Made by a program: the position numbers and the translations under genes
Notes under the pieces: generated by a model
The model's input: the letters and a program-made list of their open reading frames with translations, nothing else
Databases searched by the model: none
What the model was told of the DNA's origin: nothing
Part shown: positions 1 through 64,000 of the stretch, piece by piece
How positions within the stretch are numbered: the stretch's first letter is position 1
Layout of the letters: each line of letters opens with the position of its first letter
From: Phycisphaerae bacterium
Lineage (GTDB): Bacteria; Planctomycetota; Phycisphaerae; WQYP01
Assembly (NCBI GenBank): GCA_051955985.1
Contig: JBQCGD010000138.1
Span: 15,786-79,785, forward strand
Direction: 5' to 3'
Length of the DNA: 64,000 nucleotides

Positions 1-2
1 AG

Positions 3-617
3 TATTGGCTGATTGGGCCGACGGAGGAGTTGAAGGAGGATTTGGTGACGTTGATGGTGGATCGGGCGTTGTTTGAGGAGGGGGAGGTGCCGCGGGGAGT
101 GGAGGGGTGGGAGCGGGTGAAGCATCGGGCGGCGACGCGGTTGTTTGACACGGGGGAGAAGGTGGCGGGGTTGATTGGGGAGATTCTGGAGCAGAACCAT
201 GCGTTGTCTTTGGCGATGGAGGATGCGTCGAGCAGTGCGACGACGGCGGATTTGCATGACCAGTTGGTGTATTTGTTGCCGAAGCATTTTGTGTTGAGCA
301 CGCCGGCGCGGTGGCTGGGGGAGTTGCCGCGGTATCTGGCGGGGATGCGGGTGCGGTTGGAGAAGTTGCGTGGCGGGGGGAGCGGGATTGTGGATCGGGA
401 TCTGGAGGGGATGGGGAAGGTGGCGCCGTTCTGGAATATGTACCTGGGGCGGAAAGCGGAGCATGAGGCGATTGGGTTGGGCGATCCGGAGTTGGAGTTG
501 TTTCGGTGGATGATTGAGGAGTATCGGGTGAGCTTGTTTGCGCAGGAGTTGGGGGTGTCGGTGGCGGTGTCGGAGCGGCGGTTGGAGCGGCAGTGGGAGA
601 AGGTGCGCAAGGCTTGA
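3..617 (+). CDS. hrpA: ATP-dependent RNA helicase HrpA, C-terminal part (DUF3418 region); 5' end outside the window
   Basis: Frame is open from the window edge; ends ELFRWMIEEYRVSLFAQELG...SERRLERQW, the typical HrpA C-terminus. Confidence 0.85.
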   Translation, partial: YWLIGPTEELKEDLVTLMVDRALFEEGEVPRGVEGWERVKHRAATRLFDTGEKVAGLIGEILEQNHALSLAMEDASSSATTADLHDQLVYLLPKHFVLSTPARWLGELPRYLAGMRVRLEKLRGGGSGIVDRDLEGMGKVAPFWNMYLGRKAEHEAIGLGDPELELFRWMIEEYRVSLFAQELGVSVAVSERRLERQWEKVRKA

Positions 618-623
618 GGCCTT

Positions 624-654
624 GAATGACGAAATTCGAATGACGAATGACGAA
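624..654. repeat. GAATGAC heptamer short tandem repeat (STRR2-like)
   Basis: gaatgacgaaattcgaatgacgaatgacgaa right after the hrpA stop; same family at 4196-4261. Confidence 0.85.
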
Positions 655-673
655 AGGGGGTGGGGCGGGTGGG

Positions 674-817
674 AACCGGGGTTTTGATAGCGCCCGTCGA
701 AGGTGATCAAGTTGTTTTTGGCGGAACCGCGTTTTTAGGGGCGCCAGCCGAAGACGATCAAGTTCGACGTTTTGAAAACCGCGTTTTTGATAGCGCCAGC
801 CGAAGATGATCAAGTTG
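674..817. repeat. Three imperfect ~41-bp direct repeats with 51-52 bp period
   Basis: Units start at 674, 725 and 777; consensus aaccgcgtttttgatagcgccagccgaagatgatcaagttg, with ~10-bp variable linkers. Confidence 0.85.
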
Positions 818-1164
818 TTGGGGAGGGCGGGAGGTGTGGGGAGGGGGAAGAATGCCAAGAAGTTGTTTGTGCGCGCGGTTGGCCCCCTACTCCGGCCGCG
901 ACAGGCATTGTGGGGAGTGAGTGGCTGGGCGCTGGCGGGATGTGGAGGGGTGAGATTGGATTGGTTTTGCGCATGGTGCTTCCATAGAGGGGGTGGTGCG
1001 CCCAGGTTGTGCGCACGGGGTGGCGGTGGAAGGTGGTAAGTTGGGTGGGGCGAGGGGATTGGGGTGTTGAGGGATTTCCGAGGGGGATTGTGAAATGTGG
1101 TATTTGTGCGCGCGTATATGTGGGAGGAGTTTGGAGCGCGGGCGGGGGTGCACGCATGCTGCAA

Positions 1165-1943
1165 TCAGCGGGATGGGAGGGTGTGGAGGCGGAGGCGGGT
1201 GAGGAGGTCGTGGAGGGCGGGGCGGGCGGTGGGGAGTTCGGGGAGGTGGGATTTTTCGTGGGCTTCGTTCAACATGGCTTCGAGGCGGTGGCGTTCTTGT
1301 TCGTGGAAGGTGAAGTCGTTATCGGGGAGGGTGGATTGTTCGGGGCCGGCGAGTTTGCGGGCGACGAGGTCGGGGATGTAAGGGAGTTGGAATTTTTGGT
1401 TGAGGGTGAGGAGGTTGGCTTCGATCTGGCCGGTCTGCATGAGGTGGATGCCGGTGAGGAGGACGCGGTAGACGTAGAGGAGGGGTTTGACGCGTTTTGG
1501 GGATTCTTTGGCGAAGAGTTTCCATTGGGTGTCGGTGAAGCCGAGGTAGTGGTGGGCGTGGTGTTTGGTGATGCAGGATTTGGCGATGTGTTTGAGTTCG
1601 TTGTGTTCGGGGGTGGTGTGGACGATGAGGGGGGAGAAGAGTTGTTCGAGGACGTAGCCGTTCTTTTTGAGGAGGAGGGAGAAGAATTTTTTGATGTCGT
1701 GGGAGACGATGTCGAATTCGATGCCTTCGGCGGCGGCGGTTTGTTTGTTGGAGAGTTCGATGGTTTGGAGTCCGTCGTCGAGGCCGAGGATTTCGGTGGC
1801 GGGGAGGATGTGGGCGCCGCGGAGGTCCCAGTCGGAGTCTGGGGAGGGGAAGCCGTAGAGGTGGGCGCCCGAGACGGTGGCGAAGAGGAGGGGGCGGGGT
1901 GGGAGGTTGCTTTGGCGTGGAGGCGGGGGTCGATGGTGAGCAT
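1165..1943 (-). pseudogene. Pol-beta superfamily nucleotidyltransferase (YcgL/RlaP-like, PF10127-type) with a 1-bp frameshift in a C-run near 1890 (real lesion or assembly error)
   Basis: MLTIDPRLHAKATSHPA in one frame continues as PLLFATVSGAHLYGFPSPDSDWDLRG...KPLLYVYRVLLTGIHLMQTG in another; that frame has no start codon of its own upstream. Confidence 0.8.
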
Positions 1944-1958
1944 GGGAAACACCGGATT

Positions 1959-2030
1959 AACCACAGAGGACACAGAGAGCACAGAGGACGACGGGGTGGT
2001 TCACAGATTACACGATTTGCACAGATTACG
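1959..2030. repeat. Intergenic 'CACAGAG/CACAGAT' 9-mer-type repeat element
   Basis: aaccacagaggacacagagagcacagagg ... cacagattacacgatttgcacagattac; related copies at 40586-40653 and 48828-48886. Confidence 0.7.
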
Positions 2031-2052
2031 AGACCTTTTTTTGTGGGAAAAT

Positions 2053-2095
2053 AACTGACATTTAACTGACGCTTATCTGACATGTCGGTTAAAAT
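2053..2095 (+). promoter_or_regulatory. Three 11-bp-periodic direct repeats (AACTGAC, AACTGAC, ATCTGAC) followed by a TAAAAT -10 box upstream of fic
   Basis: Repeats at 2053, 2064 and 2075; TAAAAT at 2090-2095; ATG at 2104. Confidence 0.6.
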
Positions 2096-2103
2096 GCGGA
2101 GGT

Positions 2104-3189
2104 ATGTTCGCACCGAATTATCGGATCACTCCGGGGATTGCGAAGGCGCTGATGTCGATTGAGGTGGATCGGCAGGCGGTGGCGGAGTTGCCGTTGGACG
2201 TGGAAGTATTGGCGAGTTTGCGGGAGTCCGCGCGGCTGACTTCGACGCATTATTCGACGCAGATAGAGGGGAATCGGCTGACGCAGGCGCAGGTGAGGGA
2301 GGTGGTGGAAGGGGAGGGCGTGCACCTGCCGGGGCGGGAGCGGGATGAGTTGGAGGTGCGGCACTATTATGCGGCGCTGGCGGAGGTGGAGCGGCTGGCG
2401 AAGCGGAAGGGGAAGTTGAGGGAGGAGGATGTGCGGCGGATTCATGGGCTAGTGATGCATGGGAGGTTGGCGGCGACGGCGTATCGGGATGGGCAGAATG
2501 TGATTCGTGACAGCGTGTCGCGGCGGATTGTGTATATGCCGCCGGAGGCGAAGGACGTTCCGCGGTTGGTGGGGGATTTGGTTGGGTGGATGAATAGGGA
2601 GATGGAGCGGGGCGAGTTGCCGGCGCCGTTGATTGCGGCGTTGGCGCATTATCAGTTTGCGACGATTCATCCGTATTATGATGGGAATGGGAGGACGGCG
2701 CGGCTGCTGGCGACGTTGATTCTGCATCGATCGGGGTATGGGCTCAAGGGGATTTACTCGCTGGATGAATATTATGCGAAGAATCTGGCGGGGTATTATG
2801 CGGCGCTGACGGTGGGGCCTTCGCACAACTATTACATGGGGAGGGAAGAGGCGGATGTGACGGGGTTTGTGGGTTATTTTTGCCAGGGGATGGCGGAGGC
2901 GTTCGGGGCGGTGCGGCGGCAGGCGATGCGGGCGGCCGAGCGCGGGGGTCGGGACCGTGCGCGGGAGATGGGGGAGTTGGATTTACGGGAGCGGCGGTTG
3001 TTGACGTTGTTCAAGCGGAAGCGGGTGGTGGGGTCGTTGGAAATGGCGAAGCATTTGGGGTTGAGTCATCGGACGGTTGTGGAGTATTGCCGGCGGTGGG
3101 TGCGGGAGGGGTTTTTGGAGATGGCGGATGCGTCGAGGAAGAAGCGGGCGTATCGGTTGGGGGCGGGGTATGGGGGGTTAGTGGAGTGA
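2104..3189 (+). CDS. Fic family protein (AMPylase fold) with internal inhibitory motif and C-terminal HTH
   Basis: HPYYDGNGRTAR Fic motif; STQIEGN matches (S/T)xxxE(G/N); C-terminal winged-helix-like region. Confidence 0.9.
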   Translation: MFAPNYRITPGIAKALMSIEVDRQAVAELPLDVEVLASLRESARLTSTHYSTQIEGNRLTQAQVREVVEGEGVHLPGRERDELEVRHYYAALAEVERLAKRKGKLREEDVRRIHGLVMHGRLAATAYRDGQNVIRDSVSRRIVYMPPEAKDVPRLVGDLVGWMNREMERGELPAPLIAALAHYQFATIHPYYDGNGRTARLLATLILHRSGYGLKGIYSLDEYYAKNLAGYYAALTVGPSHNYYMGREEADVTGFVGYFCQGMAEAFGAVRRQAMRAAERGGRDRAREMGELDLRERRLLTLFKRKRVVGSLEMAKHLGLSHRTVVEYCRRWVREGFLEMADASRKKRAYRLGAGYGGLVE

Positions 3190-3260
3190 GTCGATCGGGA
3201 GAGCGCCGGCGGACGCGGCGGTTAAAATCGCCGGCTAAACTGCGCGATTGCAGCCGGCGG

Positions 3261-4178
3261 TTAGATCATGGTGCGGCGGGCGTGGATTAGGTAGGCGTTG
3301 ATGGTTTCGTAGTCGGGGCGGTCGGGGAGTTGGGTCGTGAGGGCGGCGGTGTCGAATTCGTTGTGGAGTTGGAGACGCCATGCGTCGAGATCTTCCCAGG
3401 TGCGTTCGCCGCGTTTGATGGAGAGGAGGGTTTCGCGGTGTTGGTCGACGCGGACGGGGACGGAGCCGGTTTTTAAGGTTTCGATGCCGGCGAGGAGGAG
3501 GCGGAGGAGGTGCATGACGTGTTTCCATTTGACCTCGCCTTTGTTGCGGAGGTCGGATTGGAGTTTTTTGAATTGGGAGAGGACGTAGCCGTTGTAGGTT
3601 TGGTAGACGAGTTTGGAGAGGAAGGCGTGGCGGATGTGGAGGAGTTCTTCGCCGAGGGGGGTGAGGGTTTCGACGAGGGGGGAGTAGAGGCATTCGAGGA
3701 TGTTGGGGTTGGCTTTGAGGCCGAGGGTGAGGAATTTCTGGAGTTCCCAGTAGCATTCCTGGTTGGGGACGTTTTCGAGTTGTTCGGGGATTCCGTAGAG
3801 GGACCAGTGGAGGTCGGCGGGGGGGAGGTAGATTCCGCGGCGGTCGGTGTCGGAGGAGTCGGTGTCGAGGCCGTAGGCACGGGAGCCGATGATGCAGCGG
3901 TAGATGATGTGGTCGGTGAGGTTGTGCTGGGCGAGTTGGTTGGGGTGGGTGGTGTTGGATTGGAAGTCGCGGAGGGTGGTGAAGTCCTGGCGTTTGAGGG
4001 AGGCTTCGAAGCCGTCGGGGAAGCGGATGCGGTAGGCGTGGAGGTGATCGGCGGGTTGGGAGACGATGATGCCGACGGCGCCGATGGGGTGGAGGGGGTG
4101 GCCGGAGGGGGCCTTGATTTCGTGGTGAGAGACGATTTGGGTGCCGAGGGGGAGGATGGGGGTGTTGGAGTGGGGCAT
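3261..4178 (-). CDS. Pol-beta superfamily nucleotidyltransferase (PF10127/RlaP-like) with extra N-terminal domain
   Basis: IIGSRAYGLDTDSSDTDRRG (GS..DxD), KANPNILECLYS, KHVMHLLRLL. Confidence 0.85.
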   Translation of the reverse strand: MPHSNTPILPLGTQIVSHHEIKAPSGHPLHPIGAVGIIVSQPADHLHAYRIRFPDGFEASLKRQDFTTLRDFQSNTTHPNQLAQHNLTDHIIYRCIIGSRAYGLDTDSSDTDRRGIYLPPADLHWSLYGIPEQLENVPNQECYWELQKFLTLGLKANPNILECLYSPLVETLTPLGEELLHIRHAFLSKLVYQTYNGYVLSQFKKLQSDLRNKGEVKWKHVMHLLRLLLAGIETLKTGSVPVRVDQHRETLLSIKRGERTWEDLDAWRLQLHNEFDTAALTTQLPDRPDYETINAYLIHARRTMI

Positions 4179-4195
4179 GAAGGGATGATATGTGG

Positions 4196-4261
4196 GAATG
4201 ACGAATGACGAAATTCGAATGACGAATCAAATTCGAATGACTGAATGACTGAATGACGAAA
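4196..4261. repeat. GAATGAC heptamer short tandem repeat (STRR2-like)
   Basis: gaatgacgaatgacgaaattcgaatgacgaatcaaattcgaatgactgaatgactgaatgacgaa. Confidence 0.85.
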
Positions 4262-4293
4262 CGGGGCGGGCGCGGGTGCAATGTGTTTGCGGG

Positions 4294-4331
4294 CGTCCAT
4301 AATCCCCACGGCGTGGAAGCCGTGGGCTTGG
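4294..4331 (-). repeat. REP-like / IS200-IS605-end-like hairpin, copy 1
   Basis: Minus strand ccaagcccacggc-ttccac-gccgtggggattatggacg; further copies near 9553 and 42806. Confidence 0.75.
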
Positions 4332-4353
4332 AGGGTTGGGGTGTGGTTTGTAA

Positions 4354-5868
4354 TCAGAAGCCCTGGTGGTTGTGGGGGGAGAAGGTGTCGGGGGGGAGGA
4401 CCTGGGCGATGGAGAGGTCGGGGCGGGTGGAGAGTTCGAGGGAGGTGGGGAAGGGGGTGGGGGTGCCGGCGCGGTCGAAGAGGATGGCGACGACGGGGCG
4501 GTCGAAGCGTTTGGTGTCGCCCCCGCCCTCGCTGGCGGGGGAGACCACGCGGGCGGTTTCGCCGGAGGAGAGGAGGACCCAGGAGCCGATGGGGAAGAGT
4601 CCGACGGCGAAGAGGAAGGCGCGGGTGATGTGTTTGTCGTAGGCGTTTCTGGCGGCGCCGGTGATGATCTGGGAGACGGCATCGTGTGGGGCGAGGGCGG
4701 CGCGGTAGACGCGTGGGGAGCAGATGGCGGCGTAGGCATCGGCGATGGCGATGATGCGGGCGAATTCGTGGAGCCAGGGGGGCTTGCGGCCCTTGGGGTA
4801 GCCGGAGCCGTCGCAGCGTTCGTGGGACTGGTAGATGGGGAGGGAGATGCCGGCGGGGACGTAGGGGATTTTTTCGAGGAGGTCGAGAGCGAAGATGGGG
4901 TGGCGGTCGATTTCGTGGCGTTGGGGCTGGGTGAGGGGTCGGGGGTTGAGGAGGATGTCGCTGGGGACGCGGATGAGGCCGATGTCGTGGAGGAAGGCGG
5001 CGATGCCGAGGAGGCGCATTTGCGGTTCGGAGTAATGGAGTTGAGCGCCGATGGCGAGGGCGTTGAGGCAGACGTTGATGAGGTGATCGGCGCGGGGGTC
5101 TTCGTCGAGGGTTTCCTGCTGGACGAGGGCGGCGAGTTTGAGGAGGAAGTTGGAATCGCGGGTGAAGCCGACGATGACGCGGTCGACGATGTCGCGGATA
5201 TCGAGTTTGATGGTGCCGGCCTCGCGGAGGGTGCGGAGGAGAGCGTGGGCGTTGGTGCAGGCGTCGGTGCGGAGGTTGAGGATTTCGGTGCGGAGGGCGG
5301 GGGTGCGGTGGATGAGGCGGGTGAGGCGTTCGAGGAAGGGGGGCTGGTCGCGGGGGGTGTCGAGGAGGGGCGGTGCGGTGTCGAGTTCCTGATCGAGGGC
5401 GTCGGCGGCGCATTTACTGGCGGCGAGGGTGAAGTTGTCGAGTTCGCGGAGGGATTCGGCGCTGGTGGTCCAGACCTGTTTGATGTTGCAGCGGGCGAGG
5501 GTGTCGCGGTATTCGGCGTGGAAGATGTGGTTGCGGGAGAGGAGGACGATGCCATGGTCGTTGCAGATGTCCTGGGGGAGCGGATGGTTGATTTTGAGGG
5601 AGTCGATGGAGAGGGGGTAGAGGCCGGTGCGTTTTTTGAGGAGTGCGAGGTCGCTGGGATCGGCGCAGGCGTAGAGGCGGTGGATGTTGGCGGCTTTGAG
5701 GGCGTCGAGGTCTTGTTGGCGCAGGGTGTGTCCGGCGCGGAAGAGGAGCGTGCCGGTGCGATGGTGGAGGGATGAGGTGAGGGTCTCGCCGGGTTTTCGG
5801 GCGGCGAGGACGATTTCTTCCACGGGAAGGCTCCTGGGGTGAGCAGCGGTAATAAGGGTGACTGGCAC
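4354..5868 (-). CDS. HD-GYP domain protein (c-di-GMP phosphodiesterase-like); start approximate
   Basis: AFLHDIG, HPIFA, HERCDGSGYPKG, IIAIADAYAA, PRVYR. Confidence 0.9.
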   Translation of the reverse strand: MPVTLITAAHPRSLPVEEIVLAARKPGETLTSSLHHRTGTLLFRAGHTLRQQDLDALKAANIHRLYACADPSDLALLKKRTGLYPLSIDSLKINHPLPQDICNDHGIVLLSRNHIFHAEYRDTLARCNIKQVWTTSAESLRELDNFTLAASKCAADALDQELDTAPPLLDTPRDQPPFLERLTRLIHRTPALRTEILNLRTDACTNAHALLRTLREAGTIKLDIRDIVDRVIVGFTRDSNFLLKLAALVQQETLDEDPRADHLINVCLNALAIGAQLHYSEPQMRLLGIAAFLHDIGLIRVPSDILLNPRPLTQPQRHEIDRHPIFALDLLEKIPYVPAGISLPIYQSHERCDGSGYPKGRKPPWLHEFARIIAIADAYAAICSPRVYRAALAPHDAVSQIITGAARNAYDKHITRAFLFAVGLFPIGSWVLLSSGETARVVSPASEGGGDTKRFDRPVVAILFDRAGTPTPFPTSLELSTRPDLSIAQVLPPDTFSPHNHQGF

Positions 5869-6187
5869 TATATCGGCAGGGAGGGCGCGCGGGATAGAGG
5901 GGGAATGGGCGTTTTTGAGCTGAAAATGCAGATGGACAGGAGAAGGTGGACAAGCGTGTGTGCGGGGTTGTCCATCTTCTTTGCTCCATGTGTTGCGGCG
6001 GGGGCTCAAGTGTTGGCTTGCTTTTGCCGATGGATGAGTCTATCGTTGTTAATGCATTCACTTTGGGTGGGTGAGGAACGTCGGGGGGTTAGAGGTTTTT
6101 CCAGACGGTTTCTAATTTTCACAACGAGCAACCTCGGTATACTTGTGACGCGTGCGTCCGGCATTTTTCTGTGCAGAGGATGCATCA

Positions 6188-8890
6188 GTGGCTGACGCGC
6201 ACGTCGAGGAGATCAATTTGACAGAGCAGTATCACGAACCGATCATCAATTTTTTGAGCGACCGCAATGGGGAACCGGTGCGGGTCGCGGAACTGGCGGA
6301 GCGGTTGAACATTTCGCCGGAGGATCGGGGGGAATTTGAGCGAGCGGTGGATGAACTGGCATCGGCGGGACGTGTCGTTTACGGCACGGGGCGCATGATT
6401 GCGTTGCCGGCGCTGGGGAACCGGGTGACGGGGACGTATCGGCAGACGAGCCGGGGGTTCGGGTTTGTCATTCCGGATGAAGCGAACGCGCATGGGGATT
6501 TGTTTATTCCGCAGGGGGACAACCTGGATGCGGTGACGGGGGATTTTGTCGTTGCGAAGGTGATCGTGCGGGACAAATACGACACGCGCGACCGGCGGAA
6601 TGTTTCCGGGCGGATCGTGGAGATTCTGAAGCGGGCGACGAACAAGGTTGTCGGGACGCTGGCGAAGCAGAACGGGCGGTGGGTGGTCATTCCGGATGGG
6701 CATGTGTTCAAGACGCCGGTGGAGGTGCAGGACGTCACGGCGAAGAACGGGGCGGAGAACGACAAGGTTGTGCTGGAGATTTTGAAATATCCGCAAGGGG
6801 ATCAGCTCGCGCAGGGCGTGGTCACGGAGATCCTGGGGACGAAGGGGGAGCCGGAAGTTGAACTGCAGAGCGTGATTCGGCAGTTTGATTTGCCTTCGAA
6901 GTTTCCGGAAGAGGTGATGGCGCAGGCGCGGCAGGCGGCTCAGGGTTATGAGCCGGAGAAGTTTCTGGCCGGTGGGGATCGGGAAGATCTGCGGGACGAG
7001 TTGATCGTCACGATTGACCCGGACGATGCGCGGGATTTTGACGATGCAATTTCACTGAAACATTTGAAAGGCACCGCGCGGCACGACACGGAGGACATGG
7101 AGGAGCCGGACGTCGAGCAGTTGATGGAGACCGGCACCGGCGATGCGGTGTGGGAATTGGGCGTGCACATTGCGGATGTGTCTTCGTTCGTCGTGGTGGA
7201 GTCCACTATGGACCTGGAGGCGCGGGCGCGTGGGAACAGCACGTATTTTCCGGGGTATGTGATTCCGATGTTGCCGGAGGTGTTGTCGAACGGCGTGTGC
7301 TCACTGCAGGAAGCGCAGCCGCGGCTGACGAAGACGGCGTTTATCCGGTATGACGCGGCCGGCAGAGTTGTCGGAACGCGGTTTGCGAACACGATCATTC
7401 AGAGCAAGAAGCGACTGACGTACAAGCAGGCGCAGGCGATTATTGATGATGCGAAGGGGGTTGGGCAGCCGTACACGAAGGGGCTTTTGGAAGCGCCGCC
7501 GAATCCGAACGTGCCGGTGGTGACGCCGGAGGTGAAGAAGCTGCTGGTGCAGATGGATCGGTTGGCGCGGGTGATCCGGCAGCGGCGGTTGCAGGAGGGG
7601 ATGATCGTTCTGGATTTGCCGGAGGTGGAACTGGTCATCAATGAGGAAGGGCATGTTGTGGATGCCCGGCCGGAGGATGACTCGTTCACGCACAAGATCA
7701 TTGAGATGTTCATGGTGGAGGCGAACGAAGCGGTGGCGCGGTGGCTGACGAAGGCGGGGCTGCCGGTGCTGCGGCGGATTCACCCGGATCCGGATGCGAC
7801 GAGCACGGAGACGGTGCGGCAGTTCATGATGGTGGCGGGTCGGCGCGTGCCGAAGGTGCTGGACCGGAAGGCGCTGCAGGCGCTTTTGGACAGCGTGCGG
7901 GGGACGCCGATTGCGTATGCGGTGCATTTGGCGATTTTGAAGACGATGACGAGCGCGGAGTATTCGCCGCAGTCGATCGGGCATTACGCGCTGGCGAGCG
8001 ATAATTATGCGCACTTTACGAGCCCGATCCGGCGGTATGCGGATCTGGTGATTCATCGGTGTTTTGACGCGGTGATTGCGCGGCGGAAGCAGGAATCAAG
8101 AACCAAGAATAAAGAAGGGAAGCGCGGACGCCGCGGGCGTACGGCGGAAGCGGAGAGGCGGCAGGAAGCCCCTCCCCTGGAATTGAGCAGCGGGGAGCCG
8201 GGGAATCGGCGTGGGGCGGGGTTGATGCCGGAGTCGCTGGGGATGACGCCGGATTATGCGACGCTGGTGAATCTTGGGAAGCATTTGTCGTATACGGAGC
8301 GGCGGAGTTCGGATGCGGAGCGGGAGTTGCGGTCGGTGAAGGTGCTGCAGCTTCTGGCGGAGCACGTTGGCGATGTGATTGACGGCGTTGTTACCGGGGT
8401 CACGGGCTTCGGCGTGTTTGTGCAGTCGACGCGGTTTTTGGTGGAGGGGATGATCCGGGTAGCGGATTTGCCGGACGATTTCTGGCAGTTTGATGACCGG
8501 ACCGGGGTGCTGCGTGGGCAGCGGACAGGACGGCGGATTTCGCTGGGGGACCGGGCGCGGGTGCAGATCGTGAACGTGAATATCTCCTCGCGGCAACTGG
8601 ACTTGCGGCTATTGGAGCATGGTTCAAGCATTGGCGGGGATACGACGATGCGGCGGATGGAGCCGCGGCGGCAGCCGAAGCAGTTCGGCGCACCGGGCAC
8701 CCCCCCCACCGAGGAGCAGCAACTGGAACACGTTCGCAAAAAGAACCTGTCGAAGCGGCAGGACCGGAAGGAAAAGGCGCGGCAGCAGGCGCGGCAGGAG
8801 CGAAGAGGAGGCAGCGGCGGCGGGGGCGGGGGGCATGGCCAGGGAAAACAGGGCCGGCGAGGAAGAGGGCGTGGCCGATTCCGCCGGTAA
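6188..8890 (+). CDS. rnr: Ribonuclease R
   Basis: GFGFV cold-shock domains, TIDPDDARDFDDAIS, HIADVS, YAHFTSPIRRYADL, S1 domain and basic C-terminal tail. Confidence 0.95.
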   Translation: MADAHVEEINLTEQYHEPIINFLSDRNGEPVRVAELAERLNISPEDRGEFERAVDELASAGRVVYGTGRMIALPALGNRVTGTYRQTSRGFGFVIPDEANAHGDLFIPQGDNLDAVTGDFVVAKVIVRDKYDTRDRRNVSGRIVEILKRATNKVVGTLAKQNGRWVVIPDGHVFKTPVEVQDVTAKNGAENDKVVLEILKYPQGDQLAQGVVTEILGTKGEPEVELQSVIRQFDLPSKFPEEVMAQARQAAQGYEPEKFLAGGDREDLRDELIVTIDPDDARDFDDAISLKHLKGTARHDTEDMEEPDVEQLMETGTGDAVWELGVHIADVSSFVVVESTMDLEARARGNSTYFPGYVIPMLPEVLSNGVCSLQEAQPRLTKTAFIRYDAAGRVVGTRFANTIIQSKKRLTYKQAQAIIDDAKGVGQPYTKGLLEAPPNPNVPVVTPEVKKLLVQMDRLARVIRQRRLQEGMIVLDLPEVELVINEEGHVVDARPEDDSFTHKIIEMFMVEANEAVARWLTKAGLPVLRRIHPDPDATSTETVRQFMMVAGRRVPKVLDRKALQALLDSVRGTPIAYAVHLAILKTMTSAEYSPQSIGHYALASDNYAHFTSPIRRYADLVIHRCFDAVIARRKQESRTKNKEGKRGRRGRTAEAERRQEAPPLELSSGEPGNRRGAGLMPESLGMTPDYATLVNLGKHLSYTERRSSDAERELRSVKVLQLLAEHVGDVIDGVVTGVTGFGVFVQSTRFLVEGMIRVADLPDDFWQFDDRTGVLRGQRTGRRISLGDRARVQIVNVNISSRQLDLRLLEHGSSIGGDTTMRRMEPRRQPKQFGAPGTPPTEEQQLEHVRKKNLSKRQDRKEKARQQARQERRGGSGGGGGGHGQGKQGRRGRGRGRFRR

Positions 8891-8945
8891 AGGTTAGAAT
8901 GGCAACCCACGGTTCGCTCTGAAGATGGCGTTGGAGACCGGGACC

Positions 8946-9395
8946 ATGAGAAAGATGATCGGCCTGATGGTGGTGGCGGCGCTGGCGGGATGCCAGAGCT
9001 CGAAGACCCTTGTGGACAACAGCGTTGCGGCGCAGATGGCGCGCAGCCTTCCGCAGGGGAGCGTGTCGGCGAACAGCGCCCAAGCGGCGCAGGCGATTTC
9101 GGCGGCGCAGGGGCTGAACAACAATCAGCAGGTGGCGAACATTCTCGCGGGTCTTGCGGCGGCGAACCAGGCGGCCACGGAGAAGAAGACGACCAGCGGC
9201 GTGCCGACGACGCTGACGATTGGCGACCTGGTGAATGCGTTCAACCATGGAGCGGCGCAATCGGCGGCGAAGGCATCGCAGCCGAAGATCGGGATCGGTC
9301 CGGGGGTAGTGGGGCCGGGGCCGGTGTTCGGGCCGACGACGAACGGGCAGAGTCTGCAGGTGCAGATGGTGCCGGCGTTGACCACGCCGTATTGA
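8946..9395 (+). CDS. Hypothetical lipoprotein, Ala/Gln-rich
   Basis: Signal peptide with lipobox LAGC; codon usage matches neighbours. Confidence 0.7.
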   Translation: MRKMIGLMVVAALAGCQSSKTLVDNSVAAQMARSLPQGSVSANSAQAAQAISAAQGLNNNQQVANILAGLAAANQAATEKKTTSGVPTTLTIGDLVNAFNHGAAQSAAKASQPKIGIGPGVVGPGPVFGPTTNGQSLQVQMVPALTTPY

Positions 9396-9396
9396 G

Positions 9397-9449
9397 GGGG
9401 ACTGGGGACTGGGGACTGGGGACTGGGGACTGGGGACTGGGGACTGGGG
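9397..9449. repeat. (GGGGACT)x7+GGGG heptamer array (STRR1-like, G-quadruplex-capable)
   Basis: Perfect tandem array starting right after the stop codon at 9395. Confidence 0.95.
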
Positions 9450-9543
9450 TATGTAAGATGCGAACGAGGGCCGGTGACGGTCCTCGGTTTGTTTTTGCAT
9501 TTGGACGGTGGCAGAGGGGGCCCGCGGGGTATTGCAGGTGGAG

Positions 9544-9581
9544 CGTCGATAATCCCTACGCCATGGAAGGCGTGGGCTTGG
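9544..9581 (-). repeat. REP-like hairpin, copy 2 (compensatory stem changes)
   Basis: Minus strand ccaagcccacgcc-ttccat-ggcgtagggattatcgacg. Confidence 0.75.
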
Positions 9582-9600
9582 TGGTTGGTTTTTGCAAATT

Positions 9601-10452
9601 TCAGGCGATGGAAGCGAGGAGGGCGAGTTCGGCGACGAGGTCCTGGAGGGTGTATTGGCGGGCGAGGTCGATGCGGAGGAACATGCCGTGGTTGTGGGAG
9701 GAATCGATGATGAGCATGCGGTCGCCGATGACGGCGTAGCCTTCTTCCTGGGCCTGGTGGCCGCAGATGAAGAGGTCGGCCCACCAGGCGCGGCTGAGGG
9801 TGTTAAGGACTTCCTGGGACTGGTTTCGGCCCCAGATGAGGTGGTAGATCGGCCCATTGCGGGCGTAATCGGCCTGGGTGAGGTCGCGGCGGAGGACGGT
9901 CTGGTCGAAGGCGGCGAGGGAGCGGGCATCGGGGAGGGAGTGGCTGAGAAAGAGGCCGGTGACGGTGATGGCGGCCAGGGGCATGGAGTAAACGAAATTG
10001 CGGAAGGCCTCCTGGACCCGCGCCGCGTCGCCGCGATAGGTGTTGTCGATGTACCGGGAGAAGCGGTCGGTGAGGTCGTAGCCATCCTTCATGATGGGGA
10101 GGCGCTGCACCTGGGCCATGTCGTGGTTGGCGAGCAGGAAGTGGACGCGGCCGGGGAACTGGCGGGCCCAGTCGCAGGCCTGGAGGAGCATTTCGAGGGA
10201 ACGGTCCTCCCCCTGGGCGCCGAGGGCCCCGCCGTGAATGAGCTCCTGCAGGATCACGTGGCGATCGGGATTGCGGTCGAGTGCGGCGACCTTTCGGAAA
10301 CGTTCGAAGTTGCGGGAATGGTTGTGGATGTCGCCGGCGACGAGGAGGTCGCCGGTGCCGGGGAAGCAGAGCATCTGTCCGTTGCGCAGAGGATCGGTGC
10401 GGTTCAATTCCGCGGCGGCATCGAGTGCTGGAATGGCTTTGTTAAACAGCAT
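9601..10452 (-). CDS. Calcineurin-like metallophosphoesterase (atypical motif II)
   Basis: LVAGDIHNH, ILQELIHGG, LLANHD, FLSHS, FICGHQ. Confidence 0.8.
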   Translation of the reverse strand: MLFNKAIPALDAAAELNRTDPLRNGQMLCFPGTGDLLVAGDIHNHSRNFERFRKVAALDRNPDRHVILQELIHGGALGAQGEDRSLEMLLQACDWARQFPGRVHFLLANHDMAQVQRLPIMKDGYDLTDRFSRYIDNTYRGDAARVQEAFRNFVYSMPLAAITVTGLFLSHSLPDARSLAAFDQTVLRRDLTQADYARNGPIYHLIWGRNQSQEVLNTLSRAWWADLFICGHQAQEEGYAVIGDRMLIIDSSHNHGMFLRIDLARQYTLQDLVAELALLASIA

Positions 10453-10537
10453 GGAACTTCCCGGGCGGACGCCCCTGGCTTTCGCCGAACTGCGTAATCA
10501 TTCTGTCATCGGCCCAGACGACCAGCCAGACATGGGG

Positions 10538-11458
10538 TTATTCGAACATCTGGTCGTCTTTGCTTTCGTCGCGGCTCTCGGGAATCATCAGGGACTCCTT
10601 GGAGAGGCGTTTGAGCGGTCCTTCGACGTGCGCCACGGTGAGGGCGAGTTCCAGCCGCGGGATGACCGCGGTGAAATCCTGCGGGCGGTGCGAGGGGCGG
10701 TTCTGGACGCAATCCATGATGACGCGGGAGAGGGGCATGGGGATTTGCGGATTGAGCTCGTGGGGCGCCTTGGGCTCGCGGTTTTCGTTGACGGGGGCGG
10801 TGGGGACGCTGGATTTGTCTTTCTTCTTGGGGATGAGGGTGGGGATGTGGTGGTCGGTGCAGCACCAGTACATGGTGGCGCCGAAGTTGAAGACGTCGGT
10901 GGCGGGGGTGAGTGGCCCGCGGCCGACCTGTTCGGGGGCGATGTAGTCAGGGGTTCCCTGGATGCGGGTTTTGACGGTACCGATGGAGCAGGACTGGCCA
11001 AAGTCGATGATCTTGGTGACGAACTTGTCATTGACGAGGATGTTGTTGGGCTTGATATCGGCGTGGACATAGCCAAGGCGGTGCATGGCGGCGAGGCCCT
11101 GGGCGACCTGGACGAAGATCTTGATGAGGGAGGAGAGTTTTTCGGGGCGTTGGACGTCGAGGGATTGGCCGTCGAAGAGTTCCATGAGGAGATAGAGTTC
11201 GGCGGTTTTGAGCATTTTGCGGCGGCGGATCATGCGGATGGATTTGCGGAGGGAGGGGTGGTCGAACTGGGAGGCGATGGCGAATTCCTGTTCGGCCTGT
11301 TCGATGAAGCGGTCATCGTCGGCGGATTTGCGGACGACGCGTTTGAGCGCGTAGACCTGGCCGGACTTCTTTTCGGAGACGGCGTAGATCGTGCTCCGCG
11401 CCCCGTAGCCGAGGCAGGAGATGATTTCGAAATCAGCGATTTCGGGCAGTGGGTCCAT
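10538..11458 (-). CDS. Soluble Ser/Thr protein kinase
   Basis: LGYGARS, YALKRV, VHADIKPNN, IIDFG, GTPDYIAPEQ. Confidence 0.92.
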   Translation of the reverse strand: MDPLPEIADFEIISCLGYGARSTIYAVSEKKSGQVYALKRVVRKSADDDRFIEQAEQEFAIASQFDHPSLRKSIRMIRRRKMLKTAELYLLMELFDGQSLDVQRPEKLSSLIKIFVQVAQGLAAMHRLGYVHADIKPNNILVNDKFVTKIIDFGQSCSIGTVKTRIQGTPDYIAPEQVGRGPLTPATDVFNFGATMYWCCTDHHIPTLIPKKKDKSSVPTAPVNENREPKAPHELNPQIPMPLSRVIMDCVQNRPSHRPQDFTAVIPRLELALTVAHVEGPLKRLSKESLMIPESRDESKDDQMFE

Positions 11459-11778
11459 GGTTGCCTGGTTCGCGATCACAGCACACCCTTTACGACGGAA
11501 CAATTAGCATAACACGACGGACCGCGGCAAGTGACGCGGCGCCGGCATGAAACACTGTTACCTATTCGGCCGCCGGTATTCGGGTGTTCGGAAGATTTTA
11601 GACACTTTGACCGAACAGGGCCCGATAATGGCGACCAATGAACAGGAACTTCTCCCGGTCATGCGTGGAACAACGCACAGTGCATTGTTCCGGCGCGGGT
11701 GCGGCTGAAGGAATCGTGTAAGGGGGAACCCACCACGCCTGGTGGTCCACCACTGCGACTCAACTGGAAGGGGGAAAC

Positions 11779-12474
11779 TTACTGAAGCGAGCTGCGGAAT
11801 CGGTCCGCATACGCCTTTTGCTGAGCGGTGGCTGGGGAGTGATTGGGGAGCAGGGAGTCCCATTGAAAGAGGACATGCTCTTTGGGAATGTTCAGGCGTT
11901 GTTGGAGTTCGTGAACGAGGTGGTTTAGCTGGAGTGTTTGGGCATCCGACGGAAACTGCCGGTGTAAGTCAGCAGCCAAACAGATCCCGATAGCTCTGTT
12001 ATAAGGTTTATCCGAATAATAGCGAACGTCAGTATCGGGCCAGTTTGCGTACGGAGCGCTCACGCTCTGATAGTGCCACGCCGTGCCGATCTCCAGGTTG
12101 CCATCCATTCCGCCGTTCCCGGCGCCATCGACTACAAAATGGAAGTTTGCCCTGGGCCGCACCGTGTTGGGTGGAAGTTGACTGCCTCCTGTGACACGAC
12201 CGTCGGCAAGGCTGGCGCAACTGGCGTCCAAGTCTTCCGATTCGTAGATGATGATATAGTCCCACCCGTCGGTCTGCAATGGGGCAGCGGTCTCGAAAAT
12301 ATCAGGAGGCGCGGAGACTGCGGCGGCCATGGGGCTGTCGCCGAGGGTTCCCCCCTCCATCAGCAGAAGGGCCCCTGCACTGATGGTGAGTGTCCCCACG
12401 AGGGCGCCCAGAACGGTCGCAACGCGTTTTTGACTCACAGGTTTTTTCCTGCTCGATCTGCTTTTATCGGCCAT
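11779..12474 (-). CDS. Membrane-anchored Amidase_2/PGRP-fold protein lacking the Zn ligands
   Basis: N-terminal TM helix; WDYIIIYES...NFHFVVDG...AIGICLAAD...SDAQ...LQQRLNIPKEHVLFQW aligns with the amidase fold, but His/Tyr/His/Cys positions are substituted. Confidence 0.7.
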   Translation of the reverse strand: MADKSRSSRKKPVSQKRVATVLGALVGTLTISAGALLLMEGGTLGDSPMAAAVSAPPDIFETAAPLQTDGWDYIIIYESEDLDASCASLADGRVTGGSQLPPNTVRPRANFHFVVDGAGNGGMDGNLEIGTAWHYQSVSAPYANWPDTDVRYYSDKPYNRAIGICLAADLHRQFPSDAQTLQLNHLVHELQQRLNIPKEHVLFQWDSLLPNHSPATAQQKAYADRFRSSLQ

Positions 12475-12639
12475 ACGTCGTAACCTGTGTATCGGCAAAC
12501 GTGAAATCTTCGTCCACTAATTTTGCGTGCGCCAGTGCTTACGCTTCATGAGGAAGCTGAGTTTCAACTGCCAAGCTCATCTATCAGGTCCAGTAAGCGG
12601 CACTATATCACACCTTGCGGGGGGCTTCACTCCGGATTT

Positions 12640-12903
12640 TTACTGCTTTTCGACTACGCCGATGATGGGGTCTTCGATGGTGCCGTCGGGGTTCAGGGAA
12701 AGGGGTTCCAGGGCAGCGGCGCGTCCGGCGGCCTCGGCTTCGGCATTGTCTGCATGGCGTTGGGCTTCGAGCTTGCGTCGTTCCGCGATGGCAACGGCGG
12801 CGACGACAAAGGAGCCCTGTGCGATGGCGCGAATGGTGACGACGGCCATGATCACCGATGCGAAGAGGATCATGAAGAATTGTGGTGTATCAAGCGTCGC
12901 CAT
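12640..12903 (-). CDS. Small single-TM hypothetical protein
   Basis: MATLDTPQFFMILFASVIMAVVTIRAIAQG..., hydrophobic N-half and charged C-half. Confidence 0.65.
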   Translation of the reverse strand: MATLDTPQFFMILFASVIMAVVTIRAIAQGSFVVAAVAIAERRKLEAQRHADNAEAEAAGRAAALEPLSLNPDGTIEDPIIGVVEKQ

Positions 12904-13085
12904 ATCGGCTTCATCGACAGGAGGTTGGGGCGACTTTCGCAGAAACAGGCAATATTTGCCCCTAGAGGGAATCCGCATTTGCGGAAGTTCCTTGACGTTG
13001 GTCCGCCTGCCGCCTTAAAGTGAGTTGTAGAGCATGTCTGGCTTCCGGGCCCCTCGCTGGCCCGGCCTACCGCAGGAGAAGTGCA

Positions 13086-14120
13086 ATGGATCTTGAGAAA
13101 CTCTCCACCCGAGCGCGCTTGACGCTGCTTCTGATCAGCTTTGTGGGTGTGCTTGTGACGGCCGCAGGAGCGGTGCTTCTGGCGGCGATCATCTCGCGCA
13201 CGATGGTTCAGCCGAACGCCATTGCGGCGGACTGGCTGGACGGGGTGATGCGTGCCCAAGGGCCGCTGGCGATCATTGGGGCGGGGCTGATGATTGCGCT
13301 GCTGCCGTGGGCCATCTGGCCGCTGGTGTCGGTGGCGTTGCGGCGGGCGACGGATGCGCGTTTCCGGAATGAACAACTGCTGGGCACGCTGGAAGCGCAG
13401 CGGCAGATGCTTGAGAGCATCCGCGAAACGAGTTCGCTCTCGGATGCCGCCAAACAGGTGGCCTATCGCGCCAAGGACCTGGAAGCGTTGCGGCAGGCGA
13501 TCCGGGAGGACATGGAGCGGCAGGATTTTGAGGCGGCGACGATCCTGGCGAACGAGATGGAGCGTCGTTTCGGCTACGGGAAGGAAGCGGACAAGTGGCG
13601 TGCGGAGATCAACCGGACGAGTGCGGAGGCGATCGAAGCGCGGATCCAGGAGACGAGCGACCACGTCGAGTCGCTGATCAAGCAGGGGCAGTGGATTGGG
13701 GCGATTCGCGAGACGGACCGGTTGAAGCGGCAATTCCCGGATCGCGTGGAGCCGTACACGCTGCGCGACCGGATCGACACGGCGCGGGACGACCACAAGC
13801 GTGAGCTGCTCAAGCAGTGGAAGGACGCGATCGCCAAGGATGATGTGGATTCGTCGCTTGCGTTGCTCAGGAAGCTGGACCAGTACCTCACGCCGTCGGA
13901 GGCGGACGCGTACAAAGAGAGCGCCCGGGACGTGTTCCGCAAGCGGCTGCAGCAGTTGCAGGCGCAGTTTGCGATTCACGTGCACGACAAGAACTGGGCG
14001 GAGGCGCTGCGGATCGGGAAGCAGATCACGGATGAATTTCCGAACACGCGGATGGCGGCGGAGGTGCGGGAGAAGCTGCCGGTGCTGCAGGAACGTGCGG
14101 CGCAGCCGGTTGCGGTGTGA
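13086..14120 (+). CDS. Hypothetical protein with two N-terminal TM helices and a large helical/coiled-coil domain
   Basis: 344 aa ORF; RBS-like aggag upstream; codon usage consistent; followed by a terminator. Confidence 0.8.
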   Translation: MDLEKLSTRARLTLLLISFVGVLVTAAGAVLLAAIISRTMVQPNAIAADWLDGVMRAQGPLAIIGAGLMIALLPWAIWPLVSVALRRATDARFRNEQLLGTLEAQRQMLESIRETSSLSDAAKQVAYRAKDLEALRQAIREDMERQDFEAATILANEMERRFGYGKEADKWRAEINRTSAEAIEARIQETSDHVESLIKQGQWIGAIRETDRLKRQFPDRVEPYTLRDRIDTARDDHKRELLKQWKDAIAKDDVDSSLALLRKLDQYLTPSEADAYKESARDVFRKRLQQLQAQFAIHVHDKNWAEALRIGKQITDEFPNTRMAAEVREKLPVLQERAAQPVAV

Positions 14121-14147
14121 GCGTGTTGGGCCGGGGGAAGATTGTTC

Positions 14148-14173
14148 GGGCTCGCGGCGCCGGGCCCTTTTTT
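14148..14173 (+). terminator. Intrinsic terminator
   Basis: gggctc-gcggcgcc-gggccc stem-loop followed by tttttt, 28 nt after the stop. Confidence 0.7.
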
Positions 14174-14200
14174 ATGCGCAGCGCGTCGCCGGCCAACGAG

Positions 14201-14317
14201 ATGCCGCACTACTTGTATGTCACCCGGGGCGTGGGCCATCTTATGAAGATCCGGCTCTTCTGCCCGCCGGAGATCACGCTGATCACCGTTACCCGCACGG
14301 CGGCGAGGTTAACGTGA
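14201..14317 (+). pseudogene. Orphan 3' fragment of a YkuE/YaeI-type metallophosphoesterase gene
   Basis: HYLYVTRGVGHLMKIRLFCPPEITLITV resembles the conserved LYVxRGxG...R(F/L)xCPPEITxI C-terminus; the rest of the gene is absent. Confidence 0.7.
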
Positions 14318-14432
14318 CGTAAATGCATACCCCGGGCGGTGGGCGGGGGCTTGCCGATTTGCTTTAGCCAAGTCATAGTTTCTGAAAATTCTATGATCAT
14401 CCGGAGAGTCCGCCGCAGGCAGGAACAGGCGA

Positions 14433-16211
14433 GTGTCGTTAGTCCTTTTCCATACTCGGAACGTGACCAGTGCCCTGAAGCGGCGTGCGCCGCTCGGCAT
14501 TGACCTAGTGCTGCTCGCTGCACTTGCAGGGATCGCCGGGGGCGTGATCCTGTTCGGCGAGCGGTTCACGTCTCCATTTACCGACAAGGTGTCGATCGAC
14601 CTCTCGTACTGGGCGCTTCCGCGATACGTTTTGTACACCGCGATGCGCGGCATTGCGGCCTACCTGCTTTCGCTGACGTTCACGCTGGTCTATGGAACCA
14701 GCGCCGCGCATTCCCCCAAGGCCGAGCGCGTGATGCTGCCGATTCTCGACATCCTGCAGGCGATTCCGGTTCTTTCGTTTCTGCCGGGGGCGGTGCTCTT
14801 TTTGATTGCGCTGTTTCCGCACAGCCAGGTGGGCCTTGAACTTGCGTGCATCCTGATGATCTTTACGGGGCAGGCGTGGAACATGACGTTCTCGTTTCAC
14901 GGCTCGCTGAAAGGGATTCCGGGTCCGCTGCGTGAAGTGGCCGCGCTGAACCGGTACTCGCGCTGGCAGACGTTCCGGTATCTCGAGGTGCCCTCGGCGA
15001 TGATCGGGCTGATCTGGAATTCGATGATGTCGATGGCGGGCGGGTGGTTCTTTCTCACGACGGTGGAAGCGTTCACGCTGAAGGACCGCGACTTCCGGCT
15101 GCCAGGGCTGGGCTCTTACATGGCCGAGGCGAACCGCCGGCACGATTTCGGGGCCATCGTGGCCGGTTCGGCGGCGATGATCCTGATGATCATCGCGTTC
15201 GACCAGATCCTGTGGCGTCCGCTGGTGGTCTGGTCGCAGAAATTCAAGCTCGAGGAAAACAGCGAACAGCGCACGCCGCAATCCTGGCTGCTCAATCTTT
15301 TTGGGAAGTCCAACCTGCTGCTCTGGATCACGCGGCACTTCAAGAGCGAGCGGCCGAGGCTCCGGCTTCCCTTCGCACGCCGGGCAAAGGCGTCGGCGGG
15401 TATCCTGGATTATGCGGCGCCGTCCCGCGACACCGCTCTTCGCGCGGCAGGGCGCTGGGCGATTGCGATCGCCGCGCTTGGGCTCGCCGGGTACGGCCTG
15501 TACGCGCTCGCGTCGCTGATCTGGCGCGTTCCGCTGCTGGACACCCGCACGCACAATGACTGGCTGACGATCGTCCTGGCGTTGCTTACCTCGTTCGCCC
15601 GCATCTGCACAACGGTGTTTCTCGGTGCGCTATGGACGCTGCCGGTAGGGATCATCATCGGCCGGTCGCCGCGGCTCTCGAACATTTTCCAGCCGGTCAT
15701 TCAGACGCTCGCCAGCTATCCGGCCCCGATGGTGTTTCCGATCGTGACGGCGGGCCTGTTCGCGCTGCACGTGCCGTTCAATCTGGGCTGCACGGTCCTG
15801 CTGCTGATGGGCGCGCAGTGGTACATTCTCTTCAACGTGATTGCCGGCGCGATGGCGATTCCGGCGGACCTGAAGGAAGTGGGCGTGGCCTATTCGATGC
15901 CGCGGAGTCAGCGTTGGACGCGGCTCTACATTCCGTGCGTTTTCCCGTACCTTGTCACGGGCCTGATCACGGCGGCGGGCGGCGCGTGGAACGCCACGAT
16001 CGTTGCGGAATACCTGGATCCCGGCGCCGGCTCGGAGACGCACATAGCGTTTGGCCTGGGCGCGATCATCGCGAAGGCGACGGCGGACGGAAACTTTCCC
16101 ATCCTCGCCGCCTCCACGATCTCGATGGCCCTTTTCGTGGTGCTGCTGAACCGCTTCTTCTGGAAGCACCTTTACCGCCTTGCCGAAGAACGCTTTTCCA
16201 TGAACACGTGA
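14433..16211 (+). CDS. ABC transporter permease, NitT/TauT family, fused double-permease
   Basis: Two permease repeats (LDILQAIPVLSF; IQTLASYPAP) with EAA-like loops. Confidence 0.9.
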   Translation: MSLVLFHTRNVTSALKRRAPLGIDLVLLAALAGIAGGVILFGERFTSPFTDKVSIDLSYWALPRYVLYTAMRGIAAYLLSLTFTLVYGTSAAHSPKAERVMLPILDILQAIPVLSFLPGAVLFLIALFPHSQVGLELACILMIFTGQAWNMTFSFHGSLKGIPGPLREVAALNRYSRWQTFRYLEVPSAMIGLIWNSMMSMAGGWFFLTTVEAFTLKDRDFRLPGLGSYMAEANRRHDFGAIVAGSAAMILMIIAFDQILWRPLVVWSQKFKLEENSEQRTPQSWLLNLFGKSNLLLWITRHFKSERPRLRLPFARRAKASAGILDYAAPSRDTALRAAGRWAIAIAALGLAGYGLYALASLIWRVPLLDTRTHNDWLTIVLALLTSFARICTTVFLGALWTLPVGIIIGRSPRLSNIFQPVIQTLASYPAPMVFPIVTAGLFALHVPFNLGCTVLLLMGAQWYILFNVIAGAMAIPADLKEVGVAYSMPRSQRWTRLYIPCVFPYLVTGLITAAGGAWNATIVAEYLDPGAGSETHIAFGLGAIIAKATADGNFPILAASTISMALFVVLLNRFFWKHLYRLAEERFSMNT

Positions 16212-16218
16212 GATCTTC

Positions 16219-17583
16219 ATGACTGCCCCTCCCACAACGCCGACCGCCGCCGCGACCGCCACCGCGGGTTCCATCATCTGCGAGGCGCGCAATGTTTCGG
16301 TCGCCTTCGGCAACCCGCCGCGGACGGTTCTGGCCGACGTGACGCTCGCGGCGAGGGAAGGGGAAGTGCTCGCGCTCCTGGGTCCCTCCGGGTGCGGCAA
16401 ATCCACGCTTCTCCGGGTGATGATCGGGCTGCTCCCACCGACTTCCGGCGGAGTGCTCGCGCACGGCAAGCCGCTGACGACGGTCCATCCCGGGGTGGCG
16501 CTCGTCTTCCAGTCCTTCGCGCTTTATCCCTGGCTGACCGTCTCGGAAAACATCGCGGTCGCCCTCAACGGGCTCAACCTCTCCGCGGAGGAGGCACAGG
16601 CCCGCGTTGCCAATTGCATCGAGACCGTCGGCCTTGCCGGCTATGAAAGGGCGTACCCGAAGGAGCTCTCCGGCGGCATGAAGCAGCGTGTCGGCATTGC
16701 GCGCGCACTTGCCCGCGGGCCGGAGCTCCTGTGCATGGATGAACCCTTCTCCGCACTGGACGTCTTCACTGCCGAATCTCTTCGGTCGGAAGTCTATCGC
16801 CTATGGTCGCAGCCGAAGCGGGGAGAATCCCGGGGGGCGAATTCTGCGCCGCCGATCAAATCCGTGATGTTCATCACGCACATCATTGAAGAGGCCGTGT
16901 TCCTCGCCGACCGCATCGTCATCATGGGGACGCGTCCCGGGCACATCCGGCAGATCATCAAGAACGACATTCCGCACCCTCGCGATTACCAGAGCTCCGC
17001 ATTCCTTGCGATGGTGCAGCAACTCCACGACATCATCGTGTCCGAGCACCTCCCCGAAGCGCCTGCGGTCAAGGCGGGAGTGCCGAGCATCCTGCTTCCC
17101 GAACCGCTGCCGCACGTCACGCTTTCCGAGATCTTCGGCCTGATGGAGCTTCTCCGGGACCGCGGCGGGCGCTCGGATGTCTTTGCGCTGGACACCGTCA
17201 CCGCGTACGATTTCGGCCATACGCTCGCCGTGGTGAAGGCGGGCGAACTCCTCGGGCTGCTCGACACGCCGCGGAACAACGTCAATCTGACGCCGCTGGG
17301 CAACCGGCTGCTTGACGCGGACATGGCGGGCCGCAAACCGCTGATCGCGCAGCAGCTCCGGACACTGAACACCTTCAAGTTCGTGCTGAAGCTCATGGAA
17401 GACTCGCCGAACCGGCAGGCGTCGAAGGATCTCGTCCTGGAAGAATTCGCGATCCACCTTCCAAGCGAGGATGTTGAGCACCTCCTCCAGGTCGTCATCG
17501 CGTGGGGCCGCTTCTGCGAGTTGTTCACGTACGCTCCGGAAACGGAACTGCTCTCGTTTGAGGCGGAAGGCCCAGCGGTTTAG
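16219..17583 (+). CDS. ABC transporter ATP-binding protein (NitT/TauT) with C-terminal AAA-associated domain
   Basis: GPSGCGKST, LSGGMKQR, LCMDEPFSALD, FITHIIEEA, C-terminal extension. Confidence 0.92.
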   Translation: MTAPPTTPTAAATATAGSIICEARNVSVAFGNPPRTVLADVTLAAREGEVLALLGPSGCGKSTLLRVMIGLLPPTSGGVLAHGKPLTTVHPGVALVFQSFALYPWLTVSENIAVALNGLNLSAEEAQARVANCIETVGLAGYERAYPKELSGGMKQRVGIARALARGPELLCMDEPFSALDVFTAESLRSEVYRLWSQPKRGESRGANSAPPIKSVMFITHIIEEAVFLADRIVIMGTRPGHIRQIIKNDIPHPRDYQSSAFLAMVQQLHDIIVSEHLPEAPAVKAGVPSILLPEPLPHVTLSEIFGLMELLRDRGGRSDVFALDTVTAYDFGHTLAVVKAGELLGLLDTPRNNVNLTPLGNRLLDADMAGRKPLIAQQLRTLNTFKFVLKLMEDSPNRQASKDLVLEEFAIHLPSEDVEHLLQVVIAWGRFCELFTYAPETELLSFEAEGPAV

Positions 17584-17709
17584 CGAATCAACTCCTGCGG
17601 CCCGGCGGGAAGACAGCGTGCGGAGAGATGAACACAGCCACATGAAACGCCGGAAACGCATTTGCGCGCGGCAATTTACCTCCCCACTGCTCCCCCCTAA
17701 ACTATGCCC

Positions 17710-18693
17710 ATGAACATTGTTTTCCTCGGTTCCGGCGCCTTCGGCATTCCCTCGCTCAACGCGATCGCGCAGTCCCATCACAGGATCCTCCAGATCCTCT
17801 CCCAACCCGACCGCCCCGCCGGCCGCGGCAAGCACCTCACGCCGACGCCGGTCTCTCAATGGGCGCTCGACCGCGGCATCCCGCTCACGCGCACCGAAGA
17901 CGCCAACGCCCCCGACATCCTCCAGATGATCCGGGACATCAAGCCCGACGCACTCGTCGTCATTGCCTTTGGCCAGAAACTCTCGAACGACTTTCTCGCC
18001 CTCACGAAACACACTCCCATCAACCTCCACTCCTCGCTGCTGCCCAAGTACCGCGGGGCCGCTCCGATCAATTGGGCCGTCATCAACAATGATCCGATCG
18101 CGGGCGTGTGCGTGATCGAAGTCACGCCGACCATGGATGCCGGCGACATCCTCGCCTCCGTTTCAACGCCGATCGATCCCGCGGAAACCGCGGGCGAACT
18201 CCACGACCGTCTCGCCCTTCTCGGGTCGCCGCTGCTCCCGAAAGTCCTCGACGAGCTCGCCGGTAACGCGCTTCACCGCACGCCGCAGGACCAAACCCTT
18301 GTGACCAAGGCCCGCAAACTCTCGCGTGAAATCGCGTGGGTCGATTTCACGCAAACCTCGCTCGCGGCCTCCGCCCGAATCCGCGGCCTCTCGCCGTGGC
18401 CGGGCGTGAAGGTGGAGCTCCTGCCGAGGAAAGCAGACGAAAAGCAGAGGCCCGTCGTCGCCACGATCGTGAAATGCCGCGCGACGGCCAACACGAATTC
18501 CAATTTTCCGGAGGACTGCGGCACTGTGCTTCCCGACCGGACGATTGCCTGCGGTGTCGGCTCGCTGGAAATCCTCACGATTCAGCCCGAAGGCAAAAAG
18601 CCGATGGAACTGCAGGCCTTCGCCAACGGCTATCATCTCACCCCCGGCGCCAAACTCCGTTCGGTCCTCCCGCCGCCGGCCGCCGCGAAATGA
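17710..18693 (+). CDS. fmt: Methionyl-tRNA formyltransferase
   Basis: MNIVFLGS, SQPDRPAGRG, INLHSSLLPKYRGAAPINWA, MDAGD, IRGLSPWPG. Confidence 0.95.
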   Translation: MNIVFLGSGAFGIPSLNAIAQSHHRILQILSQPDRPAGRGKHLTPTPVSQWALDRGIPLTRTEDANAPDILQMIRDIKPDALVVIAFGQKLSNDFLALTKHTPINLHSSLLPKYRGAAPINWAVINNDPIAGVCVIEVTPTMDAGDILASVSTPIDPAETAGELHDRLALLGSPLLPKVLDELAGNALHRTPQDQTLVTKARKLSREIAWVDFTQTSLAASARIRGLSPWPGVKVELLPRKADEKQRPVVATIVKCRATANTNSNFPEDCGTVLPDRTIACGVGSLEILTIQPEGKKPMELQAFANGYHLTPGAKLRSVLPPPAAAK

Positions 18694-18703
18694 AAGGTTT
18701 CCG

Positions 18704-19039
18704 ATGCATCACGTTCTTTTTTCTTCGTTCGGCCTGGTGATTACCCCGTGGAAGATCATTGGCCTCGTGGGGCTTTTCACGTTTACGGCCCGCTGGTTTG
18801 TTCAAATGATTGCGTCGCGGCTCGCCGGCAGGTCGGTCATGCCGCTGGCATTCTGGTATTTGAGCGCCTCGGGAAGCGTCCTGCTCATCGCCTATTTCAG
18901 CATGGGAAAGCCGGACTTCGTCGGTTTTCTGTCCAATCTCTTCCCCCTCACCATCTCTCTGTACAACCTTCGGCTTGTCCGGCGGGAACGGCGGATCGCC
19001 GCGCAGGCGATTCCGATCGAGGCGCGAGAAGTGGGGTGA
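18704..19039 (+). CDS. Lipid-A-disaccharide synthase N-terminal (LAB_N) domain membrane protein
   Basis: WKIIGLVG..FTARWFVQ..S...RSVMPLAFWYLS..GS.LL.AY. Confidence 0.8.
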   Translation: MHHVLFSSFGLVITPWKIIGLVGLFTFTARWFVQMIASRLAGRSVMPLAFWYLSASGSVLLIAYFSMGKPDFVGFLSNLFPLTISLYNLRLVRRERRIAAQAIPIEAREVG

Positions 19040-19106
19040 GTTGAAGAACGACTTTCCTTCTACCCGCCTCAATGCCGATTGACAGCAGGAACAAGCCGCC
19101 CGTTCA

Positions 19107-20354
19107 CTATCCCACCCACGTCAACCACCCAATGCCCATGGCCAGCGTGATCAGCGTCACCGGCACCCCTGCCTTGCAGTATTCCCCAAAGCTCACCTCG
19201 ACCCCCTGACGCCGCGAGTTTTCCACGACGATCAGGTTGGCCACCGACCCGAGCACGGTCAGGTTTCCCGCGAACGTGCTGCTCATCGCCAGGGCGAGCC
19301 ACCCTGTTTGCTGCGACCCCGCGGGGAGGGCCCGCATCACCGGTTCAAACAGCAGCACGGCGGGCACGTTGCTTACCAGGTTCGATAGCGCCGCACACGC
19401 GATGCTCAGCAAATCCACGGGATGCGACAGCAGCAGATGCCACTTTTCCACGCCCCATCCGCTCACCACGTGCATCTGAAACGCATGCACCACGATGAAC
19501 AATCCGACAAACATCAGGAGCAGGCTCCAATCGACCTCGCGATAAATCCGCCACGGCTTCACGCGTCCCAGCATCAGGAACGCCGCGGCCGCCACGGCGA
19601 CAATGGCAATCGGAAGGCCTGTGAAGAAGAGGATCACCGTCGCGAGCGCCACGATCCCGCTCTTCCACCGCAAGTACACGTGGGGCCGCCGCTCCCGCAG
19701 ACGCGTGCTGCGGCCGATTTCGCCCGCGATCGGCAATTCGTCCCGCTGAAGTGCCCGGCGATAGCAGAGCCAGATCACAAAATAATCCACCACCAGCCCT
19801 ATCAGGGCCACCGGCATCAGGTGCAGGGCAAAGGTCACGTACGGAATGTGCGAGTGCGCCCCGATGAACATGTTCTGCGGGTTCCCCGTGATCGTTCCGG
19901 TCGATCCGATATTGGCCGCCGTCGCCAGGCCGATGAGGTGCGGCACGGGCTCATACCGCAGTTTCTTGGTCAGATGGAGCACGAGGGGCGTCATCGCAAG
20001 GCAGACGATGTCATTCACCAGAAACGCCGACAGCACTCCGGAAAGCAGGATCACCATTGCGAGCAGTCCGCGCGGCGAGCGGATGCGCTCCAGCGACCAC
20101 TCTGCGAGCCGCACGAAAAAGCCGCTCATCCGCAGAAACCCCACCACCACCATCATCCCAAACAGGAGGAACAGCGTTTCGTAATCAATTGAGTCGTGGC
20201 GCGTCGCCTGCTGAAGGGTGATCACGCCGGTGCACAACATTGCTGCCGCACCGACAAAGGCGATCCCTGCGCGATCGATCCGCAGCTTTGGAAACCTCCC
20301 CGCCGCCAGCCCGGCATATGTCACCGTAAAAAGGCCGGTGGTCACCCACCACAT
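19107..20354 (-). CDS. ArsB/NhaD/SLC13-family anion transporter
   Basis: IDRAGIA, IDYETLFLLFGMM, LSAFLVND, ANIGSTGTITGNPQN, LVSNVPA, STFAGNLTVLGSVANLIV. Confidence 0.9.
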   Translation of the reverse strand: MWWVTTGLFTVTYAGLAAGRFPKLRIDRAGIAFVGAAAMLCTGVITLQQATRHDSIDYETLFLLFGMMVVVGFLRMSGFFVRLAEWSLERIRSPRGLLAMVILLSGVLSAFLVNDIVCLAMTPLVLHLTKKLRYEPVPHLIGLATAANIGSTGTITGNPQNMFIGAHSHIPYVTFALHLMPVALIGLVVDYFVIWLCYRRALQRDELPIAGEIGRSTRLRERRPHVYLRWKSGIVALATVILFFTGLPIAIVAVAAAAFLMLGRVKPWRIYREVDWSLLLMFVGLFIVVHAFQMHVVSGWGVEKWHLLLSHPVDLLSIACAALSNLVSNVPAVLLFEPVMRALPAGSQQTGWLALAMSSTFAGNLTVLGSVANLIVVENSRRQGVEVSFGEYCKAGVPVTLITLAMGIGWLTWVG

Positions 20355-20502
20355 CGCGCGCTCACCCAAGCCGATCTCCTCGCAAAGTCCCGCCCGTCCG
20401 CCCCACGGCGCGTGCCAATACTAGGTGCCCGGCCCCTCCGTCGCAATGCGCCGCGTGCAGGCACAACTTGCCCCCCCCACCGCCACCCCTATACTTTCTC
20501 GC

Positions 20503-21909
20503 ATGAGCAAAGCACCCTCCATCCGCGTTCTCATTGTTGATGACGAAATCGACCATGCCGACGTCATGGCCGAGGCCGTCGCCCGCATGGGTTATTCCGT
20601 CAAGCAGGCGCACAACCTCGCCGACGCCAAGCGGTTTTTCACCGAGGACGAGTTCGATTTGGTGATTACCGACCTTCGCATGGATACGCCCAACGACGGG
20701 TTTGACCTGCTTCAGTTCGTCCGCCGGGCCCGGCCGCAGACAGAGGTGATCGTCGTCACCGCCCATGGCGATGTTCACACGGCCGTGCAGGCGATGCGCA
20801 ATGGTGCGTATGACTTCATCCAGAAGCCGCTCGATCTCGAGGTGATTCGCACGCAGGTGCGGCGCGCTGCGGAGAAGATTCTTCTTGCGCGGAAAAACCA
20901 GGAGCTCTCGGACGCCCTCGATCAGCGTTTCGGGATCCACGGCATCATTGGCCAATCGGAGCCGATGAAGCGCATCCTCCAGCTCATCGCCCAGATCGCG
21001 CCCACTGACATCAACGTCCTCATCCTCGGCGAGTCGGGCACCGGAAAGGAGCTCGTCGCCCGTGCGCTGCACCAGAATTCCCGGCGACGCGCCAGCCGCT
21101 TTGTCGCCCTCAATTGTGCCGGCCTGAATGAATCCACCCTCGAAGACGAACTCTTCGGTCACGTGCGCGGCGCCTTCACCGACGCCCGCGGCGACCGGGA
21201 GGGCCGCTTCGAATACGCCGACGGCGGCACGCTGTTCCTTGACGAAATCGGCGACATGCCGCTCACCATGCAGGCCAAACTACTGCGCGTGCTGCAGGAC
21301 CGGGAGATCACGCGGCTGGGGTCGAATGATCCGATCAAGGTGGATGTGCGATTCCTGTCGGCGACGAACAAGGACCTTCTGCAGGCGGTGCGCGACAAAA
21401 CGTTCCGGGAGGATCTCTACTTCCGGATCAAAGGGGCGGTGATCGAGCTTCCGCCGCTGCGTGATCGGCGCGACGACATTCCGCTGCTCATCAACCACGT
21501 CATCTCGCGTGCCCCCGAGAAGCTTGGCAAGAAAATCGAAGGCATCGACGCTCCCGCCAAGAACGCCCTCGTCGCCTACAACTGGCCGGGGAATGTGCGC
21601 GAGCTCGAGAACACCGTTGAAAACATGATCGTGCTCGCCCAGGGCCCCAAGCTCACGCTGGCGGATGTTCCGCCGAACATCACCGGCCACTCCCCCACCG
21701 CCACCACCGCGATCATCCACGCCCCGCAAACCAGCGCTCCGACCACCGCCATCACGCTCGCGGGCAAGAACCTCGCCGATCTCGAAAAACAGGCCATTGA
21801 AGAGACGTTAAACGCCGTCCACGGCAACCGGGAACAAGCGGCCAAGATCCTCGGCATTGGCGAACGCACGTTGTATCGGAAGATCAAGGAATATGGGCTG
21901 AAGGAGTGA
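20503..21909 (+). CDS. Sigma-54-dependent response regulator (NtrC/AtoC family)
   Basis: REC domain (VDDE, TDLRM, KP), GESGTGKE, ELFGHVRGAFTDA (GAFTGA-like), WPGNVREL, Fis-type HTH. Confidence 0.93.
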   Translation: MSKAPSIRVLIVDDEIDHADVMAEAVARMGYSVKQAHNLADAKRFFTEDEFDLVITDLRMDTPNDGFDLLQFVRRARPQTEVIVVTAHGDVHTAVQAMRNGAYDFIQKPLDLEVIRTQVRRAAEKILLARKNQELSDALDQRFGIHGIIGQSEPMKRILQLIAQIAPTDINVLILGESGTGKELVARALHQNSRRRASRFVALNCAGLNESTLEDELFGHVRGAFTDARGDREGRFEYADGGTLFLDEIGDMPLTMQAKLLRVLQDREITRLGSNDPIKVDVRFLSATNKDLLQAVRDKTFREDLYFRIKGAVIELPPLRDRRDDIPLLINHVISRAPEKLGKKIEGIDAPAKNALVAYNWPGNVRELENTVENMIVLAQGPKLTLADVPPNITGHSPTATTAIIHAPQTSAPTTAITLAGKNLADLEKQAIEETLNAVHGNREQAAKILGIGERTLYRKIKEYGLKE

Positions 21910-22032
21910 GCAAAGAACACGGCTGCAGGTCCCTTCGGGGTTCAACTTGTTTGGTCCGTATCCAGGGGTTTCCTGCGGTCACCCCAGGCGACGATCGTGA
22001 GCCCCTATGGGGCGAATGAAGGAAAGCACTCA

Positions 22033-22512
22033 ATGTCCAACATCCGCATCGGCCTCGGTTACGATCTCCACCGCACCATCACCGGACGCCCGCTCGTCCT
22101 TGCCAACGTCGTCATTCCGCACGACCGGGGTCTCGACGGGCACTCGGATGCGGATGTTGTCCTGCATGCGCTTATCGACGCCATCACCGGGGCCGCGGGT
22201 CTTCCCGACGTTGGGCAGATGTTTCCCAACACCGATCCGAAATACAAGGGGATCGATTCGGCGGAACTTCTCAAGGGAACGATGGAGGAATTTGCCAAGA
22301 CCGGTTACCGGATCGTCAACACCGACATCATCGTGCTGGCGCAGAAGCCCAAGCTCTCGCCGCACAAGCCGGCGATGATCAAACGCCTTTCCGAACTCCT
22401 GCAGATCCGGGAAGACCAGATCAACATCAAAGGCAAAACGGGCGAATCGGTCGATGCCATCGGCGAGGAACGCGCCATTGGCTGCCACTGCGTGGTGCTC
22501 ATTGAAAAGTGA
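22033..22512 (+). CDS. ispF: 2-C-methyl-D-erythritol 2,4-cyclodiphosphate synthase
   Basis: IGLGYDLH, GHSDADVVLHA.IDA, GDVG-like PDVGQMFP, INIKGKT.E. Confidence 0.95.
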   Translation: MSNIRIGLGYDLHRTITGRPLVLANVVIPHDRGLDGHSDADVVLHALIDAITGAAGLPDVGQMFPNTDPKYKGIDSAELLKGTMEEFAKTGYRIVNTDIIVLAQKPKLSPHKPAMIKRLSELLQIREDQINIKGKTGESVDAIGEERAIGCHCVVLIEK

Positions 22513-22525
22513 AAGACGCCGATTC

Positions 22526-23461
22526 TCAGTTCTTGACGCCGGCAAGTTTCAGTGCCTGCGGAACCGACGTGTAGCCAAGCAGTGCCGCATTCGTCGAATG
22601 CCACGTCCACGCAAGCCAGGTCCGCTCCACGTTCCAGCGTGAGTTCAGGATTCCCAACGAATCCACCAGCCCGAGCACCTGGTGCACGTTCGTGAACTCC
22701 GGCGGGAACCAGATCGCCGCGCCGATCGTGACGATCATCAGTTTCCCATGCACCGGCTTTCCCGTGGCGGCCGATTCCTGGAGCAGCCCTTCCAGCGCAT
22801 TTTCAATCGAGTAGTTCCCTTTGCTGTGCCCCACCAGCAGCTTCACCTTGGGCCCTAGCGAAGAGAGGATATAGAGCAACGCCGTCGAGTCCGGGCACCC
22901 ATACAGGAATCCCTCGCTGATCCCGTTATCCGCGAATTGGGCCTTGATGGCCTCGTGCGACGGCTGATGCCGGACGTGGTCTTTCACCTGCGCCGCCTTC
23001 AGGGCAGTCGCGATTTCGTCGCGCTCAATATTGGCCTTGCCGAAGACAAACCATCCGCCCCAGGCCTCGGTGGCGACATCCGCCAGCCCCAACCCCGACA
23101 CGATCCCGGCCACGGGTTTCCCGAGGTAATCCGCCACATCACGCGCCAGGCTGGCCGTGCCCAAGGCTGAGCTTCCGACGCCTGCAACGACGATCGTCTC
23201 CACCGCCTGGCCGCTCCCGAGCTGCTCCTGTACGAATTCCGGCGAACGCAGTGCGCGAATCGGCGCGTTGGCTTTCGCCGGATGGACGATCAGCACCATC
23301 CCTTCCGGATCGATGTGCTGCGAAAGTTCGACCCGCTCGTCCGTCGCCAGCGACCCCGTGTCATAGAACACCCGATCCAGCGACGTATTCATGCTGCGCC
23401 AGAACGAAATGAACATGCGACGCGATCCTTCCTGCGCCTGATCAAATAATGAAGTCGTCAC
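22526..23461 (-). CDS. Hypothetical protein with alpha/beta-hydrolase nucleophile elbow
   Basis: LLVGHSKGN (GxSxG); VAGVGSSALG..LARDVAD; start approximate. Confidence 0.65.
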   Translation of the reverse strand: MTTSLFDQAQEGSRRMFISFWRSMNTSLDRVFYDTGSLATDERVELSQHIDPEGMVLIVHPAKANAPIRALRSPEFVQEQLGSGQAVETIVVAGVGSSALGTASLARDVADYLGKPVAGIVSGLGLADVATEAWGGWFVFGKANIERDEIATALKAAQVKDHVRHQPSHEAIKAQFADNGISEGFLYGCPDSTALLYILSSLGPKVKLLVGHSKGNYSIENALEGLLQESAATGKPVHGKLMIVTIGAAIWFPPEFTNVHQVLGLVDSLGILNSRWNVERTWLAWTWHSTNAALLGYTSVPQALKLAGVKN

Positions 23462-23642
23462 AAAAGCCCCCTTTTTCCGATGTCGTGTGATGAACCAACG
23501 ACAACTGCAGGAACGCCACGGCACTCCGACACGCCACCCCCTTTCGCCCGAAATGTATTCAGCTCCGCGTACTATTTTCCAAAACCATCTGCCCCCGTTC
23601 AATACAATTCCGAAAACCCCGCGATTTTGGGCGGATTCGCCC

Positions 23643-24572
23643 TCAACGGCATGACGCGATCGCCGTCGCCACCGCTTCCGGGCTTCCCACGATTCCTGAA
23701 AAATTACCCGGCACGCCTCTCCGCCCCCCCACCGCATCGATGATCCGCTGTGCGCACCATGCCGCCACCACGGGCGTCCAGGCGACCTTCTTCAACGGCA
23801 CCAGCGACGCGTAGGACTCCAGCAGCACCGAGCCGCGTAACTGATCAAACGTCCCGTCCGCTTTCACGCACAATCCCAGAAACGCGTCCACCACATCCTC
23901 CAGCGGACTGCCCCAGTGCAGCAGGCCCCAATCGACCATGGCGCGCAACTGGTGATCTGCATCGTGCATCAACGCCGCGGGCTGAACATCGCCATGCACC
24001 CAGCCGTTCTCCACCGCCACCGGCAACCCCATCAACCCCACCAGCCGCCCGATGGTTTCGCGTCCGATCGCCGGCACATTGGCGACCGGATGCTCGTCGC
24101 CGCCGGAAATTTCCCGCTCCAGGCGTATCGCCAGTTGCACCTTCTCCGGCGGCGCGGGGACCTGCTCGCGCAAGAGCCGATGCATCCACGCCAGCCGCAG
24201 CCCCACCTGCGACACATCATGTTCCGTGTATTGCTCCGGCGGCAGAGCGGAACCCGCCACCGCCAGCGACACCATCAGCCGGCCGTTCTGCAGACCCTCG
24301 CCCACGAAGCCGCCGCTTTTTGCCTTCATCCACGGCACGACGGTGAAGCGGTTGTCGTCGAGGGAATTGACGGCGCCCGCCATGAAGTCGAGTTGCTCTG
24401 CGGGATACGCCGCGGGGTACAGATACGCGAGGTACTCATTCTGCTGCGCCGTCAGCAGTTCAAATGTCGCCGCCTGCCGCCCGCGCGTTACCTGGCGAAA
24501 CCGGATGATCCGCCCGAGGCCGAACTGGCGGGCAAGCAATCCATTGAGCAAGTACGTCTGCTGATCATCCAT
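23643..24572 (-). CDS. Aminoglycoside/choline-kinase (APH) fold phosphotransferase, atypical
   Basis: WVHGDVQPAA and VDWG motifs; TATAAT 6 nt upstream of the ATG. Confidence 0.7.
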   Translation of the reverse strand: MDDQQTYLLNGLLARQFGLGRIIRFRQVTRGRQAATFELLTAQQNEYLAYLYPAAYPAEQLDFMAGAVNSLDDNRFTVVPWMKAKSGGFVGEGLQNGRLMVSLAVAGSALPPEQYTEHDVSQVGLRLAWMHRLLREQVPAPPEKVQLAIRLEREISGGDEHPVANVPAIGRETIGRLVGLMGLPVAVENGWVHGDVQPAALMHDADHQLRAMVDWGLLHWGSPLEDVVDAFLGLCVKADGTFDQLRGSVLLESYASLVPLKKVAWTPVVAAWCAQRIIDAVGGRRGVPGNFSGIVGSPEAVATAIASCR

Positions 24573-24627
24573 CGCCGCATTATAGCCCCGGTGCCGCAGG
24601 CAGGCGTGAGATCGAGGCCCACAATGC

Positions 24628-24658
24628 AAAAACAAAAGAACCCGTGCGAACACGGGTT
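24628..24658 (-). terminator. Intrinsic terminator downstream of the dienelactone hydrolase-like gene
   Basis: Minus strand aacccgtg-ttcg-cacgggtt followed by cttttgttttt. Confidence 0.75.
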
Positions 24659-24683
24659 TCGTGAAAACGACCGGATTGGTTGT

Positions 24684-25607
24684 TCACTCATCATCCGACT
24701 TCTTCGGCGCGGCCCGCAGCCATTTGGCCAGGAAATTCCGCGTGCGTTCTTCCGACTGCTGCGCCGCCATCGCGTTGTATCCCTGCCGCGTCGGCACAAG
24801 GAACCCGTGCCCCACGCCCGGGTAGCGCACCACGTTGTAGAACACGCCGTTTGGATTGTGCGACAGCCGCGATTCCAGCGCCTCGATCTGATCCGACGGC
24901 ACCTGCGGGTCGTTCGTGCCGTAAAAACTCAACAGCGGCGCGTGCAGGTTCAGCAGATCATCCACCGGTGAAATGGGGCGACTCTGCGAGGTGCTGCTGT
25001 AGATGATCCGGCCGTAGTAATTCACCGCCGCTGTCACGCGCAGATCGGTGCCCGCCATCATCATGGCATAGATGCCGCCCATGTCGTAGCCGACGATCCC
25101 GAGCGGCTGCCCGGCCGTCGGCTTCCCGTCCGCCTGCAGGTAATCAATTGCGCCGGAAATGTCCGACATCACCTGCTGGTCCGACGTCTGCTCGTAATCG
25201 AGGTATGCCTGCTGGGCGTTCACCCCGTGATCGGTGCTCGGAATCCGGGAATACAGGTTGGGCACCAGGACGGTATAGCCTTGTTTGGCGAGTTCATTCG
25301 CCTGCTTCTTTACCCAATCGGTCATGCCGAAAATATCCGGAACGACTACGATGGACGGGTGCGGCCCCCCGACCGCCGGATCGACCTGGTAGGCCTGGAT
25401 GTCATGCCCCTCACTTCGATAGGTGATCATTTGCCCGGGCTTGATGGCGGTGGTAATTGGCTTTCCGTAAGCCGCCGCCGGTTGCGACGTTGCGGCAGCC
25501 GCGGAAGCCTGCGGCGTCTCGTTCGCCGCCTGGGGCTGGGTTGCCTGACCGAAAGCCACTCCACCGCAAAGCAGGAGCGTTGCCGCCCAATATGTACGCA
25601 TAGCCAT
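24684..25607 (-). CDS. Secreted dienelactone hydrolase family protein with Asp at the nucleophile position
   Basis: Signal peptide; VVPDIFG, GYTVLVPNLY, GIVGYDMGG, YYG, YPGVGHGF. Confidence 0.85.
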   Translation of the reverse strand: MAMRTYWAATLLLCGGVAFGQATQPQAANETPQASAAAATSQPAAAYGKPITTAIKPGQMITYRSEGHDIQAYQVDPAVGGPHPSIVVVPDIFGMTDWVKKQANELAKQGYTVLVPNLYSRIPSTDHGVNAQQAYLDYEQTSDQQVMSDISGAIDYLQADGKPTAGQPLGIVGYDMGGIYAMMMAGTDLRVTAAVNYYGRIIYSSTSQSRPISPVDDLLNLHAPLLSFYGTNDPQVPSDQIEALESRLSHNPNGVFYNVVRYPGVGHGFLVPTRQGYNAMAAQQSEERTRNFLAKWLRAAPKKSDDE

Positions 25608-25840
25608 CTCCGACGAAAGCCCCGCCCGCTCAACCATGGACACGCGGCATGGGCGTGCTCACGGAGAGTTACGCGAATCCGGGCATGGCGGATTGAATCG
25701 CAGGGCCCCTACGCCAGAATGACGCACATTCGGCCTCAGAAGCGGCACCGCAATTGCCGATAAGGAGCGAATAGCCGCGGGTATGTGCCTTGGCTACACT
25801 TGGCCTATTGAGTCCCCCCACCCCTCGCGAGGTTTGTTGA

Positions 25841-27610
25841 ATGAAAACTGTCGTTCACGTCACGCACGAAGCCGTCCACAAAATCGGCGGCATCGGCGCC
25901 GTTCTCCATGGCTTGATCACTTCCAAAAGCTATCGCGGCGAGGTCGGCCGCGACATCCTGCTTGGGCCGCTCTTCTCCACGGAAGGCCCGATGGAGGGGC
26001 GCCTCCACGGCGGGAAAGTGCTCTATTCCGGCGTGGATGGCTACCGCGACACGCAATACGCCAACGACTTCGCCCGCATCGAGCACGAATTCGGCATCAA
26101 ACTCGTGTATGGAAAAAAGACCTTCCACGATCCGCTCACCGGCATCACGTCGGAACCGGAAGTGATCCTCGTGGACGTGCGCACCTACAATCCCGAAAAA
26201 ATGGGCGTGCTGAAATTCGTCCTCTTCCAGGATTACGGCATTGATTCCGGCAAGTACGAACACATCTGGGATTATGAGCAATACTGCCGGATCGCCGAGC
26301 CCGGCCTCGAAGCCATCCGCGCCATCGGCGCTTGCCAGAACGGGGACAAGCCGATCGTGCTCGCCCACGAGTACATGGGCATGCCGACCGCCCTCGCCGC
26401 GCGCTCCCGCTACCCGGGCCAGTTCCGGACGATCTTCTACGCCCACGAAGTCGCCACCATGCGGCGCATCGTCGAGGAGCACCCGGGTCACGACACGATG
26501 TTTTACAACGTGCTCGACAAGGCGCAGGCGAAGGGCGAGTACGTGGAGGACGTCTTCGGCTCGCAGAAGGGCTTTTACAAGCACCCGCTGGTCGAGGCGT
26601 CGCGCTATTGCGACAACATTTTTGCGGTCGGCGATTACGTCGTGAAGGAACTCCGGTTCCTGCGCAAGGAATTCAAGGACCTGCACATCGACCTCGCCTA
26701 CAACGGCGTGCCGGCGCGCACGCTCACGCCGGAAGAGCGGCAGAAATCGCGGCAGAAACTCCGCCAGTATTGCTGCAACGTGCTGGAATTCCAGCCCGAC
26801 TTCGTCTTCACGCACCTGACGCGCCTCGTGCCCTCCAAGGGGCTGTGGCGCGACATCCGTGTGCTCGAGCAGCTCGAAAAACACCTGGCGAAGGACAACA
26901 AGACCGCGGTGCTCTTCATCGGCTCGACCGAAACCATCGGCCGCGCTCCGCACGACATCGCCAACATGGAAAAATGGTACAAGTGGCCGGCCGCGCACCG
27001 CGAGGGGCATCCCGATCTGACCGGGGGCGAAGCCAACTTTTACGCCGGCGTCCAGGAATGGAACGCCAAGGCCCGCTTCGTCAAAATCATGTACATCAAC
27101 CAGTTCATCATCGACGACAAGACCCTCGGCGCCCGCGCGCCCAAGGGGATCGACTTCCTCGATTTCCGCAAAGGCTCCGATGCGGAATTCGGCCAATCGA
27201 TCTATGAACCCTTCGGCATCGCGCAGGTGGAGCCGATTTCGTTCGGCGGGATCTGCGTCTTCACGACGCTCTGCGGCTGCGCGGGCTTCGTGCACAAGGC
27301 CGCCGGCGAAAAGCCGACGCCCAACGCGATTCCCGTGGATTACACGAAGCTTCCCGAGAGCCTGAAGGGCCAGACGATCGCGGAACTGCTGAAGATGGAA
27401 AAGAAGACGCGGGACGAAATCGAGCAGAGCGTTGCCGCGGAAATCGCGGAGGAACTCTACAAGCGTCTGCCGCGCACGTCGCAGGATTTCGAACGCCTGA
27501 TCGCCGCCGGCGGAAAGATCGGCGCCGAAATGTCCTGGGATGCCGTTGCCCGCAACTACGTGCTGCCCGGCATGGAGCATGCCCTGAAAGGCAAGGGCGG
27601 CGCGAAATAA
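25841..27610 (+). CDS. Glycogen-synthase-like glycosyltransferase (GT3/GT4-like GT-B fold)
   Basis: THEAVHKIGGIGAV (KxGG), LAHEYMG, FYAHE, SIYEPFG. Confidence 0.7.
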   Translation: MKTVVHVTHEAVHKIGGIGAVLHGLITSKSYRGEVGRDILLGPLFSTEGPMEGRLHGGKVLYSGVDGYRDTQYANDFARIEHEFGIKLVYGKKTFHDPLTGITSEPEVILVDVRTYNPEKMGVLKFVLFQDYGIDSGKYEHIWDYEQYCRIAEPGLEAIRAIGACQNGDKPIVLAHEYMGMPTALAARSRYPGQFRTIFYAHEVATMRRIVEEHPGHDTMFYNVLDKAQAKGEYVEDVFGSQKGFYKHPLVEASRYCDNIFAVGDYVVKELRFLRKEFKDLHIDLAYNGVPARTLTPEERQKSRQKLRQYCCNVLEFQPDFVFTHLTRLVPSKGLWRDIRVLEQLEKHLAKDNKTAVLFIGSTETIGRAPHDIANMEKWYKWPAAHREGHPDLTGGEANFYAGVQEWNAKARFVKIMYINQFIIDDKTLGARAPKGIDFLDFRKGSDAEFGQSIYEPFGIAQVEPISFGGICVFTTLCGCAGFVHKAAGEKPTPNAIPVDYTKLPESLKGQTIAELLKMEKKTRDEIEQSVAAEIAEELYKRLPRTSQDFERLIAAGGKIGAEMSWDAVARNYVLPGMEHALKGKGGAK

Positions 27611-27707
27611 TTCGAACGAGCAGCGTTATCGAGAGGGTCGCGAGGGCTTGGCACGATCGCGGTGCATGCCGGCGCCCTGGGTGATGCAATGAACGCGCGG
27701 GATCTGC

Positions 27708-29450
27708 TTAATGACCGCTCAAGGTCGTCACCCGCACCGGCAACTCCCCGCCAATTAACCCGGTCGAGCTCGCCGTGATCACGTAGTTCCCGCCCTGTGA
27801 AATCGACAGGCCGCGGAATATCGCCGCGCCGTGCGCCGCCGTCGCCGTTACGCGCCCGTTGAGTTCCCCCACGCCGCTCCCGCTCAAGGTCAACGTGACG
27901 ACCGGCGAAAACTTGGTCACCGGCTTTCCGTTCTGATCCAGAAGCCGGACCGTCACCGTGTTCTTCGCATTCACCAGCCACACCCGCGCGTTGCTGGTCA
28001 ACTCAAAATGCGGCGGCGGCTGGATCGCCCCCTGGCCGACGCTGAAATTTGCTGACACTGCCGTCGCGCCGATCCCCGTCGCCACCAGCCGATAGATGCC
28101 CGGCGTTTTCACCCGGATCCCCGCAAATGTCGCCACCCCATTGACCGCGGCCACTGATCCCACCACGCCCGCCGGCGCAAACTTCGTCCCCTGAAAGATC
28201 TGCAGCGTCAACGTCACTGTGTCGCGGGAGTTTTTCACCACCCGGCCTGCCGCATCCTGCACCAGCACACGAATCGGCTTCGGCTGCGCCGCTCCGATCG
28301 CCACGTTCGCCGGGTTGTTGGCAAAAGCGAGTTGGCTGGCCACGGTGGAAACGCCAAAGAGGATTCCGCGTCCCGCCGTGCCGCCGAGTTGCGACACGCC
28401 GAAGACGGTCCCGCTCGCGCTCACCGTCAGTCCCCCCGCCACGCCGAGGGGTGCGAAACTCTGCAGCACCACAGGCGTGGCACTTCCCACCGGCAGTTCC
28501 AGCAGCGTGTCGCCGCTGCCCGACGTTGCGGTGAAGAACAGATTCCCGGCGGCATCTTCCGTCAGGGAATTTCCCCCAACGGCCCCCGCCGGCACAACCC
28601 CGCTCAGATCCGCAAGCTGCACCACCCCCGCCCGCCCGTTCAAAATCTCCACCACCGACGTATCCGTTAGCGCAAACAAATTCCCGGCGCTGTCCACATG
28701 CACCGCACGCGGGTTCGGAAGCTCGGTGAGAATTGTCGGCTGACCGGCCCCCAGCGGATTCATCCGGAACACGTTGCCCTGCCCCAGGAAGTTCGCCACC
28801 GTCCCCGCCTGCGCCTCGCCGTAAATCGTTCCATTCGGGCCGAGCGCCACCGCTCCCGGCGTCTGGCCGTCGGTCAATCCGCGGAAGGCGTACAACTGCC
28901 GAAACACCCCGCCGGAAATCTGAAACACGTTGCCGAATCCCGTGCCCGCATCCGAGGTCGAACCAAAAAGATCCCCCGCCGCATCCACCGCCAGCGAACC
29001 GTTGGGCGATGTTCCCTCCCCTGGCGCAAACGCATGCAGTGTCGTCAGCACGCCGCTCTGCGGCTGAAATTCCCAGACGGTCCCCTGCCCGAATGCGCCG
29101 CCGGAGAGCGTCACGCCAAACAGATTGCCTTGGCCATCGATTGTGAGGAGCCCGCTGGGCAGCGATCCATCCGCACCGCCGGTAAAGGAATGGAGAATCG
29201 TCACCGCGTTTGTTCCAGCCGGAATTTCATAGAGCGTCCCGAGCGTTCTGGAACCGCCGGCCAGGGTGACGCCGAAAAGATCGCCCTGTGCGTCCGCCAC
29301 CACGCCGCCGGTGGGCGCATTCCCGTCCGTGCGCCCGCCCGCAAACGAATGCACCGTAAAAAAGTTGGCCGACAGGAGCGTGCGCCCCTCGAGACGCTCC
29401 ACCCCACAACACCCAGCAAACCGCCTCGCGCGCCATTTCTTCGTAAGCAC
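27708..29450 (-). CDS. Secreted protein with LEPR-XLL motif, GloVer-type beta-propeller repeats and C-terminal Ig-like modules
   Basis: VERLEGRTLLS; repeated DG..P.G.L..D..GNLFG.T..GG...GT; LAFANNP/VTLTL/ATF.GL repeats; start approximate. Confidence 0.8.
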   Translation of the reverse strand: MLTKKWRARRFAGCCGVERLEGRTLLSANFFTVHSFAGGRTDGNAPTGGVVADAQGDLFGVTLAGGSRTLGTLYEIPAGTNAVTILHSFTGGADGSLPSGLLTIDGQGNLFGVTLSGGAFGQGTVWEFQPQSGVLTTLHAFAPGEGTSPNGSLAVDAAGDLFGSTSDAGTGFGNVFQISGGVFRQLYAFRGLTDGQTPGAVALGPNGTIYGEAQAGTVANFLGQGNVFRMNPLGAGQPTILTELPNPRAVHVDSAGNLFALTDTSVVEILNGRAGVVQLADLSGVVPAGAVGGNSLTEDAAGNLFFTATSGSGDTLLELPVGSATPVVLQSFAPLGVAGGLTVSASGTVFGVSQLGGTAGRGILFGVSTVASQLAFANNPANVAIGAAQPKPIRVLVQDAAGRVVKNSRDTVTLTLQIFQGTKFAPAGVVGSVAAVNGVATFAGIRVKTPGIYRLVATGIGATAVSANFSVGQGAIQPPPHFELTSNARVWLVNAKNTVTVRLLDQNGKPVTKFSPVVTLTLSGSGVGELNGRVTATAAHGAAIFRGLSISQGGNYVITASSTGLIGGELPVRVTTLSGH

Positions 29451-29605
29451 AGTTGTCTCCTGAAATCCGAGGCCACCCCGCCACGCCGACTCTTCTTCAA
29501 GCCTACCTCCGATTCTCGGACAGTCAAAAAGCGTTGTGTCGGCCAAAAGCACGATTCCAGCCGCACCCCCCCCGTTATTACCGGAACTTCGCCTATACTG
29601 ACCGC

Positions 29606-30025
29606 ATGTCCGCCATCCACAACTATCCTGTTACCGCGCCCCCTACCGCGATTGACGCCAACGGCCACGTCAACAACATTGAATACCTCCGCTGGTTTCA
29701 GGAGGCTGCCATTTCCCACGCCGATACCACCGGCTGCACCGCCGCCACCGTCGCCCTGGGCGCTTCCTGGGTGGTCCGCTCGCACCAGATCACCTACCTG
29801 CGCCCCGCATTCGCCGGCGATCGGCTGGAGGTGAAAACCTGGGTCGCCACCTTCGAAAAAGTCTCCTCCATCCGGCGTTACGAAATCCTGCGCCCCGCGG
29901 ACAATGCCATCCTGGCCCAGGGCGAAACCAACTGGGTGTTCATCGACGCCGCGACCGCCCGCCCCCGCCGCATCCCGCCGGAAGTCTCCTCCCTCTTCAC
30001 GCTCCATTCTCCCGAAACGCCCTGA
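29606..30025 (+). CDS. Acyl-CoA thioesterase (4HBT/YbgC family)
   Basis: IDANGHVNNIEYLRW, WVVRSHQITYLRPA. Confidence 0.9.
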   Translation: MSAIHNYPVTAPPTAIDANGHVNNIEYLRWFQEAAISHADTTGCTAATVALGASWVVRSHQITYLRPAFAGDRLEVKTWVATFEKVSSIRRYEILRPADNAILAQGETNWVFIDAATARPRRIPPEVSSLFTLHSPETP

Positions 30026-30085
30026 CCTCGCACATCCCCCGCCGCTCCTCTATACTTCTCCCAAGCCCGAACGGAGTCCTCATCC

Positions 30086-30490
30086 ATGCCCAAGTTCATT
30101 GTCGAATCCATCGAAAACAACCAGATCACCCTCGCCGCCCCACCGACGAATTACCGCAATACCTTCATTCTGAAATCTGAGAATTCCGCTGCCGTCACCG
30201 TCGGTGAGCGCGTCCGTGGCACCATCCATGCCCCTGCCTGGAAGGTTGATCGTGTCGATCTTGGCGGCAATTACGTCGAGCCCCTCTTCGGCCGCCCGCG
30301 CCGCATGCAGGGAACCATCCTCTCCGTGAACGCCGCCACCAATGAACTCACCGTCCAGGTCGGCTACGAAGTGACCGTCAAACTTCCCCAGCGCTACAAG
30401 GCCGCCGATTTTCTGCCCGGCCAGCGCGTCGGCTGGGACAATGTCGAAATTCCCCTCTTCGAACCCGTGGCCGTGCCCGCCCGCGCCTGA
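30086..30490 (+). CDS. Hypothetical beta-rich protein
   Basis: 134 aa ORF with RBS-like ggag; codon usage matches neighbours; in an operon with the next gene. Confidence 0.7.
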   Translation: MPKFIVESIENNQITLAAPPTNYRNTFILKSENSAAVTVGERVRGTIHAPAWKVDRVDLGGNYVEPLFGRPRRMQGTILSVNAATNELTVQVGYEVTVKLPQRYKAADFLPGQRVGWDNVEIPLFEPVAVPARA

Positions 30491-30504
30491 TCCGGAGCCT
30501 CGCC

Positions 30505-31110
30505 GTGGCCGATCCTCGACCAACATTCATTTCCCCCGATACCCAGCGTTCTCATCGCATTCCGCCGGGGCAGTCGGAAACCAGAAAGTGGCCCGTGTTG
30601 CACTACGGTGACGTGCCGCGCGTCAACCTCGCTCACTGGGATTTCACCATTTCCGGCCTCGTCGACGCCGAAGTGAAGCTGAACTGGGAGCAGTTCCGGC
30701 AGTTGCCCTGGGTCGATGTTCACTGCGACATCCACTGCGTTACCCGCTGGTCGCGTCTGAACAACATGTTCAGCGGTCCCGCCACCCGCACGATTCTCAA
30801 CCTCGCCAGGCCCAAGCCCGGCGCGAAGTTTGTCCTCGTGCATTGCGAGCAGGGCTTCACCACCAATCTCCCGATCGACGAATTCCTCCACGACGATTGC
30901 GTCTTCGCCATCGAACACGACGGACAACCCCTCACGCCCGACCATGGCTACCCCGTGCGCCTCGTCGTGCCGAAGCTCTATTTCTGGAAATCCGCGAAGT
31001 GGGTCCGCGGTATCGAACTGCTCGACCACGATACCCCCGGCTTCTGGGAGCAAAACGGCTATCACATGCACGGTGATCCCTGGACCGAAGAACGTCACTC
31101 GTGGGAGTGA
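30505..31110 (+). CDS. Sulfite-oxidase-like molybdopterin-binding oxidoreductase (YuiH-like)
   Basis: RIPPGQ, WPVLHYG, DIHCVTRWS, HGYPVRLVVP.LYFWKSAKW, GFWE.NGYH..GDPW.EER. Confidence 0.9.
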   Translation: MADPRPTFISPDTQRSHRIPPGQSETRKWPVLHYGDVPRVNLAHWDFTISGLVDAEVKLNWEQFRQLPWVDVHCDIHCVTRWSRLNNMFSGPATRTILNLARPKPGAKFVLVHCEQGFTTNLPIDEFLHDDCVFAIEHDGQPLTPDHGYPVRLVVPKLYFWKSAKWVRGIELLDHDTPGFWEQNGYHMHGDPWTEERHSWE

Positions 31111-31138
31111 GCGGCGCTTCGCGGAGGAGACTCGTTCC

Positions 31139-31540
31139 TTGCGGAAAATCCTTGTACTGCTTCTGTCCTTTTGCTGCGTTGCCTGCAGCGAGTACGGCTA
31201 CCGATTCCGGGCACACCCGGATAGTTCGTTCCGCCAGGTCTATGCCGACTACAAGGTCCACGGCGACACTGTCGATATACTCGTGGACACCAACGGCGCC
31301 AGGCTGCAAACGATCTACGCCGTCAAACAGGACACCATGCGCGCCGACCCCAAAAGCATCAGCTACCCGCCCTTTTCCGACCAGATGATGCCCAGCGGCG
31401 GGTACATGATCCACGGACCTTCCTTCGCCCGCGGGCCCACCGTCGCCCATTTCGCCAAGGCCGACCTTGGCCCCGCCCCCTGGGAACTCCATCTGGCCGT
31501 GGAAGGTTTCAAGCCCATGACCGTCGAGGTCGGACCGTAA
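31139..31540 (+). CDS. Hypothetical lipoprotein
   Basis: TTG start after ggagga; lipobox-like CCVAC. Confidence 0.65.
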   Translation: MRKILVLLLSFCCVACSEYGYRFRAHPDSSFRQVYADYKVHGDTVDILVDTNGARLQTIYAVKQDTMRADPKSISYPPFSDQMMPSGGYMIHGPSFARGPTVAHFAKADLGPAPWELHLAVEGFKPMTVEVGP

Positions 31541-31586
31541 CGCCATCGCCCCTTTCCCCCGGCATTCCTTACACAGGCAAAAACAA

Positions 31587-31614
31587 CCGGAGCTTCCCAG
31601 GCGGGAAGCTCCGG
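31587..31614. terminator. Hairpin terminator between convergent genes
   Basis: ccggagcttccc-aggc-gggaagctccgg, flanked by aaaaacaa and ctcgttttg. Confidence 0.75.
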
Positions 31615-31644
31615 CTCGTTTTGCACTGACCGCTTGAAGGTCGA

Positions 31645-33114
31645 TCAGAACTTCAATTGGAACTGCAGGCGGAAAATCATGTCCTGCGTGTTGATCGCCG
31701 TGTCGGCCGTCGAGCTGTTGAACGCCGCTTCGTTCGGCACGTACGAGCCTTCCGCCTGGATCTTCGCGTTGTTGCCGTACATGTAGTAGTTCAGGCCCAG
31801 GGAGTATTCCTCCATCCGGTTCGGCCCGCCTTCGGTCAGCAACTGGCCCGCGCGGCCCCACACTTCCCACTGCGGGGCGAAGACATAGCCGACCTGGCCG
31901 TAGTAGCCCAGTTCGAAGAAGCTCGACTTGCTCCCGTAGCCCGAAGGCACGGTCACGCCCGCGCCGGGGTTCTCGTTGATCTGCTGGATGAACGACGCGC
32001 CCGTGACCGACAGGCCCCGCCACTTGATTTCGCTGTCGACGGTGCCCCGGTAGAGGTCGCCGTTCAGCGGGTAGCCGCCGACAAAGCCGGGGCTCGGGTT
32101 GCTCGAAAGGCCCGGCAGGCTGTTGTTGCCCTGCGAGCCGGGGAAGGCGTTGCTGCTCGCGTTCGCCGATTCGTAACCCGCGGCCGCGCCGATTTCCCAT
32201 GCCAGGTTGCTCTTGTCCTTGCGGAGGTCCGCTTCGTCGTTGAAGTCGGCCAGCGTGCCGCCGCCAACATATTCCGTCCGCCCGTAAAAGGCGAGGCGGT
32301 TGTCATTCTTCCCGCCGATTTCCGCCGCACGCCCCGCCGTGTTCGACTTCTGACCGTTGTTCACGTTCACTTCATACATCCAGTGATCCTTCACCGGCTG
32401 CCCGAAGACGCTCACGCCCAGGCTGCGCACCGGGTCGAACGCGTTGAACAGGATCGGGAAGTCCGTCCCTTCCAGGCCGGACGAAATGTATTCCAAACGA
32501 GAGTAAGGAGTGAGGAACGAACCGGCCCGCACGTTCAACAGATCGTTGAAGCGGTAGGCCATGTAGATGTCCAGGGTCTGGAAGTTGTTGTTGTTTCCGG
32601 AATCGCCGGCAAAGTCGCCGGAGATCATGTATGAAAGGTTTGGGCTGAACGCATTGCCCGAGAAGATTAAGCGCGCCCGGCGGAAATCAAAGCCGTTCGC
32701 GTCGCCGTGCTTCGGCGTGGAGCTGAACGCCCCGCCGTTGTGGGCTTCGTCGTGGGCGTACGTGTAGCGGAACTGCAGGTAGCCGTTCGCCTGGAACTTG
32801 AAGTTCTTGTCCGGGGTCTGCAGGTAGAACCCGTTCTTGTAGCCGAAGTTGTCGCCATCGGCGAACTGGCTGCGGGTCTTGGCGTCGGCGATAGTCTGCT
32901 CGACGATCGCGCGAACCTGGTTGGCGCGTTCCTGCGTCATCCAGTTCTGGTTTTCTTTCTGTTCCAGATCCGCAACCCGCGCCCGCAGGGCCTTGAGTTC
33001 CGCGGAGACCGATTCGTTCGTCGCCGGATCTTCTGCAAAAGCGCCCGACGTCACCACAAGCACCAGCGTCGCTGCTGCTAGAGCAGCACGCCCGGACCAA
33101 AAACCACTAGGCAT
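31645..33114 (-). CDS. Outer-membrane porin, OprO/OprP (phosphate-selective)-like
   Basis: Signal peptide, coiled-coil N-domain, GFYLQTPD..FKF, FDFRRARL.FSG, C-terminal RLQFQLKF. Confidence 0.75.
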   Translation of the reverse strand: MPSGFWSGRAALAAATLVLVVTSGAFAEDPATNESVSAELKALRARVADLEQKENQNWMTQERANQVRAIVEQTIADAKTRSQFADGDNFGYKNGFYLQTPDKNFKFQANGYLQFRYTYAHDEAHNGGAFSSTPKHGDANGFDFRRARLIFSGNAFSPNLSYMISGDFAGDSGNNNNFQTLDIYMAYRFNDLLNVRAGSFLTPYSRLEYISSGLEGTDFPILFNAFDPVRSLGVSVFGQPVKDHWMYEVNVNNGQKSNTAGRAAEIGGKNDNRLAFYGRTEYVGGGTLADFNDEADLRKDKSNLAWEIGAAAGYESANASSNAFPGSQGNNSLPGLSSNPSPGFVGGYPLNGDLYRGTVDSEIKWRGLSVTGASFIQQINENPGAGVTVPSGYGSKSSFFELGYYGQVGYVFAPQWEVWGRAGQLLTEGGPNRMEEYSLGLNYYMYGNNAKIQAEGSYVPNEAAFNSSTADTAINTQDMIFRLQFQLKF

Positions 33115-33204
33115 TTCATGCCTCCCAACGAGTTTCCTTCCCAGCCGAAAAGTAGCCGGTGACAAATACCCGGCCCGGTGGAGGTGCGAACGATAACGCG
33201 GGAT

Positions 33205-33244
33205 TGTAAAGAGCCCGTTAAGAACGTGTAAAGCGAATGTGCAA
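33205..33244 (-). promoter_or_regulatory. Pho-box-like array: four 7-mers with exact 11-bp period
   Basis: Minus strand ttgcaca-ttcg-ctttaca-cgtt-cttaacg-ggct-ctttaca, about 90 nt upstream of the porin ATG. Confidence 0.55.
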
Positions 33245-33367
33245 TAAAACAAAACCTCCCCTTTACTTTTTCACCCCCTGTCGCAATCACTGGAATGGAT
33301 GCATTCAAAGCGACGGCACCCCCCGAAATAGTCATACGGAAAACCCCTATGACCCCGCAACCGCCCA

Positions 33368-33441
33368 CGCGCTCGGAGGGACTCGAACCCCCAACCGCCT
33401 GGTTCGAAGCCAGGAACTCTATCCAATTGAGCTACGAGCGC
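33368..33441 (-). tRNA. tRNA-Arg (anticodon UCG), CCA not encoded
   Basis: GCGCTCG/CGAGCGC acceptor stem, D arm gctc-aattggata-gagt, anticodon arm cctgg-ctTCGaa-ccagg, T arm ggggg-ttcgagt-ccctc. Confidence 0.95.
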
Positions 33442-33469
33442 AACACCCCAGCAGTCTAACCCCCGCCCC

Positions 33470-34513
33470 TTACCGGTCAAACTGCGCATCAAAGACAATG
33501 TCACTGCGCTCAAAGTCCGCCCGCCGAACAAACTCCGCCGCTTCCCGAGCCCCATGCTCCCGGTTCATGTTTTGATCCTCCCACTCCACCGACAGAGGAC
33601 CCTTGTACCCCGCAAAGTTCAATGCCCGGATCACTTCCTCAAAATTCACGCTCCCATGCCCCAGCGACCGGAATTCCCAATACCTTTCCGGGTCCCCGAA
33701 GGGCAAATGCCCGCCAAACACCCCCGAACGCCGCGGGAACGGGCTCTTCCACGCGTCCTTCATATGCACGTGATAGATCCGCTTCGCAAACTCCCGGATG
33801 AACCCCACGTACGCCACCCCCTGGTACACGAGATGCGACGGATCGTAATTGAACCCAAATGCCTCGCGATGCTTCAGCGCCTCCAGCGCCCGATGCGCCG
33901 ACACAATATCAAACGCAATCTCCGTCGGATGCACCTCCAGCCCGAACTTCACCTCATGCTCATCAAACACATCCAGGATCGGATTCCACCGCTTTGCAAA
34001 ATCCGCATACCCCGCATCCAGTTGCCCTGGCAGCACCGGCGGAAACGAATAAGCCAGATGCCAGATCGACGACCCCGTGAACCCGTTCACCACCACCCGG
34101 TGCAGTTCAGACTTGACCTCCTTCGGCGCCGCATCAAAAAACCGCCGCGCCGCCCGCGCGGTCTTCTTCATCTCCTCCGCCGCCCGCTGCCGCACCCCCT
34201 CCGGCTTCCCATCGCCCCACACATGCTCCGGCAGAATCTGCTGATGCCGCGCATCAATATTGTCACAAATGCATTGCCCCACCAGGTGCGACGACACCGC
34301 AAGGCACTTCAACCCCGCCTTTTGCAGCATCGCCCACCGCTTCTTGATGTAGTTCGCCCCCGCCTTCCCATCCAGAATCTTGTCCACCTCAAAATGATCC
34401 CCCCAGCAGCAAAGTTCCACCCCGTCATACCCAAACGACTTCACTTTCCTGCAAAGCGTCTCAAACGGGAGGTCAGCCCACTGTCCGGTGAAAAGCGTAA
34501 CGGGTCGTGCCAT
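33470..34513 (-). CDS. Sugar phosphate isomerase/epimerase (xylose-isomerase-like TIM barrel)
   Basis: [47 protein letters not shown]. Confidence 0.9.
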
Positions 34514-34779
34514 GCGCATCTCCTCACAAACGGCCGACGCATGATACGCCGCAAAAAATCCGCCGACAATTCCCGGCGAGGGAACGCAAAACAAAACATA
34601 AAAAACGCGGGAAGCGGAAGTTCCGGTCGGCGGTTCGACCTGCGGCGAGAGGGTGCACTTGTTTGGTCTCACCTCGGTTTTCCATGGTGCGGAGCGTGCG
34701 GGGATGCCACGGCGTCCACGGGCGCAATTTCCGTTTGTCGAATGGGCGGATCGCTTTCAAGAACATTAAAAGAATTTAT

Positions 34780-34841
34780 TTGCCAACTCCCAAATCGACA
34801 GTATGCTGAGGTAAACGATTACCTAAATCTCGTATTTAGGT
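34780..34841 (+). promoter_or_regulatory. Sigma70-like promoter with two overlapping palindromic operator candidates
   Basis: TTGCCA-16 nt-TATGCT (34780-34807); aggtaa-acga-ttacct (34809-34824); acctaaat-ctcgt-atttaggt (34821-34841). Confidence 0.5.
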
Positions 34842-34926
34842 GGCCCCGGACAAGGACGGCGACTGATCGCCGTCCCCCGGCTCATTTCATCGCGCGGCGG
34901 TCAACTCACTTTTTGGGGAGGAGCTT

Positions 34927-36615
34927 ATGGCTCTCGTTCGGCGTTTTTCGCCCTTCGTCGTGGCCGCTGTCATCAGCGCTGCGGCTGGTACTTCACCCGC
35001 TCTTGCCGTCGTCATTGGCAGTTGGGAGCAGAGCTCCGAAGGCTGGTTCGACTGGGCCGCCGGCGGTACAACCCTCCCTTCCAACTACAGCTTCAGCACC
35101 GTCGGGGCGACGCTCGGCACCTCCAGCCTCGCTTTCAATCCGACCTCCCCCCCCGCCGGCTGGTCTTACGGCACCGGCTATTATCAGGCCCTGGCTGTCT
35201 CCCTGGGAGACCAGACCGACGGCAACGGCGTGAACGAGATCACGGATTTTCTCAACAACACCAAGTTCTCAGTAGATGTCGCCTATGACGCCTCCCAATG
35301 GACCGGCGCAACCTATGCAACGCTGAACCTGATCGTCAACGCACCCGGGTGGGGATTTACGCAACTGCCCCAGTCCACGATCACCGACAGCGGAAACTCG
35401 GGATATCCAGGCGGCTGGGACCCGACGAATTACCCGGGCGTCACGCAGCGCACAATCAGTTGGGATTATTCGTCGGTCCTGTCCGCCCTCGCAGGGACCC
35501 CAGGGTATGTCCAGTTGATTCTGCTCTCCAGTACCGATGGCACCGCCGGCGTCGAATACTTCGACAACGCCCAGTTGACCGGCGGCGCAACCGGGCCGGC
35601 AAATCTCACCTGGAACAACAACGGCGCCACCGGCGACGGCGTCACCTGGGACACCGCCGTGAATCAGAACTGGAACAATGGATCGAGCCCCGCCCAGTTC
35701 CACGCCGGCGACACCATCACTTTCAACGACACAAACAACGGCCATTATTCCATCACTATCACCGGCTCGAATGCCCCCGCGGCCGTCACCGTCAACAATT
35801 CTCAAGGCAATTACGTCTTTTCCGGCACCGGCGCGATCAGCGGCGCAACCACCCTCACCAAATCCGGATCCAGTTCGCTCACGATCGGCAATGCCAATAC
35901 CTACACCGGCGGCACGATCGTCAGCGGCGGAACCGTGATCGTCGCGGATTCCGCAGCACTTGGTTCGGGCTCACTGACAATTCATAACGGTGGCACCGTC
36001 CAACTGCAGGCGGGACTTCCGACTGCCGTGCTTCTCCCCGCTGTGCAATTCGATGGAAGTGCCGGCGCCTGGCAGGGAACGCTGGACCTCACCAGCGACA
36101 AGCTCGTTGTGCAAGATTCCGCAACTCACGCCGCCACGCTGGCCGCGCTGCAGAACCAGGTCGTCTTCGGAAGAACAAACACCACCGGCATCCTCAGCAC
36201 CGCCCTTCCGGCGCATTCCGCGATTGCGGTGATTGACAACGGCGCACTTCCACAGCCTCTTACGATGTTCGGCGGCGTGGGGGTCGACGGCAACTCCATC
36301 CTGCTGACCGTGGCGCTTCTGGGCGATGCGAACGTCGATGGAAAAGTCGATCTCACCGATCTTTCCACCGTGCTCAACAACTTCGGTACGACCACGCCCA
36401 ACTGGACATCGGGAAATTTCGACGGAGCCGCGACCATCGATCTGACGGACCTCTCCGACGTCCTCAATAATTTTGGACTCACCTCTCCGAGTCCCACCGC
36501 GGCCAGCTTCGCTTCCGCGGCGACAGCTGCGCCCGAACCCGCCTCGCTTGCAGCCCTGATGCTGGCGACGCCAATCCTCCTCAAACGGCGCAACCGCCTC
36601 ACGAAGATCAGGTGA
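34927..36615 (+). CDS. PEP-CTERM surface protein with autotransporter-associated beta-strand repeat and dockerin-like motifs
   Basis: Signal peptide; LTKSGSSSLTIGNANTYTGGT; GDANVDGKVDLTDL and GNFDGAATIDLTDL; APEPASL...LLKRR. Confidence 0.9.
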   Translation: MALVRRFSPFVVAAVISAAAGTSPALAVVIGSWEQSSEGWFDWAAGGTTLPSNYSFSTVGATLGTSSLAFNPTSPPAGWSYGTGYYQALAVSLGDQTDGNGVNEITDFLNNTKFSVDVAYDASQWTGATYATLNLIVNAPGWGFTQLPQSTITDSGNSGYPGGWDPTNYPGVTQRTISWDYSSVLSALAGTPGYVQLILLSSTDGTAGVEYFDNAQLTGGATGPANLTWNNNGATGDGVTWDTAVNQNWNNGSSPAQFHAGDTITFNDTNNGHYSITITGSNAPAAVTVNNSQGNYVFSGTGAISGATTLTKSGSSSLTIGNANTYTGGTIVSGGTVIVADSAALGSGSLTIHNGGTVQLQAGLPTAVLLPAVQFDGSAGAWQGTLDLTSDKLVVQDSATHAATLAALQNQVVFGRTNTTGILSTALPAHSAIAVIDNGALPQPLTMFGGVGVDGNSILLTVALLGDANVDGKVDLTDLSTVLNNFGTTTPNWTSGNFDGAATIDLTDLSDVLNNFGLTSPSPTAASFASAATAAPEPASLAALMLATPILLKRRNRLTKIR

Positions 36616-36674
36616 GCGCAGCCTCAATTGAAAACAGGTGAGCGACGCAGCCGTCGCTCACCTGCTTTTTTGCA

Positions 36675-37250
36675 TCACACCCGCGGCACCCACTCATCCT
36701 GGAACGTCGCGTACATCCACGAATCCACGTACGCTCCGCCCCGATGGCAATACCGCCGAAGCATCGCCTCCGGCTTCAGCCCCAGCTTCCGCATCACGCT
36801 CCCCGATGCCGGGTTGCTCACGTGATGCATCGCCTCCACGCGGTTCAATCCCCACTCGAAGAACAGCATCTCCATGATCCGCGCCGCAGCCTCCGTGCAG
36901 TATCCCTTCCCCCAGTGCGGCACATCCAACCAGTACCACAACGCCGCCCGCGCGTGATACAACTGCATCTTCGCCCCCACCGCGCCGATCCGCTCGCTGC
37001 TTTCGCGCCTTCGCACGATGTACCCGAACCCCTCCCCTTCTTCGACGTAGCGCCGCAGCCGGTTCCGCACGTAATCCGCGGCCTTCCCTTCCGGGTACGG
37101 CACCAGCATCCCCATCCCCAGCGCAATTCGCGGATCGCTTGAACACCGCTGCAGAAACTCAATGTCCTCCTCGCCGATGGGCGTCAACTGCAGCCGCGAC
37201 GTTTCCAGTTCTTTCAGTTGCAACGGCGGCTGCACCAGCGTCACACACAT
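36675..37250 (-). CDS. GNAT N-acetyltransferase, RimJ/RimL family (copy 2)
   Basis: LETSRLQLTP, WLDVPHWGKGYCTEA, NPASGSVMRKLG. Confidence 0.9.
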   Translation of the reverse strand: MCVTLVQPPLQLKELETSRLQLTPIGEEDIEFLQRCSSDPRIALGMGMLVPYPEGKAADYVRNRLRRYVEEGEGFGYIVRRRESSERIGAVGAKMQLYHARAALWYWLDVPHWGKGYCTEAAARIMEMLFFEWGLNRVEAMHHVSNPASGSVMRKLGLKPEAMLRRYCHRGGAYVDSWMYATFQDEWVPRV

Positions 37251-37891
37251 GATGCCACCTCCAGGGGAACACCCCGTCTCGCCCGCAGGCCGCTGTACCG
37301 CCGCACCCGCCATTCTTCGTGCAGAATGCTGTAGGCAACGACGTCGAGATAGTGATTCCACTTCTGATGAAACTGCCGCAGCACCCCTTCCTTCGTCATC
37401 CCGAGCTTTTCCATCACGCGCCCGGATGCTGGATTGTGCGCAAAATGCTCGGCGCCGATGCGATTCATCCCCAGCCGCGTGAACCCGTATCCCAGCACCG
37501 CATTCGCCGCTTCGGTGGCAAAGCCCTTGTTCCAATAGGGCACGCCGATCCAGTAGCCCAGGATGCCGCGCGCATGGGTGGGATCGCCCTGCTGCTCAAC
37601 GCTCACCAGTCCAATCAGGTGGCCGGTGTCCGTGGGATCCTTCTCCCGTCCCGGCGTGCGCGTGCCGGCAAGGGTCACCCCGAAGTGAAACGCCACGCCC
37701 TGCTCCGCAAACGCGGGCAGCCGTTCGATCCACTTCTCTGCCGCGCCGTCCGGGTACGGATGCGGAATCCGCGCCGTCATCGCCGCAACTCGACGATCCC
37801 CCGCAAGGTGCTGAACGCGCTTCGCATCGGCCAGCGTGAGCGGCCGGAGACAGAGGCGGGGGGTGTAGAGGGTTGCGGGGGTCGGGGGCAT
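37241..37891 (-). CDS. GNAT N-acetyltransferase, RimJ/RimL family (copy 1)
   Basis: LYTPRLCLRPL, GYWIGVPYWNKGFATEA, NPASGRVMEKLGM; RBS aggag; overlaps the next GNAT by 10 nt. Confidence 0.92.
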   Translation of the reverse strand: MPPTPATLYTPRLCLRPLTLADAKRVQHLAGDRRVAAMTARIPHPYPDGAAEKWIERLPAFAEQGVAFHFGVTLAGTRTPGREKDPTDTGHLIGLVSVEQQGDPTHARGILGYWIGVPYWNKGFATEAANAVLGYGFTRLGMNRIGAEHFAHNPASGRVMEKLGMTKEGVLRQFHQKWNHYLDVVAYSILHEEWRVRRYSGLRARRGVPLEVASCV

Positions 37892-38204
37892 GGCGATTCT
37901 CCTGTGCGTTGGGTTGTCCTGAACGGCCGCGTGAGCGGAATAGGCGGAAACCGCTTCACGCGGCCGCGTCCGTGGACAACGGAACCTGATACCAGTCTCG
38001 CGTTGATGACTCCCCGCCAAACCTCCTCGCTCCCGTACGCCGGGAACCGAGTGGGCGGCCGGGCTGACACGTGGACCCGGCCGCTGTACGGCTTGTGGAG
38101 CGCCATCGAATCGGCCTCATTGCCAACTGGCCGATTCCTGCGCGAAAACGCTTGAGGGGGCACGGGCGTCCCTGTCATGGGGGGTCGCCCGTGCCCGGAT
38201 GCAG

Positions 38205-38249
38205 TCAAAAAGAAAAGCCCCGGAGACTCTTTTTGAGGGTCTCCGGGGC
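38205..38249 (-). terminator. Intrinsic terminator (attenuator 3:4 hairpin)
   Basis: Minus strand gccccggagac-cctcaaaaaga-gtctccggggc-ttttcttttt. Confidence 0.85.
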
Positions 38250-38278
38250 TTTCTGTTGGCCGCACGTTGTTTTTTCTC

Positions 38279-38431
38279 TTACGTGCCCGGAGGACCCTCG
38301 CTCGGCGTAATGCCCGACTTAAACGCATGAAGGCGGGCAACGTTCGCCGAGGACATGGACATAACGCACGCGCGGCGAACGCTGGTATTCAGCGTATTGC
38401 ACGTCGTCGTGTTGTTGTTACGCCATGTCAT
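38279..38431 (-). CDS. Putative 50-aa leader peptide MTWRNNNTTTCNTLNTSVRRACVMSMSSANVARLHAFKSGITPSEGPPGT
   Basis: Translated by hand (below the ORF-track cutoff); agga 8 nt upstream; its 3' end carries the antiterminator segment. Confidence 0.6.
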   Translation of the reverse strand: MTWRNNNTTTCNTLNTSVRRACVMSMSSANVARLHAFKSGITPSEGPPGT

Positions 38432-38488
38432 AAGAGCGATCCTGTCGCACGAAAAGCGGACGTCCGCATGGACGCCCTTCGAGTTTTT

Positions 38489-38516
38489 ACTGTAGCCCAG
38501 CCCGAGGAAAAGTCAA
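38489..38516 (-). promoter_or_regulatory. Sigma70-like promoter for the leader/GNAT transcript
   Basis: Minus strand TTGACT-16 nt-TACAGT. Confidence 0.6.
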
Positions 38517-38547
38517 CGATAATCTTTTCATCGGCATGCGTTGGGGG

Positions 38548-38976
38548 TTACTTCACCAATGTGGCTTTGAGCTCAATCGGCGTTGCCGCAAGCGCTTGCG
38601 AAATGGGGCAGCCGGTCTTCGCCTTGCCTGCAATTTCCTGGAATTTGGCGTCATCGATCCCCGGGACCTCGGCGTCGGTGGTCAGTTGGATCTTGACGAT
38701 TTTGAACCCTTCGCCGACCTTGTCGAGGGAGACGTCGGCCTTGGTGGTGACGCGCGTCGGGGTGTGGCCGGCCGAGGCGAGCAGGTGGGAGAGGGCCATG
38801 GAGAAGCAGGCGGCGTGGGAGGCGCCGAGGAGCTCTTCGGGGTTAGTGCCGGGGCCGTTCTCGAAACGCGTCTGGAAGGAGTAGGGGTGGTTGACGACAC
38901 CGCTGTTGGATTTGACGGTGCCTTTGCCTTTCATGAGGTCGCCGTTCCAGGTGGCTTCAGCGTGACGGGTGATCAT
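38548..38976 (-). CDS. osmC: OsmC family peroxiredoxin
   Basis: RHAEATWNGDLMKGKG, TRFENGPGTNPEELLGASHAACFSMAL, AKTGCPIS. Confidence 0.92.
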   Translation of the reverse strand: MITRHAEATWNGDLMKGKGTVKSNSGVVNHPYSFQTRFENGPGTNPEELLGASHAACFSMALSHLLASAGHTPTRVTTKADVSLDKVGEGFKIVKIQLTTDAEVPGIDDAKFQEIAGKAKTGCPISQALAATPIELKATLVK

Positions 38977-39076
38977 GACATTTTCTCCTGTGCAAGTAAT
39001 TTTTGTCAGAGGGGCTATCACACACGGGGCGGGGCGAGTTGGCAAGGGGGGATTTTTGTGTCAGACGCGCAGACTT

Positions 39077-39100
39077 GGCCGACGAGGGCGTCGGCCCCAC
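39077..39100 (-). repeat. REP-like hairpin with GTGG foot
   Basis: Minus strand GTGG-ggccgacg-ccct-cgtcggcc. Confidence 0.5.
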
Positions 39101-39468
39101 CTGGTGCAAAAGGAAGGGCACCCGGCGGAGCGGTGACGCCGCCGGGTGCTGAGGAAGGAAGAACTGGCATGTGGAAAGCGTCGGCGAGCTAGTGGGAGGT
39201 AGGAGCGAGGCCAACGCGTGTTCGCTTTGAGCCGCGAACGAGGCACTGCAAACTTGGAATGCCGGCGAGAATTCAAAGTCCCGTTTCCGGGGCCGCGATT
39301 TCTCGCCGACGGAAGAGAGGTAAAACAAAGGGCGTGCCAGACATTGGGAATGGGGCGTGGAAGTTTTTTTGGAGGCGAGATGGGGCGAGTTGTCGTTGTT
39401 TGGGCGGCGCGTGGGGAGCAAACTGCGGCGGGACGCGTTGAAAGCGGGGATGGCGTTGTTGTGCTCGG

Positions 39469-41841
39469 TCATGGCGTCGCCCCTCCTGGTTTTTGGACTT
39501 CGCGCAGCCAGAGGGCGGTGGTGATGAGGCGGGGGTAGTACTTGGAGCCGCGGGCTTCGCCGTTGACGATCTGGTCGCACGCACACCAGTAGGCGGCGGG
39601 GCCGGTGGTGAGCCAGCGGACGTGGGCGGCGTCGGCACGTTCCCATCCGGTGGCGGCGGGGTATCGGGTTTCGGGTGTCGGGGTTCGGGTGTTGCCGTCT
39701 TCGTCGAGGTTGAAGAGGGAGCGGGCGACGTGCTGGACGATGGCGATTTTGGAGAGCCAGGAGTTGTTGGAGGTGGAGGAGAGTTTGATGCCGTGGTCGG
39801 GGAATTTGTTGCGGTGCTGGGGGTCGGAGAGGAGGGTGATGGTGTGGGTTCGGAGGGACGAAATCATTTTTGCGGTGCCCGTTTCGGCTGCATAGCTTCC
39901 ACCGGCAAACTTGACGGGTAGTGATGAGACATAGTCGGCGAGAGTGGAACCGCCGCGTGCGATCGAAGATTCGTTCCAATAGAGAGGATATTTCAAGGCT
40001 TCGATCGCGGGGAGTATGCGGGAGGGCTGTGTCGATCCAAAGATTGCGGCCAGAAAATTCTCGCTGTGCATCTGCGAGGCGATGGTCGCGGCACATGTAT
40101 CTGAATGGTCAAACAGGGTCGCGCTATTCACGAGCGGCCCAAGGGGGTCGGGCGCGCTTACTTCACAAATCAGGTCCAAACCTTTGTAAGCGGCCCAGCA
40201 TTTCACAGCCAGGTAAAGGTTGTTTCGGGCTTGGCCAAGTGAGGCGTCGAGCGAATCGAATGTCGTGATCTCGCTGCCACTTCCACACATCGCCGTGTCA
40301 TGCTGCATGATCCCTTTGCCGTCGCGTTTGGCGGCGCTGTCGCGGTTTCGCATGCTGAGGTAACAGTCTCTGAAGACGTCAGCATTTCTTTTTGCCCACT
40401 CGGCGTCACCGGTTTTGGCGACGTAGCTGGCGGCGATGAGGAGCCAGTTGCAGAGTTGTTCCTGGGTCATGTAGGAGAAGCAGCCGGTGAGGTTTTTGAG
40501 TTCGTAGGAGGATTGGCCGAAGGGGGAGAATTGGTTGTGGGTGCCCTGGTCGTGGGTGAAGGAGATTCCTCCCGGTGCCGTCTTTGGAACCACGGAGTTC
40601 ACGGAGGGCACGGAGTTCCTGTCTCCCAACGTCTCCGTGTTCTCCGTGGTTCCATTCATCTTCACCTGGTCGGTGTAACTGTAGCGCTTGAGGAAGTTGT
40701 CGAGGAGGTTTTTGACGACCCAGGGGTTTCGGTCCAGTTCCCAGAAGACGTGGTCGACGGCGAGGTCGAGGGTGTTCATCATGCAGTATTCGCCTTCGTT
40801 TACGATCCAGTAGGGTTCGTCCTCAATTTCGAGGAGCTGGGTGTTGGCGTAGTAACTGCGGGTTGCGTGGGCGATGAGGAATTGCTGGTTTTCGCTGAGG
40901 CCGGAATTGGCAAGCTGCTTGTCTTGTGATTTGGCGAGTTGTTTGAGGTCGCAGAAGCGGTCGAGGGCGGCGTTGAGGACGTCTTCGATGTTTTTGTAAT
41001 GGCGCGTGTAGAGGTAGCGCCCCTCCAGCCTCGTGGTCACGACTTCGGGGAAGTAGCAGGCGAGGGCGAGGTGGAGGGTGTAGCGTTTGCCGGGGGGGAC
41101 TTCGAAGCCGATGCCGGGGGTGGTGCCGAGGAGATGGACGGGGTTGGCGCGGTCTTCGAGGCCTTCGTGGGGCCACCAGCGGAGGAAGGGGAAGGGGGTG
41201 GGCGAGCTGATTTTGGGGTGGGCGGGGCAGCCTTTTTCGGGCATGTCGTAGAGTTCGGCGGCGAAGGCGTAGTTGGCGCGGTGGGCGAGGCCGATGCGAC
41301 CGGGGGAGAGGGTTTCGAGGAGGCGGTTACCGGCATCCTGAAAGTTGATAGAGAAGAAGCCGGTCTTGGTGGCGGTGCCGGGGCGGTTGTCGATGATGAG
41401 TTCGGCGGTGATGGCGGGGAGGAGGGCGGATTTCAGTTGGTCGAGAGTGGCGGTGGCGGGGTCGGGGAGGTCGATGAACGGGGTGTAGAGGCTGAATTCC
41501 ATTGTGCCGTCGTTTGTTGTCCAGCGGTCGGTGGACCAGCCGTACTCGCGGGTGAGTTCGGATTCGGCGAAGGGGGAGAAAGTTTGGCGGTCTTCATTTT
41601 CCTTTTGCGGCAGGAAGGCGGCGGTGGGGTCGATTTTGTCGGCGTTGTTGAAGAAGGGGAGAACGCGGAGCGGGGCGGGGCTGTGGACGGACGCGTCCTT
41701 GTACCCGATGAAGAGGTCCTGGTTGGCCGGTTTCCCCAGCTGCGCCGCCAGTCCCCCACGCGTCCCAAAGTGCCCGCACGTAAACGTCAGGTACGCCCCC
41801 GCCGGCGAATGATGGGCATTGAAATTGACCGGAAACCCCAT
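39469..41841 (-). CDS. Glycoside hydrolase family 52 (beta-xylosidase)
   Basis: FNAHHSPAGA, VNEGEYCMMNTLDL.VD, GGISFTHD.G, EITTFDSLDASLGQARNNLYLAVK, SNNSWLSKI, KYYPR. Confidence 0.92.
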   Translation of the reverse strand: MGFPVNFNAHHSPAGAYLTFTCGHFGTRGGLAAQLGKPANQDLFIGYKDASVHSPAPLRVLPFFNNADKIDPTAAFLPQKENEDRQTFSPFAESELTREYGWSTDRWTTNDGTMEFSLYTPFIDLPDPATATLDQLKSALLPAITAELIIDNRPGTATKTGFFSINFQDAGNRLLETLSPGRIGLAHRANYAFAAELYDMPEKGCPAHPKISSPTPFPFLRWWPHEGLEDRANPVHLLGTTPGIGFEVPPGKRYTLHLALACYFPEVVTTRLEGRYLYTRHYKNIEDVLNAALDRFCDLKQLAKSQDKQLANSGLSENQQFLIAHATRSYYANTQLLEIEDEPYWIVNEGEYCMMNTLDLAVDHVFWELDRNPWVVKNLLDNFLKRYSYTDQVKMNGTTENTETLGDRNSVPSVNSVVPKTAPGGISFTHDQGTHNQFSPFGQSSYELKNLTGCFSYMTQEQLCNWLLIAASYVAKTGDAEWAKRNADVFRDCYLSMRNRDSAAKRDGKGIMQHDTAMCGSGSEITTFDSLDASLGQARNNLYLAVKCWAAYKGLDLICEVSAPDPLGPLVNSATLFDHSDTCAATIASQMHSENFLAAIFGSTQPSRILPAIEALKYPLYWNESSIARGGSTLADYVSSLPVKFAGGSYAAETGTAKMISSLRTHTITLLSDPQHRNKFPDHGIKLSSTSNNSWLSKIAIVQHVARSLFNLDEDGNTRTPTPETRYPAATGWERADAAHVRWLTTGPAAYWCACDQIVNGEARGSKYYPRLITTALWLREVQKPGGATP
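40586..40653. repeat. 68-bp palindromic repeat element inserted in frame in the GH52 gene
   Basis: Perfect 12-bp terminal inverted repeats ggaaccacggag...ctccgtggttcc with internal cacggag units; encodes GTTENTETLGDRNSVPSVNSVVP. Confidence 0.75.
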
Positions 41842-41955
41842 GCAAATTCCTCCACCGCAAACTCTTACATCGAATCCCTACTATTCCTATAGGAATAGGG
41901 AGGAGACCGCCAATGACGTACACACGTTTGGCGGTCTGGGTCTTCACCGCGTCCA

Positions 41956-42708
41956 TCATCCCTCTCTCGTCACCACCAGCGACGCAGGATCGATCTTCGC
42001 CACCACCGGCATCGCGTCGATCTTCGCACAGTGATCGATGTCGTCCTCAAGGCCGGCCTCAATGATGTTGATCGCCCCCTGGCCGAGGCGGAGTGCGGCG
42101 GGGAGGCGGGGGCGCACGGCGGAGAAGGCGTGGTAGGCGAGCCAGGCGGTGTCGGTGAAGGGGAGGTCGGCGCGGTAGGTGTGGGCGAGGAGGGAGAAGA
42201 GGATGGCGCCGGCGCCGAGGGAGTCTTCGAGGGCGAGTTTGCCGTTGGTGCCTGCGCAGATGAGGAGGGTGTGGCCTCCGGCGGTGTCGAGGTTTTCGGC
42301 GAGGGCCTTGGCGGTGGCGGTGGCGTTGAGGAGGCTTGCGGCGAACATGTGTTTCGCGGTGCGGGCGCGGGTGGCGGCGCGGGTGCCGTTGGTGGTGGCG
42401 AGGAGGAGGGTGGCGCCGCCGATTTTTTCGGTGGTGTGTTCGCGGGGGGAGTTGCCGAGGTCGAAGTCGGCGGGTTTGAGGCATTGGGTTTCGCCGGCAG
42501 CGATGAGGGGGGCGGGGAACTGGTTGGACGATTTGGCGGCGCGGACGGCGTCGAGGGAGTCGAACAGGTGGACTTCGCGGGCGCCGTTGAAGAGGGCGGT
42601 GGTGATGGTGGAGGTGGCGCGGAGGACGTCGAGGATGACGACCTGGGATTGGGGGAGGAGGTCGTGGGCGTTGGCGAGGTCGGCGGGGGTGAGGAGGACG
42701 TCGATCAT
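41956..42708 (-). CDS. comB: 2-phosphosulfolactate phosphatase family (ComB-like)
   Basis: VILDVLRATSTI, DLGNSP, TTNGTRA, LEDSLGAGA. Confidence 0.85.
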   Translation of the reverse strand: MIDVLLTPADLANAHDLLPQSQVVILDVLRATSTITTALFNGAREVHLFDSLDAVRAAKSSNQFPAPLIAAGETQCLKPADFDLGNSPREHTTEKIGGATLLLATTNGTRAATRARTAKHMFAASLLNATATAKALAENLDTAGGHTLLICAGTNGKLALEDSLGAGAILFSLLAHTYRADLPFTDTAWLAYHAFSAVRPRLPAALRLGQGAINIIEAGLEDDIDHCAKIDAMPVVAKIDPASLVVTREG

Positions 42709-42797
42709 GGTTTGGTGCTCCGGGAAAGGGGAACATTATAGGGAGGATGACGACTGCAGGCTTTGAAACGTGTCCGGGAATTTTGTTGGGCGGCGAA

Positions 42798-42835
42798 AAT
42801 CGATCATCCCCACCGCGTGGAAGCCGTGGGCTTGG
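42798..42835 (-). repeat. REP-like hairpin, copy 3
   Basis: Minus strand ccaagcccacggc-ttccac-gcggtggggatgatcga. Confidence 0.75.
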
Positions 42836-42921
42836 CGCAGTGGGTGCTTGCGGATCAATGAGTGGCGGCGGGAGGGGTCGTGGGATAAGGTGAGGGAGTT
42901 GTTTGTCTTTGCTGTGAGGGT

Positions 42922-44268
42922 GTGATGGCGCGGGTTTGTTTTGTGCTGGTGGCGGGGTTGGATGGGGAGGTTTTGGGGAGGGGGAGCGGGCTTTCGGTGT
43001 TGGGCGGGTTTGGGCATCGGGGGAGTTATGAGCCGGTGTTTCCGGCGGTGACATCGACGATGCAGGCGACGTTGACGACGGGGGTGGGGGTGAGTGGGCA
43101 TGGGATTGTTTGTAATGGGGTGTATACGCATGGGCGGGCGGAGATGCGGCCGCATTTGGATTTGAGCAATCATGCGGAATCGCGATTGAAGGTGAGTTTT
43201 TGGGAGCAGGCGAATTCTTTGGTGCAGGCGCCACGGTTTTGGGAGGGGCTTGGGAAAAAGACGGCGATGCTGTTCTGGCAGAATTCGATGCCGTCGCTGG
43301 CGAGCGAGCGTGCGGCGGCGGACGTGGTGTTGACGCCGAAGCCGGTGCATACGGCGGATGGGAAGACGCTGACGGCGTGCTGGAGCGCTCCGGGGGATTT
43401 GTACGGGCGGCTGGCGAATGAGCTGGGGCCGTTTCCGCTGCACAAGTATTGGAGCCCGATGGCGGGGATTGAGAGTTCGGAGTGGATTGCGAAGGCGGCG
43501 GAGCGGGTGTGGCGGCGGGAGAAGCCGGAGTTGCAGCTCGTATACATTCCGCATCTGGATTACAACCTGCAGCGGTTTGGGCCGAGTGGGGAGATGATTG
43601 GGAAGGACGTGGGGGAGGTGGATCGGGTGCTGGGGCCGCTGGCGGAGCGGGTGCGGGCGGATGGGGGGATTTTTGTGGTGGCGGGGGATTATGGGATTTC
43701 GGAGGTGGGGATTTGTGCGATGCCGAATTTGGCGCTGCGCGAGGCGGGGTTGCTGGTGACGACGGTGGATGGGAGTGGGAAGGTGGTGGTGGATTATGAC
43801 GCATCGGCTGCGTTTGGGATGTGCGATCACCAGGTGGGGCATGTGTATGTGCGGGAGCGGCGGGAAGAGGTTGAAGCGGTTTTGCGCGGGGTGAACGGTG
43901 TGGGGCGGGTGCTAGCGACGAAGGAGGAAATTGCGAGCGTTGGGTTGGATCATGCGCGAAGCGGGGATGTGGTGTTGATGGCGGAGCCGGGGGCGTGGTT
44001 TGCGCATGATTGGTGGAAGGATGATGGGGAGAAGCCGTTGTGGCAGTTCACGGTGGATATACACAACAAGCCCGGGTTTGATCCGCGGGAGTTGTTTTTC
44101 GATCCGGTGCGGAAGTGCATTCAGCAGGATGCGGCGGTGGTGAGAGGGTCGCACGGGGTGGTTGGGGCGAGGGAGAAGTGGCCGGTGGTGTTGAGTGATG
44201 CGGCGTTGCCTGGGGGGGAGATGCGTGCAACAGATATCGCGGGTTGGTTGAAATCGCTGGTGGCTTGA
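42922..44268 (+). CDS. Alkaline-phosphatase-superfamily nucleotide pyrophosphatase/phosphodiesterase (EboF-like)
   Basis: PVFPAVT...QAT.TTG, HGIVCNG, LVYIPHLDY, DIHNKPGFDPRELF, RGSHG. Confidence 0.85.
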   Translation: MMARVCFVLVAGLDGEVLGRGSGLSVLGGFGHRGSYEPVFPAVTSTMQATLTTGVGVSGHGIVCNGVYTHGRAEMRPHLDLSNHAESRLKVSFWEQANSLVQAPRFWEGLGKKTAMLFWQNSMPSLASERAAADVVLTPKPVHTADGKTLTACWSAPGDLYGRLANELGPFPLHKYWSPMAGIESSEWIAKAAERVWRREKPELQLVYIPHLDYNLQRFGPSGEMIGKDVGEVDRVLGPLAERVRADGGIFVVAGDYGISEVGICAMPNLALREAGLLVTTVDGSGKVVVDYDASAAFGMCDHQVGHVYVRERREEVEAVLRGVNGVGRVLATKEEIASVGLDHARSGDVVLMAEPGAWFAHDWWKDDGEKPLWQFTVDIHNKPGFDPRELFFDPVRKCIQQDAAVVRGSHGVVGAREKWPVVLSDAALPGGEMRATDIAGWLKSLVA

Positions 44269-44399
44269 CGGATCGATCGCCAGGGCGAAAAGATGCAGGG
44301 CGGGGCGGAGCTGTCTCAAAATAGGAGTTCCGCCTAGAATGCGGGATTCTCGCATCGCGAGCGCGATGGGGCGTTGTTTTTGGCGTAAGGAGCCTGACT

Positions 44400-45668
44400 A
44401 TGAATTTGCCGCCGCCGGTGTATTTGACGAAGGACTTGCCGGGGATTGGTGGGGTGATCAAGCAGCATTTGGAGGATTTCCGCGTCGAGGAGATTCCCGC
44501 GTACAAGGCGGAGGGGGTAGGGACGCATTGTTATCTGAAGATTGAGAAGCGTGGTTTCTCGACGATGGCGGCGGCGGACATTCTGGCGAAGGCGCTGGGT
44601 CGGAAGAACATGGACATCGGGTATGCGGGGCTGAAGGACAAGCAGGCGATCACGACGCAGTGGTTTTCGGTGGAGCACCTGGAGACGGCGCGCGCGAAGG
44701 CGCTGGAGTTGCCGACGGGGATGAAGGTGGTGGAGATCACGCGGCACCGGAACAAGATCAAGCGGGGGCACTTGGCGGGGAACAAGTTCTGGATCAAGGT
44801 GCGGAATGCGGAGTGGAGCCGCGCGGGGGCGAGCCTGGAGGAGCCGGCGAAGAAGGCGGAGGCCATTTTGAAATCGCTGGAGAAGACGGGGGTTCCGAAC
44901 TTTTTCGGGCCGCAGCGGTTTGGGATGCGGCGGGACAATCATCTGCTGGGGTTGGCGCTCTTGAAGGGGGACGCGAAGGAGTTTGCGGATCGGTTCCTGG
45001 GGGATCCGGATGAATCGGTGGATCATGGCGGGGTGCTGGCGGCGCGGCGGTCGTATGAGAACAAGAATTACGAGGCGGCGCTGCACCAGTGGCCGGGACA
45101 TTTGCGGGATGAGCGGGCGGCGCTTTCGGCGATGGTGAAGGGGAAGGGGAATGCGAAGCGGGCGATGTTTGCGGTGAAGCTGGAGCTGAAGAAGCTGCTG
45201 GTCAGTGCGCTGCAGTCGTATTTGTTCAACAAGGTGCTGGAGCGGCGGTTGCCGCGGATGACGACGGTGTTGCCGGGAGATTATTGCTGGAAGCATGAGA
45301 ATGGGGCGGTGTTCCTGGTGCCGGGGGATCCGGATGCGGCGGCGAAGGAGCAGCCGCGGGCGGATGCGCATGAGATCTCGCCGACGGGGCCGCTGTTTGG
45401 GTTTCGGATGTCGCAGGCCGAATCGGTGGCGGGGATTCTGGAGGCGGAGGTGTTGAAGGAGTCGGGGTTGACGCTGGAGAGTTTTGGCGGGGCGATGGGG
45501 GCGCCGGGGGGAAGAAGGGCGTTGCGGTTGTTTCCGATGGATCTATCGCTGGCGACGGGGGAGGATTCGCATGGGCCGTATTTGGAGCTGGTGTTTGGGT
45601 TGCCTTCGGGGAGTTATGCGACGGTGCTTTTGGGCGAGGTGATGAAGGAGGATGTGACGATTGATTGA
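44400..45668 (+). CDS. truD: tRNA pseudouridine(13) synthase
   Basis: EDFRVEE, GYAGLKDKQAITTQ, GHLAGNKF, PNFFGPQRFG, SALQSYLFN, LP.GSYATVLL. Confidence 0.95.
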   Translation: MNLPPPVYLTKDLPGIGGVIKQHLEDFRVEEIPAYKAEGVGTHCYLKIEKRGFSTMAAADILAKALGRKNMDIGYAGLKDKQAITTQWFSVEHLETARAKALELPTGMKVVEITRHRNKIKRGHLAGNKFWIKVRNAEWSRAGASLEEPAKKAEAILKSLEKTGVPNFFGPQRFGMRRDNHLLGLALLKGDAKEFADRFLGDPDESVDHGGVLAARRSYENKNYEAALHQWPGHLRDERAALSAMVKGKGNAKRAMFAVKLELKKLLVSALQSYLFNKVLERRLPRMTTVLPGDYCWKHENGAVFLVPGDPDAAAKEQPRADAHEISPTGPLFGFRMSQAESVAGILEAEVLKESGLTLESFGGAMGAPGGRRALRLFPMDLSLATGEDSHGPYLELVFGLPSGSYATVLLGEVMKEDVTID

Positions 45669-45718
45669 GGGAGTATCCAAACAATTTTAATTTGAGGGAT
45701 GATTTCTTGCCTCTGTCG

Positions 45719-46180
45719 ATGGAAGAATCCGAGACCAGATTCTTTGTTTCGCGCGGTGACATACGATGGGTTAGAGTTCTGGCTCTTTGCAATGGCATCG
45801 CGGGGATTCTTTTGGGATCCCTGGTACTGGCGGCTGGATTCTATATCCTCTACAGCTTAATCACCGGTAAGATCCGGGCTGGTGATGCAGGCGTCGTGTT
45901 GTTTTTTTGTGCGATCTACGTGATTCCGAACTTTGGATGCGGAATCCTCAATACAGTGGGATTCTGCAAAATTAAAAGCACCACGTCCCGCTGGCGCATG
46001 CTGATGTGGGTTGCTACCATTTTTCATCTCTTTTTCATGACGGCGTGGCTTGGCATGATCGTCTTCCTGTTCATCACTGACGCTGAATCGCTGGCGACTC
46101 CATTTGCCATCACGGCACTTTTGATTGTCTCACTTTCGGCCGAATTGCGTTACCTCTGGCTCACGCGACCACCTTCGTAA
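45719..46180 (+). CDS. Hypothetical 4-TM membrane protein, AT-richer than neighbours
   Basis: Four hydrophobic segments; abrupt composition change after the truD stop. Confidence 0.65.
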   Translation: MEESETRFFVSRGDIRWVRVLALCNGIAGILLGSLVLAAGFYILYSLITGKIRAGDAGVVLFFCAIYVIPNFGCGILNTVGFCKIKSTTSRWRMLMWVATIFHLFFMTAWLGMIVFLFITDAESLATPFAITALLIVSLSAELRYLWLTRPPS

Positions 46181-46330
46181 CGGGCTTAGCTCAATTCGCG
46201 GCTCGAAATGCAAAGTGTCTATGCAGGCATATGAGGCGCGGGTTAAGCACCGAGATTGTGATTAACTCGTGGCACCCGGCCTTCTTGATTGCGCGTTGGA
46301 GCGTTCGCCATTGGCTCGCGGCTAAACGGG

Positions 46331-46648
46331 TCAGGGTTTTTCGGCGAGTTGTTTTTGGAGGCGTTCGACTTCAGCGATCAGGCGTTTGATGTATTCCGGG
46401 GCGTAAGCGGCGAAGGCGGTGTTGCGGACCATGGTCATGAGGGGGTCGGTGCCGACCATGGCGCCGGCGGGTTGCATGGTTTGAAGCACGAGGACGCCGG
46501 CGCCGGTTTGGACGCCCATGACTTTGCCGTGGGAGGGCTTCCAGTTGCCGGCGGCGGCGAGGCCGTTGACGGCGTTTTTGAGCTCGGTGAGTTCTTTTTC
46601 GGTGAGGGGGGAATCGGAGGGGAGGGCGATGTGGGGGAATGCGATCAT
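46331..46648 (-). CDS. Small hypothetical protein; C-terminal helix resembles phage Ead/Ea22-like motifs
   Basis: 105 aa; ...TAFAAYAPEYIKRLIAEVERLQ; co-oriented 20 nt downstream of the BFD-like gene. Confidence 0.6.
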   Translation of the reverse strand: MIAFPHIALPSDSPLTEKELTELKNAVNGLAAAGNWKPSHGKVMGVQTGAGVLVLQTMQPAGAMVGTDPLMTMVRNTAFAAYAPEYIKRLIAEVERLQKQLAEKP

Positions 46649-46668
46649 GGGCGTATCCTCGTAAAGTG

Positions 46669-47004
46669 TCAGAGGCCGTTGGTTTCGCCGGGGGGCGGTG
46701 TGCCGCGGCCTTCGGCGATGTATTGTTTGCGGCTGTTGCGGTAGGTGTCGGCGTCGATGTTTTCATCGTCGCGCGGGGAGGCGGGGGAATCGTCGGTCTT
46801 TCGCCACCAGGGGATATGTTCGCCGCAGAGGCGTTTGTGGATTTTTTTGAGCATGGGGACGCACCAGCCGCAGCCGGTGCCGGCGGAGAGGCATTCGGAG
46901 ATCTGGGAGGGGACTTTGGGTTTTTCGACGTTGCAGAAGGTTTCAATCTTGCGCCGTTTAACACTAAAGCAGTAACAGATAATGTCATCGGGATTTAGGG
47001 CCAT
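46669..47004 (-). CDS. BFD-like [2Fe-2S]-binding protein (5' end supplied by the insert)
   Basis: IICYCF...AGTGCGWC (C-x-C...C-x2-C). Confidence 0.85.
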   Translation of the reverse strand: MALNPDDIICYCFSVKRRKIETFCNVEKPKVPSQISECLSAGTGCGWCVPMLKKIHKRLCGEHIPWWRKTDDSPASPRDDENIDADTYRNSRKQYIAEGRGTPPPGETNGL

Positions 47005-47137
47005 AGAATTCATTCTATTGATCTGGCATCAAAAAGGCACGTTGAGCGGTTTTGAGGGAGGGCGTATTGGCTTGCAGAGCAGCGTTGGGCGAAAAACAAT
47101 ATCATGCTGGCGGCCATGACCTCGAAGGAACACAAAA

Positions 47138-47542
47138 ATGGATCAACACCTTGTTCCCGTTCGCAACGAAATTGCTGTGATGGCAAGCGACCTTTATACG
47201 GTGATTGGCGTTCCTTTCGAGCGAACATCAGAGCTTCAGCGGCAAATTCTGGCGACATTTGCCTTCGGCATGATCTTCGCCGTTGGACAACTGCGGCGTT
47301 TGTCGCCTCCGGAAGTCCACGTTCTTGCCATTGCGTGTCTGATGGACGTTTTCAAGTACGCCGATCATCAGGCTGCAGCTTTCTCTGCCGACTTGATTGT
47401 GCATGCTTCAAGTAAGAATCCGAAGGACACGCACAAAGCAATTATTCATCGCGGCATAGACGGCCATCGCCAATGGCAACAGAAGCAGAATGATCAACTC
47501 AAGATCAATATTGAAGGGATCTTTGAGGCGCTGAAAGTCTGA
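47138..47542 (+). CDS. Putative polymorphic-toxin immunity protein (Imm48-like), orphan
   Basis: All-helical 134 aa with IIHRGIDGH (HRG motif, from recollection of the Imm48 family); AT-richer than host genes. Confidence 0.55.
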   Translation: MDQHLVPVRNEIAVMASDLYTVIGVPFERTSELQRQILATFAFGMIFAVGQLRRLSPPEVHVLAIACLMDVFKYADHQAAAFSADLIVHASSKNPKDTHKAIIHRGIDGHRQWQQKQNDQLKINIEGIFEALKV

Positions 47543-47564
47543 GGTTCGCCATACCACCGCAATG

Positions 47565-47633
47565 AAACGTCTCGATCTTGCGGAGCGAAACGTCGAAGCA
47601 GAAGCAGACGGTGTCGTCGGGTTTGAGGGCCAT
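47565..47633 (-). pseudogene. Displaced original 5' end of the BFD-like gene
   Basis: Encodes MALKPDDTVCFCFDVSLRKIETF, 16/23 identical to the N-terminus of 46669-47004, then diverges and stops at codon 43. Confidence 0.85.
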
Positions 47634-47659
47634 GGGGAGAGTTTAGCACGGCGTGACGG

Positions 47660-47736
47660 GTAATTGGTAATTTGTAATTGGTAATTGGGAGGGGCGGGGA
47701 GGCGCCAGCCGTTACGAATTACCAGTTACCAATTAC
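47660..47736. repeat. GTAATTG heptamer arrays in inverted arrangement
   Basis: gtaattggtaatttgtaattggtaattg ... aattaccagttaccaattac; could fold back as a hairpin at the 3' end of the Gfo/Idh/MocA gene. Confidence 0.75.
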
Positions 47737-48806
47737 AGCCTCACCGCGGCGCCGGTCTCGTTGCTTTTGTAGATGGCGGCGACGAGCTGCGTGACCTGGC
47801 GGCCGGCGTCGGTGGTGATGAGCGGCGGGCGGCGGTCGATGGCGGCGCGGAGGAAGTCCTGGATTTGCAGGCCGTGGTAGTGGGCGATGGGGTCGATGGC
47901 GTTGAAGAAGTCGGTGTCTTCTTTTTTCCATTGGGCGAGGAGGTGTTCTTCGCCGGGGATGGTCCAGAGGTCGTTGAGGGGGGGCTCGGTGATTTTGGAC
48001 ATGCCGGGGACGAACATGGTGCCGCCGTCGGTTTGCACGCCGATGGACGCGCCGGTGTGGCCGTTGACTTGCACGCGGCCGTAGAGGGCGGGGTTGACGG
48101 AGTTGGAGACGAGGATCTGGCCGAGGGCGCCGGACTTGAAGCGGAGGACGGCCATGGCGGTGTCTTCGACTTCGATGTAGGGGTGATTGAGGTTGGCCCA
48201 CATGGCCATGACTTCGGCGACGGGGCCCATGTACCAGAGGAGAAGGTCGAGCTGGTGCGGGGCCTGGTTGATGAGGACGCCGCCGCCTTCGCCTTTCCAG
48301 GAGCCGCGCCAGGGGTCGGAGGTGTAGTATTTTTCGTCGCGCCAGCCGTACATGGCGACAACGCCGAAGATCGGTTTGCCGATTTTGCCTGCGTCGATCG
48401 CGCGGCGGATGCGCTGGGCGGGCTCGTAGAAGCGGCGTTGGGAGACGACGGCGACGGTGACTTGGTGTTGCTTTTGGGCGGCAATGATGCGGTCGCAATC
48501 TTCGACGGTCGCGGCGAGGGGTTTTTCGATAAGGACGTGAATGCCGGCGTTGATGCAGGCGATGGCGGGGTCGGCATGCTGGGGGTGGGGCGTGCAGATG
48601 CAGACAGCGTCGGGTTTGGCATCGCGGATGAGCTGCTCGGTGGAGTCGAAGGCCTTGACGTTGTACTTGTCGGCGAACGCCTGGGCGCGATCGAGATGGC
48701 GGCTGGCGACGGCGACGAAGTGGGATTCGGGTAGCGATTGGAGCGCGGCCGCGAAGACGTGGGCGACTTTGCCGGTGCCGATGATGGCGGTTTTCAGTTT
48801 TTGCAT
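47733..48806 (-). CDS. Gfo/Idh/MocA family oxidoreductase
   Basis: AIIGTGKVA, ICTPHPQH, LIEKPLA, GGGVLINQAPHQLD. Confidence 0.92.
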   Translation of the reverse strand: MQKLKTAIIGTGKVAHVFAAALQSLPESHFVAVASRHLDRAQAFADKYNVKAFDSTEQLIRDAKPDAVCICTPHPQHADPAIACINAGIHVLIEKPLAATVEDCDRIIAAQKQHQVTVAVVSQRRFYEPAQRIRRAIDAGKIGKPIFGVVAMYGWRDEKYYTSDPWRGSWKGEGGGVLINQAPHQLDLLLWYMGPVAEVMAMWANLNHPYIEVEDTAMAVLRFKSGALGQILVSNSVNPALYGRVQVNGHTGASIGVQTDGGTMFVPGMSKITEPPLNDLWTIPGEEHLLAQWKKEDTDFFNAIDPIAHYHGLQIQDFLRAAIDRRPPLITTDAGRQVTQLVAAIYKSNETGAAVRL

Positions 48807-48827
48807 GGTTTCGACTCGACGAACTTA

Positions 48828-48886
48828 AACACGAAGAGCACTAAGGCACGAAGAATTTGACACCGAGGACACAGAGGGGCACAGAG
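48828..48886. repeat. Intergenic 'CACGAAG/CACAGAG' repeat element
   Basis: aacacgaagagcactaaggcacgaag...caccgaggacacagaggggcacagag. Confidence 0.65.
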
Positions 48887-48896
48887 TTTCTTTATT

Positions 48897-49940
48897 TTAG
48901 GGGGTAAGGAGGACTTTGAGGAGTGCGGGGTCTTTGTTGTAGAGGCGGTCGAAATACGTTGGGCCTTGGTCGAGGGGGGCGGTGGCGCTGATGAGGGAGG
49001 CGACGTTTACTTTTTTGGTGGCGAGGAGGTCGATGCAGGTGGGGTATTCGCCGTTGGAGGCGGCGGTGCCGAGGAGGGTGAGTTCGCGCGTGACGACGGA
49101 TTGGAGGGGGAGGGGGACGGTTGGGGAGACGTTGCCGACGAGGACGATGGTGGCGCCTTTTCTGGCGGCGGTGATGGCGGTGTGGATGGAGGGGCCGGCG
49201 CCGACGGCTTCGAAGACGAGGTCGAGGCCGCCGTGGGTGAGGCCGTGGATTTGTTGGACGAGATCGGGGGCGTTGGCGGGAAGGGTGTGGGTGGCGCCGG
49301 CGGTTTTTGCGGTCTGGAGGCGGGCGGGGTCGATGTCGGTGGCGAGGAGGGTGGAGACGCCGGCGACGCGGAGGGTTTGGAGGAGGAGCTGGCCGATCAT
49401 GCCGGCGCCGACGACGAGCGCGGATTTCCCGAGGAGGCCGGTGGGCGTGGCGCTCGCGGCGCGGGAGAGGGCGTGCACGGCGATGGAGACCGGTTCGATC
49501 ATCGCGGCGTGTTCGAAGGAGAGACTGTCCGGCAGGTGATAGGCGATGCGCACCGGGATCGTCGCGAACTCGGCAAAACAGCCGTGCTGCCGGTATTCGT
49601 TGCAGGAGACGCCGAGGACCCGGCGGTTGTCGCAGAGGTTGATGCGGCCGGCGCGGCAGTAGGCGCAGTGGCCGCAGGAGATGGTCGAGTCGAAGGTGAT
49701 GCGATCGCCGGGCTTGAAATCGCGGACGTTCGATCCGCACTTCTCGACGATGCCCGCGGCTTCGTGGCCCATGACGATCGGCGGAATGCGGCGGCCGGTG
49801 GAGCCGTCGTAGCCGTGAACATCCGAACCGCAGATGCCGCAGGTCTTGATGCGGACGAGGAGGTCATCGGGGCCGAACTCCGGGATGGGCATGTCGGCGA
49901 GTTCGAGTTTTTTCCTGTCGGTGAGGAGGAGTGCCTTCAT
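48897..49940 (-). CDS. Zn-dependent alcohol dehydrogenase (galactitol-1-P/sorbitol dehydrogenase-like)
   Basis: CGICGSDVH, MGHEAAG, CGHCAYCRAGRINLC, VGAGMIG. Confidence 0.92.
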   Translation of the reverse strand: MKALLLTDRKKLELADMPIPEFGPDDLLVRIKTCGICGSDVHGYDGSTGRRIPPIVMGHEAAGIVEKCGSNVRDFKPGDRITFDSTISCGHCAYCRAGRINLCDNRRVLGVSCNEYRQHGCFAEFATIPVRIAYHLPDSLSFEHAAMIEPVSIAVHALSRAASATPTGLLGKSALVVGAGMIGQLLLQTLRVAGVSTLLATDIDPARLQTAKTAGATHTLPANAPDLVQQIHGLTHGGLDLVFEAVGAGPSIHTAITAARKGATIVLVGNVSPTVPLPLQSVVTRELTLLGTAASNGEYPTCIDLLATKKVNVASLISATAPLDQGPTYFDRLYNKDPALLKVLLTP

Positions 49941-51289
49941 GAATAGCTCGCTTCTGAGAGTTCCGGCGAAAGGACTGCGGGCGTCAGGGTGGGTGACAAC
50001 AGGTGGATGATCGCCACGGAAAGGATATAGGCGATGCCCGCGCAGAAGAAGGGGGCGTAGTAGTTGTGGGAGTACTGGACCCAGTAGCCGGTGAAGAGCT
50101 GGAAGAGGGACGCGCCGACGTAGCCGAAGAAGCCGCCGAACCCGGCGACGCTGGCGACGGCGTTTTGCGGGAAGAGGTCGCTGCAGAGGGTGTAGATGTT
50201 GCTGGAGAAGCCCTGGTGTCCGGCGGTGGCGAGGCCGACGACGAGGACGACGAGCCAGAGGTGGTGGAGCATGGGGGCGAGGATGATCGGGAGGGCGAGG
50301 GCGCCGAAGAGAAGCATGGCGGATTTGCGGGCGACGTTGACGGAGCGGCCGTGCTTCAGCAGGGTGGAGGAGAGCGCGCCGCCGCCGAGAGCGCCGAGGT
50401 CGGCCATGAGATAGATGGTGACGAGCGGCCAGCCGAGGTCGGCGAGCTGGAGGTGATAGGGATTGCCGCTGAAGAACTTGGGAATCCAGGTCATGAAGAA
50501 CCACCAGATGCCGTCGGAGAGGAATTTGCCCGCGACGAAGACCCAGGCCTGGCGGTATTGAACGATGTGCGTCCAGGGAAGCTTGATGGCGGGTTCGGGT
50601 GGATCACTTTTGATCAGGGCGAGTTCTTCTTGAGAAACCCACGGATCGTTTTCCGGGCAGCGGTAGAAGGGGAGCCAAATGAGGGCGAGGAGCAGCCCGA
50701 GGGCGCCGGTATAGACGAAAGCCGACTGCCAGCCGAAGCGAAGCGTGAGCCACGGGACGATCAATGGCGTGGTGATGGCGGCCATGTTGGCGCCGGCGTT
50801 GACGAAGCCGAAGGCAAAGGCGCGCTGGCGTCGCGGGAACCACTCGGCGCAGACCTTTGCCGCGCCGGGAAAGGAGGGGGATTCGGCGAGGCCGAGCGCG
50901 GCGCGGAAGGTGGCGAAGGAGAGAGGCCCGGCGCCCAGGGCGGTGAGCATGGCGCAGGCCGACCACGCTACAAGAGCGAGGCCGTAGCCGAGGCGGGTGC
51001 CGATGCGATCGAGGAGGCGGCCGGCGCCGATCTGGCCGAAGGCGTAGGCGATGGCGAACGCGGAGCCGATCATGCCGTACTCGGCATCGGAGATGGAGAA
51101 TCTGGCCTGGAGGTCGGGGGCAAGGAGGGCGATGACGAGGCGGTCGATGTAATTGATGGTGATGGCGAAGAAGAGAAGGGCGAGGATGATCCAGCGGAGC
51201 GGGAAGCGCGCGGATCGGCGGGAATGATCGAGAGGCTGCTCCACGGGAATCCTTTTGCGGGGCGAGAGGTGCACGCGTATAACCCGCAT
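49937..51289 (-). CDS. MFS transporter, ExuT/hexuronate-like; start approximate
   Basis: RWIIL.LLF.AITINYIDR, FRAALGLAES, WFPRRQRA, WFFMTWIP. Confidence 0.9.
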   Translation of the reverse strand: MRVIRVHLSPRKRIPVEQPLDHSRRSARFPLRWIILALLFFAITINYIDRLVIALLAPDLQARFSISDAEYGMIGSAFAIAYAFGQIGAGRLLDRIGTRLGYGLALVAWSACAMLTALGAGPLSFATFRAALGLAESPSFPGAAKVCAEWFPRRQRAFAFGFVNAGANMAAITTPLIVPWLTLRFGWQSAFVYTGALGLLLALIWLPFYRCPENDPWVSQEELALIKSDPPEPAIKLPWTHIVQYRQAWVFVAGKFLSDGIWWFFMTWIPKFFSGNPYHLQLADLGWPLVTIYLMADLGALGGGALSSTLLKHGRSVNVARKSAMLLFGALALPIILAPMLHHLWLVVLVVGLATAGHQGFSSNIYTLCSDLFPQNAVASVAGFGGFFGYVGASLFQLFTGYWVQYSHNYYAPFFCAGIAYILSVAIIHLLSPTLTPAVLSPELSEASYS

Positions 51290-51309
51290 GGTCGCCGAGG
51301 AGCACGCGG

Positions 51310-51891
51310 GTGCCAACACAAAAAACGGATTACCGGGTGGAATCTTTCAGGAGCGCGGAGGCGTTTCGCGCGTGGATGGAGCGGGAGCATGAACGCTGCC
51401 CCGGCGTGTGGGTGCGGTTTTTCAAGAAGGTTTCGGCGAAGGAGACCGTGAGATACGCGGAGGCGCTGGATGTGGCGCTGTGTTTTGGGTGGATCGACGG
51501 GCAGGTCAAGCCGCTGGATGCCGAATCGTACCTGCAGAAGTTCACCCCGCGGCGCGCACGAAGCACGTGGTCGAAGCGGAACGTGACGCATGTCGAGCGG
51601 TTGATTCGCGACGGTCTGATGCGGCCGGCCGGGCTGGCGGCCGTGGAGGCGGCGAAGAAGGATGGCCGCTGGGAGGCGGCATACGATTCGCCGCGGAACA
51701 TGCAGGTGCCGGCGGATTTCCTGGCGAGATTGCGGAAGGAAAAGAAGGCGTACGCGTTCTTTGAGTCGCTGACGCGCGCCAATGTGTACGCCATTGCCTA
51801 TCGGCTGCAGACGGCGAAAAAGGCGGAGACTCGGGAGCGGCGGATGGTTGCGATTCTGGAGATGATGCGGCGCGGCGAAAAGTTTCACTGA
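51310..51891 (+). CDS. YdeI/OmpD-associated family protein
   Basis: ALDVALCFGWIDG, FTPRRARSTWS..N, GRWEAAYD, KKAETRERR. Confidence 0.88.
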   Translation: MPTQKTDYRVESFRSAEAFRAWMEREHERCPGVWVRFFKKVSAKETVRYAEALDVALCFGWIDGQVKPLDAESYLQKFTPRRARSTWSKRNVTHVERLIRDGLMRPAGLAAVEAAKKDGRWEAAYDSPRNMQVPADFLARLRKEKKAYAFFESLTRANVYAIAYRLQTAKKAETRERRMVAILEMMRRGEKFH

Positions 51892-51943
51892 CTGGCCGCC
51901 GTCCACGGTATTCATCACGAAGGACCACAAAGAGGTTTTGCAG

Positions 51944-52486
51944 ATGGCGAAAGTTGCGGCGTTCTTGCGGGGAATCAATGTCGGCGGGAAGGTGATGGTG
52001 CCGATGGCGGAATTGAAGAAAGCCGTCGAGAGCCTGGGGTATGCCAAGGTGATGACGGTGCTGAACAGCGGGAACCTGGTCTTTGAGGCCGGTCCGAAGA
52101 AGAGCGCCGCGGTCGAGAAGGAACTGGAGGGGGCGATTGCGAAGCGGTTCGGGCTGGCCGTGGAGGTGATGGTGCGCGGGGCGGCCGAGATGGAGCGCGT
52201 GGTCGCGGAGAACCCGTTTAAGCGCGAGGCGCAGGAGGATCCGAGTCACCTGGTGGTGTTGTTCTTGAAAGAGGCGGCAGGAAGGGAGCGGGCGGAGCGA
52301 CTGCGTGCGGCCATCAAGGGGCGGGAACGGGTGGAGGCGAAAGGACGGGAGATTTTCGCGGTCTATCCGGATGGCATCGGGAAGTCCAAACTGACAAATG
52401 GGGTGATTGAAAAGGCGGTGGAAGCGCGGGCGACGGGTCGGAATTGGAACACGGTCGTGAAGTTGGCGGGGTTGCTTCAGGGGTGA
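51944..52486 (+). CDS. DUF1697 family protein
   Basis: AAFLRGINVGG, V.TVLNSGNLVF, T.RNWNTV.KL. Confidence 0.88.
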   Translation: MAKVAAFLRGINVGGKVMVPMAELKKAVESLGYAKVMTVLNSGNLVFEAGPKKSAAVEKELEGAIAKRFGLAVEVMVRGAAEMERVVAENPFKREAQEDPSHLVVLFLKEAAGRERAERLRAAIKGRERVEAKGREIFAVYPDGIGKSKLTNGVIEKAVEARATGRNWNTVVKLAGLLQG

Positions 52487-52616
52487 GCGGGGCGCTTTCG
52501 TTCAACGATGGCCGTTGCTTTGGGCGAGGAGTTTTTAACTTGTCCGGGAGCGAGGTCCTTCAAGCAGCGTGGTCCATTTCGTCTTTTGTGGCTTTGCGGT
52601 TTTGATTCCCATGGGG

Positions 52617-53081
52617 TCACCGCATCTCCGCCATCAACTCCACTTCGACCGCTGCATTGAGGGGAAGCGCATTGGTACCGACGGCGGCCCGGGCGTGCTT
52701 GCCGGCATCCCCGAAGACGGCGACGAGGAGGTCGGAAGCCCCGTTGGCCACCTTGGGCTGGGCGTCGAAGCCGTCGGCAGATTGCACGAAAACGCCGATG
52801 CGAAGGATGCGGGCGACGTTGTCGAGGTTGCCGCCACAAGCGTCGCGCAGGACGGCCAGGGCATTGAGCGTGCACAGCTTCGCCGCTTCAATCCCCTGCT
52901 CAATGGAGAGAGCAGTGGGGATGGGCCCGGCGAATTGGACCTTGCCGTCTTTGGACGGAAGCTGCCCGGAGATAATGATGAGGTTGCCCGCGTGAACGAA
53001 CGGGACGTAGGAGGCGACGGGCTTTGGGGCCGGCGGCAGGGTGAGGTTGAGCCGTTGGAGGGCGGCATCGATCTGCGACAT
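52617..53081 (-). CDS. RidA/YjgF family protein
   Basis: [52 protein letters not shown]. Confidence 0.9.
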
Positions 53082-53158
53082 AAGAACCTCCTGTGAGAAG
53101 TCTACGCGGATTATGAACGGGGGCGCTCGATTGGTACAATAGCTCCCTTCGCAAAACC

Positions 53159-54271
53159 ATGGAGCCCGGCCGAATGACCGCCATTCAGAGCAGCACGCAA
53201 CCCGTTTCTTCAACGAGCGTCACCACCGTCTCGGCCTCCGCGCCCGCGACCGAGTGGTACGAAGCGGCGCCACCCCCCTACTACTCCATGGTAGTGCCGA
53301 TGTACAACGAGGCGGATTCCGTGCAGGAATTGTACGACGGCCTCACGCGCAACCTGGCGTCGTTCGGCAAACCGTACGAAATCATCTTCATCAACGACGG
53401 CTCCAAGGACGGCACGTACCAGCGGCTGACCGACCTGGCGGAAAAAGACCCGCACGTCTTCGTCATCAACCTGCGGCGCAATTTCGGACAGACGCCCGCG
53501 CTGGCGGCCGGCTTCGACCACGCCCGCGGCGAAATCGTCATCGCCATGGATGGCGACCTGCAGCACGATCCGAACGAACTGCCGAAGTTCATCCAGAAGA
53601 TCGACGAGGGGTATGACGTCGTTTCCGGCTGGCGCGAAAAACGCGTCGACGGGCTCTTCCTCCGCCGCATTCCCTCAAAGCTCGCCAACCTCGCGATCCG
53701 CAAAATTTCCAAGGTCGACGTGCACGATTTCGGCACCACGTTCAAGGCCTACCGCCGCGACCTGCTCGACCACATCACCCTCTACGGCGACAACCACCGC
53801 TTCATCCCGGCGCTGGCGTACATGGCGGGGGCGAAAATCACCGAAGTGCCGATCCGCAACATCAACGCGCCCTATCGCCCCTCAAACTACGGCATTGGCC
53901 GCACGTTCCGCGTGATGCTCGACCTGCTGACAATCAAGTTCCTCAACAGCTATCTCACGCGGCCGATCCACCTGTTCGGAAAGCTGGGGCTGGGGTCGCT
54001 GCTGATCTCCGGCATCATCTTCCTCTTCCTGCTGGTGCGGAAGATCTTCTGGCGCGTCGACCTGATGCAGACGCACGGCCCGCTGATGATCCTCGGCGTG
54101 ATGATTTTCTTCATGGCGTTTCTCTTCTTCTCGACGGGCCTCCTCGCCGAGCTGATTTCCCGCGTCTACTTCGAATCGCAGCGGAAGAGCATCTACACGG
54201 TGCGCGAGATCCGGCATGGGCAGAATGCGTGGCGCGGGCGTCCGGGGCGGCCCATCATTCCGCGGGATTGA
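53159..54271 (+). CDS. GT2 polyprenol-phosphate glycosyltransferase (ArnC/Ppm1-like)
   Basis: VVPMYNE, INDGSKD, LRRNFGQTPAL.AG, MDGDLQHDP, C-terminal TM helices. Confidence 0.92.
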   Translation: MEPGRMTAIQSSTQPVSSTSVTTVSASAPATEWYEAAPPPYYSMVVPMYNEADSVQELYDGLTRNLASFGKPYEIIFINDGSKDGTYQRLTDLAEKDPHVFVINLRRNFGQTPALAAGFDHARGEIVIAMDGDLQHDPNELPKFIQKIDEGYDVVSGWREKRVDGLFLRRIPSKLANLAIRKISKVDVHDFGTTFKAYRRDLLDHITLYGDNHRFIPALAYMAGAKITEVPIRNINAPYRPSNYGIGRTFRVMLDLLTIKFLNSYLTRPIHLFGKLGLGSLLISGIIFLFLLVRKIFWRVDLMQTHGPLMILGVMIFFMAFLFFSTGLLAELISRVYFESQRKSIYTVREIRHGQNAWRGRPGRPIIPRD

Positions 54272-54286
54272 GTGCGGGGCGCGGGG

Positions 54287-55390
54287 ATGCTGAGCAAGGA
54301 CTCTTCGACAATTCGCCTTCTGATCGAGGGAATGCAGGCGGGGCTGCACATCGGGACGCAGCTTTTCGCAATGATCGACGGCAGCGTGGTGGCCGACGTG
54401 GCGCTCGGTCACGCCAACCTGAACCCCACGGCGTCGATGTGCAATGACACGTTGATGCTCTGGCTCTCGGCCGGGAAACCGATCACCGCGGTGGCGATCG
54501 CAATGCTCGTCGAAGCAGGAAAGCTGCAGTTCGACCAGGAAGTGGGAACGATCCTCCCGGAGTTCGCGAACCACGGAAAAGAGCGAATCACCGTTCGGCA
54601 CATCCTCACGCACACCGCCGGCATCCGCGGAATGGACCTGAATTATCCCTTCGCCACCTGGGAAGAGACGCTCGCCAGAATCCATGCGATGAAAGTCGAG
54701 CGGGACTGGACCCCCGGCCTCAAAGCCGGCTACCACGCGCACACCTCCTGGTACGTGCTGGGCGAGATCATCCACCGCATCACCGGCGAGCGGCACGATG
54801 CCTGGATCCGCAAGAACCTGCTGGAACCCCTCCGGATGCGCGACACCTGGCTCTCACTGACCGCCGAGGAGGCACATGCCTACGGCGCAAGGATCGGCGT
54901 GCTGCACGACACCACCGTGCAGCCGCCCAAGCCCATCCCGAATTACGACACGGAACTCGCCCTCTCCCGCCCCCGGCCGGCCGCCTCGGTGCGCGGCCCC
55001 ATGTACGATCTCGCCTGGTTTTACGAAATGCTGCGGCGCGGCGGAGAAATCGGCGGCACTCGCGTCCTTTCCGAGGACATGGTCCATGCGATCACCTCCC
55101 GGCAGCGCGTCGGCATGTTCGACCAGACCTTCCGCCAGACGATCGACTGGGGCCTCGGCGTGATCCTGAACTCGTCGCATTACGGGCCCGCGATTCCCTA
55201 CCAGTTCGGCCCGCACGCATCGCGCAGCACTTTCGGCCACGGCGGCTCGCAGTCGTCCACGGGGTTCTGCGATCCGGAACGCAACCTGGTGGTGGGGCTG
55301 ATTTTCAACGGGTGCCCCGGTGAAGCCGTGCACGACAAACGCCTGCGCAGCGTGTTGAAGGCGCTCTACGAAGACCTGGGACTCGCATGA
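54287..55390 (+). CDS. Serine hydrolase, beta-lactamase class C/EstA family
   Basis: SAGK (SxxK), ITVRHILTHTAG, AGYH, FGHGG. Confidence 0.88.
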   Translation: MLSKDSSTIRLLIEGMQAGLHIGTQLFAMIDGSVVADVALGHANLNPTASMCNDTLMLWLSAGKPITAVAIAMLVEAGKLQFDQEVGTILPEFANHGKERITVRHILTHTAGIRGMDLNYPFATWEETLARIHAMKVERDWTPGLKAGYHAHTSWYVLGEIIHRITGERHDAWIRKNLLEPLRMRDTWLSLTAEEAHAYGARIGVLHDTTVQPPKPIPNYDTELALSRPRPAASVRGPMYDLAWFYEMLRRGGEIGGTRVLSEDMVHAITSRQRVGMFDQTFRQTIDWGLGVILNSSHYGPAIPYQFGPHASRSTFGHGGSQSSTGFCDPERNLVVGLIFNGCPGEAVHDKRLRSVLKALYEDLGLA

Positions 55391-57177
55391 AAGCACGTGC
55401 TCCCGCCATTTTCGTGCCGGTCGCCATCGTGCTTCTCAGCGTTCTCGCCTATCTGCCCGCCCTTCGGGCCGGATTCATCTGGGATGACGACGTTCATGTG
55501 ACGCAGAATTACAACCTGCGCACGGCGGAGGGCCTCTGGCGAATATGGACCGACCCGCAGTCATCGCCCCAGTATTATCCCCTGGCGCACACGCTCTTCT
55601 GGCTGGAATACCAGACGTGGGGCCCGTGGGCGGCAGGGGATCATGCGGTCAACGTGCTGTTGCACGCGACGAACGCGGTGCTGGTCTGGCTGGTGCTCCG
55701 GCGACTGCGGGTGCCCGGTTCCTGGCTGGGGGCGCTGCTGTTCGCGATTCATCCCGTGGAGGTGGAAACGGTCGCCTGGGTGATGGAAGCCAAAACATTG
55801 CTTTCGACGCTGTTTTACCTGCTCGCGATGCTCTGCTGCCTGCAGTTCTGGAAAATTGACGCGGACGACGGCGAGAGCGCGAACTGGCGTATCTATGGGC
55901 TGGCGATTTTCTGCTTCGTGCTCTCGTTGCTGAGCAAGTCGGTCACGGCCACGCTGCCGGCGGCATTTCTCGTCATTCTCTGGTGGAAGCGCGGACGAAT
56001 CGGCGCCCGGGACATCGCATTGCTCCTGCCGATGTTCCTGCTCGGCGCCGCGTCCGGTCTCTACACCGCCGCCCTGGAACGGACGCATGTCGGCGCGGAG
56101 GGGGCGGAGTGGGCGCTGAGCCTGATGGATCGCGTGCTGATCGCCGGCCGCGCGTTGTGGTTTTATGCAGGCAAACTGGTCTGGCCCCGGCCGCTCATCT
56201 TTTTCTACCCGCGATGGACGATCGATGCACGGCTCTGGTGGCAGTACCTCTTCCCGCTGGCCGCGATGGCGGTGGTCTGGCTGCTGTGGCTGAAGCGCCG
56301 GCAACTCGGCCGCGGCCCGCTCGCCGCCGTGCTCTTCTTCGGATTGACCCTGGGCCCCGCGCTGGGATTCCTCAATTTCTACCCGATGCGCTATTCGTTC
56401 GTCGCCGACCACTTTCAATACCTGGCATGCGTCGGGCTCCTGGCGCTCGCCGGCGCACTCCTGCATCGCTGGATGGGTACGCACCGCGCGTTCCGCATCT
56501 TGGCGATCGTGGCGGCGCTGCCGCTCTTCTTCACTACCTTCGCCCGGTGCTTCGCTTATCACGATGCATGGACGCTGTACCACGATATCGTGGCGAAGGA
56601 TCCCGATTCATGGGGCGGGCAGGCCTTGCTGGCGCAGGAATACCAGAAGCGCGGGGATTATCCCCGCGCTGCCGCGCATTTTGCCGAGGCGAACCGGCTC
56701 AACCCGCACGTGGTTGAGAATGCCGAGGGCCTGGGGGACGCCCTGGTGGGCATGCACCGCACCGACGAAGCGATCGCCATCCTGTCAGACGTGGTGAAGC
56801 GCGACCCCGCCCGCGCGAAAGGCTACAACGACCTGGCGGGCGCCTACCTTCAGCGGGGCGACACCGCGCAAGCAATGAGTTTGTACCAGGAAGCCCTCCA
56901 GCGCGATCCTCGACTTTCAGAGGCGCACTTCAACTTCGCCAACCTGCTGGCGGGCACGGGCCATTTCGCGGAAGCGGCCAGCGAGTTCTCCCAAGCCCTG
57001 ACGCTCCGGCCCGATTGGGCGGAAGCGGCCCTTAATGCCGGTCGATGTCTGGCCAGCGCAGGACGCCTCGCAGAAGCTCAACCGTACTTTGAGACCGCCC
57101 TGCGGCTCCGCCCGGGGTGGCGAGATGCCCGGCAGGATCTGCAGCGCCTGCACAACGCCCTGCACCGCGGGCCATAA
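55387..57177 (+). CDS. TMTC-like GT-C membrane glycosyltransferase with C-terminal TPRs
   Basis: FIWDDD, YYPL, HAVNVLLH, AIHPVEVETVAW, LLSKS, ADHFQYL, multiple TM helices, TPR tail. Confidence 0.85.
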   Translation: MKARAPAIFVPVAIVLLSVLAYLPALRAGFIWDDDVHVTQNYNLRTAEGLWRIWTDPQSSPQYYPLAHTLFWLEYQTWGPWAAGDHAVNVLLHATNAVLVWLVLRRLRVPGSWLGALLFAIHPVEVETVAWVMEAKTLLSTLFYLLAMLCCLQFWKIDADDGESANWRIYGLAIFCFVLSLLSKSVTATLPAAFLVILWWKRGRIGARDIALLLPMFLLGAASGLYTAALERTHVGAEGAEWALSLMDRVLIAGRALWFYAGKLVWPRPLIFFYPRWTIDARLWWQYLFPLAAMAVVWLLWLKRRQLGRGPLAAVLFFGLTLGPALGFLNFYPMRYSFVADHFQYLACVGLLALAGALLHRWMGTHRAFRILAIVAALPLFFTTFARCFAYHDAWTLYHDIVAKDPDSWGGQALLAQEYQKRGDYPRAAAHFAEANRLNPHVVENAEGLGDALVGMHRTDEAIAILSDVVKRDPARAKGYNDLAGAYLQRGDTAQAMSLYQEALQRDPRLSEAHFNFANLLAGTGHFAEAASEFSQALTLRPDWAEAALNAGRCLASAGRLAEAQPYFETALRLRPGWRDARQDLQRLHNALHRGP

Positions 57178-57363
57178 GCCTTCCTGGCCATCCGTATTTT
57201 CCGCCGATCACCGGGCTCCTTCGGCTGGGCGGAACTTCCCTCGGAAACAGTTCGTTTTGGTGTTGCAGCGGAGTCCCGTCAAAGGATAAGCTGAGCACAG
57301 CCCATTGCGGCTGAGCAGCACGCTTGCGAGGGGTTGCTGGCAGCACAAGAAGAAAGCAGGACC

Positions 57364-58818
57364 ATGGTTGGGACGTCGGACAAGGATGTGAGAGCTGCCA
57401 GCTCAGCGCCAAGGATCGAGCCGCCAGAAAAACCCAGGCCCCTCGTCCTCGGCCGGTTTCGATTGATGGAACTTCTCGGGGAGGGATCACAGGGGAAAGT
57501 TTTCCGCGCAGAAGATGTCGAATTCCGCAGGCACGTGGCGCTTAAATGCCTGAAGCGTTCCGCGGGCAGTGCGGCGGGCGGCGACGAAGCGTTCCTCGAG
57601 CAGATGCGCTCGGTCGCGCCGCTGGACCATCCGGGCCTGGTCCGGGTGGTGGAAACGGGCGTCGCCGAAGGATTTCGCTACATCGCCATGGAACTGATCG
57701 AGGGTGGGACGCTGGCGGCATTGATCAAAGGCTGCGGCTCACTGGACGTGGCGCGGGCGTCGCAACTGTGCGCCGAAGCCGCCGAGACCCTCGCCTATGC
57801 GGCAGAACAGGAGAAGGCCCACGGCAATGTGAAGCCGGAGAATCTGCTGCTGACGCGCGCGGGGCGATGCCGGATCGCCGATTTCGGATTTCCGCGGCAG
57901 GAGCAGGCCCCGCCGCTCAAGGGCCCCTCGCCCTATGCGGCGCCCGAAGTGCTGGGAGGATTGTCGCCCACGGAAAAATCCGACGTCTATTCCCTCACCG
58001 CCGTCTATTACTTCCTGCTGACCGGCCGTCCGCCCGGTGCAGCGTCGGATCAGCCCGGCGCCGCCGGACCCGATGTGCGGGCGCTCAACGGCGATCTGCC
58101 GGCCGATGTGGCGGCGATCATTGCCCGCGGTATGGCGAAAAACCCGGACGACCGGCCGCTCATGGTCGAACTCGCCCTGCAACTCCGCGCACAGACGATC
58201 GCAATGGGCGACAGCCAGGTCCTCTCGATCAGCGGCCCCGCCTCCCCCCCGGAACCCGCGCCTTATGTGCCCGCCGCAAACCGGTGGGAGCTTCTTTCGC
58301 TGCTGATCGGCACGGCAGCCGTGGTGCTGGTCGTGCTGCTCGCCTGGCTGGTGCTCCGACGGCCGCAGAAGCAAAATGTCATGCCGATGCTGGACCTCCT
58401 GCCTCCCTTGTCGCAGCGGGTGCATCCCGCATCGAGCCAGCCTGCCGAGGAGGCCGGGACGGACATGACCGACCTGGCGACGGCGATCGCCAAGGCCCCA
58501 CGCCCGCTGGGCGCAGGAAACCGCCAGGCGCTCGACCAAGCCGCGCGGGAACATGCCGAAGTCGAAGTGACCGGCACCGTCTCGGCATTCCAATACAACC
58601 CGGCGCAGCACATCGTGCTTCTGTTGTTCGCGGAAAATCCCAAGTTCACCGTCGCCTACCGCGAACCGCTTGCGCGCGACATGTCGAAAAAATTCGGCGG
58701 GGAACGCGGAAACGGGGTCGTCGGCAAAAAGGTGCGAGTGCGGGGGAAGGCGGAGCTCATCATGAACGTGGCCACGGTGCTGATCGAGAACCAACAGGCC
58801 ATCAACGCCGCGCCATAG
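57364..58818 (+). CDS. Membrane Ser/Thr kinase-like protein with degenerate catalytic loop (probable pseudokinase) and extracytoplasmic domain
   Basis: LGEGSQG, VALK, HGNVKPEN (HRD changed to HGN), DFG, YAAPE, TM helix. Confidence 0.8.
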   Translation: MVGTSDKDVRAASSAPRIEPPEKPRPLVLGRFRLMELLGEGSQGKVFRAEDVEFRRHVALKCLKRSAGSAAGGDEAFLEQMRSVAPLDHPGLVRVVETGVAEGFRYIAMELIEGGTLAALIKGCGSLDVARASQLCAEAAETLAYAAEQEKAHGNVKPENLLLTRAGRCRIADFGFPRQEQAPPLKGPSPYAAPEVLGGLSPTEKSDVYSLTAVYYFLLTGRPPGAASDQPGAAGPDVRALNGDLPADVAAIIARGMAKNPDDRPLMVELALQLRAQTIAMGDSQVLSISGPASPPEPAPYVPAANRWELLSLLIGTAAVVLVVLLAWLVLRRPQKQNVMPMLDLLPPLSQRVHPASSQPAEEAGTDMTDLATAIAKAPRPLGAGNRQALDQAAREHAEVEVTGTVSAFQYNPAQHIVLLLFAENPKFTVAYREPLARDMSKKFGGERGNGVVGKKVRVRGKAELIMNVATVLIENQQAINAAP

Positions 58819-58871
58819 CCCCATGCGCCTCCCGCGGCATTCAAAGTCCTCAATTCCCCATCTCGGCGTAA

Positions 58872-59738
58872 TTACTGCGAATGCCGCCCTTGGCTGCGGA
58901 AGCGGTCCATGTACGCCTGCAGGTGTTTGCCCGGGCAAGCCGTTTCACGCAGTTCGCGGTGCGTGAAGACCTGGTCCGGCGCGATGCGGTAAAGTCCTCG
59001 GACAAACAGGATAAACGTCGAGAGCGACCAGAGCTGCGCCGCGGCGGGCCACTGCACCTCGAAGTTCCCCAGCAGGCAGATCCCCAGGTTGTGCTCGTTG
59101 TGGTCCTTCGCGTGGGCGCCCTGGTACACCAGCGGCCGCGCCTGCCAGACCCGTCCCGCACGATCGATCACGAAGTGATAGGCGATGTCCGCCCACCCGC
59201 GGTCTGTGGCGCGGGTCCCGGCGTGAAACGCGCGGATGTTTTCGAGGTCCGTCGCCGTCGGCTTCCAGGCATCGGTCGTGACGTTCCAGCCGGTGTGATG
59301 CACCGTCAGCCGCGAAATGCCGTTCATCAGCCGGATATCCCCAAGGTGCGGCCGATGCGTGGTCCAGTCCCGCCGCGGAATCACGATCACCGGGCAATCG
59401 GCGGCGGAAGCGATCGGATGGCCCTTCTCATTCGGGAACAAGGCGGCGCCGAGATCCGGGGCCGGCTCGGTGATGGCGGGCGCAGACGCGGCGGTAGTGG
59501 TCGCCGGCGAGCTCGCTGCAGCGGTAGTCCCCGTCGTTTCCGTTGCCGGGGCAGATGCGCTGGTCGCCGGAGCCGTGGATTCTGTCGTCGTCACGTTCCC
59601 TTTGCGGCGTTTCTCCGGCTCACAGCTCACCTGGCTGAGCACCACGCCCGCGGCCCCTGCGGCCAGCGCAAGAAACGCACGCCGGGTGAATCGCGATGCC
59701 GCGGGCTTCTGGTCGAGGTTGTCGCACTGGTCGCACAT
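58872..59738 (-). CDS. Tat-exported N-acetylmuramoyl-L-alanine amidase (Amidase_2/PGRP) with Thr/Ala-rich linker
   Basis: TRRAFL twin-arginine signal; TVHHTG, IAYHFVID, GAHA, GICLLGNF, THRE..ETACPG. Confidence 0.88.
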   Translation of the reverse strand: MCDQCDNLDQKPAASRFTRRAFLALAAGAAGVVLSQVSCEPEKRRKGNVTTTESTAPATSASAPATETTGTTAAASSPATTTAASAPAITEPAPDLGAALFPNEKGHPIASAADCPVIVIPRRDWTTHRPHLGDIRLMNGISRLTVHHTGWNVTTDAWKPTATDLENIRAFHAGTRATDRGWADIAYHFVIDRAGRVWQARPLVYQGAHAKDHNEHNLGICLLGNFEVQWPAAAQLWSLSTFILFVRGLYRIAPDQVFTHRELRETACPGKHLQAYMDRFRSQGRHSQ

Positions 59739-59832
59739 GAGCATCCCTGCTTTCGGCCGAGTAATATACATCGTGTGCCGTCCGCGCGGGCGCCCAACTA
59801 ATTTTGATTCTTCTTTTTTCGCGAGTTTAAAC

Positions 59833-60663
59833 GTGGGCCGTCGCCATTCCAACGAATCCAATCGCCGCTATCACGACCGTGTCGCCTCCCGCTACGACTC
59901 CATTTACGATGACGCCTACTGGGAATTCCACGACCGCGTGACCTGGAACCACATCAAGCCGTTCCTCCCGCGCGATCTTTCCGCGCCGGTCATGGATCTC
60001 GGCACCGGCACGGGCAAGTGGGGCCTCAAGCTGCTCAAGGCCGGCTATCCAACGACCTTCACCGACCTTTCAAACAACATGCTCGCCGAAGTACGCAAGA
60101 AACTCGAGGAGTGGGCCGAGAAGCCCGACCTCGCGGCCAAGGCGGCGAAAGCCACCGTCCAGCAGGCCGATGCCGTCGACCTCCGCGCATTTCCCGAAGC
60201 CCACTTCGAGCTGATCACGGCCATGGGCGACGTCGTCTCCATCTGCTCCGATCCCCCCCGCTGCCTTTCCGAGGTGCACCGCCTCCTCAAGCCCGGCGGC
60301 GTCTTCGTCTTCACCGTGGACAACCACCTCGCCGCCATCGACCACTTCATCCATGCCGGCAACCTCGAGGCGCTGGCCTCCTTCGTGAAAACCGGAAAAA
60401 CGGAATGGCTCACGAAAAACGTCGAAGAGCGGTTCAATGTCCGCATGTTCACCCCCCAGCAGATTGAAACCCTCACGCGTCAGCGCGGATTCGAAGTGGT
60501 GTCCCGCATCGGGAAAACGGTGATCCCCGCCCGGCAGAACCGCAAAATCCTCGAAGACGAGGATGCCGTCGAAACGCTTGTCGAATTGGAGGGAATTCTG
60601 CAGCGCGATCCCGCCAGTGCCGGCCGCGCCAGCCACCTGCAGATCGCCGCACGCCGGCTCTGA
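59833..60663 (+). CDS. Class I SAM-dependent methyltransferase; start approximate
   Basis: VMDLGTGTG, TFTDLS..ML, QADAVDL, VHRLLKPGG. Confidence 0.88.
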   Translation: MGRRHSNESNRRYHDRVASRYDSIYDDAYWEFHDRVTWNHIKPFLPRDLSAPVMDLGTGTGKWGLKLLKAGYPTTFTDLSNNMLAEVRKKLEEWAEKPDLAAKAAKATVQQADAVDLRAFPEAHFELITAMGDVVSICSDPPRCLSEVHRLLKPGGVFVFTVDNHLAAIDHFIHAGNLEALASFVKTGKTEWLTKNVEERFNVRMFTPQQIETLTRQRGFEVVSRIGKTVIPARQNRKILEDEDAVETLVELEGILQRDPASAGRASHLQIAARRL

Positions 60664-60685
60664 ACCCCCGCATCTCCCCGGAACC

Positions 60686-61444
60686 TCAGTGAATCGCCAC
60701 AGGCTGCTGGACCAGCAATGGCTTCACCAGCGGCAACACGCAATCCACCATCTGCTCCTCGTTCATCAACCCGGAGTTGAGACCCAGGTGGAACAGCTCC
60801 GGCGTCAGCGGATGCTTCGGCCAGTAGCGCCGGAAAAAGGCGTCGCGCTGCGCATCAAGAATCTCGATCTCCCGCCGCGCGTGCTTTGCATCGATGCCGC
60901 GAGTCTTCACCAGCCACTCCACGCGCAATTCGAGCGGGGCGACCACCCGCACGTGGATTCCGCACGGCATGTCGCGCGTGATGAACACGCCGCCGTAGCC
61001 CACGAGCACCACGTTGCCGGCTTGCGCCAGCGCGCGAATCGTCTGCGCCATCCGCCGAACGATCGACACTTCCCCCGCGCCGGCCGAATCGCTCAGGCTG
61101 AATCCCGTCAGCAATTCCTGTAGCCAGCTCTGGCTTGAATACTCCAGCGATTCGATCAATTCCGTCGACAGGTGGTGATCCTGGGCGATGCGCTCGACCA
61201 GTTCCCGGTCGAAGCCTTGCCACGGCGACGGTTCCACCGCCGAATCTTCCACCGAGGTGTGGGCCAGCCGGTTCAGCCGCTCCACAAGTCCGCGGGCCAG
61301 CGTGCGCCCGCCGGCGCCGGCCTGGCGGCTGATCGTGATAAATGGCCGCTGGCCGCATTCGCGCCCGTGGCTTTCAAAATGCCCGCCACGCGTCTTCAGG
61401 GCGCCAACCAGGTGGCGAAGATCAGGACTCTTTTCGAAAGGCAT
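60686..61444 (-). CDS. Cytidylate kinase-like family protein
   Basis: FITISRQAGAGG, FDRELVE, NVVLVG.GG, IHVRVVAP..R. Confidence 0.85.
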   Translation of the reverse strand: MPFEKSPDLRHLVGALKTRGGHFESHGRECGQRPFITISRQAGAGGRTLARGLVERLNRLAHTSVEDSAVEPSPWQGFDRELVERIAQDHHLSTELIESLEYSSQSWLQELLTGFSLSDSAGAGEVSIVRRMAQTIRALAQAGNVVLVGYGGVFITRDMPCGIHVRVVAPLELRVEWLVKTRGIDAKHARREIEILDAQRDAFFRRYWPKHPLTPELFHLGLNSGLMNEEQMVDCVLPLVKPLLVQQPVAIH

Positions 61445-61557
61445 GGCACACCTCCCGAGTATCTACTCAACGTGCGCCTGTTCCTGATTTCAGTATAGAT
61501 CCGTTCCGCAGACTTACAAAAAGAAAACGGAGCCCCTAGGAGGAGGGAGTAAGGGAA

Positions 61558-62892
61558 TTACCTACCGCGAAGGAAGTTCCCGAAAAAGCCCCGGATCGCC
61601 CCCCGCACCAGCGCCAGCCGCAGCCGATTCTGCAACTGCCGAAGCTGCGGGTCGTCCGGCGCTATGTCCAGCGCCTCCCGCAGCCACGCCTTCGCCCGCG
61701 GCAGGTCCCGCTTCGCCAGGTACGCCATCGCCAGGTTGTGCATGGCCAGCATGTACTTCGGCTGGATCCGCAGCGCGGCTTTCGCCTGCTCGATCCCTTC
61801 ATCCGTCCGGCCGGCCAGCAGCAGCGTCACCGCCAGGTTGTGCCGGGCGGCGGCATGCCTCGGATTCGATGCAAGCACCCGGTTAAATGCGATTTCCGCC
61901 GCCCCAAGCTGGTTGATGTCCATGAACAGATTGCCAAGCTCCAGCAGCGTTTCGTCGTCGTTCGACTGCTGCGCCAGCTCGCAATTGGCATGAAAAAGCG
62001 CCTCGGAGTGGTCGTTCTGCCGCTGGTAGATCTGCGCGAGTTTCAGGTGCGCCCCGGGAAACGCCCGGTCATTGCGCAGCACGCGCCGAAATTCCTCCAG
62101 CGCTTCGCTCTGCCGGCCGTCCATCATCGCCAGTTGGCCCAGGTGGAAGTGCGCGGTCGATTCTTCCGGCGAAAGTTCCAGCAACTGGCGGAACTTCTCG
62201 CCCGCCGCGTCGTACTCGCCCATTTCGACCAGCAGCTCCCCCAGGTCCAGCAGAATGTCGATGTCCCCCGGATTCGCCCGAAGCTCTTCAATAAAATGCT
62301 TCCGGGCCTCCGGCAAAAGCCCCTTCGCCCAGTACGCATCCGCAATCCGCGCGTGCACCTGCGGATGATCCGGGTCGATCTCGATCACCTGCTGCCAGCA
62401 CCAGAGCGCCCGGTCAAAGAGCCCCCGCGCAAAAAGCGAGTGCCCCGCGTTGTAGTAGCACAGCGGACACCGGTCCTTGTACTGCCGCGCAAGGAAAAAC
62501 ATTTCCTCCGCTTTCTCGTGGTCCCCCTTTTCGGCATACGAGATGATGCGGTTGCAGTACGACGATTCGAACGTCGGGTCCAGGGCCTCGACCCGCTCAA
62601 AATAACGAATCGCTTCGTCAAAATTCCCCGCCCGGTTGCAGTCGTATCCCAGCGCGTTGAGGATCTCGACGTCGTCCGGAACGATTTCCAACGCCCGGCG
62701 ATACGCCAGGATCGCTTCATTGAAACGATCCATCGCGTCGTACGTCAGCCCCAGGTTGAAATACCACGAACCATTATAAGGATTGATGGCAATGGCAGCC
62801 TTGAGTTCGCTGAGGGCCTCCTCCCAACGACCGCGCTCGTAGAGTTCGTGCGCTTTTTCAACGCGCTGTTCTGCTTCGTCCCATTCGGTCAT
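61558..62892 (-). CDS. Tetratricopeptide repeat protein
   Basis: About 10 TPR units (YFNLG..Y, ALEIVPDD, HFHLG, RHNLA). Confidence 0.9.
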   Translation of the reverse strand: MTEWDEAEQRVEKAHELYERGRWEEALSELKAAIAINPYNGSWYFNLGLTYDAMDRFNEAILAYRRALEIVPDDVEILNALGYDCNRAGNFDEAIRYFERVEALDPTFESSYCNRIISYAEKGDHEKAEEMFFLARQYKDRCPLCYYNAGHSLFARGLFDRALWCWQQVIEIDPDHPQVHARIADAYWAKGLLPEARKHFIEELRANPGDIDILLDLGELLVEMGEYDAAGEKFRQLLELSPEESTAHFHLGQLAMMDGRQSEALEEFRRVLRNDRAFPGAHLKLAQIYQRQNDHSEALFHANCELAQQSNDDETLLELGNLFMDINQLGAAEIAFNRVLASNPRHAAARHNLAVTLLLAGRTDEGIEQAKAALRIQPKYMLAMHNLAMAYLAKRDLPRAKAWLREALDIAPDDPQLRQLQNRLRLALVRGAIRGFFGNFLRGR

Positions 62893-63173
62893 CGGGGAAG
62901 TTCTCCAACTTGGTCCTTGGATGCTAACAAACGGGGAAGCGGAAGGGAAGAGTGGGGGCTCACAGGGGGGTCCGCCTCTTTCTCCCCACCCGCGCTCCGC
63001 CGCGCGCACGCCGTGATCGCACCGCGCGCTCACCAACAGAATGTTTTCGGCACTGTGGTTGCGCTACGGTCCCGTCGCAACGAGGCCGCTCAATCTCGTG
63101 GGCAAAGTGACGTTTTTGAACCTATGCACAACCACTAAGCGTGTCGGCCTCTCAGACAAAAAGGAGCAGGATT

Positions 63174-63428
63174 GTGGGAAATAAGCGCGGATTCTCCTCG
63201 ATGGATAAACAGAAGCAGAAAGAAATTGCCAGCAAGGGCGGAAAAGCCGCCCACCAGAAAGGCACTGCTCATGAGTTCACCTCCGAAGAGGCTCGCATCG
63301 CCGGCCGGAAGGGTGGCGCCGCCTCCCGCGCTCGGCGCACCAATGCCTCCAACGGCGGCAGCGCAGAGCAACAGCCGACGCCCGAGCCTGAAAACACCGG
63401 CGAATCGGAAGCACCCGCCAATCCCTGA
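63174..63428 (+). CDS. KGG-repeat general stress protein (YciG/GsiB-like)
   Basis: RGFSSMDKQKQKEIASKGGKAAHQKGTAHEFTSEEARIAGRKGG. Confidence 0.88.
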   Translation: MGNKRGFSSMDKQKQKEIASKGGKAAHQKGTAHEFTSEEARIAGRKGGAASRARRTNASNGGSAEQQPTPEPENTGESEAPANP

Positions 63429-63535
63429 TGTGCAGTGGTGACCGGGCCTCACGACGACGGGGGTCCCTCTCCCCTTCAATGCTGACGTTTTGCCGCTCCC
63501 CGACGCAACCACGCATCGGCAGCGGCTTCCTGTCT

Positions 63536-63979
63536 CTACCGCCCCCCCGTCTCCCCCTGCCAGCGGGCCGCTCCCGCGTACACCTCCTTCTTCCAGATCG
63601 GCACCGCTTTCTTCAGCTCGTCGATCAGGTAGCGGCACGCTTCAAACGCATCAGCCCGGTGCGGGCAACTCACCGCAATCACCACGCTCGCCGCACCGAC
63701 CTCCACCGGTCCCGTCCGGTGCCAGATCGCCAGCCGCTCGATCGGCCACTTCCCACGGGCCGCAGCCGCAAGCTTCTCCATCTCCCGGATCGCCATCTCC
63801 GGGTACGCCTCGTAATCCAGTCGCACCAGCGCACCCGCCTCCGCATGATGCTCCGCCCGCGTCGTCCCCACGAACACATCAATCCCGCCCGCCTCCTTGC
63901 ATGTCACCGCCTGCACCGCCGCCCCGGCATCGAGCACCTCCTGCGTCAGGCGAATACTGTCGTTCGGCATTTCCGGCAT
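63536..63979 (-). CDS. moaE: Molybdopterin synthase catalytic subunit
   Basis: FVGTTR, LDYEAYPEMA, HRTG, HRADAFEAC.Y.IDELKK.VPIWKKE. Confidence 0.93.
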   Translation of the reverse strand: MPEMPNDSIRLTQEVLDAGAAVQAVTCKEAGGIDVFVGTTRAEHHAEAGALVRLDYEAYPEMAIREMEKLAAAARGKWPIERLAIWHRTGPVEVGAASVVIAVSCPHRADAFEACRYLIDELKKAVPIWKKEVYAGAARWQGETGGR

Positions 63980-64000
63980 CGAGCCTCCTATCCTCCGCTC

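What the first reader, a model, noticed from the sequence alone, without database searches (positions are those of the whole stretch)
1..64000. Extreme, patchy, polarity-switching strand skew that dictates codon choice
Seen: in about 1-6 kb and 39.4-51 kb the plus strand is G/T-rich regardless of gene direction. For example, fic (+) uses almost only G/T-ending codons while the adjacent minus-strand nucleotidyltransferase uses almost only C/A-ending codons. The polarity reverses (plus strand C-rich) around 29.5-31.5, 33.5-34.5, 36.6-37.2 and 63.5-64 kb, and is weak in about 14.4-19 and 53-60 kb. It even relaxes inside a gene (GH52, about 39.9-40.4 kb). Most STRR/REP-like repeats fall in the G-skewed blocks. 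A single replichore should give one sign, so this suggests frequent inversions, patchwise replacement, or a localised strand-specific mutational process. It also explains the many long shadow ORFs.
Basis: partly seen in the sequence, partly recalled or inferred. Interest (0 to 1): 0.55.

Follow-up and report, generated by a model that had tools for sequence, protein, structure and literature searches.

The report
Sawtooth extreme strand skew, Phycisphaerae genome
In this soil planctomycete and its close relatives, the DNA strand rather than gene direction decides whether silent codon positions are about 80% G or 80% C, and the polarity flips about every 40-50 kb in a sawtooth (sharp rises, slow falls) that looks like the trace of many replication start sites in one bacterial chromosome.

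Summary
At four-fold degenerate sites one strand carries 81% G and 8% C whichever way genes point. fic has 90% G/T-ending codons and the neighbouring minus-strand nucleotidyltransferases 93% C/A-ending codons.

The "patchiness" is an ordered, genome-wide sawtooth. Across the 5.8-Mb draft there are about 130 sign changes. Upward switches (C-rich to G-rich on the + strand) are abrupt and downward ones gradual: 43 abrupt up-jumps against 3 down, and median widths of 3 kb against 8 kb.

The window holds one up-switch (about 37.5-38.7 kb) and two broad down-zones (11-29 kb and 52-67 kb).

- **Lineage trait:** the pattern recurs in a same-genus MAG and in a long-read MAG of another genus. It is absent from more distant family members.
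- **Set by position:** orthologues take the skew of their position relative to the nearest up-switch, not of their history.
- **Polarity:** a conserved single-copy dif-like site sits at a rare abrupt down-switch, which points to the G-rich strand being the leading strand.

Best reading: a replication-fork-polarity map with many origin-like sites. Inversions and foreign patches exist but are secondary.

The scan had already noted extreme skew in other planctomycete genomes and sawtooth skews in archaea. I found no published description.

The parts
1..6040 (.). End of a strongly G/T-rich (+ strand) plateau that begins at least 15 kb upstream of the window. It holds the hrpA 3' end (+), RlaP NTase (-), fic (+), RlaP NTase (-) and an HD protein (-).
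   Evidence: GC3 skew on the + strand is +0.82 to +0.90 for all five genes regardless of direction. Pfam confirms the gene calls.
6016..6149 (.). Step in skew (0.85 to 0.53) that coincides with a synteny break against the congener G001. The G001 contig C76 ends here, and window 1-6 kb maps to other G001 contigs.
10965..29215 (.). Broad downward transition (+ to -), the termination-like zone of the left domain. It contains core genes (ABC transporter, fmt, ispF, a sigma-54 activator) and normal GC, so it does not look like foreign DNA.
   Evidence: GC3 skew declines +0.54, +0.40, +0.13, -0.05, -0.27. The stretch is syntenic with G001:C76, where the zero crossing lies about 4 kb further left.
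22510..23640 (.). Left breakpoint of the roughly 20-kb inversion that distinguishes this genome from G001.
   Evidence: Window 6.0-22.5 kb matches G001:C76:59984-42400 (reversed). Window 23.6-33.4 kb matches G001:C3:21170-29939.
33367..37230 (.). tRNA-Arg followed by genes with no match in the syntenic G001 contigs fetched (a xylose-isomerase-like TIM barrel and a PATR autotransporter-like protein). This is probably an island, and its trough is shallower than usual (-0.38 to -0.46).
37500..38700 (.). The window's one abrupt upward switch (C-rich to G-rich on the + strand), which I read as origin-like. It is centred on the conserved non-coding leader between the GNAT and OsmC genes.
   Evidence: 200-bp profile: -0.25 at 37.2 kb, about 0 at 37.6-38.6 kb, +0.33 at 38.8 kb. 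The same switch lies at the orthologous place in G001:C76, about 36 kb. The intergenic region is 88% identical to G001 overall.
38551..52483 (.). G/T-rich limb to the right of the up-switch. It holds OsmC, GH52, ComB, a phosphodiesterase, TruD, a BFD-like protein, a GFO/IDH/MocA oxidoreductase, an MFS transporter and others, on both strands.
   Evidence: GC3 skew on the + strand is +0.43 to +0.81.
39900..40350 (-). Patch inside GH52 where both the skew and GC3 relax. It is probably a recombination-imported or otherwise constrained segment.
   Evidence: GC3 skew is +0.18 to +0.33 and GC3 0.60-0.65, against +0.7-0.9 and 0.82-0.87 in the rest of the gene.
42735..42890 (.). Right breakpoint of the inversion relative to G001.
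   Evidence: Window 37.2-42.7 kb matches G001:C76:35477-42309. Window 42.9-55.4 kb matches G001:C3:20973-12775.
51965..64000 (.). Second broad downward transition. It runs on to about 67 kb, beyond the window, and ends in a C-rich plateau (GC3 skew -0.57 to -0.86 at 66.7-75 kb of the contig).

Best explanation
The window is a sample of a genome-wide, lineage-specific map of strand-asymmetric mutation pressure.

**Shown**
- A very strong bias drives freely evolving sites to G on one strand and C on the other. G:C<->C:G transversions are the commonest class of difference between congeners.
- The sign and strength of the bias at a locus depend on its position between neighbouring sharp up-switches. 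It is full-strength G-rich just to the right of an up-switch and full-strength C-rich just to the left of the next one. In between there is a plateau or a gradual decline, crossing zero on average about mid-way.
- Genes moved by rearrangement take on the composition of their new position.

**Inferred**
- The bias tracks the average direction of replication forks, with the G-rich strand as the leading strand.
- On that reading, each sharp up-switch is a discrete, evolutionarily labile initiation site. Each broad down-zone is where forks from neighbouring sites meet at variable points. The conserved dif site is a fixed meeting point.
- This would mean roughly one hundred or more origin-like sites per chromosome, spaced about 20-170 kb apart, instead of a single oriC.

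Inversions and imported DNA add local steps and unskewed patches on top of this.
For: **Strand, not transcription**
- Adjacent opposite-orientation genes share the same plus-strand GC3 skew (r=0.88, n=1188 pairs).
- Four-fold sites are G .81 / C .08, and the mirror image on the other strand.

**Sawtooth shape**
- Block series such as +0.72, +0.55, -0.03, -0.33, -0.63 followed by a jump back up.
- 43 abrupt up-jumps against 3 down.
- A sawtooth meta-profile around the up-jumps.
- 60 up-transitions with median width 3.0 kb against 70 down-transitions with median 8.25 kb, p=2e-12.
- This asymmetry does not depend on contig orientation.

**Long range**
- Full-amplitude plateaus of 40-70 kb argue for a highly processive process.

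**Independent replication in relatives**
- The long-read contig G004:C6 (775 kb) shows 7 up against 1 down at the strict threshold.
- G001 shows the same pattern.
- Among family members sampled, only those whose TruD is at least 67% identical to the window's copy show the trait.

**Position sets composition**
- Block-A orthologues have sense GC4 skew of -0.15 to -0.24 here. In G001 the values are -0.79 to -1.00, where the block abuts the up-switch.
- Some orthologues are fully flipped, with 92-98% of four-fold sites different.
- C<->G accounts for 53% of four-fold differences.

**Polarity calibration**
- The best dif-like 28-mer lies exactly at an abrupt +0.7 to -0.43 switch.
- It is single-copy in 9 family genomes with no control hits.
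- In G001 it also lies at a + to - switch, and in G004 at a milder one.
- The 23S rRNA is transcribed from the G-rich strand.

**Second polar marker**
- Heptamer arrays with equal G and C content are oriented by the skew (87:8, 73:2, 19:1), irrespective of flanking gene direction.

**Precedent**
- The shape matches the fork-polarity reading of mammalian skew N-domains (PMC3320577).
Against: - No replication data exist for this organism, so fork direction is inferred from composition alone.
- DnaA-box clusters and both dnaA genes are not at up-switches. The dnaN-side box cluster lies inside a +0.7 plateau.
- DnaA boxes are not enriched at up-jumps (11 observed, 11.6 expected), and no shared k-mer motif was found there.
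- Genes lean slightly towards the up-switches: 53-59% of coding bases have the C-rich strand as sense, and 5 convergent against 1 divergent gene pair flank intergenic jumps. That is the opposite of the usual co-orientation with forks.
- Two intragenic up-jumps are not conserved even in the congener, so any origins would be short-lived.
- Multiple origins on one bacterial chromosome have no accepted precedent.
- Either side of dif in G004 there is no replichore-scale polarity. This fits many origins, but it equally fits a process unrelated to chromosome-scale replication.
Confidence: 0.45

Rival explanations
1. A polar DNA transaction that is not chromosome replication proper starts at discrete sites and runs outwards on both sides. 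Candidates are R-loop- or recombination-primed DNA synthesis, or long strand-displacement repair tracts. It leaves the newly made or the exposed strand with a C-to-G bias, and ordinary oriC-to-dif replication contributes little skew.
For: - Up-switches lack DnaA boxes and any shared motif.
- They are evolutionarily labile.
- Unskewed relatives show essentially no skew even around dif, so ordinary replication leaves little trace in this family.
- The C<->G-dominated spectrum suggests lesion bypass more than plain deamination (inference from general knowledge).
Against: - Full-strength plateaus of 40-70 kb need very high processivity.
- The dif site sits at a sharp sign change in two genomes, which ties the skew to fork convergence.
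- No such process is known to produce genome-wide skew.
Confidence: 0.25
2. Reverse polarity: the C-rich strand is the leading strand. Sharp up-switches would then be fixed fork-convergence or barrier sites, and the broad zones would be diffuse initiation zones.
For: - Genes lean towards the up-switches, and convergent gene pairs flank them.
- Both dnaA genes and the ribosomal-protein cluster lie in broad down-zones.
Against: - dif, the expected fork-convergence point, lies at a down-switch, not an up-switch, in G000, G001 and G004.
- The 23S rRNA sense strand is the G-rich strand.
- More than 60 barriers, some sharp at the base-pair level and many mapping within genes, with no shared motif, are hard to imagine.
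- The gene-orientation lean can be explained by more nonsense mutations when the sense strand takes C-to-G or C-to-T changes (inference).
Confidence: 0.1
3. One reading: an ordinary two-replichore chromosome with very strong skew, scrambled by frequent inversions and patchwise replacement. Intermediate values would be segments part-way through amelioration.
For: - A roughly 20-kb inversion relative to G001 has both breakpoints in the window, and a synteny break at 6.0 kb coincides with a step in skew.
- GH52 has an internal patch of relaxed skew.
- Long unskewed stretches of low GC (0.54-0.56) occur elsewhere in the genome.
Against: - This model predicts equal numbers of abrupt up- and down-jumps and flat intermediate blocks. 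Observed: 43 against 3, with graded declines.
- Both signs occur at full amplitude in about equal amounts.
- There is no replichore-scale sign on either side of dif over 720 kb in G004.
- The window's weak-skew zones carry core genes, normal GC and synteny.
Confidence: 0.08
4. Artefact: chimeric assembly or binning, or sequencing damage.
For: The genome is a 194-contig MAG with 4.3% estimated contamination.
Against: - Reading frames and Pfam domains are intact across switches.
- The same pattern appears in three independently assembled MAGs from different projects, one of them long-read with 775- and 876-kb contigs.
- Mirrored codon usage at 80% levels cannot arise from read errors.
Confidence: 0.02
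5. Selection, not mutation: for example, dense polar G-rich motifs (KOPS- or Chi-like) or selection on mRNA composition drive the G/C choice.
For: - Heptamer arrays are strongly polar with the skew.
- dif-centred polarity is what FtsK-guiding motifs show in other bacteria (general knowledge).
Against: - About 80% of all four-fold sites are affected, in genes of both orientations.
- First and second codon positions and amino-acid usage are dragged along. That is the signature of pressure acting against protein-level selection, not of a motif.
Confidence: 0.05

Closest known systems
Replication-strand compositional asymmetry with strand-specific codon and amino-acid usage (Borrelia burgdorferi type; from my own knowledge of McInerney 1998, Lafay 1999 and Rocha 1999)
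   Same: - The DNA strand, not gene direction, sets the synonymous codon choice.
- The G/T-rich strand behaves as the leading strand.
- Amino-acid usage shifts: Val and Gly rise on the G-rich strand, Pro, Thr and His on the C-rich strand.
- The sign changes at dif.
   Different: - The amplitude is far larger than in bacteria I know of from memory: four-fold G:C is about 10:1, and bulk GC skew is +/-0.4-0.5.
- The genome is GC-rich, and C<->G transversions dominate.
- There are about 130 sign changes instead of two.
- There is no switch at the DnaA-box cluster or at the dnaA genes.
Skew N-domains of mammalian genomes and origin-associated skew jumps in yeasts (PMC3320577, PMC2764438, PMC3459929)
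   Same: The shape is the same: abrupt upward jumps, a decline to the opposite sign, and a zero crossing about mid-domain. In those genomes this is read as a gradient of replication-fork polarity between fixed origins.
   Different: - This is a bacterium.
- Domains are about 20-170 kb, not about 1 Mb.
- The amplitude is one to two orders of magnitude larger.
- Long domains show plateaus, not a strictly linear fall.
- No origin mapping exists for this organism.
Multi-origin chromosomes of archaea (Sulfolobus and Haloferax; from my own knowledge, plus PMC4595724 and PMC3000693 by title and abstract)
   Same: Prokaryotic chromosomes replicated from several discrete origins.
   Different: - Archaea use three to a few origins with Orc1/Cdc6 and show weak skew.
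- Here about a hundred sites would be needed, in a bacterium with two DnaA paralogues and no motif found.
Earlier notes of this scan (AI notes): extreme strand G/C skew in other planctomycete genomes (e1-4052861, e1-1387655) and sawtooth skews in archaea (e1-5607256, e1-5396231, e1-5716092)
   Same: - The planctomycete notes report the same 75-80% G at silent sites on one strand.
- One of them reports a smooth switch across the ribosomal-protein cluster, which I also see here on contig C59.
- The archaeal notes describe sawtooth shapes.
   Different: - The planctomycete notes, as summarised, describe a single block or a single switch, not a genome-wide sawtooth.
- The archaeal sawteeth are about 10 kb or transcription-unit sized and tied to promoters. 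Here the skew ignores gene direction, and intergenic up-switches are flanked by convergent or tandem gene pairs far more often than by divergent ones.

Membership tests
Classical bacterial replication GC skew (two replichores) | Skew follows the DNA strand irrespective of gene orientation | tested here: met
   r=0.88 for adjacent opposite-orientation genes. The window's Pfam-backed genes agree.
Classical bacterial replication GC skew (two replichores) | Sign change (+ to -) at the terminus, at dif | tested here: met
   A conserved single-copy dif-like 28-mer lies at an abrupt down-switch in G000 and G001 and at a milder one in G004.
Classical bacterial replication GC skew (two replichores) | Sign change (- to +) at oriC, next to dnaA/dnaN and the DnaA boxes | tested here: not met
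   The DnaA-box clusters lie inside uniform plateaus or otherwise away from up-switches. Both dnaA genes lie on declining limbs. There is no box enrichment at up-jumps.
Classical bacterial replication GC skew (two replichores) | One origin switch and one terminus switch per chromosome | tested here: not met
   130 sign transitions in 5.5 Mb. There are 13 up-switches in one 775-kb contig of G004. Mean skew is about 0 on both sides of dif.
Fork-polarity sawtooth (skew N-domains; origin-associated jumps) | Abrupt upward jumps and gradual declines through zero | tested here: met
Fork-polarity sawtooth (skew N-domains; origin-associated jumps) | Zero crossing near the middle of the domain | tested here: inconclusive
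   The relative position is 0.56 +/- 0.22 (n=29 domains). That is centred but broad.
Fork-polarity sawtooth (skew N-domains; origin-associated jumps) | Upward jumps coincide with experimentally mapped replication origins | not testable with these tools
   No reads, replication timing or nascent-strand data are available for these uncultured organisms.
Rearrangement and HGT mosaic undergoing amelioration | Switch points coincide with synteny breaks in relatives | tested here: inconclusive
   This holds for the step at 6.0 kb, and for the inversion ends at 22.5-23.6 and 42.7-42.9 kb, which are not themselves sign changes. It does not hold for the main up-switch at about 38.3 kb, which is conserved in G001.
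Rearrangement and HGT mosaic undergoing amelioration | Up- and down-switches equally abrupt, with intermediate blocks flat | tested here: not met
   43 versus 3 abrupt jumps. Widths are 3.0 versus 8.25 kb, p=2e-12.
Transcription-associated strand asymmetry | The sense strand carries the same sign of skew in all genes | tested here: not met
   Sense-strand GC3 skew is bimodal, near -0.75 and +0.65, with similar numbers of genes in each mode.

The most novel reading that the evidence does not exclude
Members of this Phycisphaerae clade replicate their chromosome from on the order of a hundred discrete, DnaA-box-independent, evolutionarily labile initiation sites. Forks meet in broad zones and at dif. 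This would be a eukaryote-like, multi-origin replication programme in a bacterium, written into the genome by an unusually strong C-to-G leading/lagging-strand mutation asymmetry.
Probability: 0.35. Interest if true: 0.95.

Novelty: new variant of a known kind. Interest (0 to 1): 0.85.

Why it matters
- **Replication dogma.** One origin per bacterial chromosome is close to textbook dogma. A bacterial lineage whose composition records about a hundred fork-divergence points would make that question directly testable. Read-depth profiling of existing metagenomes would do it, and so would culturing a member.
- **If the origin reading is wrong.** The clade still shows a much stronger strand-specific mutation pressure than any I know of in bacteria. 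It has an unusual G:C<->C:G spectrum and re-equilibrates fast after rearrangement. It is a natural experiment on how mutation bias reshapes codon usage, protein composition, repeat orientation and gene order.
- **Practical consequences.** Gene finders, codon-usage-based HGT detection, binning and skew-based misassembly checks will misbehave on these genomes.

Tried and rejected
I therefore built a self-trained codon-model gene caller and checked 40 window calls with Pfam.
- **Transcription as cause:** rejected.
- **DnaA boxes at up-jumps:** no enrichment.
- **k-mer motif at up-jumps:** only composition effects.
- **IS200/IS605 orientation as a fork-direction probe:** no TnpB, and only six diverse Y1 transposase genes with mixed orientation, so uninformative.
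- **tRNA orientation:** mixed. A 27-tRNA array lies on the G-rich strand. The other strongly placed tRNAs split 11 with G-rich sense against 18 with C-rich sense.
- **Candidate causal genes compared between skewed and unskewed relatives:**
  - MutY scores low in the skewed clade, but only because of low-complexity inserts. The catalytic Glu and Asp and nearly all Fe-S cysteines are kept.
  - DinB-type polymerase, RNase HI and DnaA copy number (two in all 31 genomes) do not track the trait.
  - UDG-family copies are somewhat more numerous in skewed genomes, but not consistently.
- **Conservation of intragenic up-jumps in orthologues:** not conserved for the two genes tested.
- **A dif-centred skew switch in the unskewed relative G015:** none visible.
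- **Literature searches** for sawtooth or extreme skew in Planctomycetes or bacteria: nothing relevant in the held library.
- **Not done:** I did not quantify how close up-jumps lie to gene boundaries, and I did not run a shuffle control for the dif pattern beyond the tool's reversed-pattern control.

Full report
**Where the window lies.** The window is G000:C138:15786-79785. G000 is a 5.83-Mb, 194-contig, 62.5% GC draft, estimated 93.9% complete with 4.3% contamination. The closest public records are soil and terrestrial MAGs labelled Phycisphaerae or uncultured Phycisphaerales. I did not place the genome phylogenetically myself.

**Checking the observation.**
- Bulk GC skew in 1-kb windows reaches +0.41 to +0.55 at 1-6 kb and +0.18 to +0.47 at 39-53 kb.
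- It is near zero at 14-19 kb and 53-60 kb.

It gave 3,691 genes of at least 100 codons covering 83% of the sequence. I checked 40 of the window's calls with Pfam, and 33 had a clear domain on the called strand.

Third-position skew, expressed on the + strand, is +0.82 to +0.90 for the hrpA end (+), RlaP NTase (-), fic (+), RlaP NTase (-) and an HD protein (-). fic has 90% G/T-ending codons, and the two NTases 93% C/A-ending. The relaxation inside GH52 at 39.9-40.35 kb and the concentration of tandem repeats in the G-skewed blocks, 27 of 31 rows, are also real.

**The skew is genome-wide and follows the strand.**
- Whole contigs have bulk skews up to +/-0.39.
- 2-kb windows are bimodal near +/-0.35-0.4.
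- Gene GC3 skew is bimodal near +/-0.75.
- Adjacent genes of opposite orientation have nearly the same plus-strand skew (r=0.88). Adjacent genes of the same orientation give r=0.92.
- In strongly skewed contexts, four-fold sites are G .81, C .08, T .06, A .045 when the sense strand is the G-rich strand. The other strand shows the mirror image.
- Two-fold codons, and amino-acid usage, shift accordingly: Val, Gly and Glu against Pro, His, Thr and Asn.
- First and second codon positions follow the third in a monotonic way.
- Gene-strand bias is weak. The C-rich strand is the sense strand for 53-59% of coding bases.

**The patches form a sawtooth.** Change-point segmentation of gene-level skew gave series such as +0.72, +0.55, -0.03, -0.33, -0.63, followed by a jump back to about +0.7.
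- Between adjacent 4-kb windows there are 43 abrupt upward jumps but only 3 downward ones.
- The meta-profile around up-jumps is a sawtooth with a half-period of about 20 kb.
- Counting every sign change, 60 up-transitions have a median width of 3.0 kb, which is the resolution limit. The 70 down-transitions have a median width of 8.25 kb (p=2e-12).
- Reverse-complementing a contig leaves an up-switch an up-switch. The asymmetry is therefore physical, not an artefact of contig orientation.
- Some up-switches are sharp at the base-pair level, and many map within open reading frames.

Contig C138 reads as follows:
- +0.80 from at least -15 kb to 6 kb
- +0.50 to 14 kb
- a fall through zero at about 16 kb
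- -0.25 to -0.34 up to 38.1 kb
- a jump at 37.5-38.7 kb
- +0.60 to 53 kb
- a fall to -0.69 by 66-75 kb

**Relatives.**
- The same-genus MAG G001 (TruD 92% identical) shows the same amplitude and sawtooth.
- So does G004, a different genus (TruD 81-82% identical) and a long-read MAG with 775- and 876-kb contigs. On its contig C6 there are 7 up-jumps against 1 down at the strict threshold, and widths of 2.75 against 9.4 kb.
- In 20-kb samples around truD, strong skew is present in the relatives whose TruD is at least 67% identical, though only moderate in G012. It is absent (|skew| below about 0.1) in those at 62% or less, including ten other members of the same family.

The trait therefore arose within one family, and it is not an assembly artefact.

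**Position, not history, sets composition.** Relative to G001, window 22.5-42.8 kb is inverted, and synteny also ends at 6.0 kb, exactly at the 0.85 to 0.53 step.
- The up-switch between the GNAT and OsmC genes lies at the orthologous place in both genomes. Its non-coding leader is 88% identical overall, and more so in its central part.
- Block A (window 6-22.5 kb) lies far to the left of that switch here but immediately to its right in G001.
- Its genes accordingly have sense GC4 skews of -0.15 (ispF), -0.17 and -0.24 here. In G001 the values are -1.00, -0.93 and -0.79.
- Other orthologues are completely flipped (-0.91 against +0.92), with 92-98% of four-fold sites different.
- Among orthologues with the same strong sign, C<->G makes up 53% of four-fold differences, A<->G 18%, G<->T 17% and C<->T 8%. 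This spectrum is very unusual.

By contrast, two up-jumps that lie inside genes here are absent from the orthologues in G001, G010, G017 and G005. Switch sites evidently turn over.

**Which strand is which.**
- The best match in the genome to the general dif consensus (C90:19932-19959) lies exactly where GC3 skew drops from about +0.7 to -0.43 between neighbouring genes. This is one of the rare abrupt down-switches.
- The 28-mer has the ATAA-N6-TTAT architecture of dif sites.
- It occurs exactly once in each of nine family genomes, including all seven skewed ones, and the reversed-pattern control gave no hits.
- In G001 it is again at a + to - switch, and in G004 at a milder one.
- The partial 23S rRNA gene is transcribed from the G-rich strand.

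Both points argue for the conventional polarity, with the G-rich strand as the leading strand. That makes the up-switches points of fork divergence.

**What does not fit a classical chromosome.**
- The DnaA-box clusters lie inside uniform plateaus or otherwise away from up-switches.
- Both dnaA genes lie on declining limbs.
- DnaA boxes are not enriched at up-switches.
- Over 720 kb around dif in G004, the mean skew is about zero on both sides.

**A second polar marker.** Tandem heptamer arrays, the "STRR-like" repeats, are oriented by the skew even when the unit holds one G and one C: AAAATCG 8:87, AATTCAG 73:2, AAGAATC 19:1. This holds whatever the orientation of the flanking genes, and the arrays are rare in weak-skew DNA. 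In C-rich DNA they appear as reverse complements.

**Interpretation.** Inversions and imports would give equally sharp switches of both kinds and flat intermediate blocks, so they cannot be the main cause, although both occur. Plateaus of 40-70 kb call for a highly processive process.

The shape matches the one read as a fork-polarity gradient between fixed origins in mammalian N-domains (PMC3320577; PMC2764438) and the origin-linked skews seen in yeasts (PMC3459929). The zero crossing lies on average at 0.56 +/- 0.22 of the distance between successive up-switches.

I therefore favour a replication-fork-polarity map with many labile, DnaA-box-independent initiation sites (confidence about 0.45). 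The main rival is a non-replicative outward-running polar DNA process.

The slight lean of genes towards up-switches is a point against origins. It could instead reflect the higher nonsense-mutation load of genes whose sense strand takes C-to-G or C-to-T changes. That is inference only.

I did not find the cause of the extreme amplitude. MutY is intact, and DinB, RNase HI and DnaA copy number do not track the trait.

**Novelty.** Searches of the held literature found no report of extreme or sawtooth skew in Planctomycetes or other bacteria. The library is only partial.

This scan had already noted extreme strand skew in two other planctomycete genomes and sawtooth skews in archaea. As summarised, those notes do not describe the genome-wide polarity asymmetry, the limits of the clade, the dependence on position or the dif calibration reported here.

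Noticed in passing
G000:C90:19932-19959 (outside the window): Candidate chromosome dimer-resolution site (dif), ACTATACATAAGGTATCTTCTCGGACCT. It is single-copy and conserved in nine genomes of the family. Kono et al. 2011 (PMC3025954) could not predict dif in the one Planctomycetes genome they had.
   Followed up: partly
G000:C16:17773-22709 (outside the window): Array of 27 tRNA genes on one strand within 5 kb, covering most amino acids. It may be a tRNA-array element or a phage remnant.
   Followed up: no
G000:C44:10927-12618 and G000:C10:10736-12268; relatives G001-G030: Two full-length DnaA paralogues are found in 30 of the 31 Phycisphaerae genomes sampled (one in the 79%-complete G004). 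It looks like a class-wide trait unrelated to the skew.
   Followed up: partly
window 33367-33442 and 33473-37230: A tRNA-Arg gene is followed by a xylose-isomerase-like gene and a PATR (autotransporter-repeat) gene that have no match in the syntenic G001 contigs fetched. This is probably a tRNA-associated island.
   Followed up: partly
window 38200-38440: The non-coding leader and terminator region between the GNAT and OsmC genes is much better conserved with G001 than silent sites of neighbouring genes. It lies at the centre of the up-switch.
   Followed up: partly
window 39900-40350 (inside GH52): A 450-bp stretch has lower GC3 (0.60-0.65) and relaxed skew inside an otherwise strongly skewed gene. 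It looks like an imported or converted segment.
   Followed up: partly
L073, L076, L077 (MutY of G001, G005, G012); G000:C192:72295-73476: MutY in the skewed clade carries long low-complexity Gly/Lys/Glu/Arg-rich insertions (486-517 aa against 382-398 aa) while keeping the catalytic residues. This may be a side-effect of the G-strand pressure on coding sequence.
   Followed up: partly
G000:C101:34000-88000 and C167:44000-62000; G004:C6:1-40000; G004:C3:307-407 kb: Long stretches with essentially no skew. The two G000 stretches also have lower GC (0.54). They are probably recently acquired DNA that has not yet been driven to either extreme.
   Followed up: no
G000:C59:29000-46000: The ribosomal-protein gene cluster sits in the middle of a broad down-transition with near-zero skew.
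   Followed up: no
G000:C47:7945-10494: The 23S rRNA gene is preceded by protein-coding genes, not by a 16S gene, so the rRNA genes appear unlinked. The contig ends inside the 23S gene.
   Followed up: no

Follow-up and report, generated by a model that had tools for sequence, protein, structure and literature searches.

A conserved aspartate at the cysteine nucleophile position in an exported dienelactone hydrolase-family protein of Phycisphaerae

Dienelactone hydrolases (DLHs) form an α/β-hydrolase family characterised by a cysteine nucleophile (PMC8533429; bioRxiv 10.1101/2025.10.30.685675), and a 2024 classification of the α/β-hydrolases finds D-D/E-H triads only in epoxide-hydrolase-type clusters and C-D-H in DLH (PMC11878206). 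A gene on the minus strand of a 64,000-nucleotide stretch of Phycisphaerae DNA (the window) encodes a member of this family in which an aspartate stands where the cysteine is expected. The locus therefore raises the question of whether the replacement marks a damaged gene, a protein that has given up catalysis, or an enzyme that works with a different residue at the elbow. No description of such an Asp-type DLH was found in the full-text literature, outside whose coverage most subscription journals lie.

The minus-strand reading frame 24684..25643 is open throughout, with no internal stops, and the coordinates of the gene and its surroundings are collected in Table 1. The ATG at 25601 (MRTYW...) is likely the true start, because the orthologues begin there; a start of the type MRTYW or MR(T/S)(F/L) is used by the orthologues and also by gene callers on the identical public sequence. 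An earlier, sequence-only reading of the locus had begun the gene at 25607, which is indeed an in-frame ATG but lies two codons upstream of the likely start. Residues are numbered throughout according to P0001, the 319-residue form.

The N-terminus carries a predicted Sec-type signal peptide, MRTYWAATLLLCGGVAFG, for which the −3/−1 rule predicts cleavage before a glutamine. The pattern of MR, a hydrophobic core and A-x-A/G before Q is found in 29 of the 29 clade members whose N-termini were compared, and on this pattern the protein is predicted to be exported, with a periplasmic or extracellular location. A lipoprotein reading of the LLLC stretch was considered and rejected, the cysteine in the signal peptide varying among orthologues, which leaves no lipobox. 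The linker that follows differs in length and in sequence between orthologues (pLDDT below 55 for residues 1–50), and the YGKPxxTxIxPGxM motif at its end is seen in the clade consensus.

Table 1. Positions, within the window, of the Asp-type DLH gene, its presumed functional elements and its neighbours
Feature	Position	Strand	Details
CDS of the Asp-type DLH-family protein	24684..25601	−	305 aa + stop (P0002); ORF translation
Alternative longer starts	ATG 25607 or GTG 25643	−	GTG form is P0001, 319 aa
Predicted Sec-type signal peptide, MRTYWAATLLLCGGVAFG	25548..25601	−	Predicted cleavage before Q; 29 clade N-termini; −3/−1 rule
Pro/Ala/Thr/Gln-rich low-complexity linker, then clade-conserved YGKPxxTxIxPGxM motif into the first strand	25470..25547	−	
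P-D103-I-F-G loop after β3	25326..25340	−	D103 corresponds to Glu36 of Pseudomonas DLH (alignment to 1zi9, 1din)
Nucleophile elbow G185-Y-D187-M-G-G190	25074..25091	−	ggc tac gac atg ggc ggc
Asp187 codon	25083..25085	−	GAC
Y-G-T-N-D245-P-Q247	24903..24923	−	D245, putative triad acid, aligned with Asp171 of DLH; clade-invariant
G-V-G-H279-G-F	24801..24818	−	H279, putative triad His, aligned with His202 of DLH; clade-invariant
R286 (His+7) in the H-x-F-x(4)-R-x-x-Y motif	24786..24788	−	Aligned with Arg of 3f67
Terminator-like hairpin, 8-bp stem with 5 G-C pairs and T-rich tail	24629..24658	−	26 nt past the stop; consensus match only, z = −1.5
Divergent intergenic region with TTATCGGC motif	25602..25840		Between the Asp-type DLH gene and the 589-aa glycosyltransferase-like gene; motif kept in 6/7 loci
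589-aa glycosyltransferase-like gene, divergent	25841..27610	+	Only neighbour constant across Asp-type DLH loci; core gene of the class
APH/homoserine-kinase-like phosphotransferase gene, downstream	23643..24572	−	Start uncertain

The mature part of the protein belongs to the DLH family. The Pfam DLH profile (PF01738) matches it at 142.7 bits against a cut-off of 21 (E = 1.6e-41) and is covered from position 1 to position 215 of its 217 positions. The Abhydrolase_1 match is marginal (26.6 bits, cut-off 25.8), and that to the NCBIfam YghX family is sub-threshold (80 bits, cut-off 460). An AlphaFold2 model, built from the clade alignment, has a mean pLDDT of 88, with residues 61–310 at 91–98 and the core above 96. 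In a Foldseek search the model reached target-normalised TM values of 0.90 to 3f67 and 0.85 to 1din, the top 25 matches all being DLH-family entries, and a search of the PDB with the clade profile likewise returned DLH-family structures only. There is no large cap domain in the model, only two short DLH helices (143–169) between β4 and β5. Residue 187 is the sole residue that is neither helix nor strand between strand 181–186 (β5) and helix 188–199 (C), and in the model it occupies the classical nucleophile-elbow position. Fold and signal peptide together bear out the sequence-only description of a secreted DLH-fold protein.

When the protein is aligned by HMMER with solved DLH structures, D187 of the GYDMGG elbow falls in register with Cys123 of 1din (Ser in the C123S mutants) and with the Cys of 3f67, so the earlier statement that Asp sits at the catalytic Cys position stands. 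The histidine of VGHGF had been described as kept, and it is: H279 aligns with His202 and is invariant. The acid was misplaced in that description, which gave the DLH triad as Cys-His-Glu and took PDIFG for its acid. The triad is in fact Cys123-His202-Asp171; D103 of PDIFG aligns with the auxiliary Glu36, and the acid by alignment is D245 in YGTNDPQ, which is also kept. The family's elbow cysteine is thus replaced by Asp187, and the alignments supply a full set of Asp nucleophile, His and Asp acid (D187, H279, D245) whose catalytic role is putative.

Two further elements of the DLH active site bear on the elbow. In DLH, Glu36 contacts Cys123 and holds the resting cysteine, and Arg81 of the Pseudomonas enzyme ClcD (1din) couples substrate binding to activation of the cysteine. 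This device is absent here: in the alignment Arg81 is replaced by Ala143 and Glu36 by Asp103. At the latter position 98% of the clade has Asp, while among 135 Cys-type relatives 73% have Glu. The E36D mutant 1zi9 has QDIFG at the place of PDIFG. By analogy with DLH, the backbone NH of I104 is presumed to be an oxyanion-hole donor. R286 is present in 100% of the clade and in 75% of the Cys-type relatives, and its likely role is to bind an anionic group of the substrate.

Whether the aspartate is peculiar to this genome was decided by the homologues. A word-seeded search returned 47 clusters at 46–84% identity. In every one the elbow reads V-G-[YHVILF]-D-[ML]-G-G, D-P-Q is kept after the acid, and the His stands in G-H-[GS]-F; beyond them, the next matches (29% and 25% identity) carry Cys. 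An exhaustive HMMER scan covering 1.84 billion 50%-identity representatives gave scores of 362–238 bits for four clade representatives and fell sharply, to 155 bits or less, past them. Of the best 150 representatives, 123 have Cys at the elbow, 10 Gly, 5 Asp, 5 Ser, and 7 another residue or a gap. With a profile of the clade, about 51 clusters were recovered, the near-full-length members scoring at least 326 bits, and after a gap the Cys-type proteins set in at 159 bits, the first of them being DLHs that bear a Tat signal (GFCMGG, MEAFG). These approximately 51 homologue clusters, at 41–84% identity, make up one clade, with Asp in 50 and Ser in 1. A tree of 129 rows gives the clade a support of 100 on a long stem (0.78) and places it within the Cys-type DLHs; its rows there are 46 with Asp and one with Ser, P0052 (GYSMGG). 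The Ser of P0052 is confirmed by a near-identical second sequence, P0243.

It had been proposed from the sequence that a GYDMGG-type elbow might define a conserved clade, and the survey agrees; the alternative then named, a private change with Cys in all close orthologues, is contradicted by the Asp that the orthologues carry. The GAC codon, which had been judged unlikely to be a read error because it is two changes away from tgc, is found in seven of eight independent assemblies and its synonym GAT in the other. The intact frame, the Asp in 50 of about 51 clusters and the synonymous GAC/GAT change across the 8 assemblies refute the ideas that the Asp is a private loss-of-function change or an artefact of sequencing or assembly, and that the gene is a pseudogene.

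The clade is narrow in its taxonomic range, and the host of the window is a soil member of the Phycisphaerae. All its named members come from Phycisphaerae, Phycisphaerales or Planctomycetota metagenome-assembled genomes. A protein search within the window's taxonomic family found the gene in four genomes (G001, G004, G012 and G013) and an N-terminal fragment at a contig edge in a fifth (G017), and no match in the other 19 genomes of the family searched. From these comparisons, the Cys-to-Asp replacement is read as a conserved clade trait restricted to Phycisphaerae and not as the mark of a broken gene. The pattern of conservation indicates that the active-site set is held by purifying selection down to 41% identity, a depth at which drift is an unlikely explanation. 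Asp at the elbow also occurs outside the clade, in a Nitrospirae lineage (a 98-member cluster with GFDMGA) and in the metagenomic sequence P0107 (GLDWGG), both of which are independent origins. These independent lineages make it more credible that Asp can work in place of Cys on the DLH scaffold.

A residue-by-residue comparison of 47 clade members with 135 Cys-type relatives separates what the clade shares with its family from what is its own. Common to both are G106, R133, D155, D161, G185, G189, G190, Y210, G211, D245, H279, F281 and R286, and the glycines of the oxyanion loop are retained. If a residue is to be present in no less than 91% of the clade and no more than 15% of the Cys type, the clade-specific positions are D103, Y150, D187, N208, R222, P246 and Q247, and further N263, an inserted N265, V277 and G288. 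Five of them, D103, Y150, N208, P246 and Q247, reach at least 94% in the clade and at most 13% in the Cys-type relatives. D103, Y150, N208 and Q247 line the active site and have changed along with the nucleophile. The contrast is complete at Q247 (100% vs 0%), which matches Phe173 of ClcD; Y150 matches Trp88 of ClcD, and N208 sits in the β6 loop. The sole Ser-type member also has Q247 changed to Ser, and G280 to Asn, which faintly suggests that Q247 and the Asp carboxylate act as partners. Taken as a whole, the residue pattern shows signs of an active site that has been remodelled and has not decayed.

This coordination bears directly on the possibility that the protein is a pseudoenzyme, in which the DLH pocket is kept for ligand binding only, as in a periplasmic binding or chaperone protein. 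Asp is not the nucleophile of the DLH family, and many DLH relatives with Gly, Ala, Arg or Trp at the elbow look like pseudoenzymes. The fold has also been put to structural use, RIB26 (8g2z) being a microtubule protein, and in a same-genus relative the Asp-type gene is followed by a gene for a TonB-dependent receptor. However, no variation is seen at His279, Asp245 or the elbow glycines across about 51 clusters, and the active-site positions have changed in coordination without decay. The D-D-H triad is kept in 51/51 Asp-type sequences, whereas the His has been lost in 8/15 of the relatives with Gly, Ala, Arg or Trp at the elbow, a contrast that is not an independent-sample statistic, since the clade members are related to one another. 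Loss of catalysis is on this evidence quite unlikely.

Among known proteins, the best match both in sequence and in structure is the putative DLH of Klebsiella pneumoniae (KpDLH, 3f67), with the YghX-type E. coli protein 4zv9 also close. For 3f67 the phmmer E-value is 6.4e-25 and that of the clade profile 4.6e-40, at 28% identity and a TM of 0.90. The two proteins have in common a long β6 loop, the H-x-F-x(4)-R-x-x-Y motif, the acid Asp and the His. Unlike the Asp-type protein, 3f67 has a Cys elbow (GFCWGG) and Glu at the Glu36 position (QEIFG), and it lacks the signal peptide, the linker and the residues Y150, N208 and Q247. ClcD shares the fold (TM 0.85), the His and acid Asp in register, and a pair of aromatic residues, its Tyr85 and Trp88 corresponding to residues 147 and 150. 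The substitutions from ClcD are Cys123 to Asp187 and Phe173 to Gln247, besides the changes at Glu36 and Arg81 given above. Arg206 of ClcD is out of register, the Asp-type protein having its Arg at His+7. ClcD is a cytoplasmic enzyme encoded in chlorocatechol operons; the Asp-type DLH differs in being exported, by prediction, and in having no aromatic-degradation neighbours.

The nearest relatives outside the clade are the Tat-exported Cys-type DLHs (P0200–P0227), at about 27% identity and 140–159 bits. They too are exported; they are about 285 residues long and have the same His, Asp and Arg motifs, but they keep GFCMGG and, in MEAFG, Glu36.

In the composition of its triad, Asp-His-Asp, the protein resembles epoxide hydrolases and the haloalkane and fluoroacetate dehalogenases. 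The elbow of epoxide hydrolases reads G-H-D-W-G-G, which the V-G-H-D-M-G-G of many clade members resembles, and the Arg residues with which fluoroacetate dehalogenase binds the carboxylate of its substrate are brought to mind by the conserved Arg of the clade. The likeness does not extend to the rest of the protein. In place of HGXP the β3 loop has V-P/H-D-I-F-G, the residue after the Asp is Met or Leu instead of Trp, and there is no cap domain with its Tyr pair or halide-binding residues. The clade profile found no epoxide hydrolase or haloalkane dehalogenase structure in the PDB at E ≤ 1e-5. Any similarity of mechanism with these enzymes would be a convergence.

The reading that we prefer is that of an exported DLH-family enzyme with an Asp187-His279-Asp245 triad, in which the carboxylate of Asp187 would serve as the covalent nucleophile; we hold it tentatively, at somewhat less than an even chance. 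The conserved Arg133, Arg222 and Arg286, together with the polar Tyr150, Asn208 and Gln247, suggest that the substrate is small and anionic or polar, probably anionic. The Asp187 carboxylate could attack an sp3 carbon to give a covalent enzyme ester, as in the epoxide hydrolases and dehalogenases, or alternatively an activated carbonyl, such as that of an enol-lactone, to give a mixed anhydride. A water molecule activated by His279 would then cleave the intermediate at the Asp carbonyl, with the backbone NH groups of I104 and M188 as stabilising donors. Several points count against a covalent Asp. Carboxylates attack ordinary esters poorly; the protein has no HGXP motif, no Trp after the Asp (Met or Leu instead) and no cap domain; and the Ser member at the base of the clade fits acyl-transfer chemistry better than SN2 chemistry.

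The absence of these hallmarks favours a non-covalent mechanism, in which Asp187, with His279, would be a general base or hydrogen-bond acceptor acting straight on water or the substrate, in a reaction of the hydrolase, lyase, isomerase or decarboxylase type. This proposal draws on the same conservation as the covalent model, and α/β-hydrolases with a D/E-H dyad and no nucleophile are on record (PMC11878206). Nevertheless, the G-x-D-x-G-G elbow and the oxyanion-loop residues, which a covalent mechanism needs, are retained, and no positive feature sets non-covalent catalysis apart; we consider it unlikely. The two carboxylates of D103 and D187 are predicted to lie close together and could bind a cation instead. 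A metal site formed by Asp103, Asp187 and His279, making the protein a metal-dependent hydrolase on an α/β-hydrolase scaffold, is favoured by the predicted closeness of two carboxylates and one imidazole, with D103 at the Glu36 position, and by the coupling of the Glu-to-Asp change with the Cys-to-Asp change. It has no precedent in the family, and the clade-specific positions include no additional His or Asp ligands, so that this arrangement is very improbable.

Taken one step further, the covalent model could mean that Asp-nucleophile chemistry arose once more, independently, within the α/β-hydrolase superfamily, this time on the DLH scaffold, which has no cap. In such an exported enzyme the Asp would become covalently linked, as an ester or anhydride, to an anionic electrophile such as a carboxylated epoxide, a halo-acid or an activated lactone, and Gln247, Asn208 and Tyr150 would replace the Tyr/Trp machinery of the epoxide hydrolases and dehalogenases. 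We regard this more specific proposal as possible but doubtful.

The DLH family has been mined and engineered as a Cys-dependent one, for instance as metal-free phosphotriesterases. A conserved Asp-His-Asp version with a co-evolved pocket would mean that the DLH scaffold supports a third nucleophile, and it would offer a test case for acyl transfer by an elbow carboxylate through an anhydride, as against the SN2-type chemistry of epoxide hydrolases and dehalogenases. The clade also calls for caution with the annotation 'carboxymethylenebutenolidase' that databases now give to the Asp-type proteins.

The same genome encodes two more DLHs with signal peptides, both of the Cys type (GFCWGG and GWCMGG), with which the Asp-type protein is presumably not redundant. 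Escape from the oxidation of an extracellular cysteine was considered as a reason for the replacement and found insufficient: these two exported paralogues keep Cys, as does the nearest outgroup, which is Tat-exported. Export alone is for the same reason no explanation of the change from Cys to Asp.

The genomic neighbourhood was compared across the Asp-type DLH loci and gave no clue to the substrate, the constant neighbour being a core gene and the downstream genes being variable. The glycosyltransferase-like gene adjoins the Asp-type DLH gene divergently in 9/9 loci that have upstream DNA. A functional link between the two was rejected, since the glycosyltransferase-like gene is a single-copy core gene in 39/41 relatives and in one genome (G016) stands directly opposite the APH-like gene, the DLH being absent from the interval; the arrangement is best read as synteny by descent. 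A promoter scan found no sigma-70-like site in the intergenic region that separates the two genes. On the downstream side, the APH-like gene lies 0.1–2.4 kb from the Asp-type DLH gene in 5 loci. The downstream genes include a TonB-dependent receptor (L020), an AMP-binding enzyme (L022), a GFO oxidoreductase (L024) and, at further loci, genes of no recognised type. The Asp-type DLH gene itself looks monocistronic because of the terminator-like hairpin behind its stop codon.

The gene that diverges from Asp-DLH, the secreted dienelactone-hydrolase (DLH)-family protein in which Asp replaces the catalytic Cys, is present as a single copy in 39 of 41 Phycisphaerae relatives, at 41–87% identity. Its 589-residue product has no above-threshold family in Pfam or NCBIfam, and no PDB entry matches it in sequence; the sole signals are weak GT1 and glycogen-synthase-like matches at residues about 407–488. 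The protein looks like an uncharacterised conserved glycosyltransferase (GT)-like family. The intergenic regions separating the two genes are divergent apart from the motif TTATCGGC, which reads GCCGATAA on the GT-sense strand and is kept in six of the seven, and which may represent a promoter or operator element of the core GT-like gene. The GloVer-repeat protein also gave a weak match to a GH2 C-terminal domain.

Features around Asp-DLH in the window and in related loci
Feature	Location	Strand	Remarks
ORF of about 350–400 aa	22526-23737	-	After the phosphotransferase
APH/homoserine-kinase-like phosphotransferase	23643-24572	-	Pfam APH, 9e-13
Motif TTATCGGC	Within 25602-25840, and L020–L025 equivalents		Between Asp-DLH and the GT-like gene
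GT-like protein gene, 589 aa	25841-27610	+	Single-copy core gene
GloVer-repeat protein, 614 aa	27708-29552	-	Three tandem repeats of the 'choice-of-anchor' type (TIGR03803, 3.7e-30)
TonB-dependent receptor gene, 714 aa	L020:7126-9270 (same-genus relative G001)		Between Asp-DLH and the APH-like kinase

On the other side of Asp-DLH, the TonB-dependent receptor gene of the same-genus relative is absent from the window, where a gap of about 100 bp (24573-24683) separates Asp-DLH from the APH-like kinase. This slot is a variable insertion point, since unrelated genes occupy it in other relatives. Beyond the kinase, the next gene in L020, the locus of the same-genus relative, encodes a type I phosphodiesterase, whose orthologue sits at 42925-44262 of the window; its place next to the kinase is taken in the window by the ORF of about 350–400 aa, which has no family match.

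Asp at the nucleophile elbow is also found in independent lineages of the DLH family. One of them, from Nitrospirae MAGs (P0132/P0245, a 98-member cluster), has the elbow GFDMGA, is cytoplasmic and keeps the auxiliary active-site residue Glu36, while the elbow of P0107 is GLDWGG, its Asp-Trp being reminiscent of dehalogenases and epoxide hydrolases. In further homologues, dispersed across the family tree, the elbow residue is Gly, Ala, Arg or Trp and the triad His has been lost as well; these are probable pseudoenzymes (P0073, P0083, P0086, P0103, P0105, P0108, P0152 and P0189).

Regarding base composition, the GC skew of the plus strand is extreme at 1-12000 and 38000-52000 of the window, reaching +0.55 per kb, and the codons of the ORF at 1009-2058 are nearly devoid of C. 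The skew drops to slightly negative values at about 16–38 kb, and the DLH gene lies within this weakly skewed stretch.

What the first reader, a model, noticed from the sequence alone, without database searches (positions are those of the whole stretch)
46669..47645. Minimal insert that split a BFD-like [2Fe-2S] gene and rebuilt its 5' end and promoter
Seen: the first 23 codons of the BFD-like gene occur twice on the minus strand. The dead copy (47633-47565, MALKPDDTVCFCFDVSLRKIETF) has host-like C-ending codons and a TGcTAAACT -10 box 6 nt before its ATG. The live copy (47004-46936, MALNPDDIICYCFSVKRRKIETF) has AT-rich synonymous codons and its own TAGAAT box 7 nt upstream, then switches to host codon style. 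The best shared DNA is cgcaagat at the crossover. The ~630 bp between carries only an AT-rich Imm48-like immunity gene in the opposite orientation. Established: integrative elements that target protein-coding genes can restore the target with a diverged replacement end. Inference: this is a decayed island or a cassette-like element using the bfd 5' end as attachment site, with no integrase left. I do not know bfd-like genes as a described integration target, so relatives may carry an uncharacterised island family here.
Basis: partly seen in the sequence, partly recalled or inferred. Interest (0 to 1): 0.72.

Follow-up and report, generated by a model that had tools for sequence, protein, structure and literature searches.

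The report
Mini-island rebuilding a ferredoxin gene start
A 629-base piece of foreign DNA, carrying one orphan anti-toxin (immunity) gene plus a spare promoter and gene start, sits in the first codons of a small iron-sulfur protein gene of a soil planctomycete. Close relatives have the same spot empty or filled with other cargo, so it looks like a reusable docking site served by a recombinase encoded elsewhere.

Summary
The first 23 codons of the BFD-like gene occur twice on the minus strand, 629 bp apart (68 nt, 71% identical). Only an Imm48 gene lies between them (Pfam E=1.4e-25).

- **Empty sites:** Syntenic relatives L004 and L005 have one intact gene whose start matches the dead copy. Contigs from four other runs, 96-99% identical in the flanks, join 46942 directly to 47572. 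The insert is therefore exactly 629 bp (46943-47571), with the crossover in the GA of codon 21.
- **Element arm:** Past the crossover the insert still mimics codons 21-23. The element thus carries a bfd look-alike on both sides of the exchange point, which is the topology of a circle integrated by one crossover.
- **Not a misassembly:** Four independent assemblies span both junctions at 100% identity.
- **Third allele:** Runs X6-X9 keep both arms but hold unrelated cargo.
- **Foreign origin:** The insert has GC 0.50 and GC skew 0, against 0.63 and +0.3 in the flanks.
- **Missing parts:** There is no recombinase gene and no integron attC site.

Best reading (about 0.6): a site-specific, integrase-less mini-island or cassette. 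It uses the RKIETF-coding core of bfd as its attachment site and restores the gene, as dusA islands do. It is a new variant of a known kind.

The parts
46669..46942 (-). Host-derived body of the live BFD-like gene (nt 63-336, codons 21-111 and stop)
   Evidence: This stretch has the C-ending host codon style, +40.7 bits over codons 24-46. It is continuous with the dead copy in the empty-site contigs. It is 78-84% identical in DNA to L004 and L005.
46943..47004 (-). Element-derived replacement 5' end of the gene (nt 1-62; MALNPDDIICYCFSVKRRKIE), the attR arm
   Evidence: It has GC 0.42 and AT-rich codons, -13.3 bits over codons 2-17. It is absent from the empty-site contigs. Its closest relative is the 5' end of L119, at 76.8% nt and 20/23 aa, not the syntenic relatives at 64-67%. 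It is conserved in the X6-X9 strain with three changes, all at third codon positions.
47005..47137 (.). Element intergenic region with divergent promoter-like boxes. TAGAAT at 47012-47017(-) would serve the rebuilt gene and TAGAAT at 47004-47009(+) faces Imm48. Together they form the palindrome TAGAAT-TC-ATTCTA.
   Evidence: Read from the sequence. The promoter scan finds ATGTCA-16-TAGAAT on the + strand at 46982-47009. The X6-X9 allele keeps the match only up to 47010 and differs beyond that. Promoter function is inferred.
47138..47542 (+). Orphan Imm48 immunity gene (134 aa), the only cargo
   Evidence: Pfam Imm48 at 89.9 bits, E=1.4e-25. GC is 0.50 and GC skew 0.00, against 0.62-0.64 and +0.29 to +0.38 in the flanks. 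The best homologues are at most 80% identical and come from Gemmataceae, Acidobacteriaceae and soil metagenomes. There is no toxin gene beside it.
47543..47571 (.). Element tail. It consists of 22 nt after the Imm48 stop plus 7 nt (47571-47565, minus strand G ACG TTT) that still mimic bfd codons 21-23, so the bfd look-alike continues past the crossover.
   Evidence: The tail is absent from the empty-site contigs, whose sequence there is A ACC TTC. Dead codons 21-23 score -5.0 bits, which is insert-like. The X6-X9 allele diverges from the window exactly at 47571.
47572..47633 (-). Host-derived orphaned 5' end (nt 1-62 of the native gene), the attL arm. It reads on into the insert as a 42-codon dead ORF (47505-47633).
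   Evidence: It matches the N-termini of relatives at 20-21 of 23 residues and has host codon style at +17.2 bits. It is joined directly to 46942 in the empty-site contigs.
47640..47648 (-). Native -10-like box TGCTAAACT, 6 nt before the dead ATG
   Evidence: The same box lies before the intact gene in L004, L005 and L006: ctcctgYtaaact, then 6 nt, then ATG. Function is inferred.

Best explanation
A small foreign DNA circle integrated by one site-specific crossover into codon 21 of the host BFD-like [2Fe-2S] gene. The circle carried three things: an Imm48 immunity gene, a promoter region, and a 69-nt look-alike of the first 23 codons of a bfd-like gene. The exchange took place inside a conserved core. 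The host site is CGCAAGATCGA|AACCTTC and the element site is CGCAAGATTGA|GACGTTT; this core encodes RKIETF. Integration orphaned the host promoter and the first 62 nt of the gene. These now form the outer boundary of the insert. The element's own promoter and first 62 nt were fused in frame to the rest of the gene. The protein stays intact, including the C-x-C pair that by the family pattern supplies two of the four cluster ligands.

The element encodes no recombinase, so the enzyme must act in trans from elsewhere in the genome or from a helper element. The same site is empty in near-identical strains and holds other cargo between the same two arms in another strain, so it behaves as a reusable attachment site.

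Shown: the anatomy, the exact 629-bp boundaries, the foreign origin, the empty allele, a third allele with different cargo, and the reality of both junctions. Inferred: the circular intermediate, the recombinase, current mobility, and the role of the cargo as protection against a competitor's toxin.
For: 1. Empty sites. L004 and L005 are syntenic (MFS, ADH, GFO/IDH/MocA, bfd, 105-aa gene, TruD) and have 57-75 nt between GFO and one intact bfd. Contigs of X10, X12, X13 and X14, 96-99% identical in the flanks, join 46942 to 47572, skipping 629 bases with 2 ambiguous letters. Joining the flanks gives an open 111-aa frame that is closer to the relatives than the live protein is: 99, 98 and 96 of 111 against 95, 92 and 90.
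2. Crossover position. It is bracketed by the dead/live differences at nt 60 and nt 63. Beyond it the insert continues with G ACG TT, a bfd mimic. Codon log-odds agree: live codons 21-23 score +4.4 bits (host-like) and dead codons 21-23 score -5.0 bits (insert-like). Both junctions therefore fall at the same host nucleotide, as expected for a single reciprocal crossover of a circle.
3. Recurrence. In X6-X9 the live-type arm (three synonymous changes) and the dead arm are both present, but 47011-47571 is replaced by unrelated sequence of at least 556 nt and 595 nt from the two sides. In that allele attL and attR share AAGATCGAAACCTT. The flanks of this filled allele and of the empty allele carry the same SNPs relative to the window. 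Presence or absence therefore varies within one close lineage.
4. Foreign origin. GC is 0.42-0.50 and GC skew about 0, against 0.62-0.64 and +0.3 in the flanks. The live arm is closest to another lineage's bfd start, L119.
5. Too little homology for RecA. The arms are 71% identical and the longest identical run is 8 nt.
6. Junctions are real. Four independent assemblies are 100% identical across them, and a fifth study holds the Imm48-to-dead-copy junction.
7. Precedent. dusA islands replace the 5' end of dusA and leave the original 5' end as the island boundary, with imperfect attL and attR repeats (PMC4482086).
Against: No recombinase gene lies in the insert or within the syntenic +/-6 kb. 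No circular form or excision event has been observed. The empty allele may simply be ancestral. The cargo of the third allele is known only from contig ends and 30-nt loose ends, and the linkage of its two arms in one genome is inferred. None of 110 other Imm48 loci and none of about 10 other bfd loci shows a second bfd start. No bfd mimic was found in viral contigs, phages or plasmids. No autonomous parent element is therefore known. The host and element cores differ at 3 of 14 positions in the window's allele, which many tyrosine recombinases would tolerate poorly.
Confidence: 0.6

Rival explanations
1. No dedicated recombinase is involved. Instead, DNA taken up from another Phycisphaerae-like lineage, in which an accessory gene lies upstream of its own bfd, was joined to the host by illegitimate or micro-homology recombination. 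This would be a '5'-end displacement', analogous to C-terminal displacement at Rhs and CDI loci. The resulting allele, and alleles with other cargo, then spread among relatives by ordinary homologous recombination in the conserved flanks.
For: There is no recombinase, no attC site and no terminal inverted repeats in the insert. The live arm and its TAGAAT box resemble real bfd starts of other lineages, L119 and L120.
Against: Both junctions fall on the same host dinucleotide with no base lost or duplicated. That is a coincidence for two independent joints. The host-style codons resume at codon 21, so no long homologous anchor lies inside the import. A second cargo ends at the same place, after ACC TT of codon 23, and a possible third does too. 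The longest identity between the arms is 8 nt, far below what RecA needs.
Confidence: 0.25
2. The insert is an integron gene cassette placed by an integron integrase at a secondary (attG-type) site inside bfd.
For: Imm48 genes do travel as integron cassettes elsewhere. They are flanked by classic attC sites (RYYYAAC ... GTTRRRY) in L076, L082, L092/L094, L097/L098 and L101. The size of 629 bp is typical of a cassette. Insertion of cassettes at non-classical genomic sites is described in the literature (papers found; not read in detail).
Against: A strict attC scan finds nothing in the insert or anywhere in the 64-kb window. The circular junction does not fold better than shuffled sequence (z -0.2 and -1.1). 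The crossover is at GA|A, not G|TT. An integron cassette would not carry a 69-nt copy of the target gene's start plus a promoter.
Confidence: 0.04
3. The pattern is an ordinary tandem duplication or an old paralogue pair that decayed, or else an assembly artefact.
For: Only the bare fact that 23 codons occur twice.
Against: The relatives and near-identical strains have a single gene at this locus. The copy that is dead is the host-like one, and the live copy is the diverged one with foreign composition. Four independent assemblies span both junctions at 100% identity.
Confidence: 0.01

Closest known systems
dusA-specific genomic islands and prophages with DAI tyrosine integrases (Farrugia et al. 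2015, PMC4482086)
   Same: Both integrate inside the 5' end of a conserved housekeeping gene. In both, the element supplies a new 5' end and upstream region, and the original 5' end is left as the outer boundary. Both have imperfect attL and attR direct repeats around a short conserved core, and both carry variable cargo.
   Different: The target here is a BFD-like ferredoxin gene, not dusA. The insert is 629 bp with one gene and no integrase, whereas dusA islands are kilobases to tens of kilobases and always carry the integrase. Excision has not been shown here.
Prophages e14 and phage 21 in icd, and similar elements that carry a substitute gene end
   Same: The element carries a diverged replacement for the part of the target gene that it displaces. 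The host gene therefore stays functional and a dead fragment remains.
   Different: Those elements replace the 3' end, are full prophages or remnants with an integrase, and occur in Enterobacteria.
CIMEs, cis-mobilisable elements: att-flanked units without recombination genes, derived from ICEs or IMEs (from my own knowledge)
   Same: Both are flanked by attL-like and attR-like repeats and have no recombinase of their own. Both are presumed to depend on a related element's integrase in trans.
   Different: CIMEs are described in Firmicutes at tRNA or 3' gene ends and are several kb long. No parent element is known here.
Integron gene cassettes and recombinase-associated orphan immunity arrays (rAID-type clusters of Bacteroidales; the latter from my own knowledge)
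   Same: Both are single-gene units of about 0.5-1 kb carrying orphan immunity genes, and both show exchangeable cargo at a fixed site. Imm48 genes are integron cassettes in several loci.
   Different: There is no attC, no attI and no adjacent recombinase here. The attachment arm is a coding-sequence mimic that rebuilds the target gene.

Membership tests
Gene-end-restoring site-specific integrative elements (dusA-island type) | Inserted within the 5' end of a conserved gene, with an empty site in relatives | tested here: met
   The insert lies at codon 21. Empty sites are seen in L004 and L005 and in near-identical strains.
Gene-end-restoring site-specific integrative elements (dusA-island type) | The element supplies a replacement 5' end and promoter, and the original 5' end forms the boundary | tested here: met
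   Shown. The live frame is intact and the dead copy is host-like.
Gene-end-restoring site-specific integrative elements (dusA-island type) | Imperfect attL and attR repeats share a core at which exchange occurs | tested here: met
   The core CGSAAGATYGARACSTT occurs only at the two junctions. The crossover is bracketed to nt 61-62.
Gene-end-restoring site-specific integrative elements (dusA-island type) | Encodes its own integrase next to an att site | tested here: not met
   The only ORF with a family match in the 629 bp is Imm48. I therefore do not file it as an autonomous island, only as working like one.
Gene-end-restoring site-specific integrative elements (dusA-island type) | Excises as a circle and restores the target | not testable with these tools
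   Only assembled contigs of public runs were available. They show an empty allele but not an excision event.
Integron gene cassette | attC site (R'' RYYYAAC ... R' GTTRRRY, folded) at the 3' end of the cassette | tested here: not met
   There is no attC-like site in the insert or the window. The junction fold has z -0.2 and -1.1.
Integron gene cassette | Crossover at G|TT of the target | tested here: not met
   The junction is ...ATCGA|AACC....
Imm48 immunity protein family (PF15574) | Profile match above the curated cut-off | tested here: met
   89.9 bits against a cut-off of 25, covering profile positions 6-123 of 123.
Imm48 immunity protein family (PF15574) | Adjacent cognate polymorphic toxin | tested here: not met
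   There is no toxin gene in the insert or the flanks, so this is an orphan immunity gene. Homologues in L007, L008 and L044 are also solitary.
BFD-like [2Fe-2S] domain protein (PF04324) | Profile match above the cut-off and four Cys (C-x-C ... C-x-x-C) | tested here: met
   32.5 bits against a cut-off of 26. C10, C12, C45 and C48 are present, and the first pair lies in the replaced segment and is kept in both versions. Ligand assignment follows the family pattern. No PDB relative was found by sequence.
Transposon or MITE | Terminal inverted repeats and a target-site duplication | tested here: not met
   The termini GACGTTTCATT... and ...GCAAGATTGA are not inverted repeats. The 68-nt repeat is 71% identical and of two different origins, so it is not a duplication made on insertion.

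The most novel reading that the evidence does not exclude
This could be a previously undescribed cassette system that is not an integron. In it, small circular single-gene cassettes, carrying orphan immunity genes and other cargo, would each bear a recoded copy of the first 23 codons and the promoter of a conserved bfd-like gene as their attachment arm. A trans-acting recombinase would swap them in and out at the RKIETF-coding core. The host gene would always be rebuilt, and the locus would serve as an exchangeable slot for interbacterial-defence genes in soil planctomycetes.
Probability: 0.25. Interest if true: 0.8.

Novelty: new variant of a known kind. Interest (0 to 1): 0.55.

Why it matters
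Site-specific islands that repair the gene they split are known, but as large elements that carry their own integrase. Here the same logic appears in a 629-bp unit with one gene and no recombinase. The target, a bfd-like gene, has not been reported as an integration site: I found no paper linking bfd to one. Three allelic states (empty, Imm48, other cargo) occur among closely related rhizosphere strains.

If the unit is mobilised in trans, it is a minimal vehicle for spreading orphan immunity genes, the 'acquired interbacterial defence' of soil communities. It would also point to a recombinase whose site lies in a conserved coding motif, which could be useful as a safe-harbour integration system for planctomycetes.

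Even on the conservative reading, the case is clean and nucleotide-resolved. It shows how a gene start and promoter can be exchanged wholesale between lineages without loss of the gene.

Tried and rejected

**Searches for a second example.**
- About 110 Imm48 loci from genome and metagenome contigs: none has a bfd gene or bfd fragment nearby.
- Ten further bfd loci (L119-L127): none has a second N-terminus.
- Degenerate DNA patterns for the arm in viral contigs gave 0 hits.
- tblastn of Imm48 against plasmids and of Bfd against phages gave no match.
- A homologue search with the 179-aa gene upstream of L119's bfd found only two short-contig hits.

**Integron idea.** It was tested and rejected for this locus. 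It holds only for a minority (about 8 of 103) of other Imm48 loci.

**MITE or target-site-duplication idea.** Rejected: there are no terminal inverted repeats, and the repeats have two different origins.

**Second low-GC patch (45625-46300).** I looked for duplicated gene ends and found none.

**Codon style as locator of the crossover.** On its own it was ambiguous, because the relatives have GAG ACG at codons 21-22. The empty-site contigs settled it.

**Cargo of the X6-X9 allele.** It could not be fetched.

Full report
**What is there.**
- On the minus strand the order is: a GFO/IDH/MocA oxidoreductase gene (47733-48806); a palindromic repeat; a -10-like box TGCTAAACT; then 23 codons, MALKPDDTVCFCFDVSLRKIETF (47633-47565), that run out of the bfd frame into a 42-codon dead ORF.
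- Next, on the opposite strand, comes a 134-aa gene (47138-47542).
- After a 133-nt spacer that holds TAGAAT, the 111-aa BFD-like gene follows (47004-46669), starting MALNPDDIICYCFSVKRRKIETF.
- Pfam confirms Fer2_BFD for the live gene (32.5 bits, cut-off 26) and Imm48 for the gene in between (89.9 bits, E=1.4e-25).
- The repeat is 68 nt, 71% identical, with 629 nt start to start.
- It is not a chance match: tblastx of the flanks gives E about 1e-9. The 17-nt core CGSAAGATYGARACSTT occurs only at these two places in the window.

**Which copy is native.**
- The closest homologues of the protein (79-86% identical) all start MALKPDDT[VI]CFCFHV[SP]LRK[VI]ETF, like the dead copy. Of 118 homologues compared, only three have a start nearer to the live copy.
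- In DNA, the dead 69 nt are 78-83% identical to the syntenic relatives L004-L006, and the live 69 nt only 64-67%. The live arm is closest to L119 at 76.8%.
- Codon log-odds (host minus-strand genes against the Imm48 gene) are +17.2 bits for dead codons 2-17 and -13.3 bits for live codons 2-17. They reach +40.7 bits for the 23 codons that follow the live arm.
- The insert has GC 0.42-0.50 and GC skew about 0. It lies in a region of GC 0.62-0.64 and skew +0.3 to +0.4.
- The live start, the spacer and Imm48 are therefore foreign, and the dead start is the host's own.

**Empty sites.**
- L004 and L005 come from long metagenome contigs and share the gene order MFS, ADH, GFO, bfd, 105-aa gene, variable slot, TruD. 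They have 57-75 nt between GFO and a single intact bfd. The box ctcctgYtaaact lies 6 nt before the ATG, as it does before the dead copy.
- The decisive result came from public runs. Contigs in X10, X13 and X14 (RNA-seq libraries of root metagenomes) and X12 (DNA) match the window at 96-99% on both sides. They join 46942 directly to 47572, skipping 629 bases with 2 ambiguous letters.
- The empty allele is therefore dead-copy nt 1-62 followed by live-copy nt 63 onward: ...CGC AAG ATC GA|A ACC TTC TGC....
- Joining the flanks in a script gives an open 111-aa frame. It matches P0002, P0003 and P0004 at 99, 98 and 96 of 111 residues, against 95, 92 and 90 for the live protein.

**Where the exchange happened, and the topology.**
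- The two copies differ at nt 60 (C/T) and nt 63 (G/A). The empty allele has the dead copy's base at 60 and the live copy's base at 63, so the crossover lies in the GA between them.
- After it, the dead copy reads G ACG TTT. This is insert DNA, because it is absent from the empty allele, yet it still follows bfd codons 21-23. Its codon style is insert-like (-5.0 bits), while the live copy's GAA ACC TTC is host-like (+4.4 bits).
- The element thus carried a bfd look-alike on both sides of the exchange point. The element site is AAACGGCGCAAGATTGA|GACGTTTCATTGCGG and the host site is TCGCTCCGCAAGATCGA|AACCTTCTGCAACG.
- Both junctions fall on the same host nucleotide, with nothing lost or duplicated.
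- This is the outcome of one reciprocal crossover between a circle and the chromosome.
- The longest identical run between the arms is 8 nt, far too short for RecA. That points to a site-specific recombinase.
- A 2-nt overlap would fit a serine recombinase. An overlap of 7-8 nt (nt 61-68) with two mismatches, resolved by replication, would fit a heterology-tolerant tyrosine recombinase. I cannot tell which.

**Not an artefact, and polymorphic.**
- Logan assemblies of four rhizosphere runs (X1-X4) are 100% identical to the window across both junctions. One 4841-nt contig covers the whole region.
- A run from another study (X5) holds 47406-47627.
- No alternative joint is seen in those runs.

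**A third allele.**
- In X6-X9 (another study) one contig matches the 105-aa gene, the bfd body and the live-type arm up to 47010. The arm shows only three changes (46945, 46951, 46954), all at third codon positions.
- That contig then runs on for up to 556 nt of unrelated sequence, beginning ATTTTAACGTTTTCGGAGAGCGATAACCAT.
- Other contigs match GFO, the native box and the dead arm down to 47572. They then run on for up to 595 nt of unrelated sequence...AAATGTCACCCTGTGACGCCTGACAAGGTT.
- Nothing in these runs matches 47011-47571 at 80% or more.
- On the minus strand that dead arm reads ...AAG ATC GAA ACC TTG TCA GGC.... In this allele attL and attR therefore share AAGATCGAAACCTT, and the bfd homology again ends after the TT of codon 23.
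- The flanks of this filled allele and of the empty allele carry the same SNPs relative to the window, for example 46651, 46655, 46656, 46699, 46711, 46788, 46789, 46798 and 46816.
- Filled and empty states thus coexist within one close lineage, and the window's lineage (about 5% away) has a different cargo.
- That requires either two insertions at the same core or a precise excision. Both argue for site-specific recombination.
- Caveat: this allele is known only from contig ends. The linkage of its two arms is inferred from the shared flanks.
- One further 651-nt contig in X8 holds a bfd start with a different first six codons that also leaves the bfd frame after codon 23. It may be a third cargo junction, but the evidence is thin.

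**What is missing.**
- The insert holds no recombinase, and the syntenic 6 kb on either side hold none.
- Imm48 genes are classic integron cassettes in some other genomes: attC sites flank them in L076, L082, L092/L094, L097/L098 and L101.
- At this locus, however, a strict attC scan finds nothing in the window, the predicted circular junction folds no better than shuffled sequence, and the crossover is not at G|TT.
- There are no terminal inverted repeats.
- None of about 110 other Imm48 loci and none of ten other bfd loci shows a duplicated bfd start. Viral contigs, phages and plasmids gave nothing.
- The parent element is therefore unknown.

**Comparison with what is known.**
- The architecture is that of the dusA islands. 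[quoted passage not shown]
- The differences are the target, the size and the coding content. The target is a bfd-like gene; a full-text search found no paper linking bfd to an integration site. The size is 629 bp with one gene, and there is no integrase.
- That makes it either the smallest possible remnant of such an island or a cassette mobilised in trans, comparable in logic to CIMEs or integron cassettes.
- Three things favour a modular cassette over random decay: the clean content (one intact gene, no pseudogene debris), the sharp switch of cargo at both arms in the third allele, and the similar layout hinted at by that allele's loose ends. Those loose ends show a possible RBS and start about 30 nt from the live arm, and a TGA 17 nt before the dead arm.
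- This part is inference.

**Function.**
- The rebuilt gene keeps an open frame and the C-x-C pair. Seven of its first 23 residues differ from the native version, and its promoter is exchanged.
- In all lineages the -10-like box lies 6-7 nt before the ATG. This suggests a leaderless mRNA, which would explain why so short an arm suffices to rebuild expression (inference).
- Imm48 stands alone without a toxin, as do its homologues in L007, L008 and L044. That fits an orphan immunity gene kept for protection against competitors' toxins (inference from the family annotation).
- The native promoter still points into the insert, antisense to Imm48. The effect of this is unknown.

**Verdict.**
- Best explanation, at about 0.6: a site-specific, recombinase-less mini-island or cassette at a new attachment site.
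- Main rival, at about 0.25: recombinase-free displacement by imported DNA, followed by spread through flank homology.
- Novelty: a new variant of a known kind.

Noticed in passing
window 47655-47730: A palindromic repeat (gtaattggtaatttgtaattggtaattggg ... ttaccagttaccaattac) lies between GFO and the native bfd box. It is multi-copy in the genome. In run X1 its summed contig depth is 65 against 9 for the flanks, and at least 7 different contigs carry it. It is absent from the same spacer in L004 and L005, and it is replaced by 101 other letters in the empty-allele contig of X14.
   Followed up: partly
window 45625-46300: A second low-GC (0.49-0.53), zero-skew patch holds a 171-aa ORF (45665-46180, +) with no Pfam match. 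It lies between the 105-aa gene and TruD. This slot holds different genes in every relative: a 187-aa gene in L004, 137-aa and 71-aa genes in L005, and nothing in L006. No duplicated gene ends were found here.
   Followed up: partly
window 1-11000 and 38800-53000 (also L121, L006, L004): The GC skew is very strong and patchy: +0.3 to +0.58 in two blocks and about -0.1 to -0.3 in 14-37 kb. Minus-strand genes use C-ending codons and plus-strand genes G-ending codons, whatever the gene orientation. Relatives show the same order of skew (L121 -0.26 to -0.37 throughout; L006 up to +0.45). It seems to be a clade property and makes recent imports stand out.
   Followed up: partly
L007 5895-5965 and 6416-6486 (Gemmataceae chromosome OY969623): The Imm48 homologue there (75% identical) is also a solitary gene of about 520 bp. 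It lies between two intergenic direct repeats of 71 nt, 84.5% identical, with a 25-nt identical run. The left copy folds as a hairpin (z -2.4). This could be a second 'tiny Imm48 unit between diverged repeats', or a REP-like or attC-like element. It was not resolved.
   Followed up: partly
L076 570-672 / 1077-1179; L082 5882-5965 / 6399-6482; L097, L098, L092, L094, L101: In these metagenome loci Imm48 genes are flanked by classic integron attC sites (for example GCCTAAC ... GTTAGGC). Imm48 therefore circulates as an integron cassette in some lineages, about 8 of 103 loci tested.
   Followed up: yes
L006 5133-5776: In this 79%-identical relative a frameshifted SAM-methyltransferase gene lies between GFO and the bfd promoter, on the opposite strand, without any duplicated bfd start. 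The GFO-bfd spacer therefore takes up other DNA too.
   Followed up: no
L119 728-796: Another lineage's bfd (P0014) has a live-type start (MALNPDDIVCYCFHVNRRKIETF, 20/23 residues). GC3 is 0.41 in the first 23 codons against 0.73 in the rest. A divergent 179-aa secreted-protein gene lies upstream, and the contig ends inside it. This may be a further rebuilt gene or the arm's source lineage.
   Followed up: partly
run X8, 651-nt contig matching window 47570-47615: This contig holds a bfd start with different first codons (MPLRDD...) and a TACAAT box. It matches dead-copy codons 7-22 and then leaves the bfd frame after codon 23 (...GAG ACA TTT CTG CCG GCG...). It may be a further orphaned start with another cargo.
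   Followed up: no
window 47004-47017: TAGAAT-TC-ATTCTA is a perfect palindrome that gives a -10-like hexamer on each strand. One faces the rebuilt bfd and one faces Imm48. The X6-X9 allele keeps the plus-strand hexamer and has TAAAAT on the other strand.
   Followed up: no
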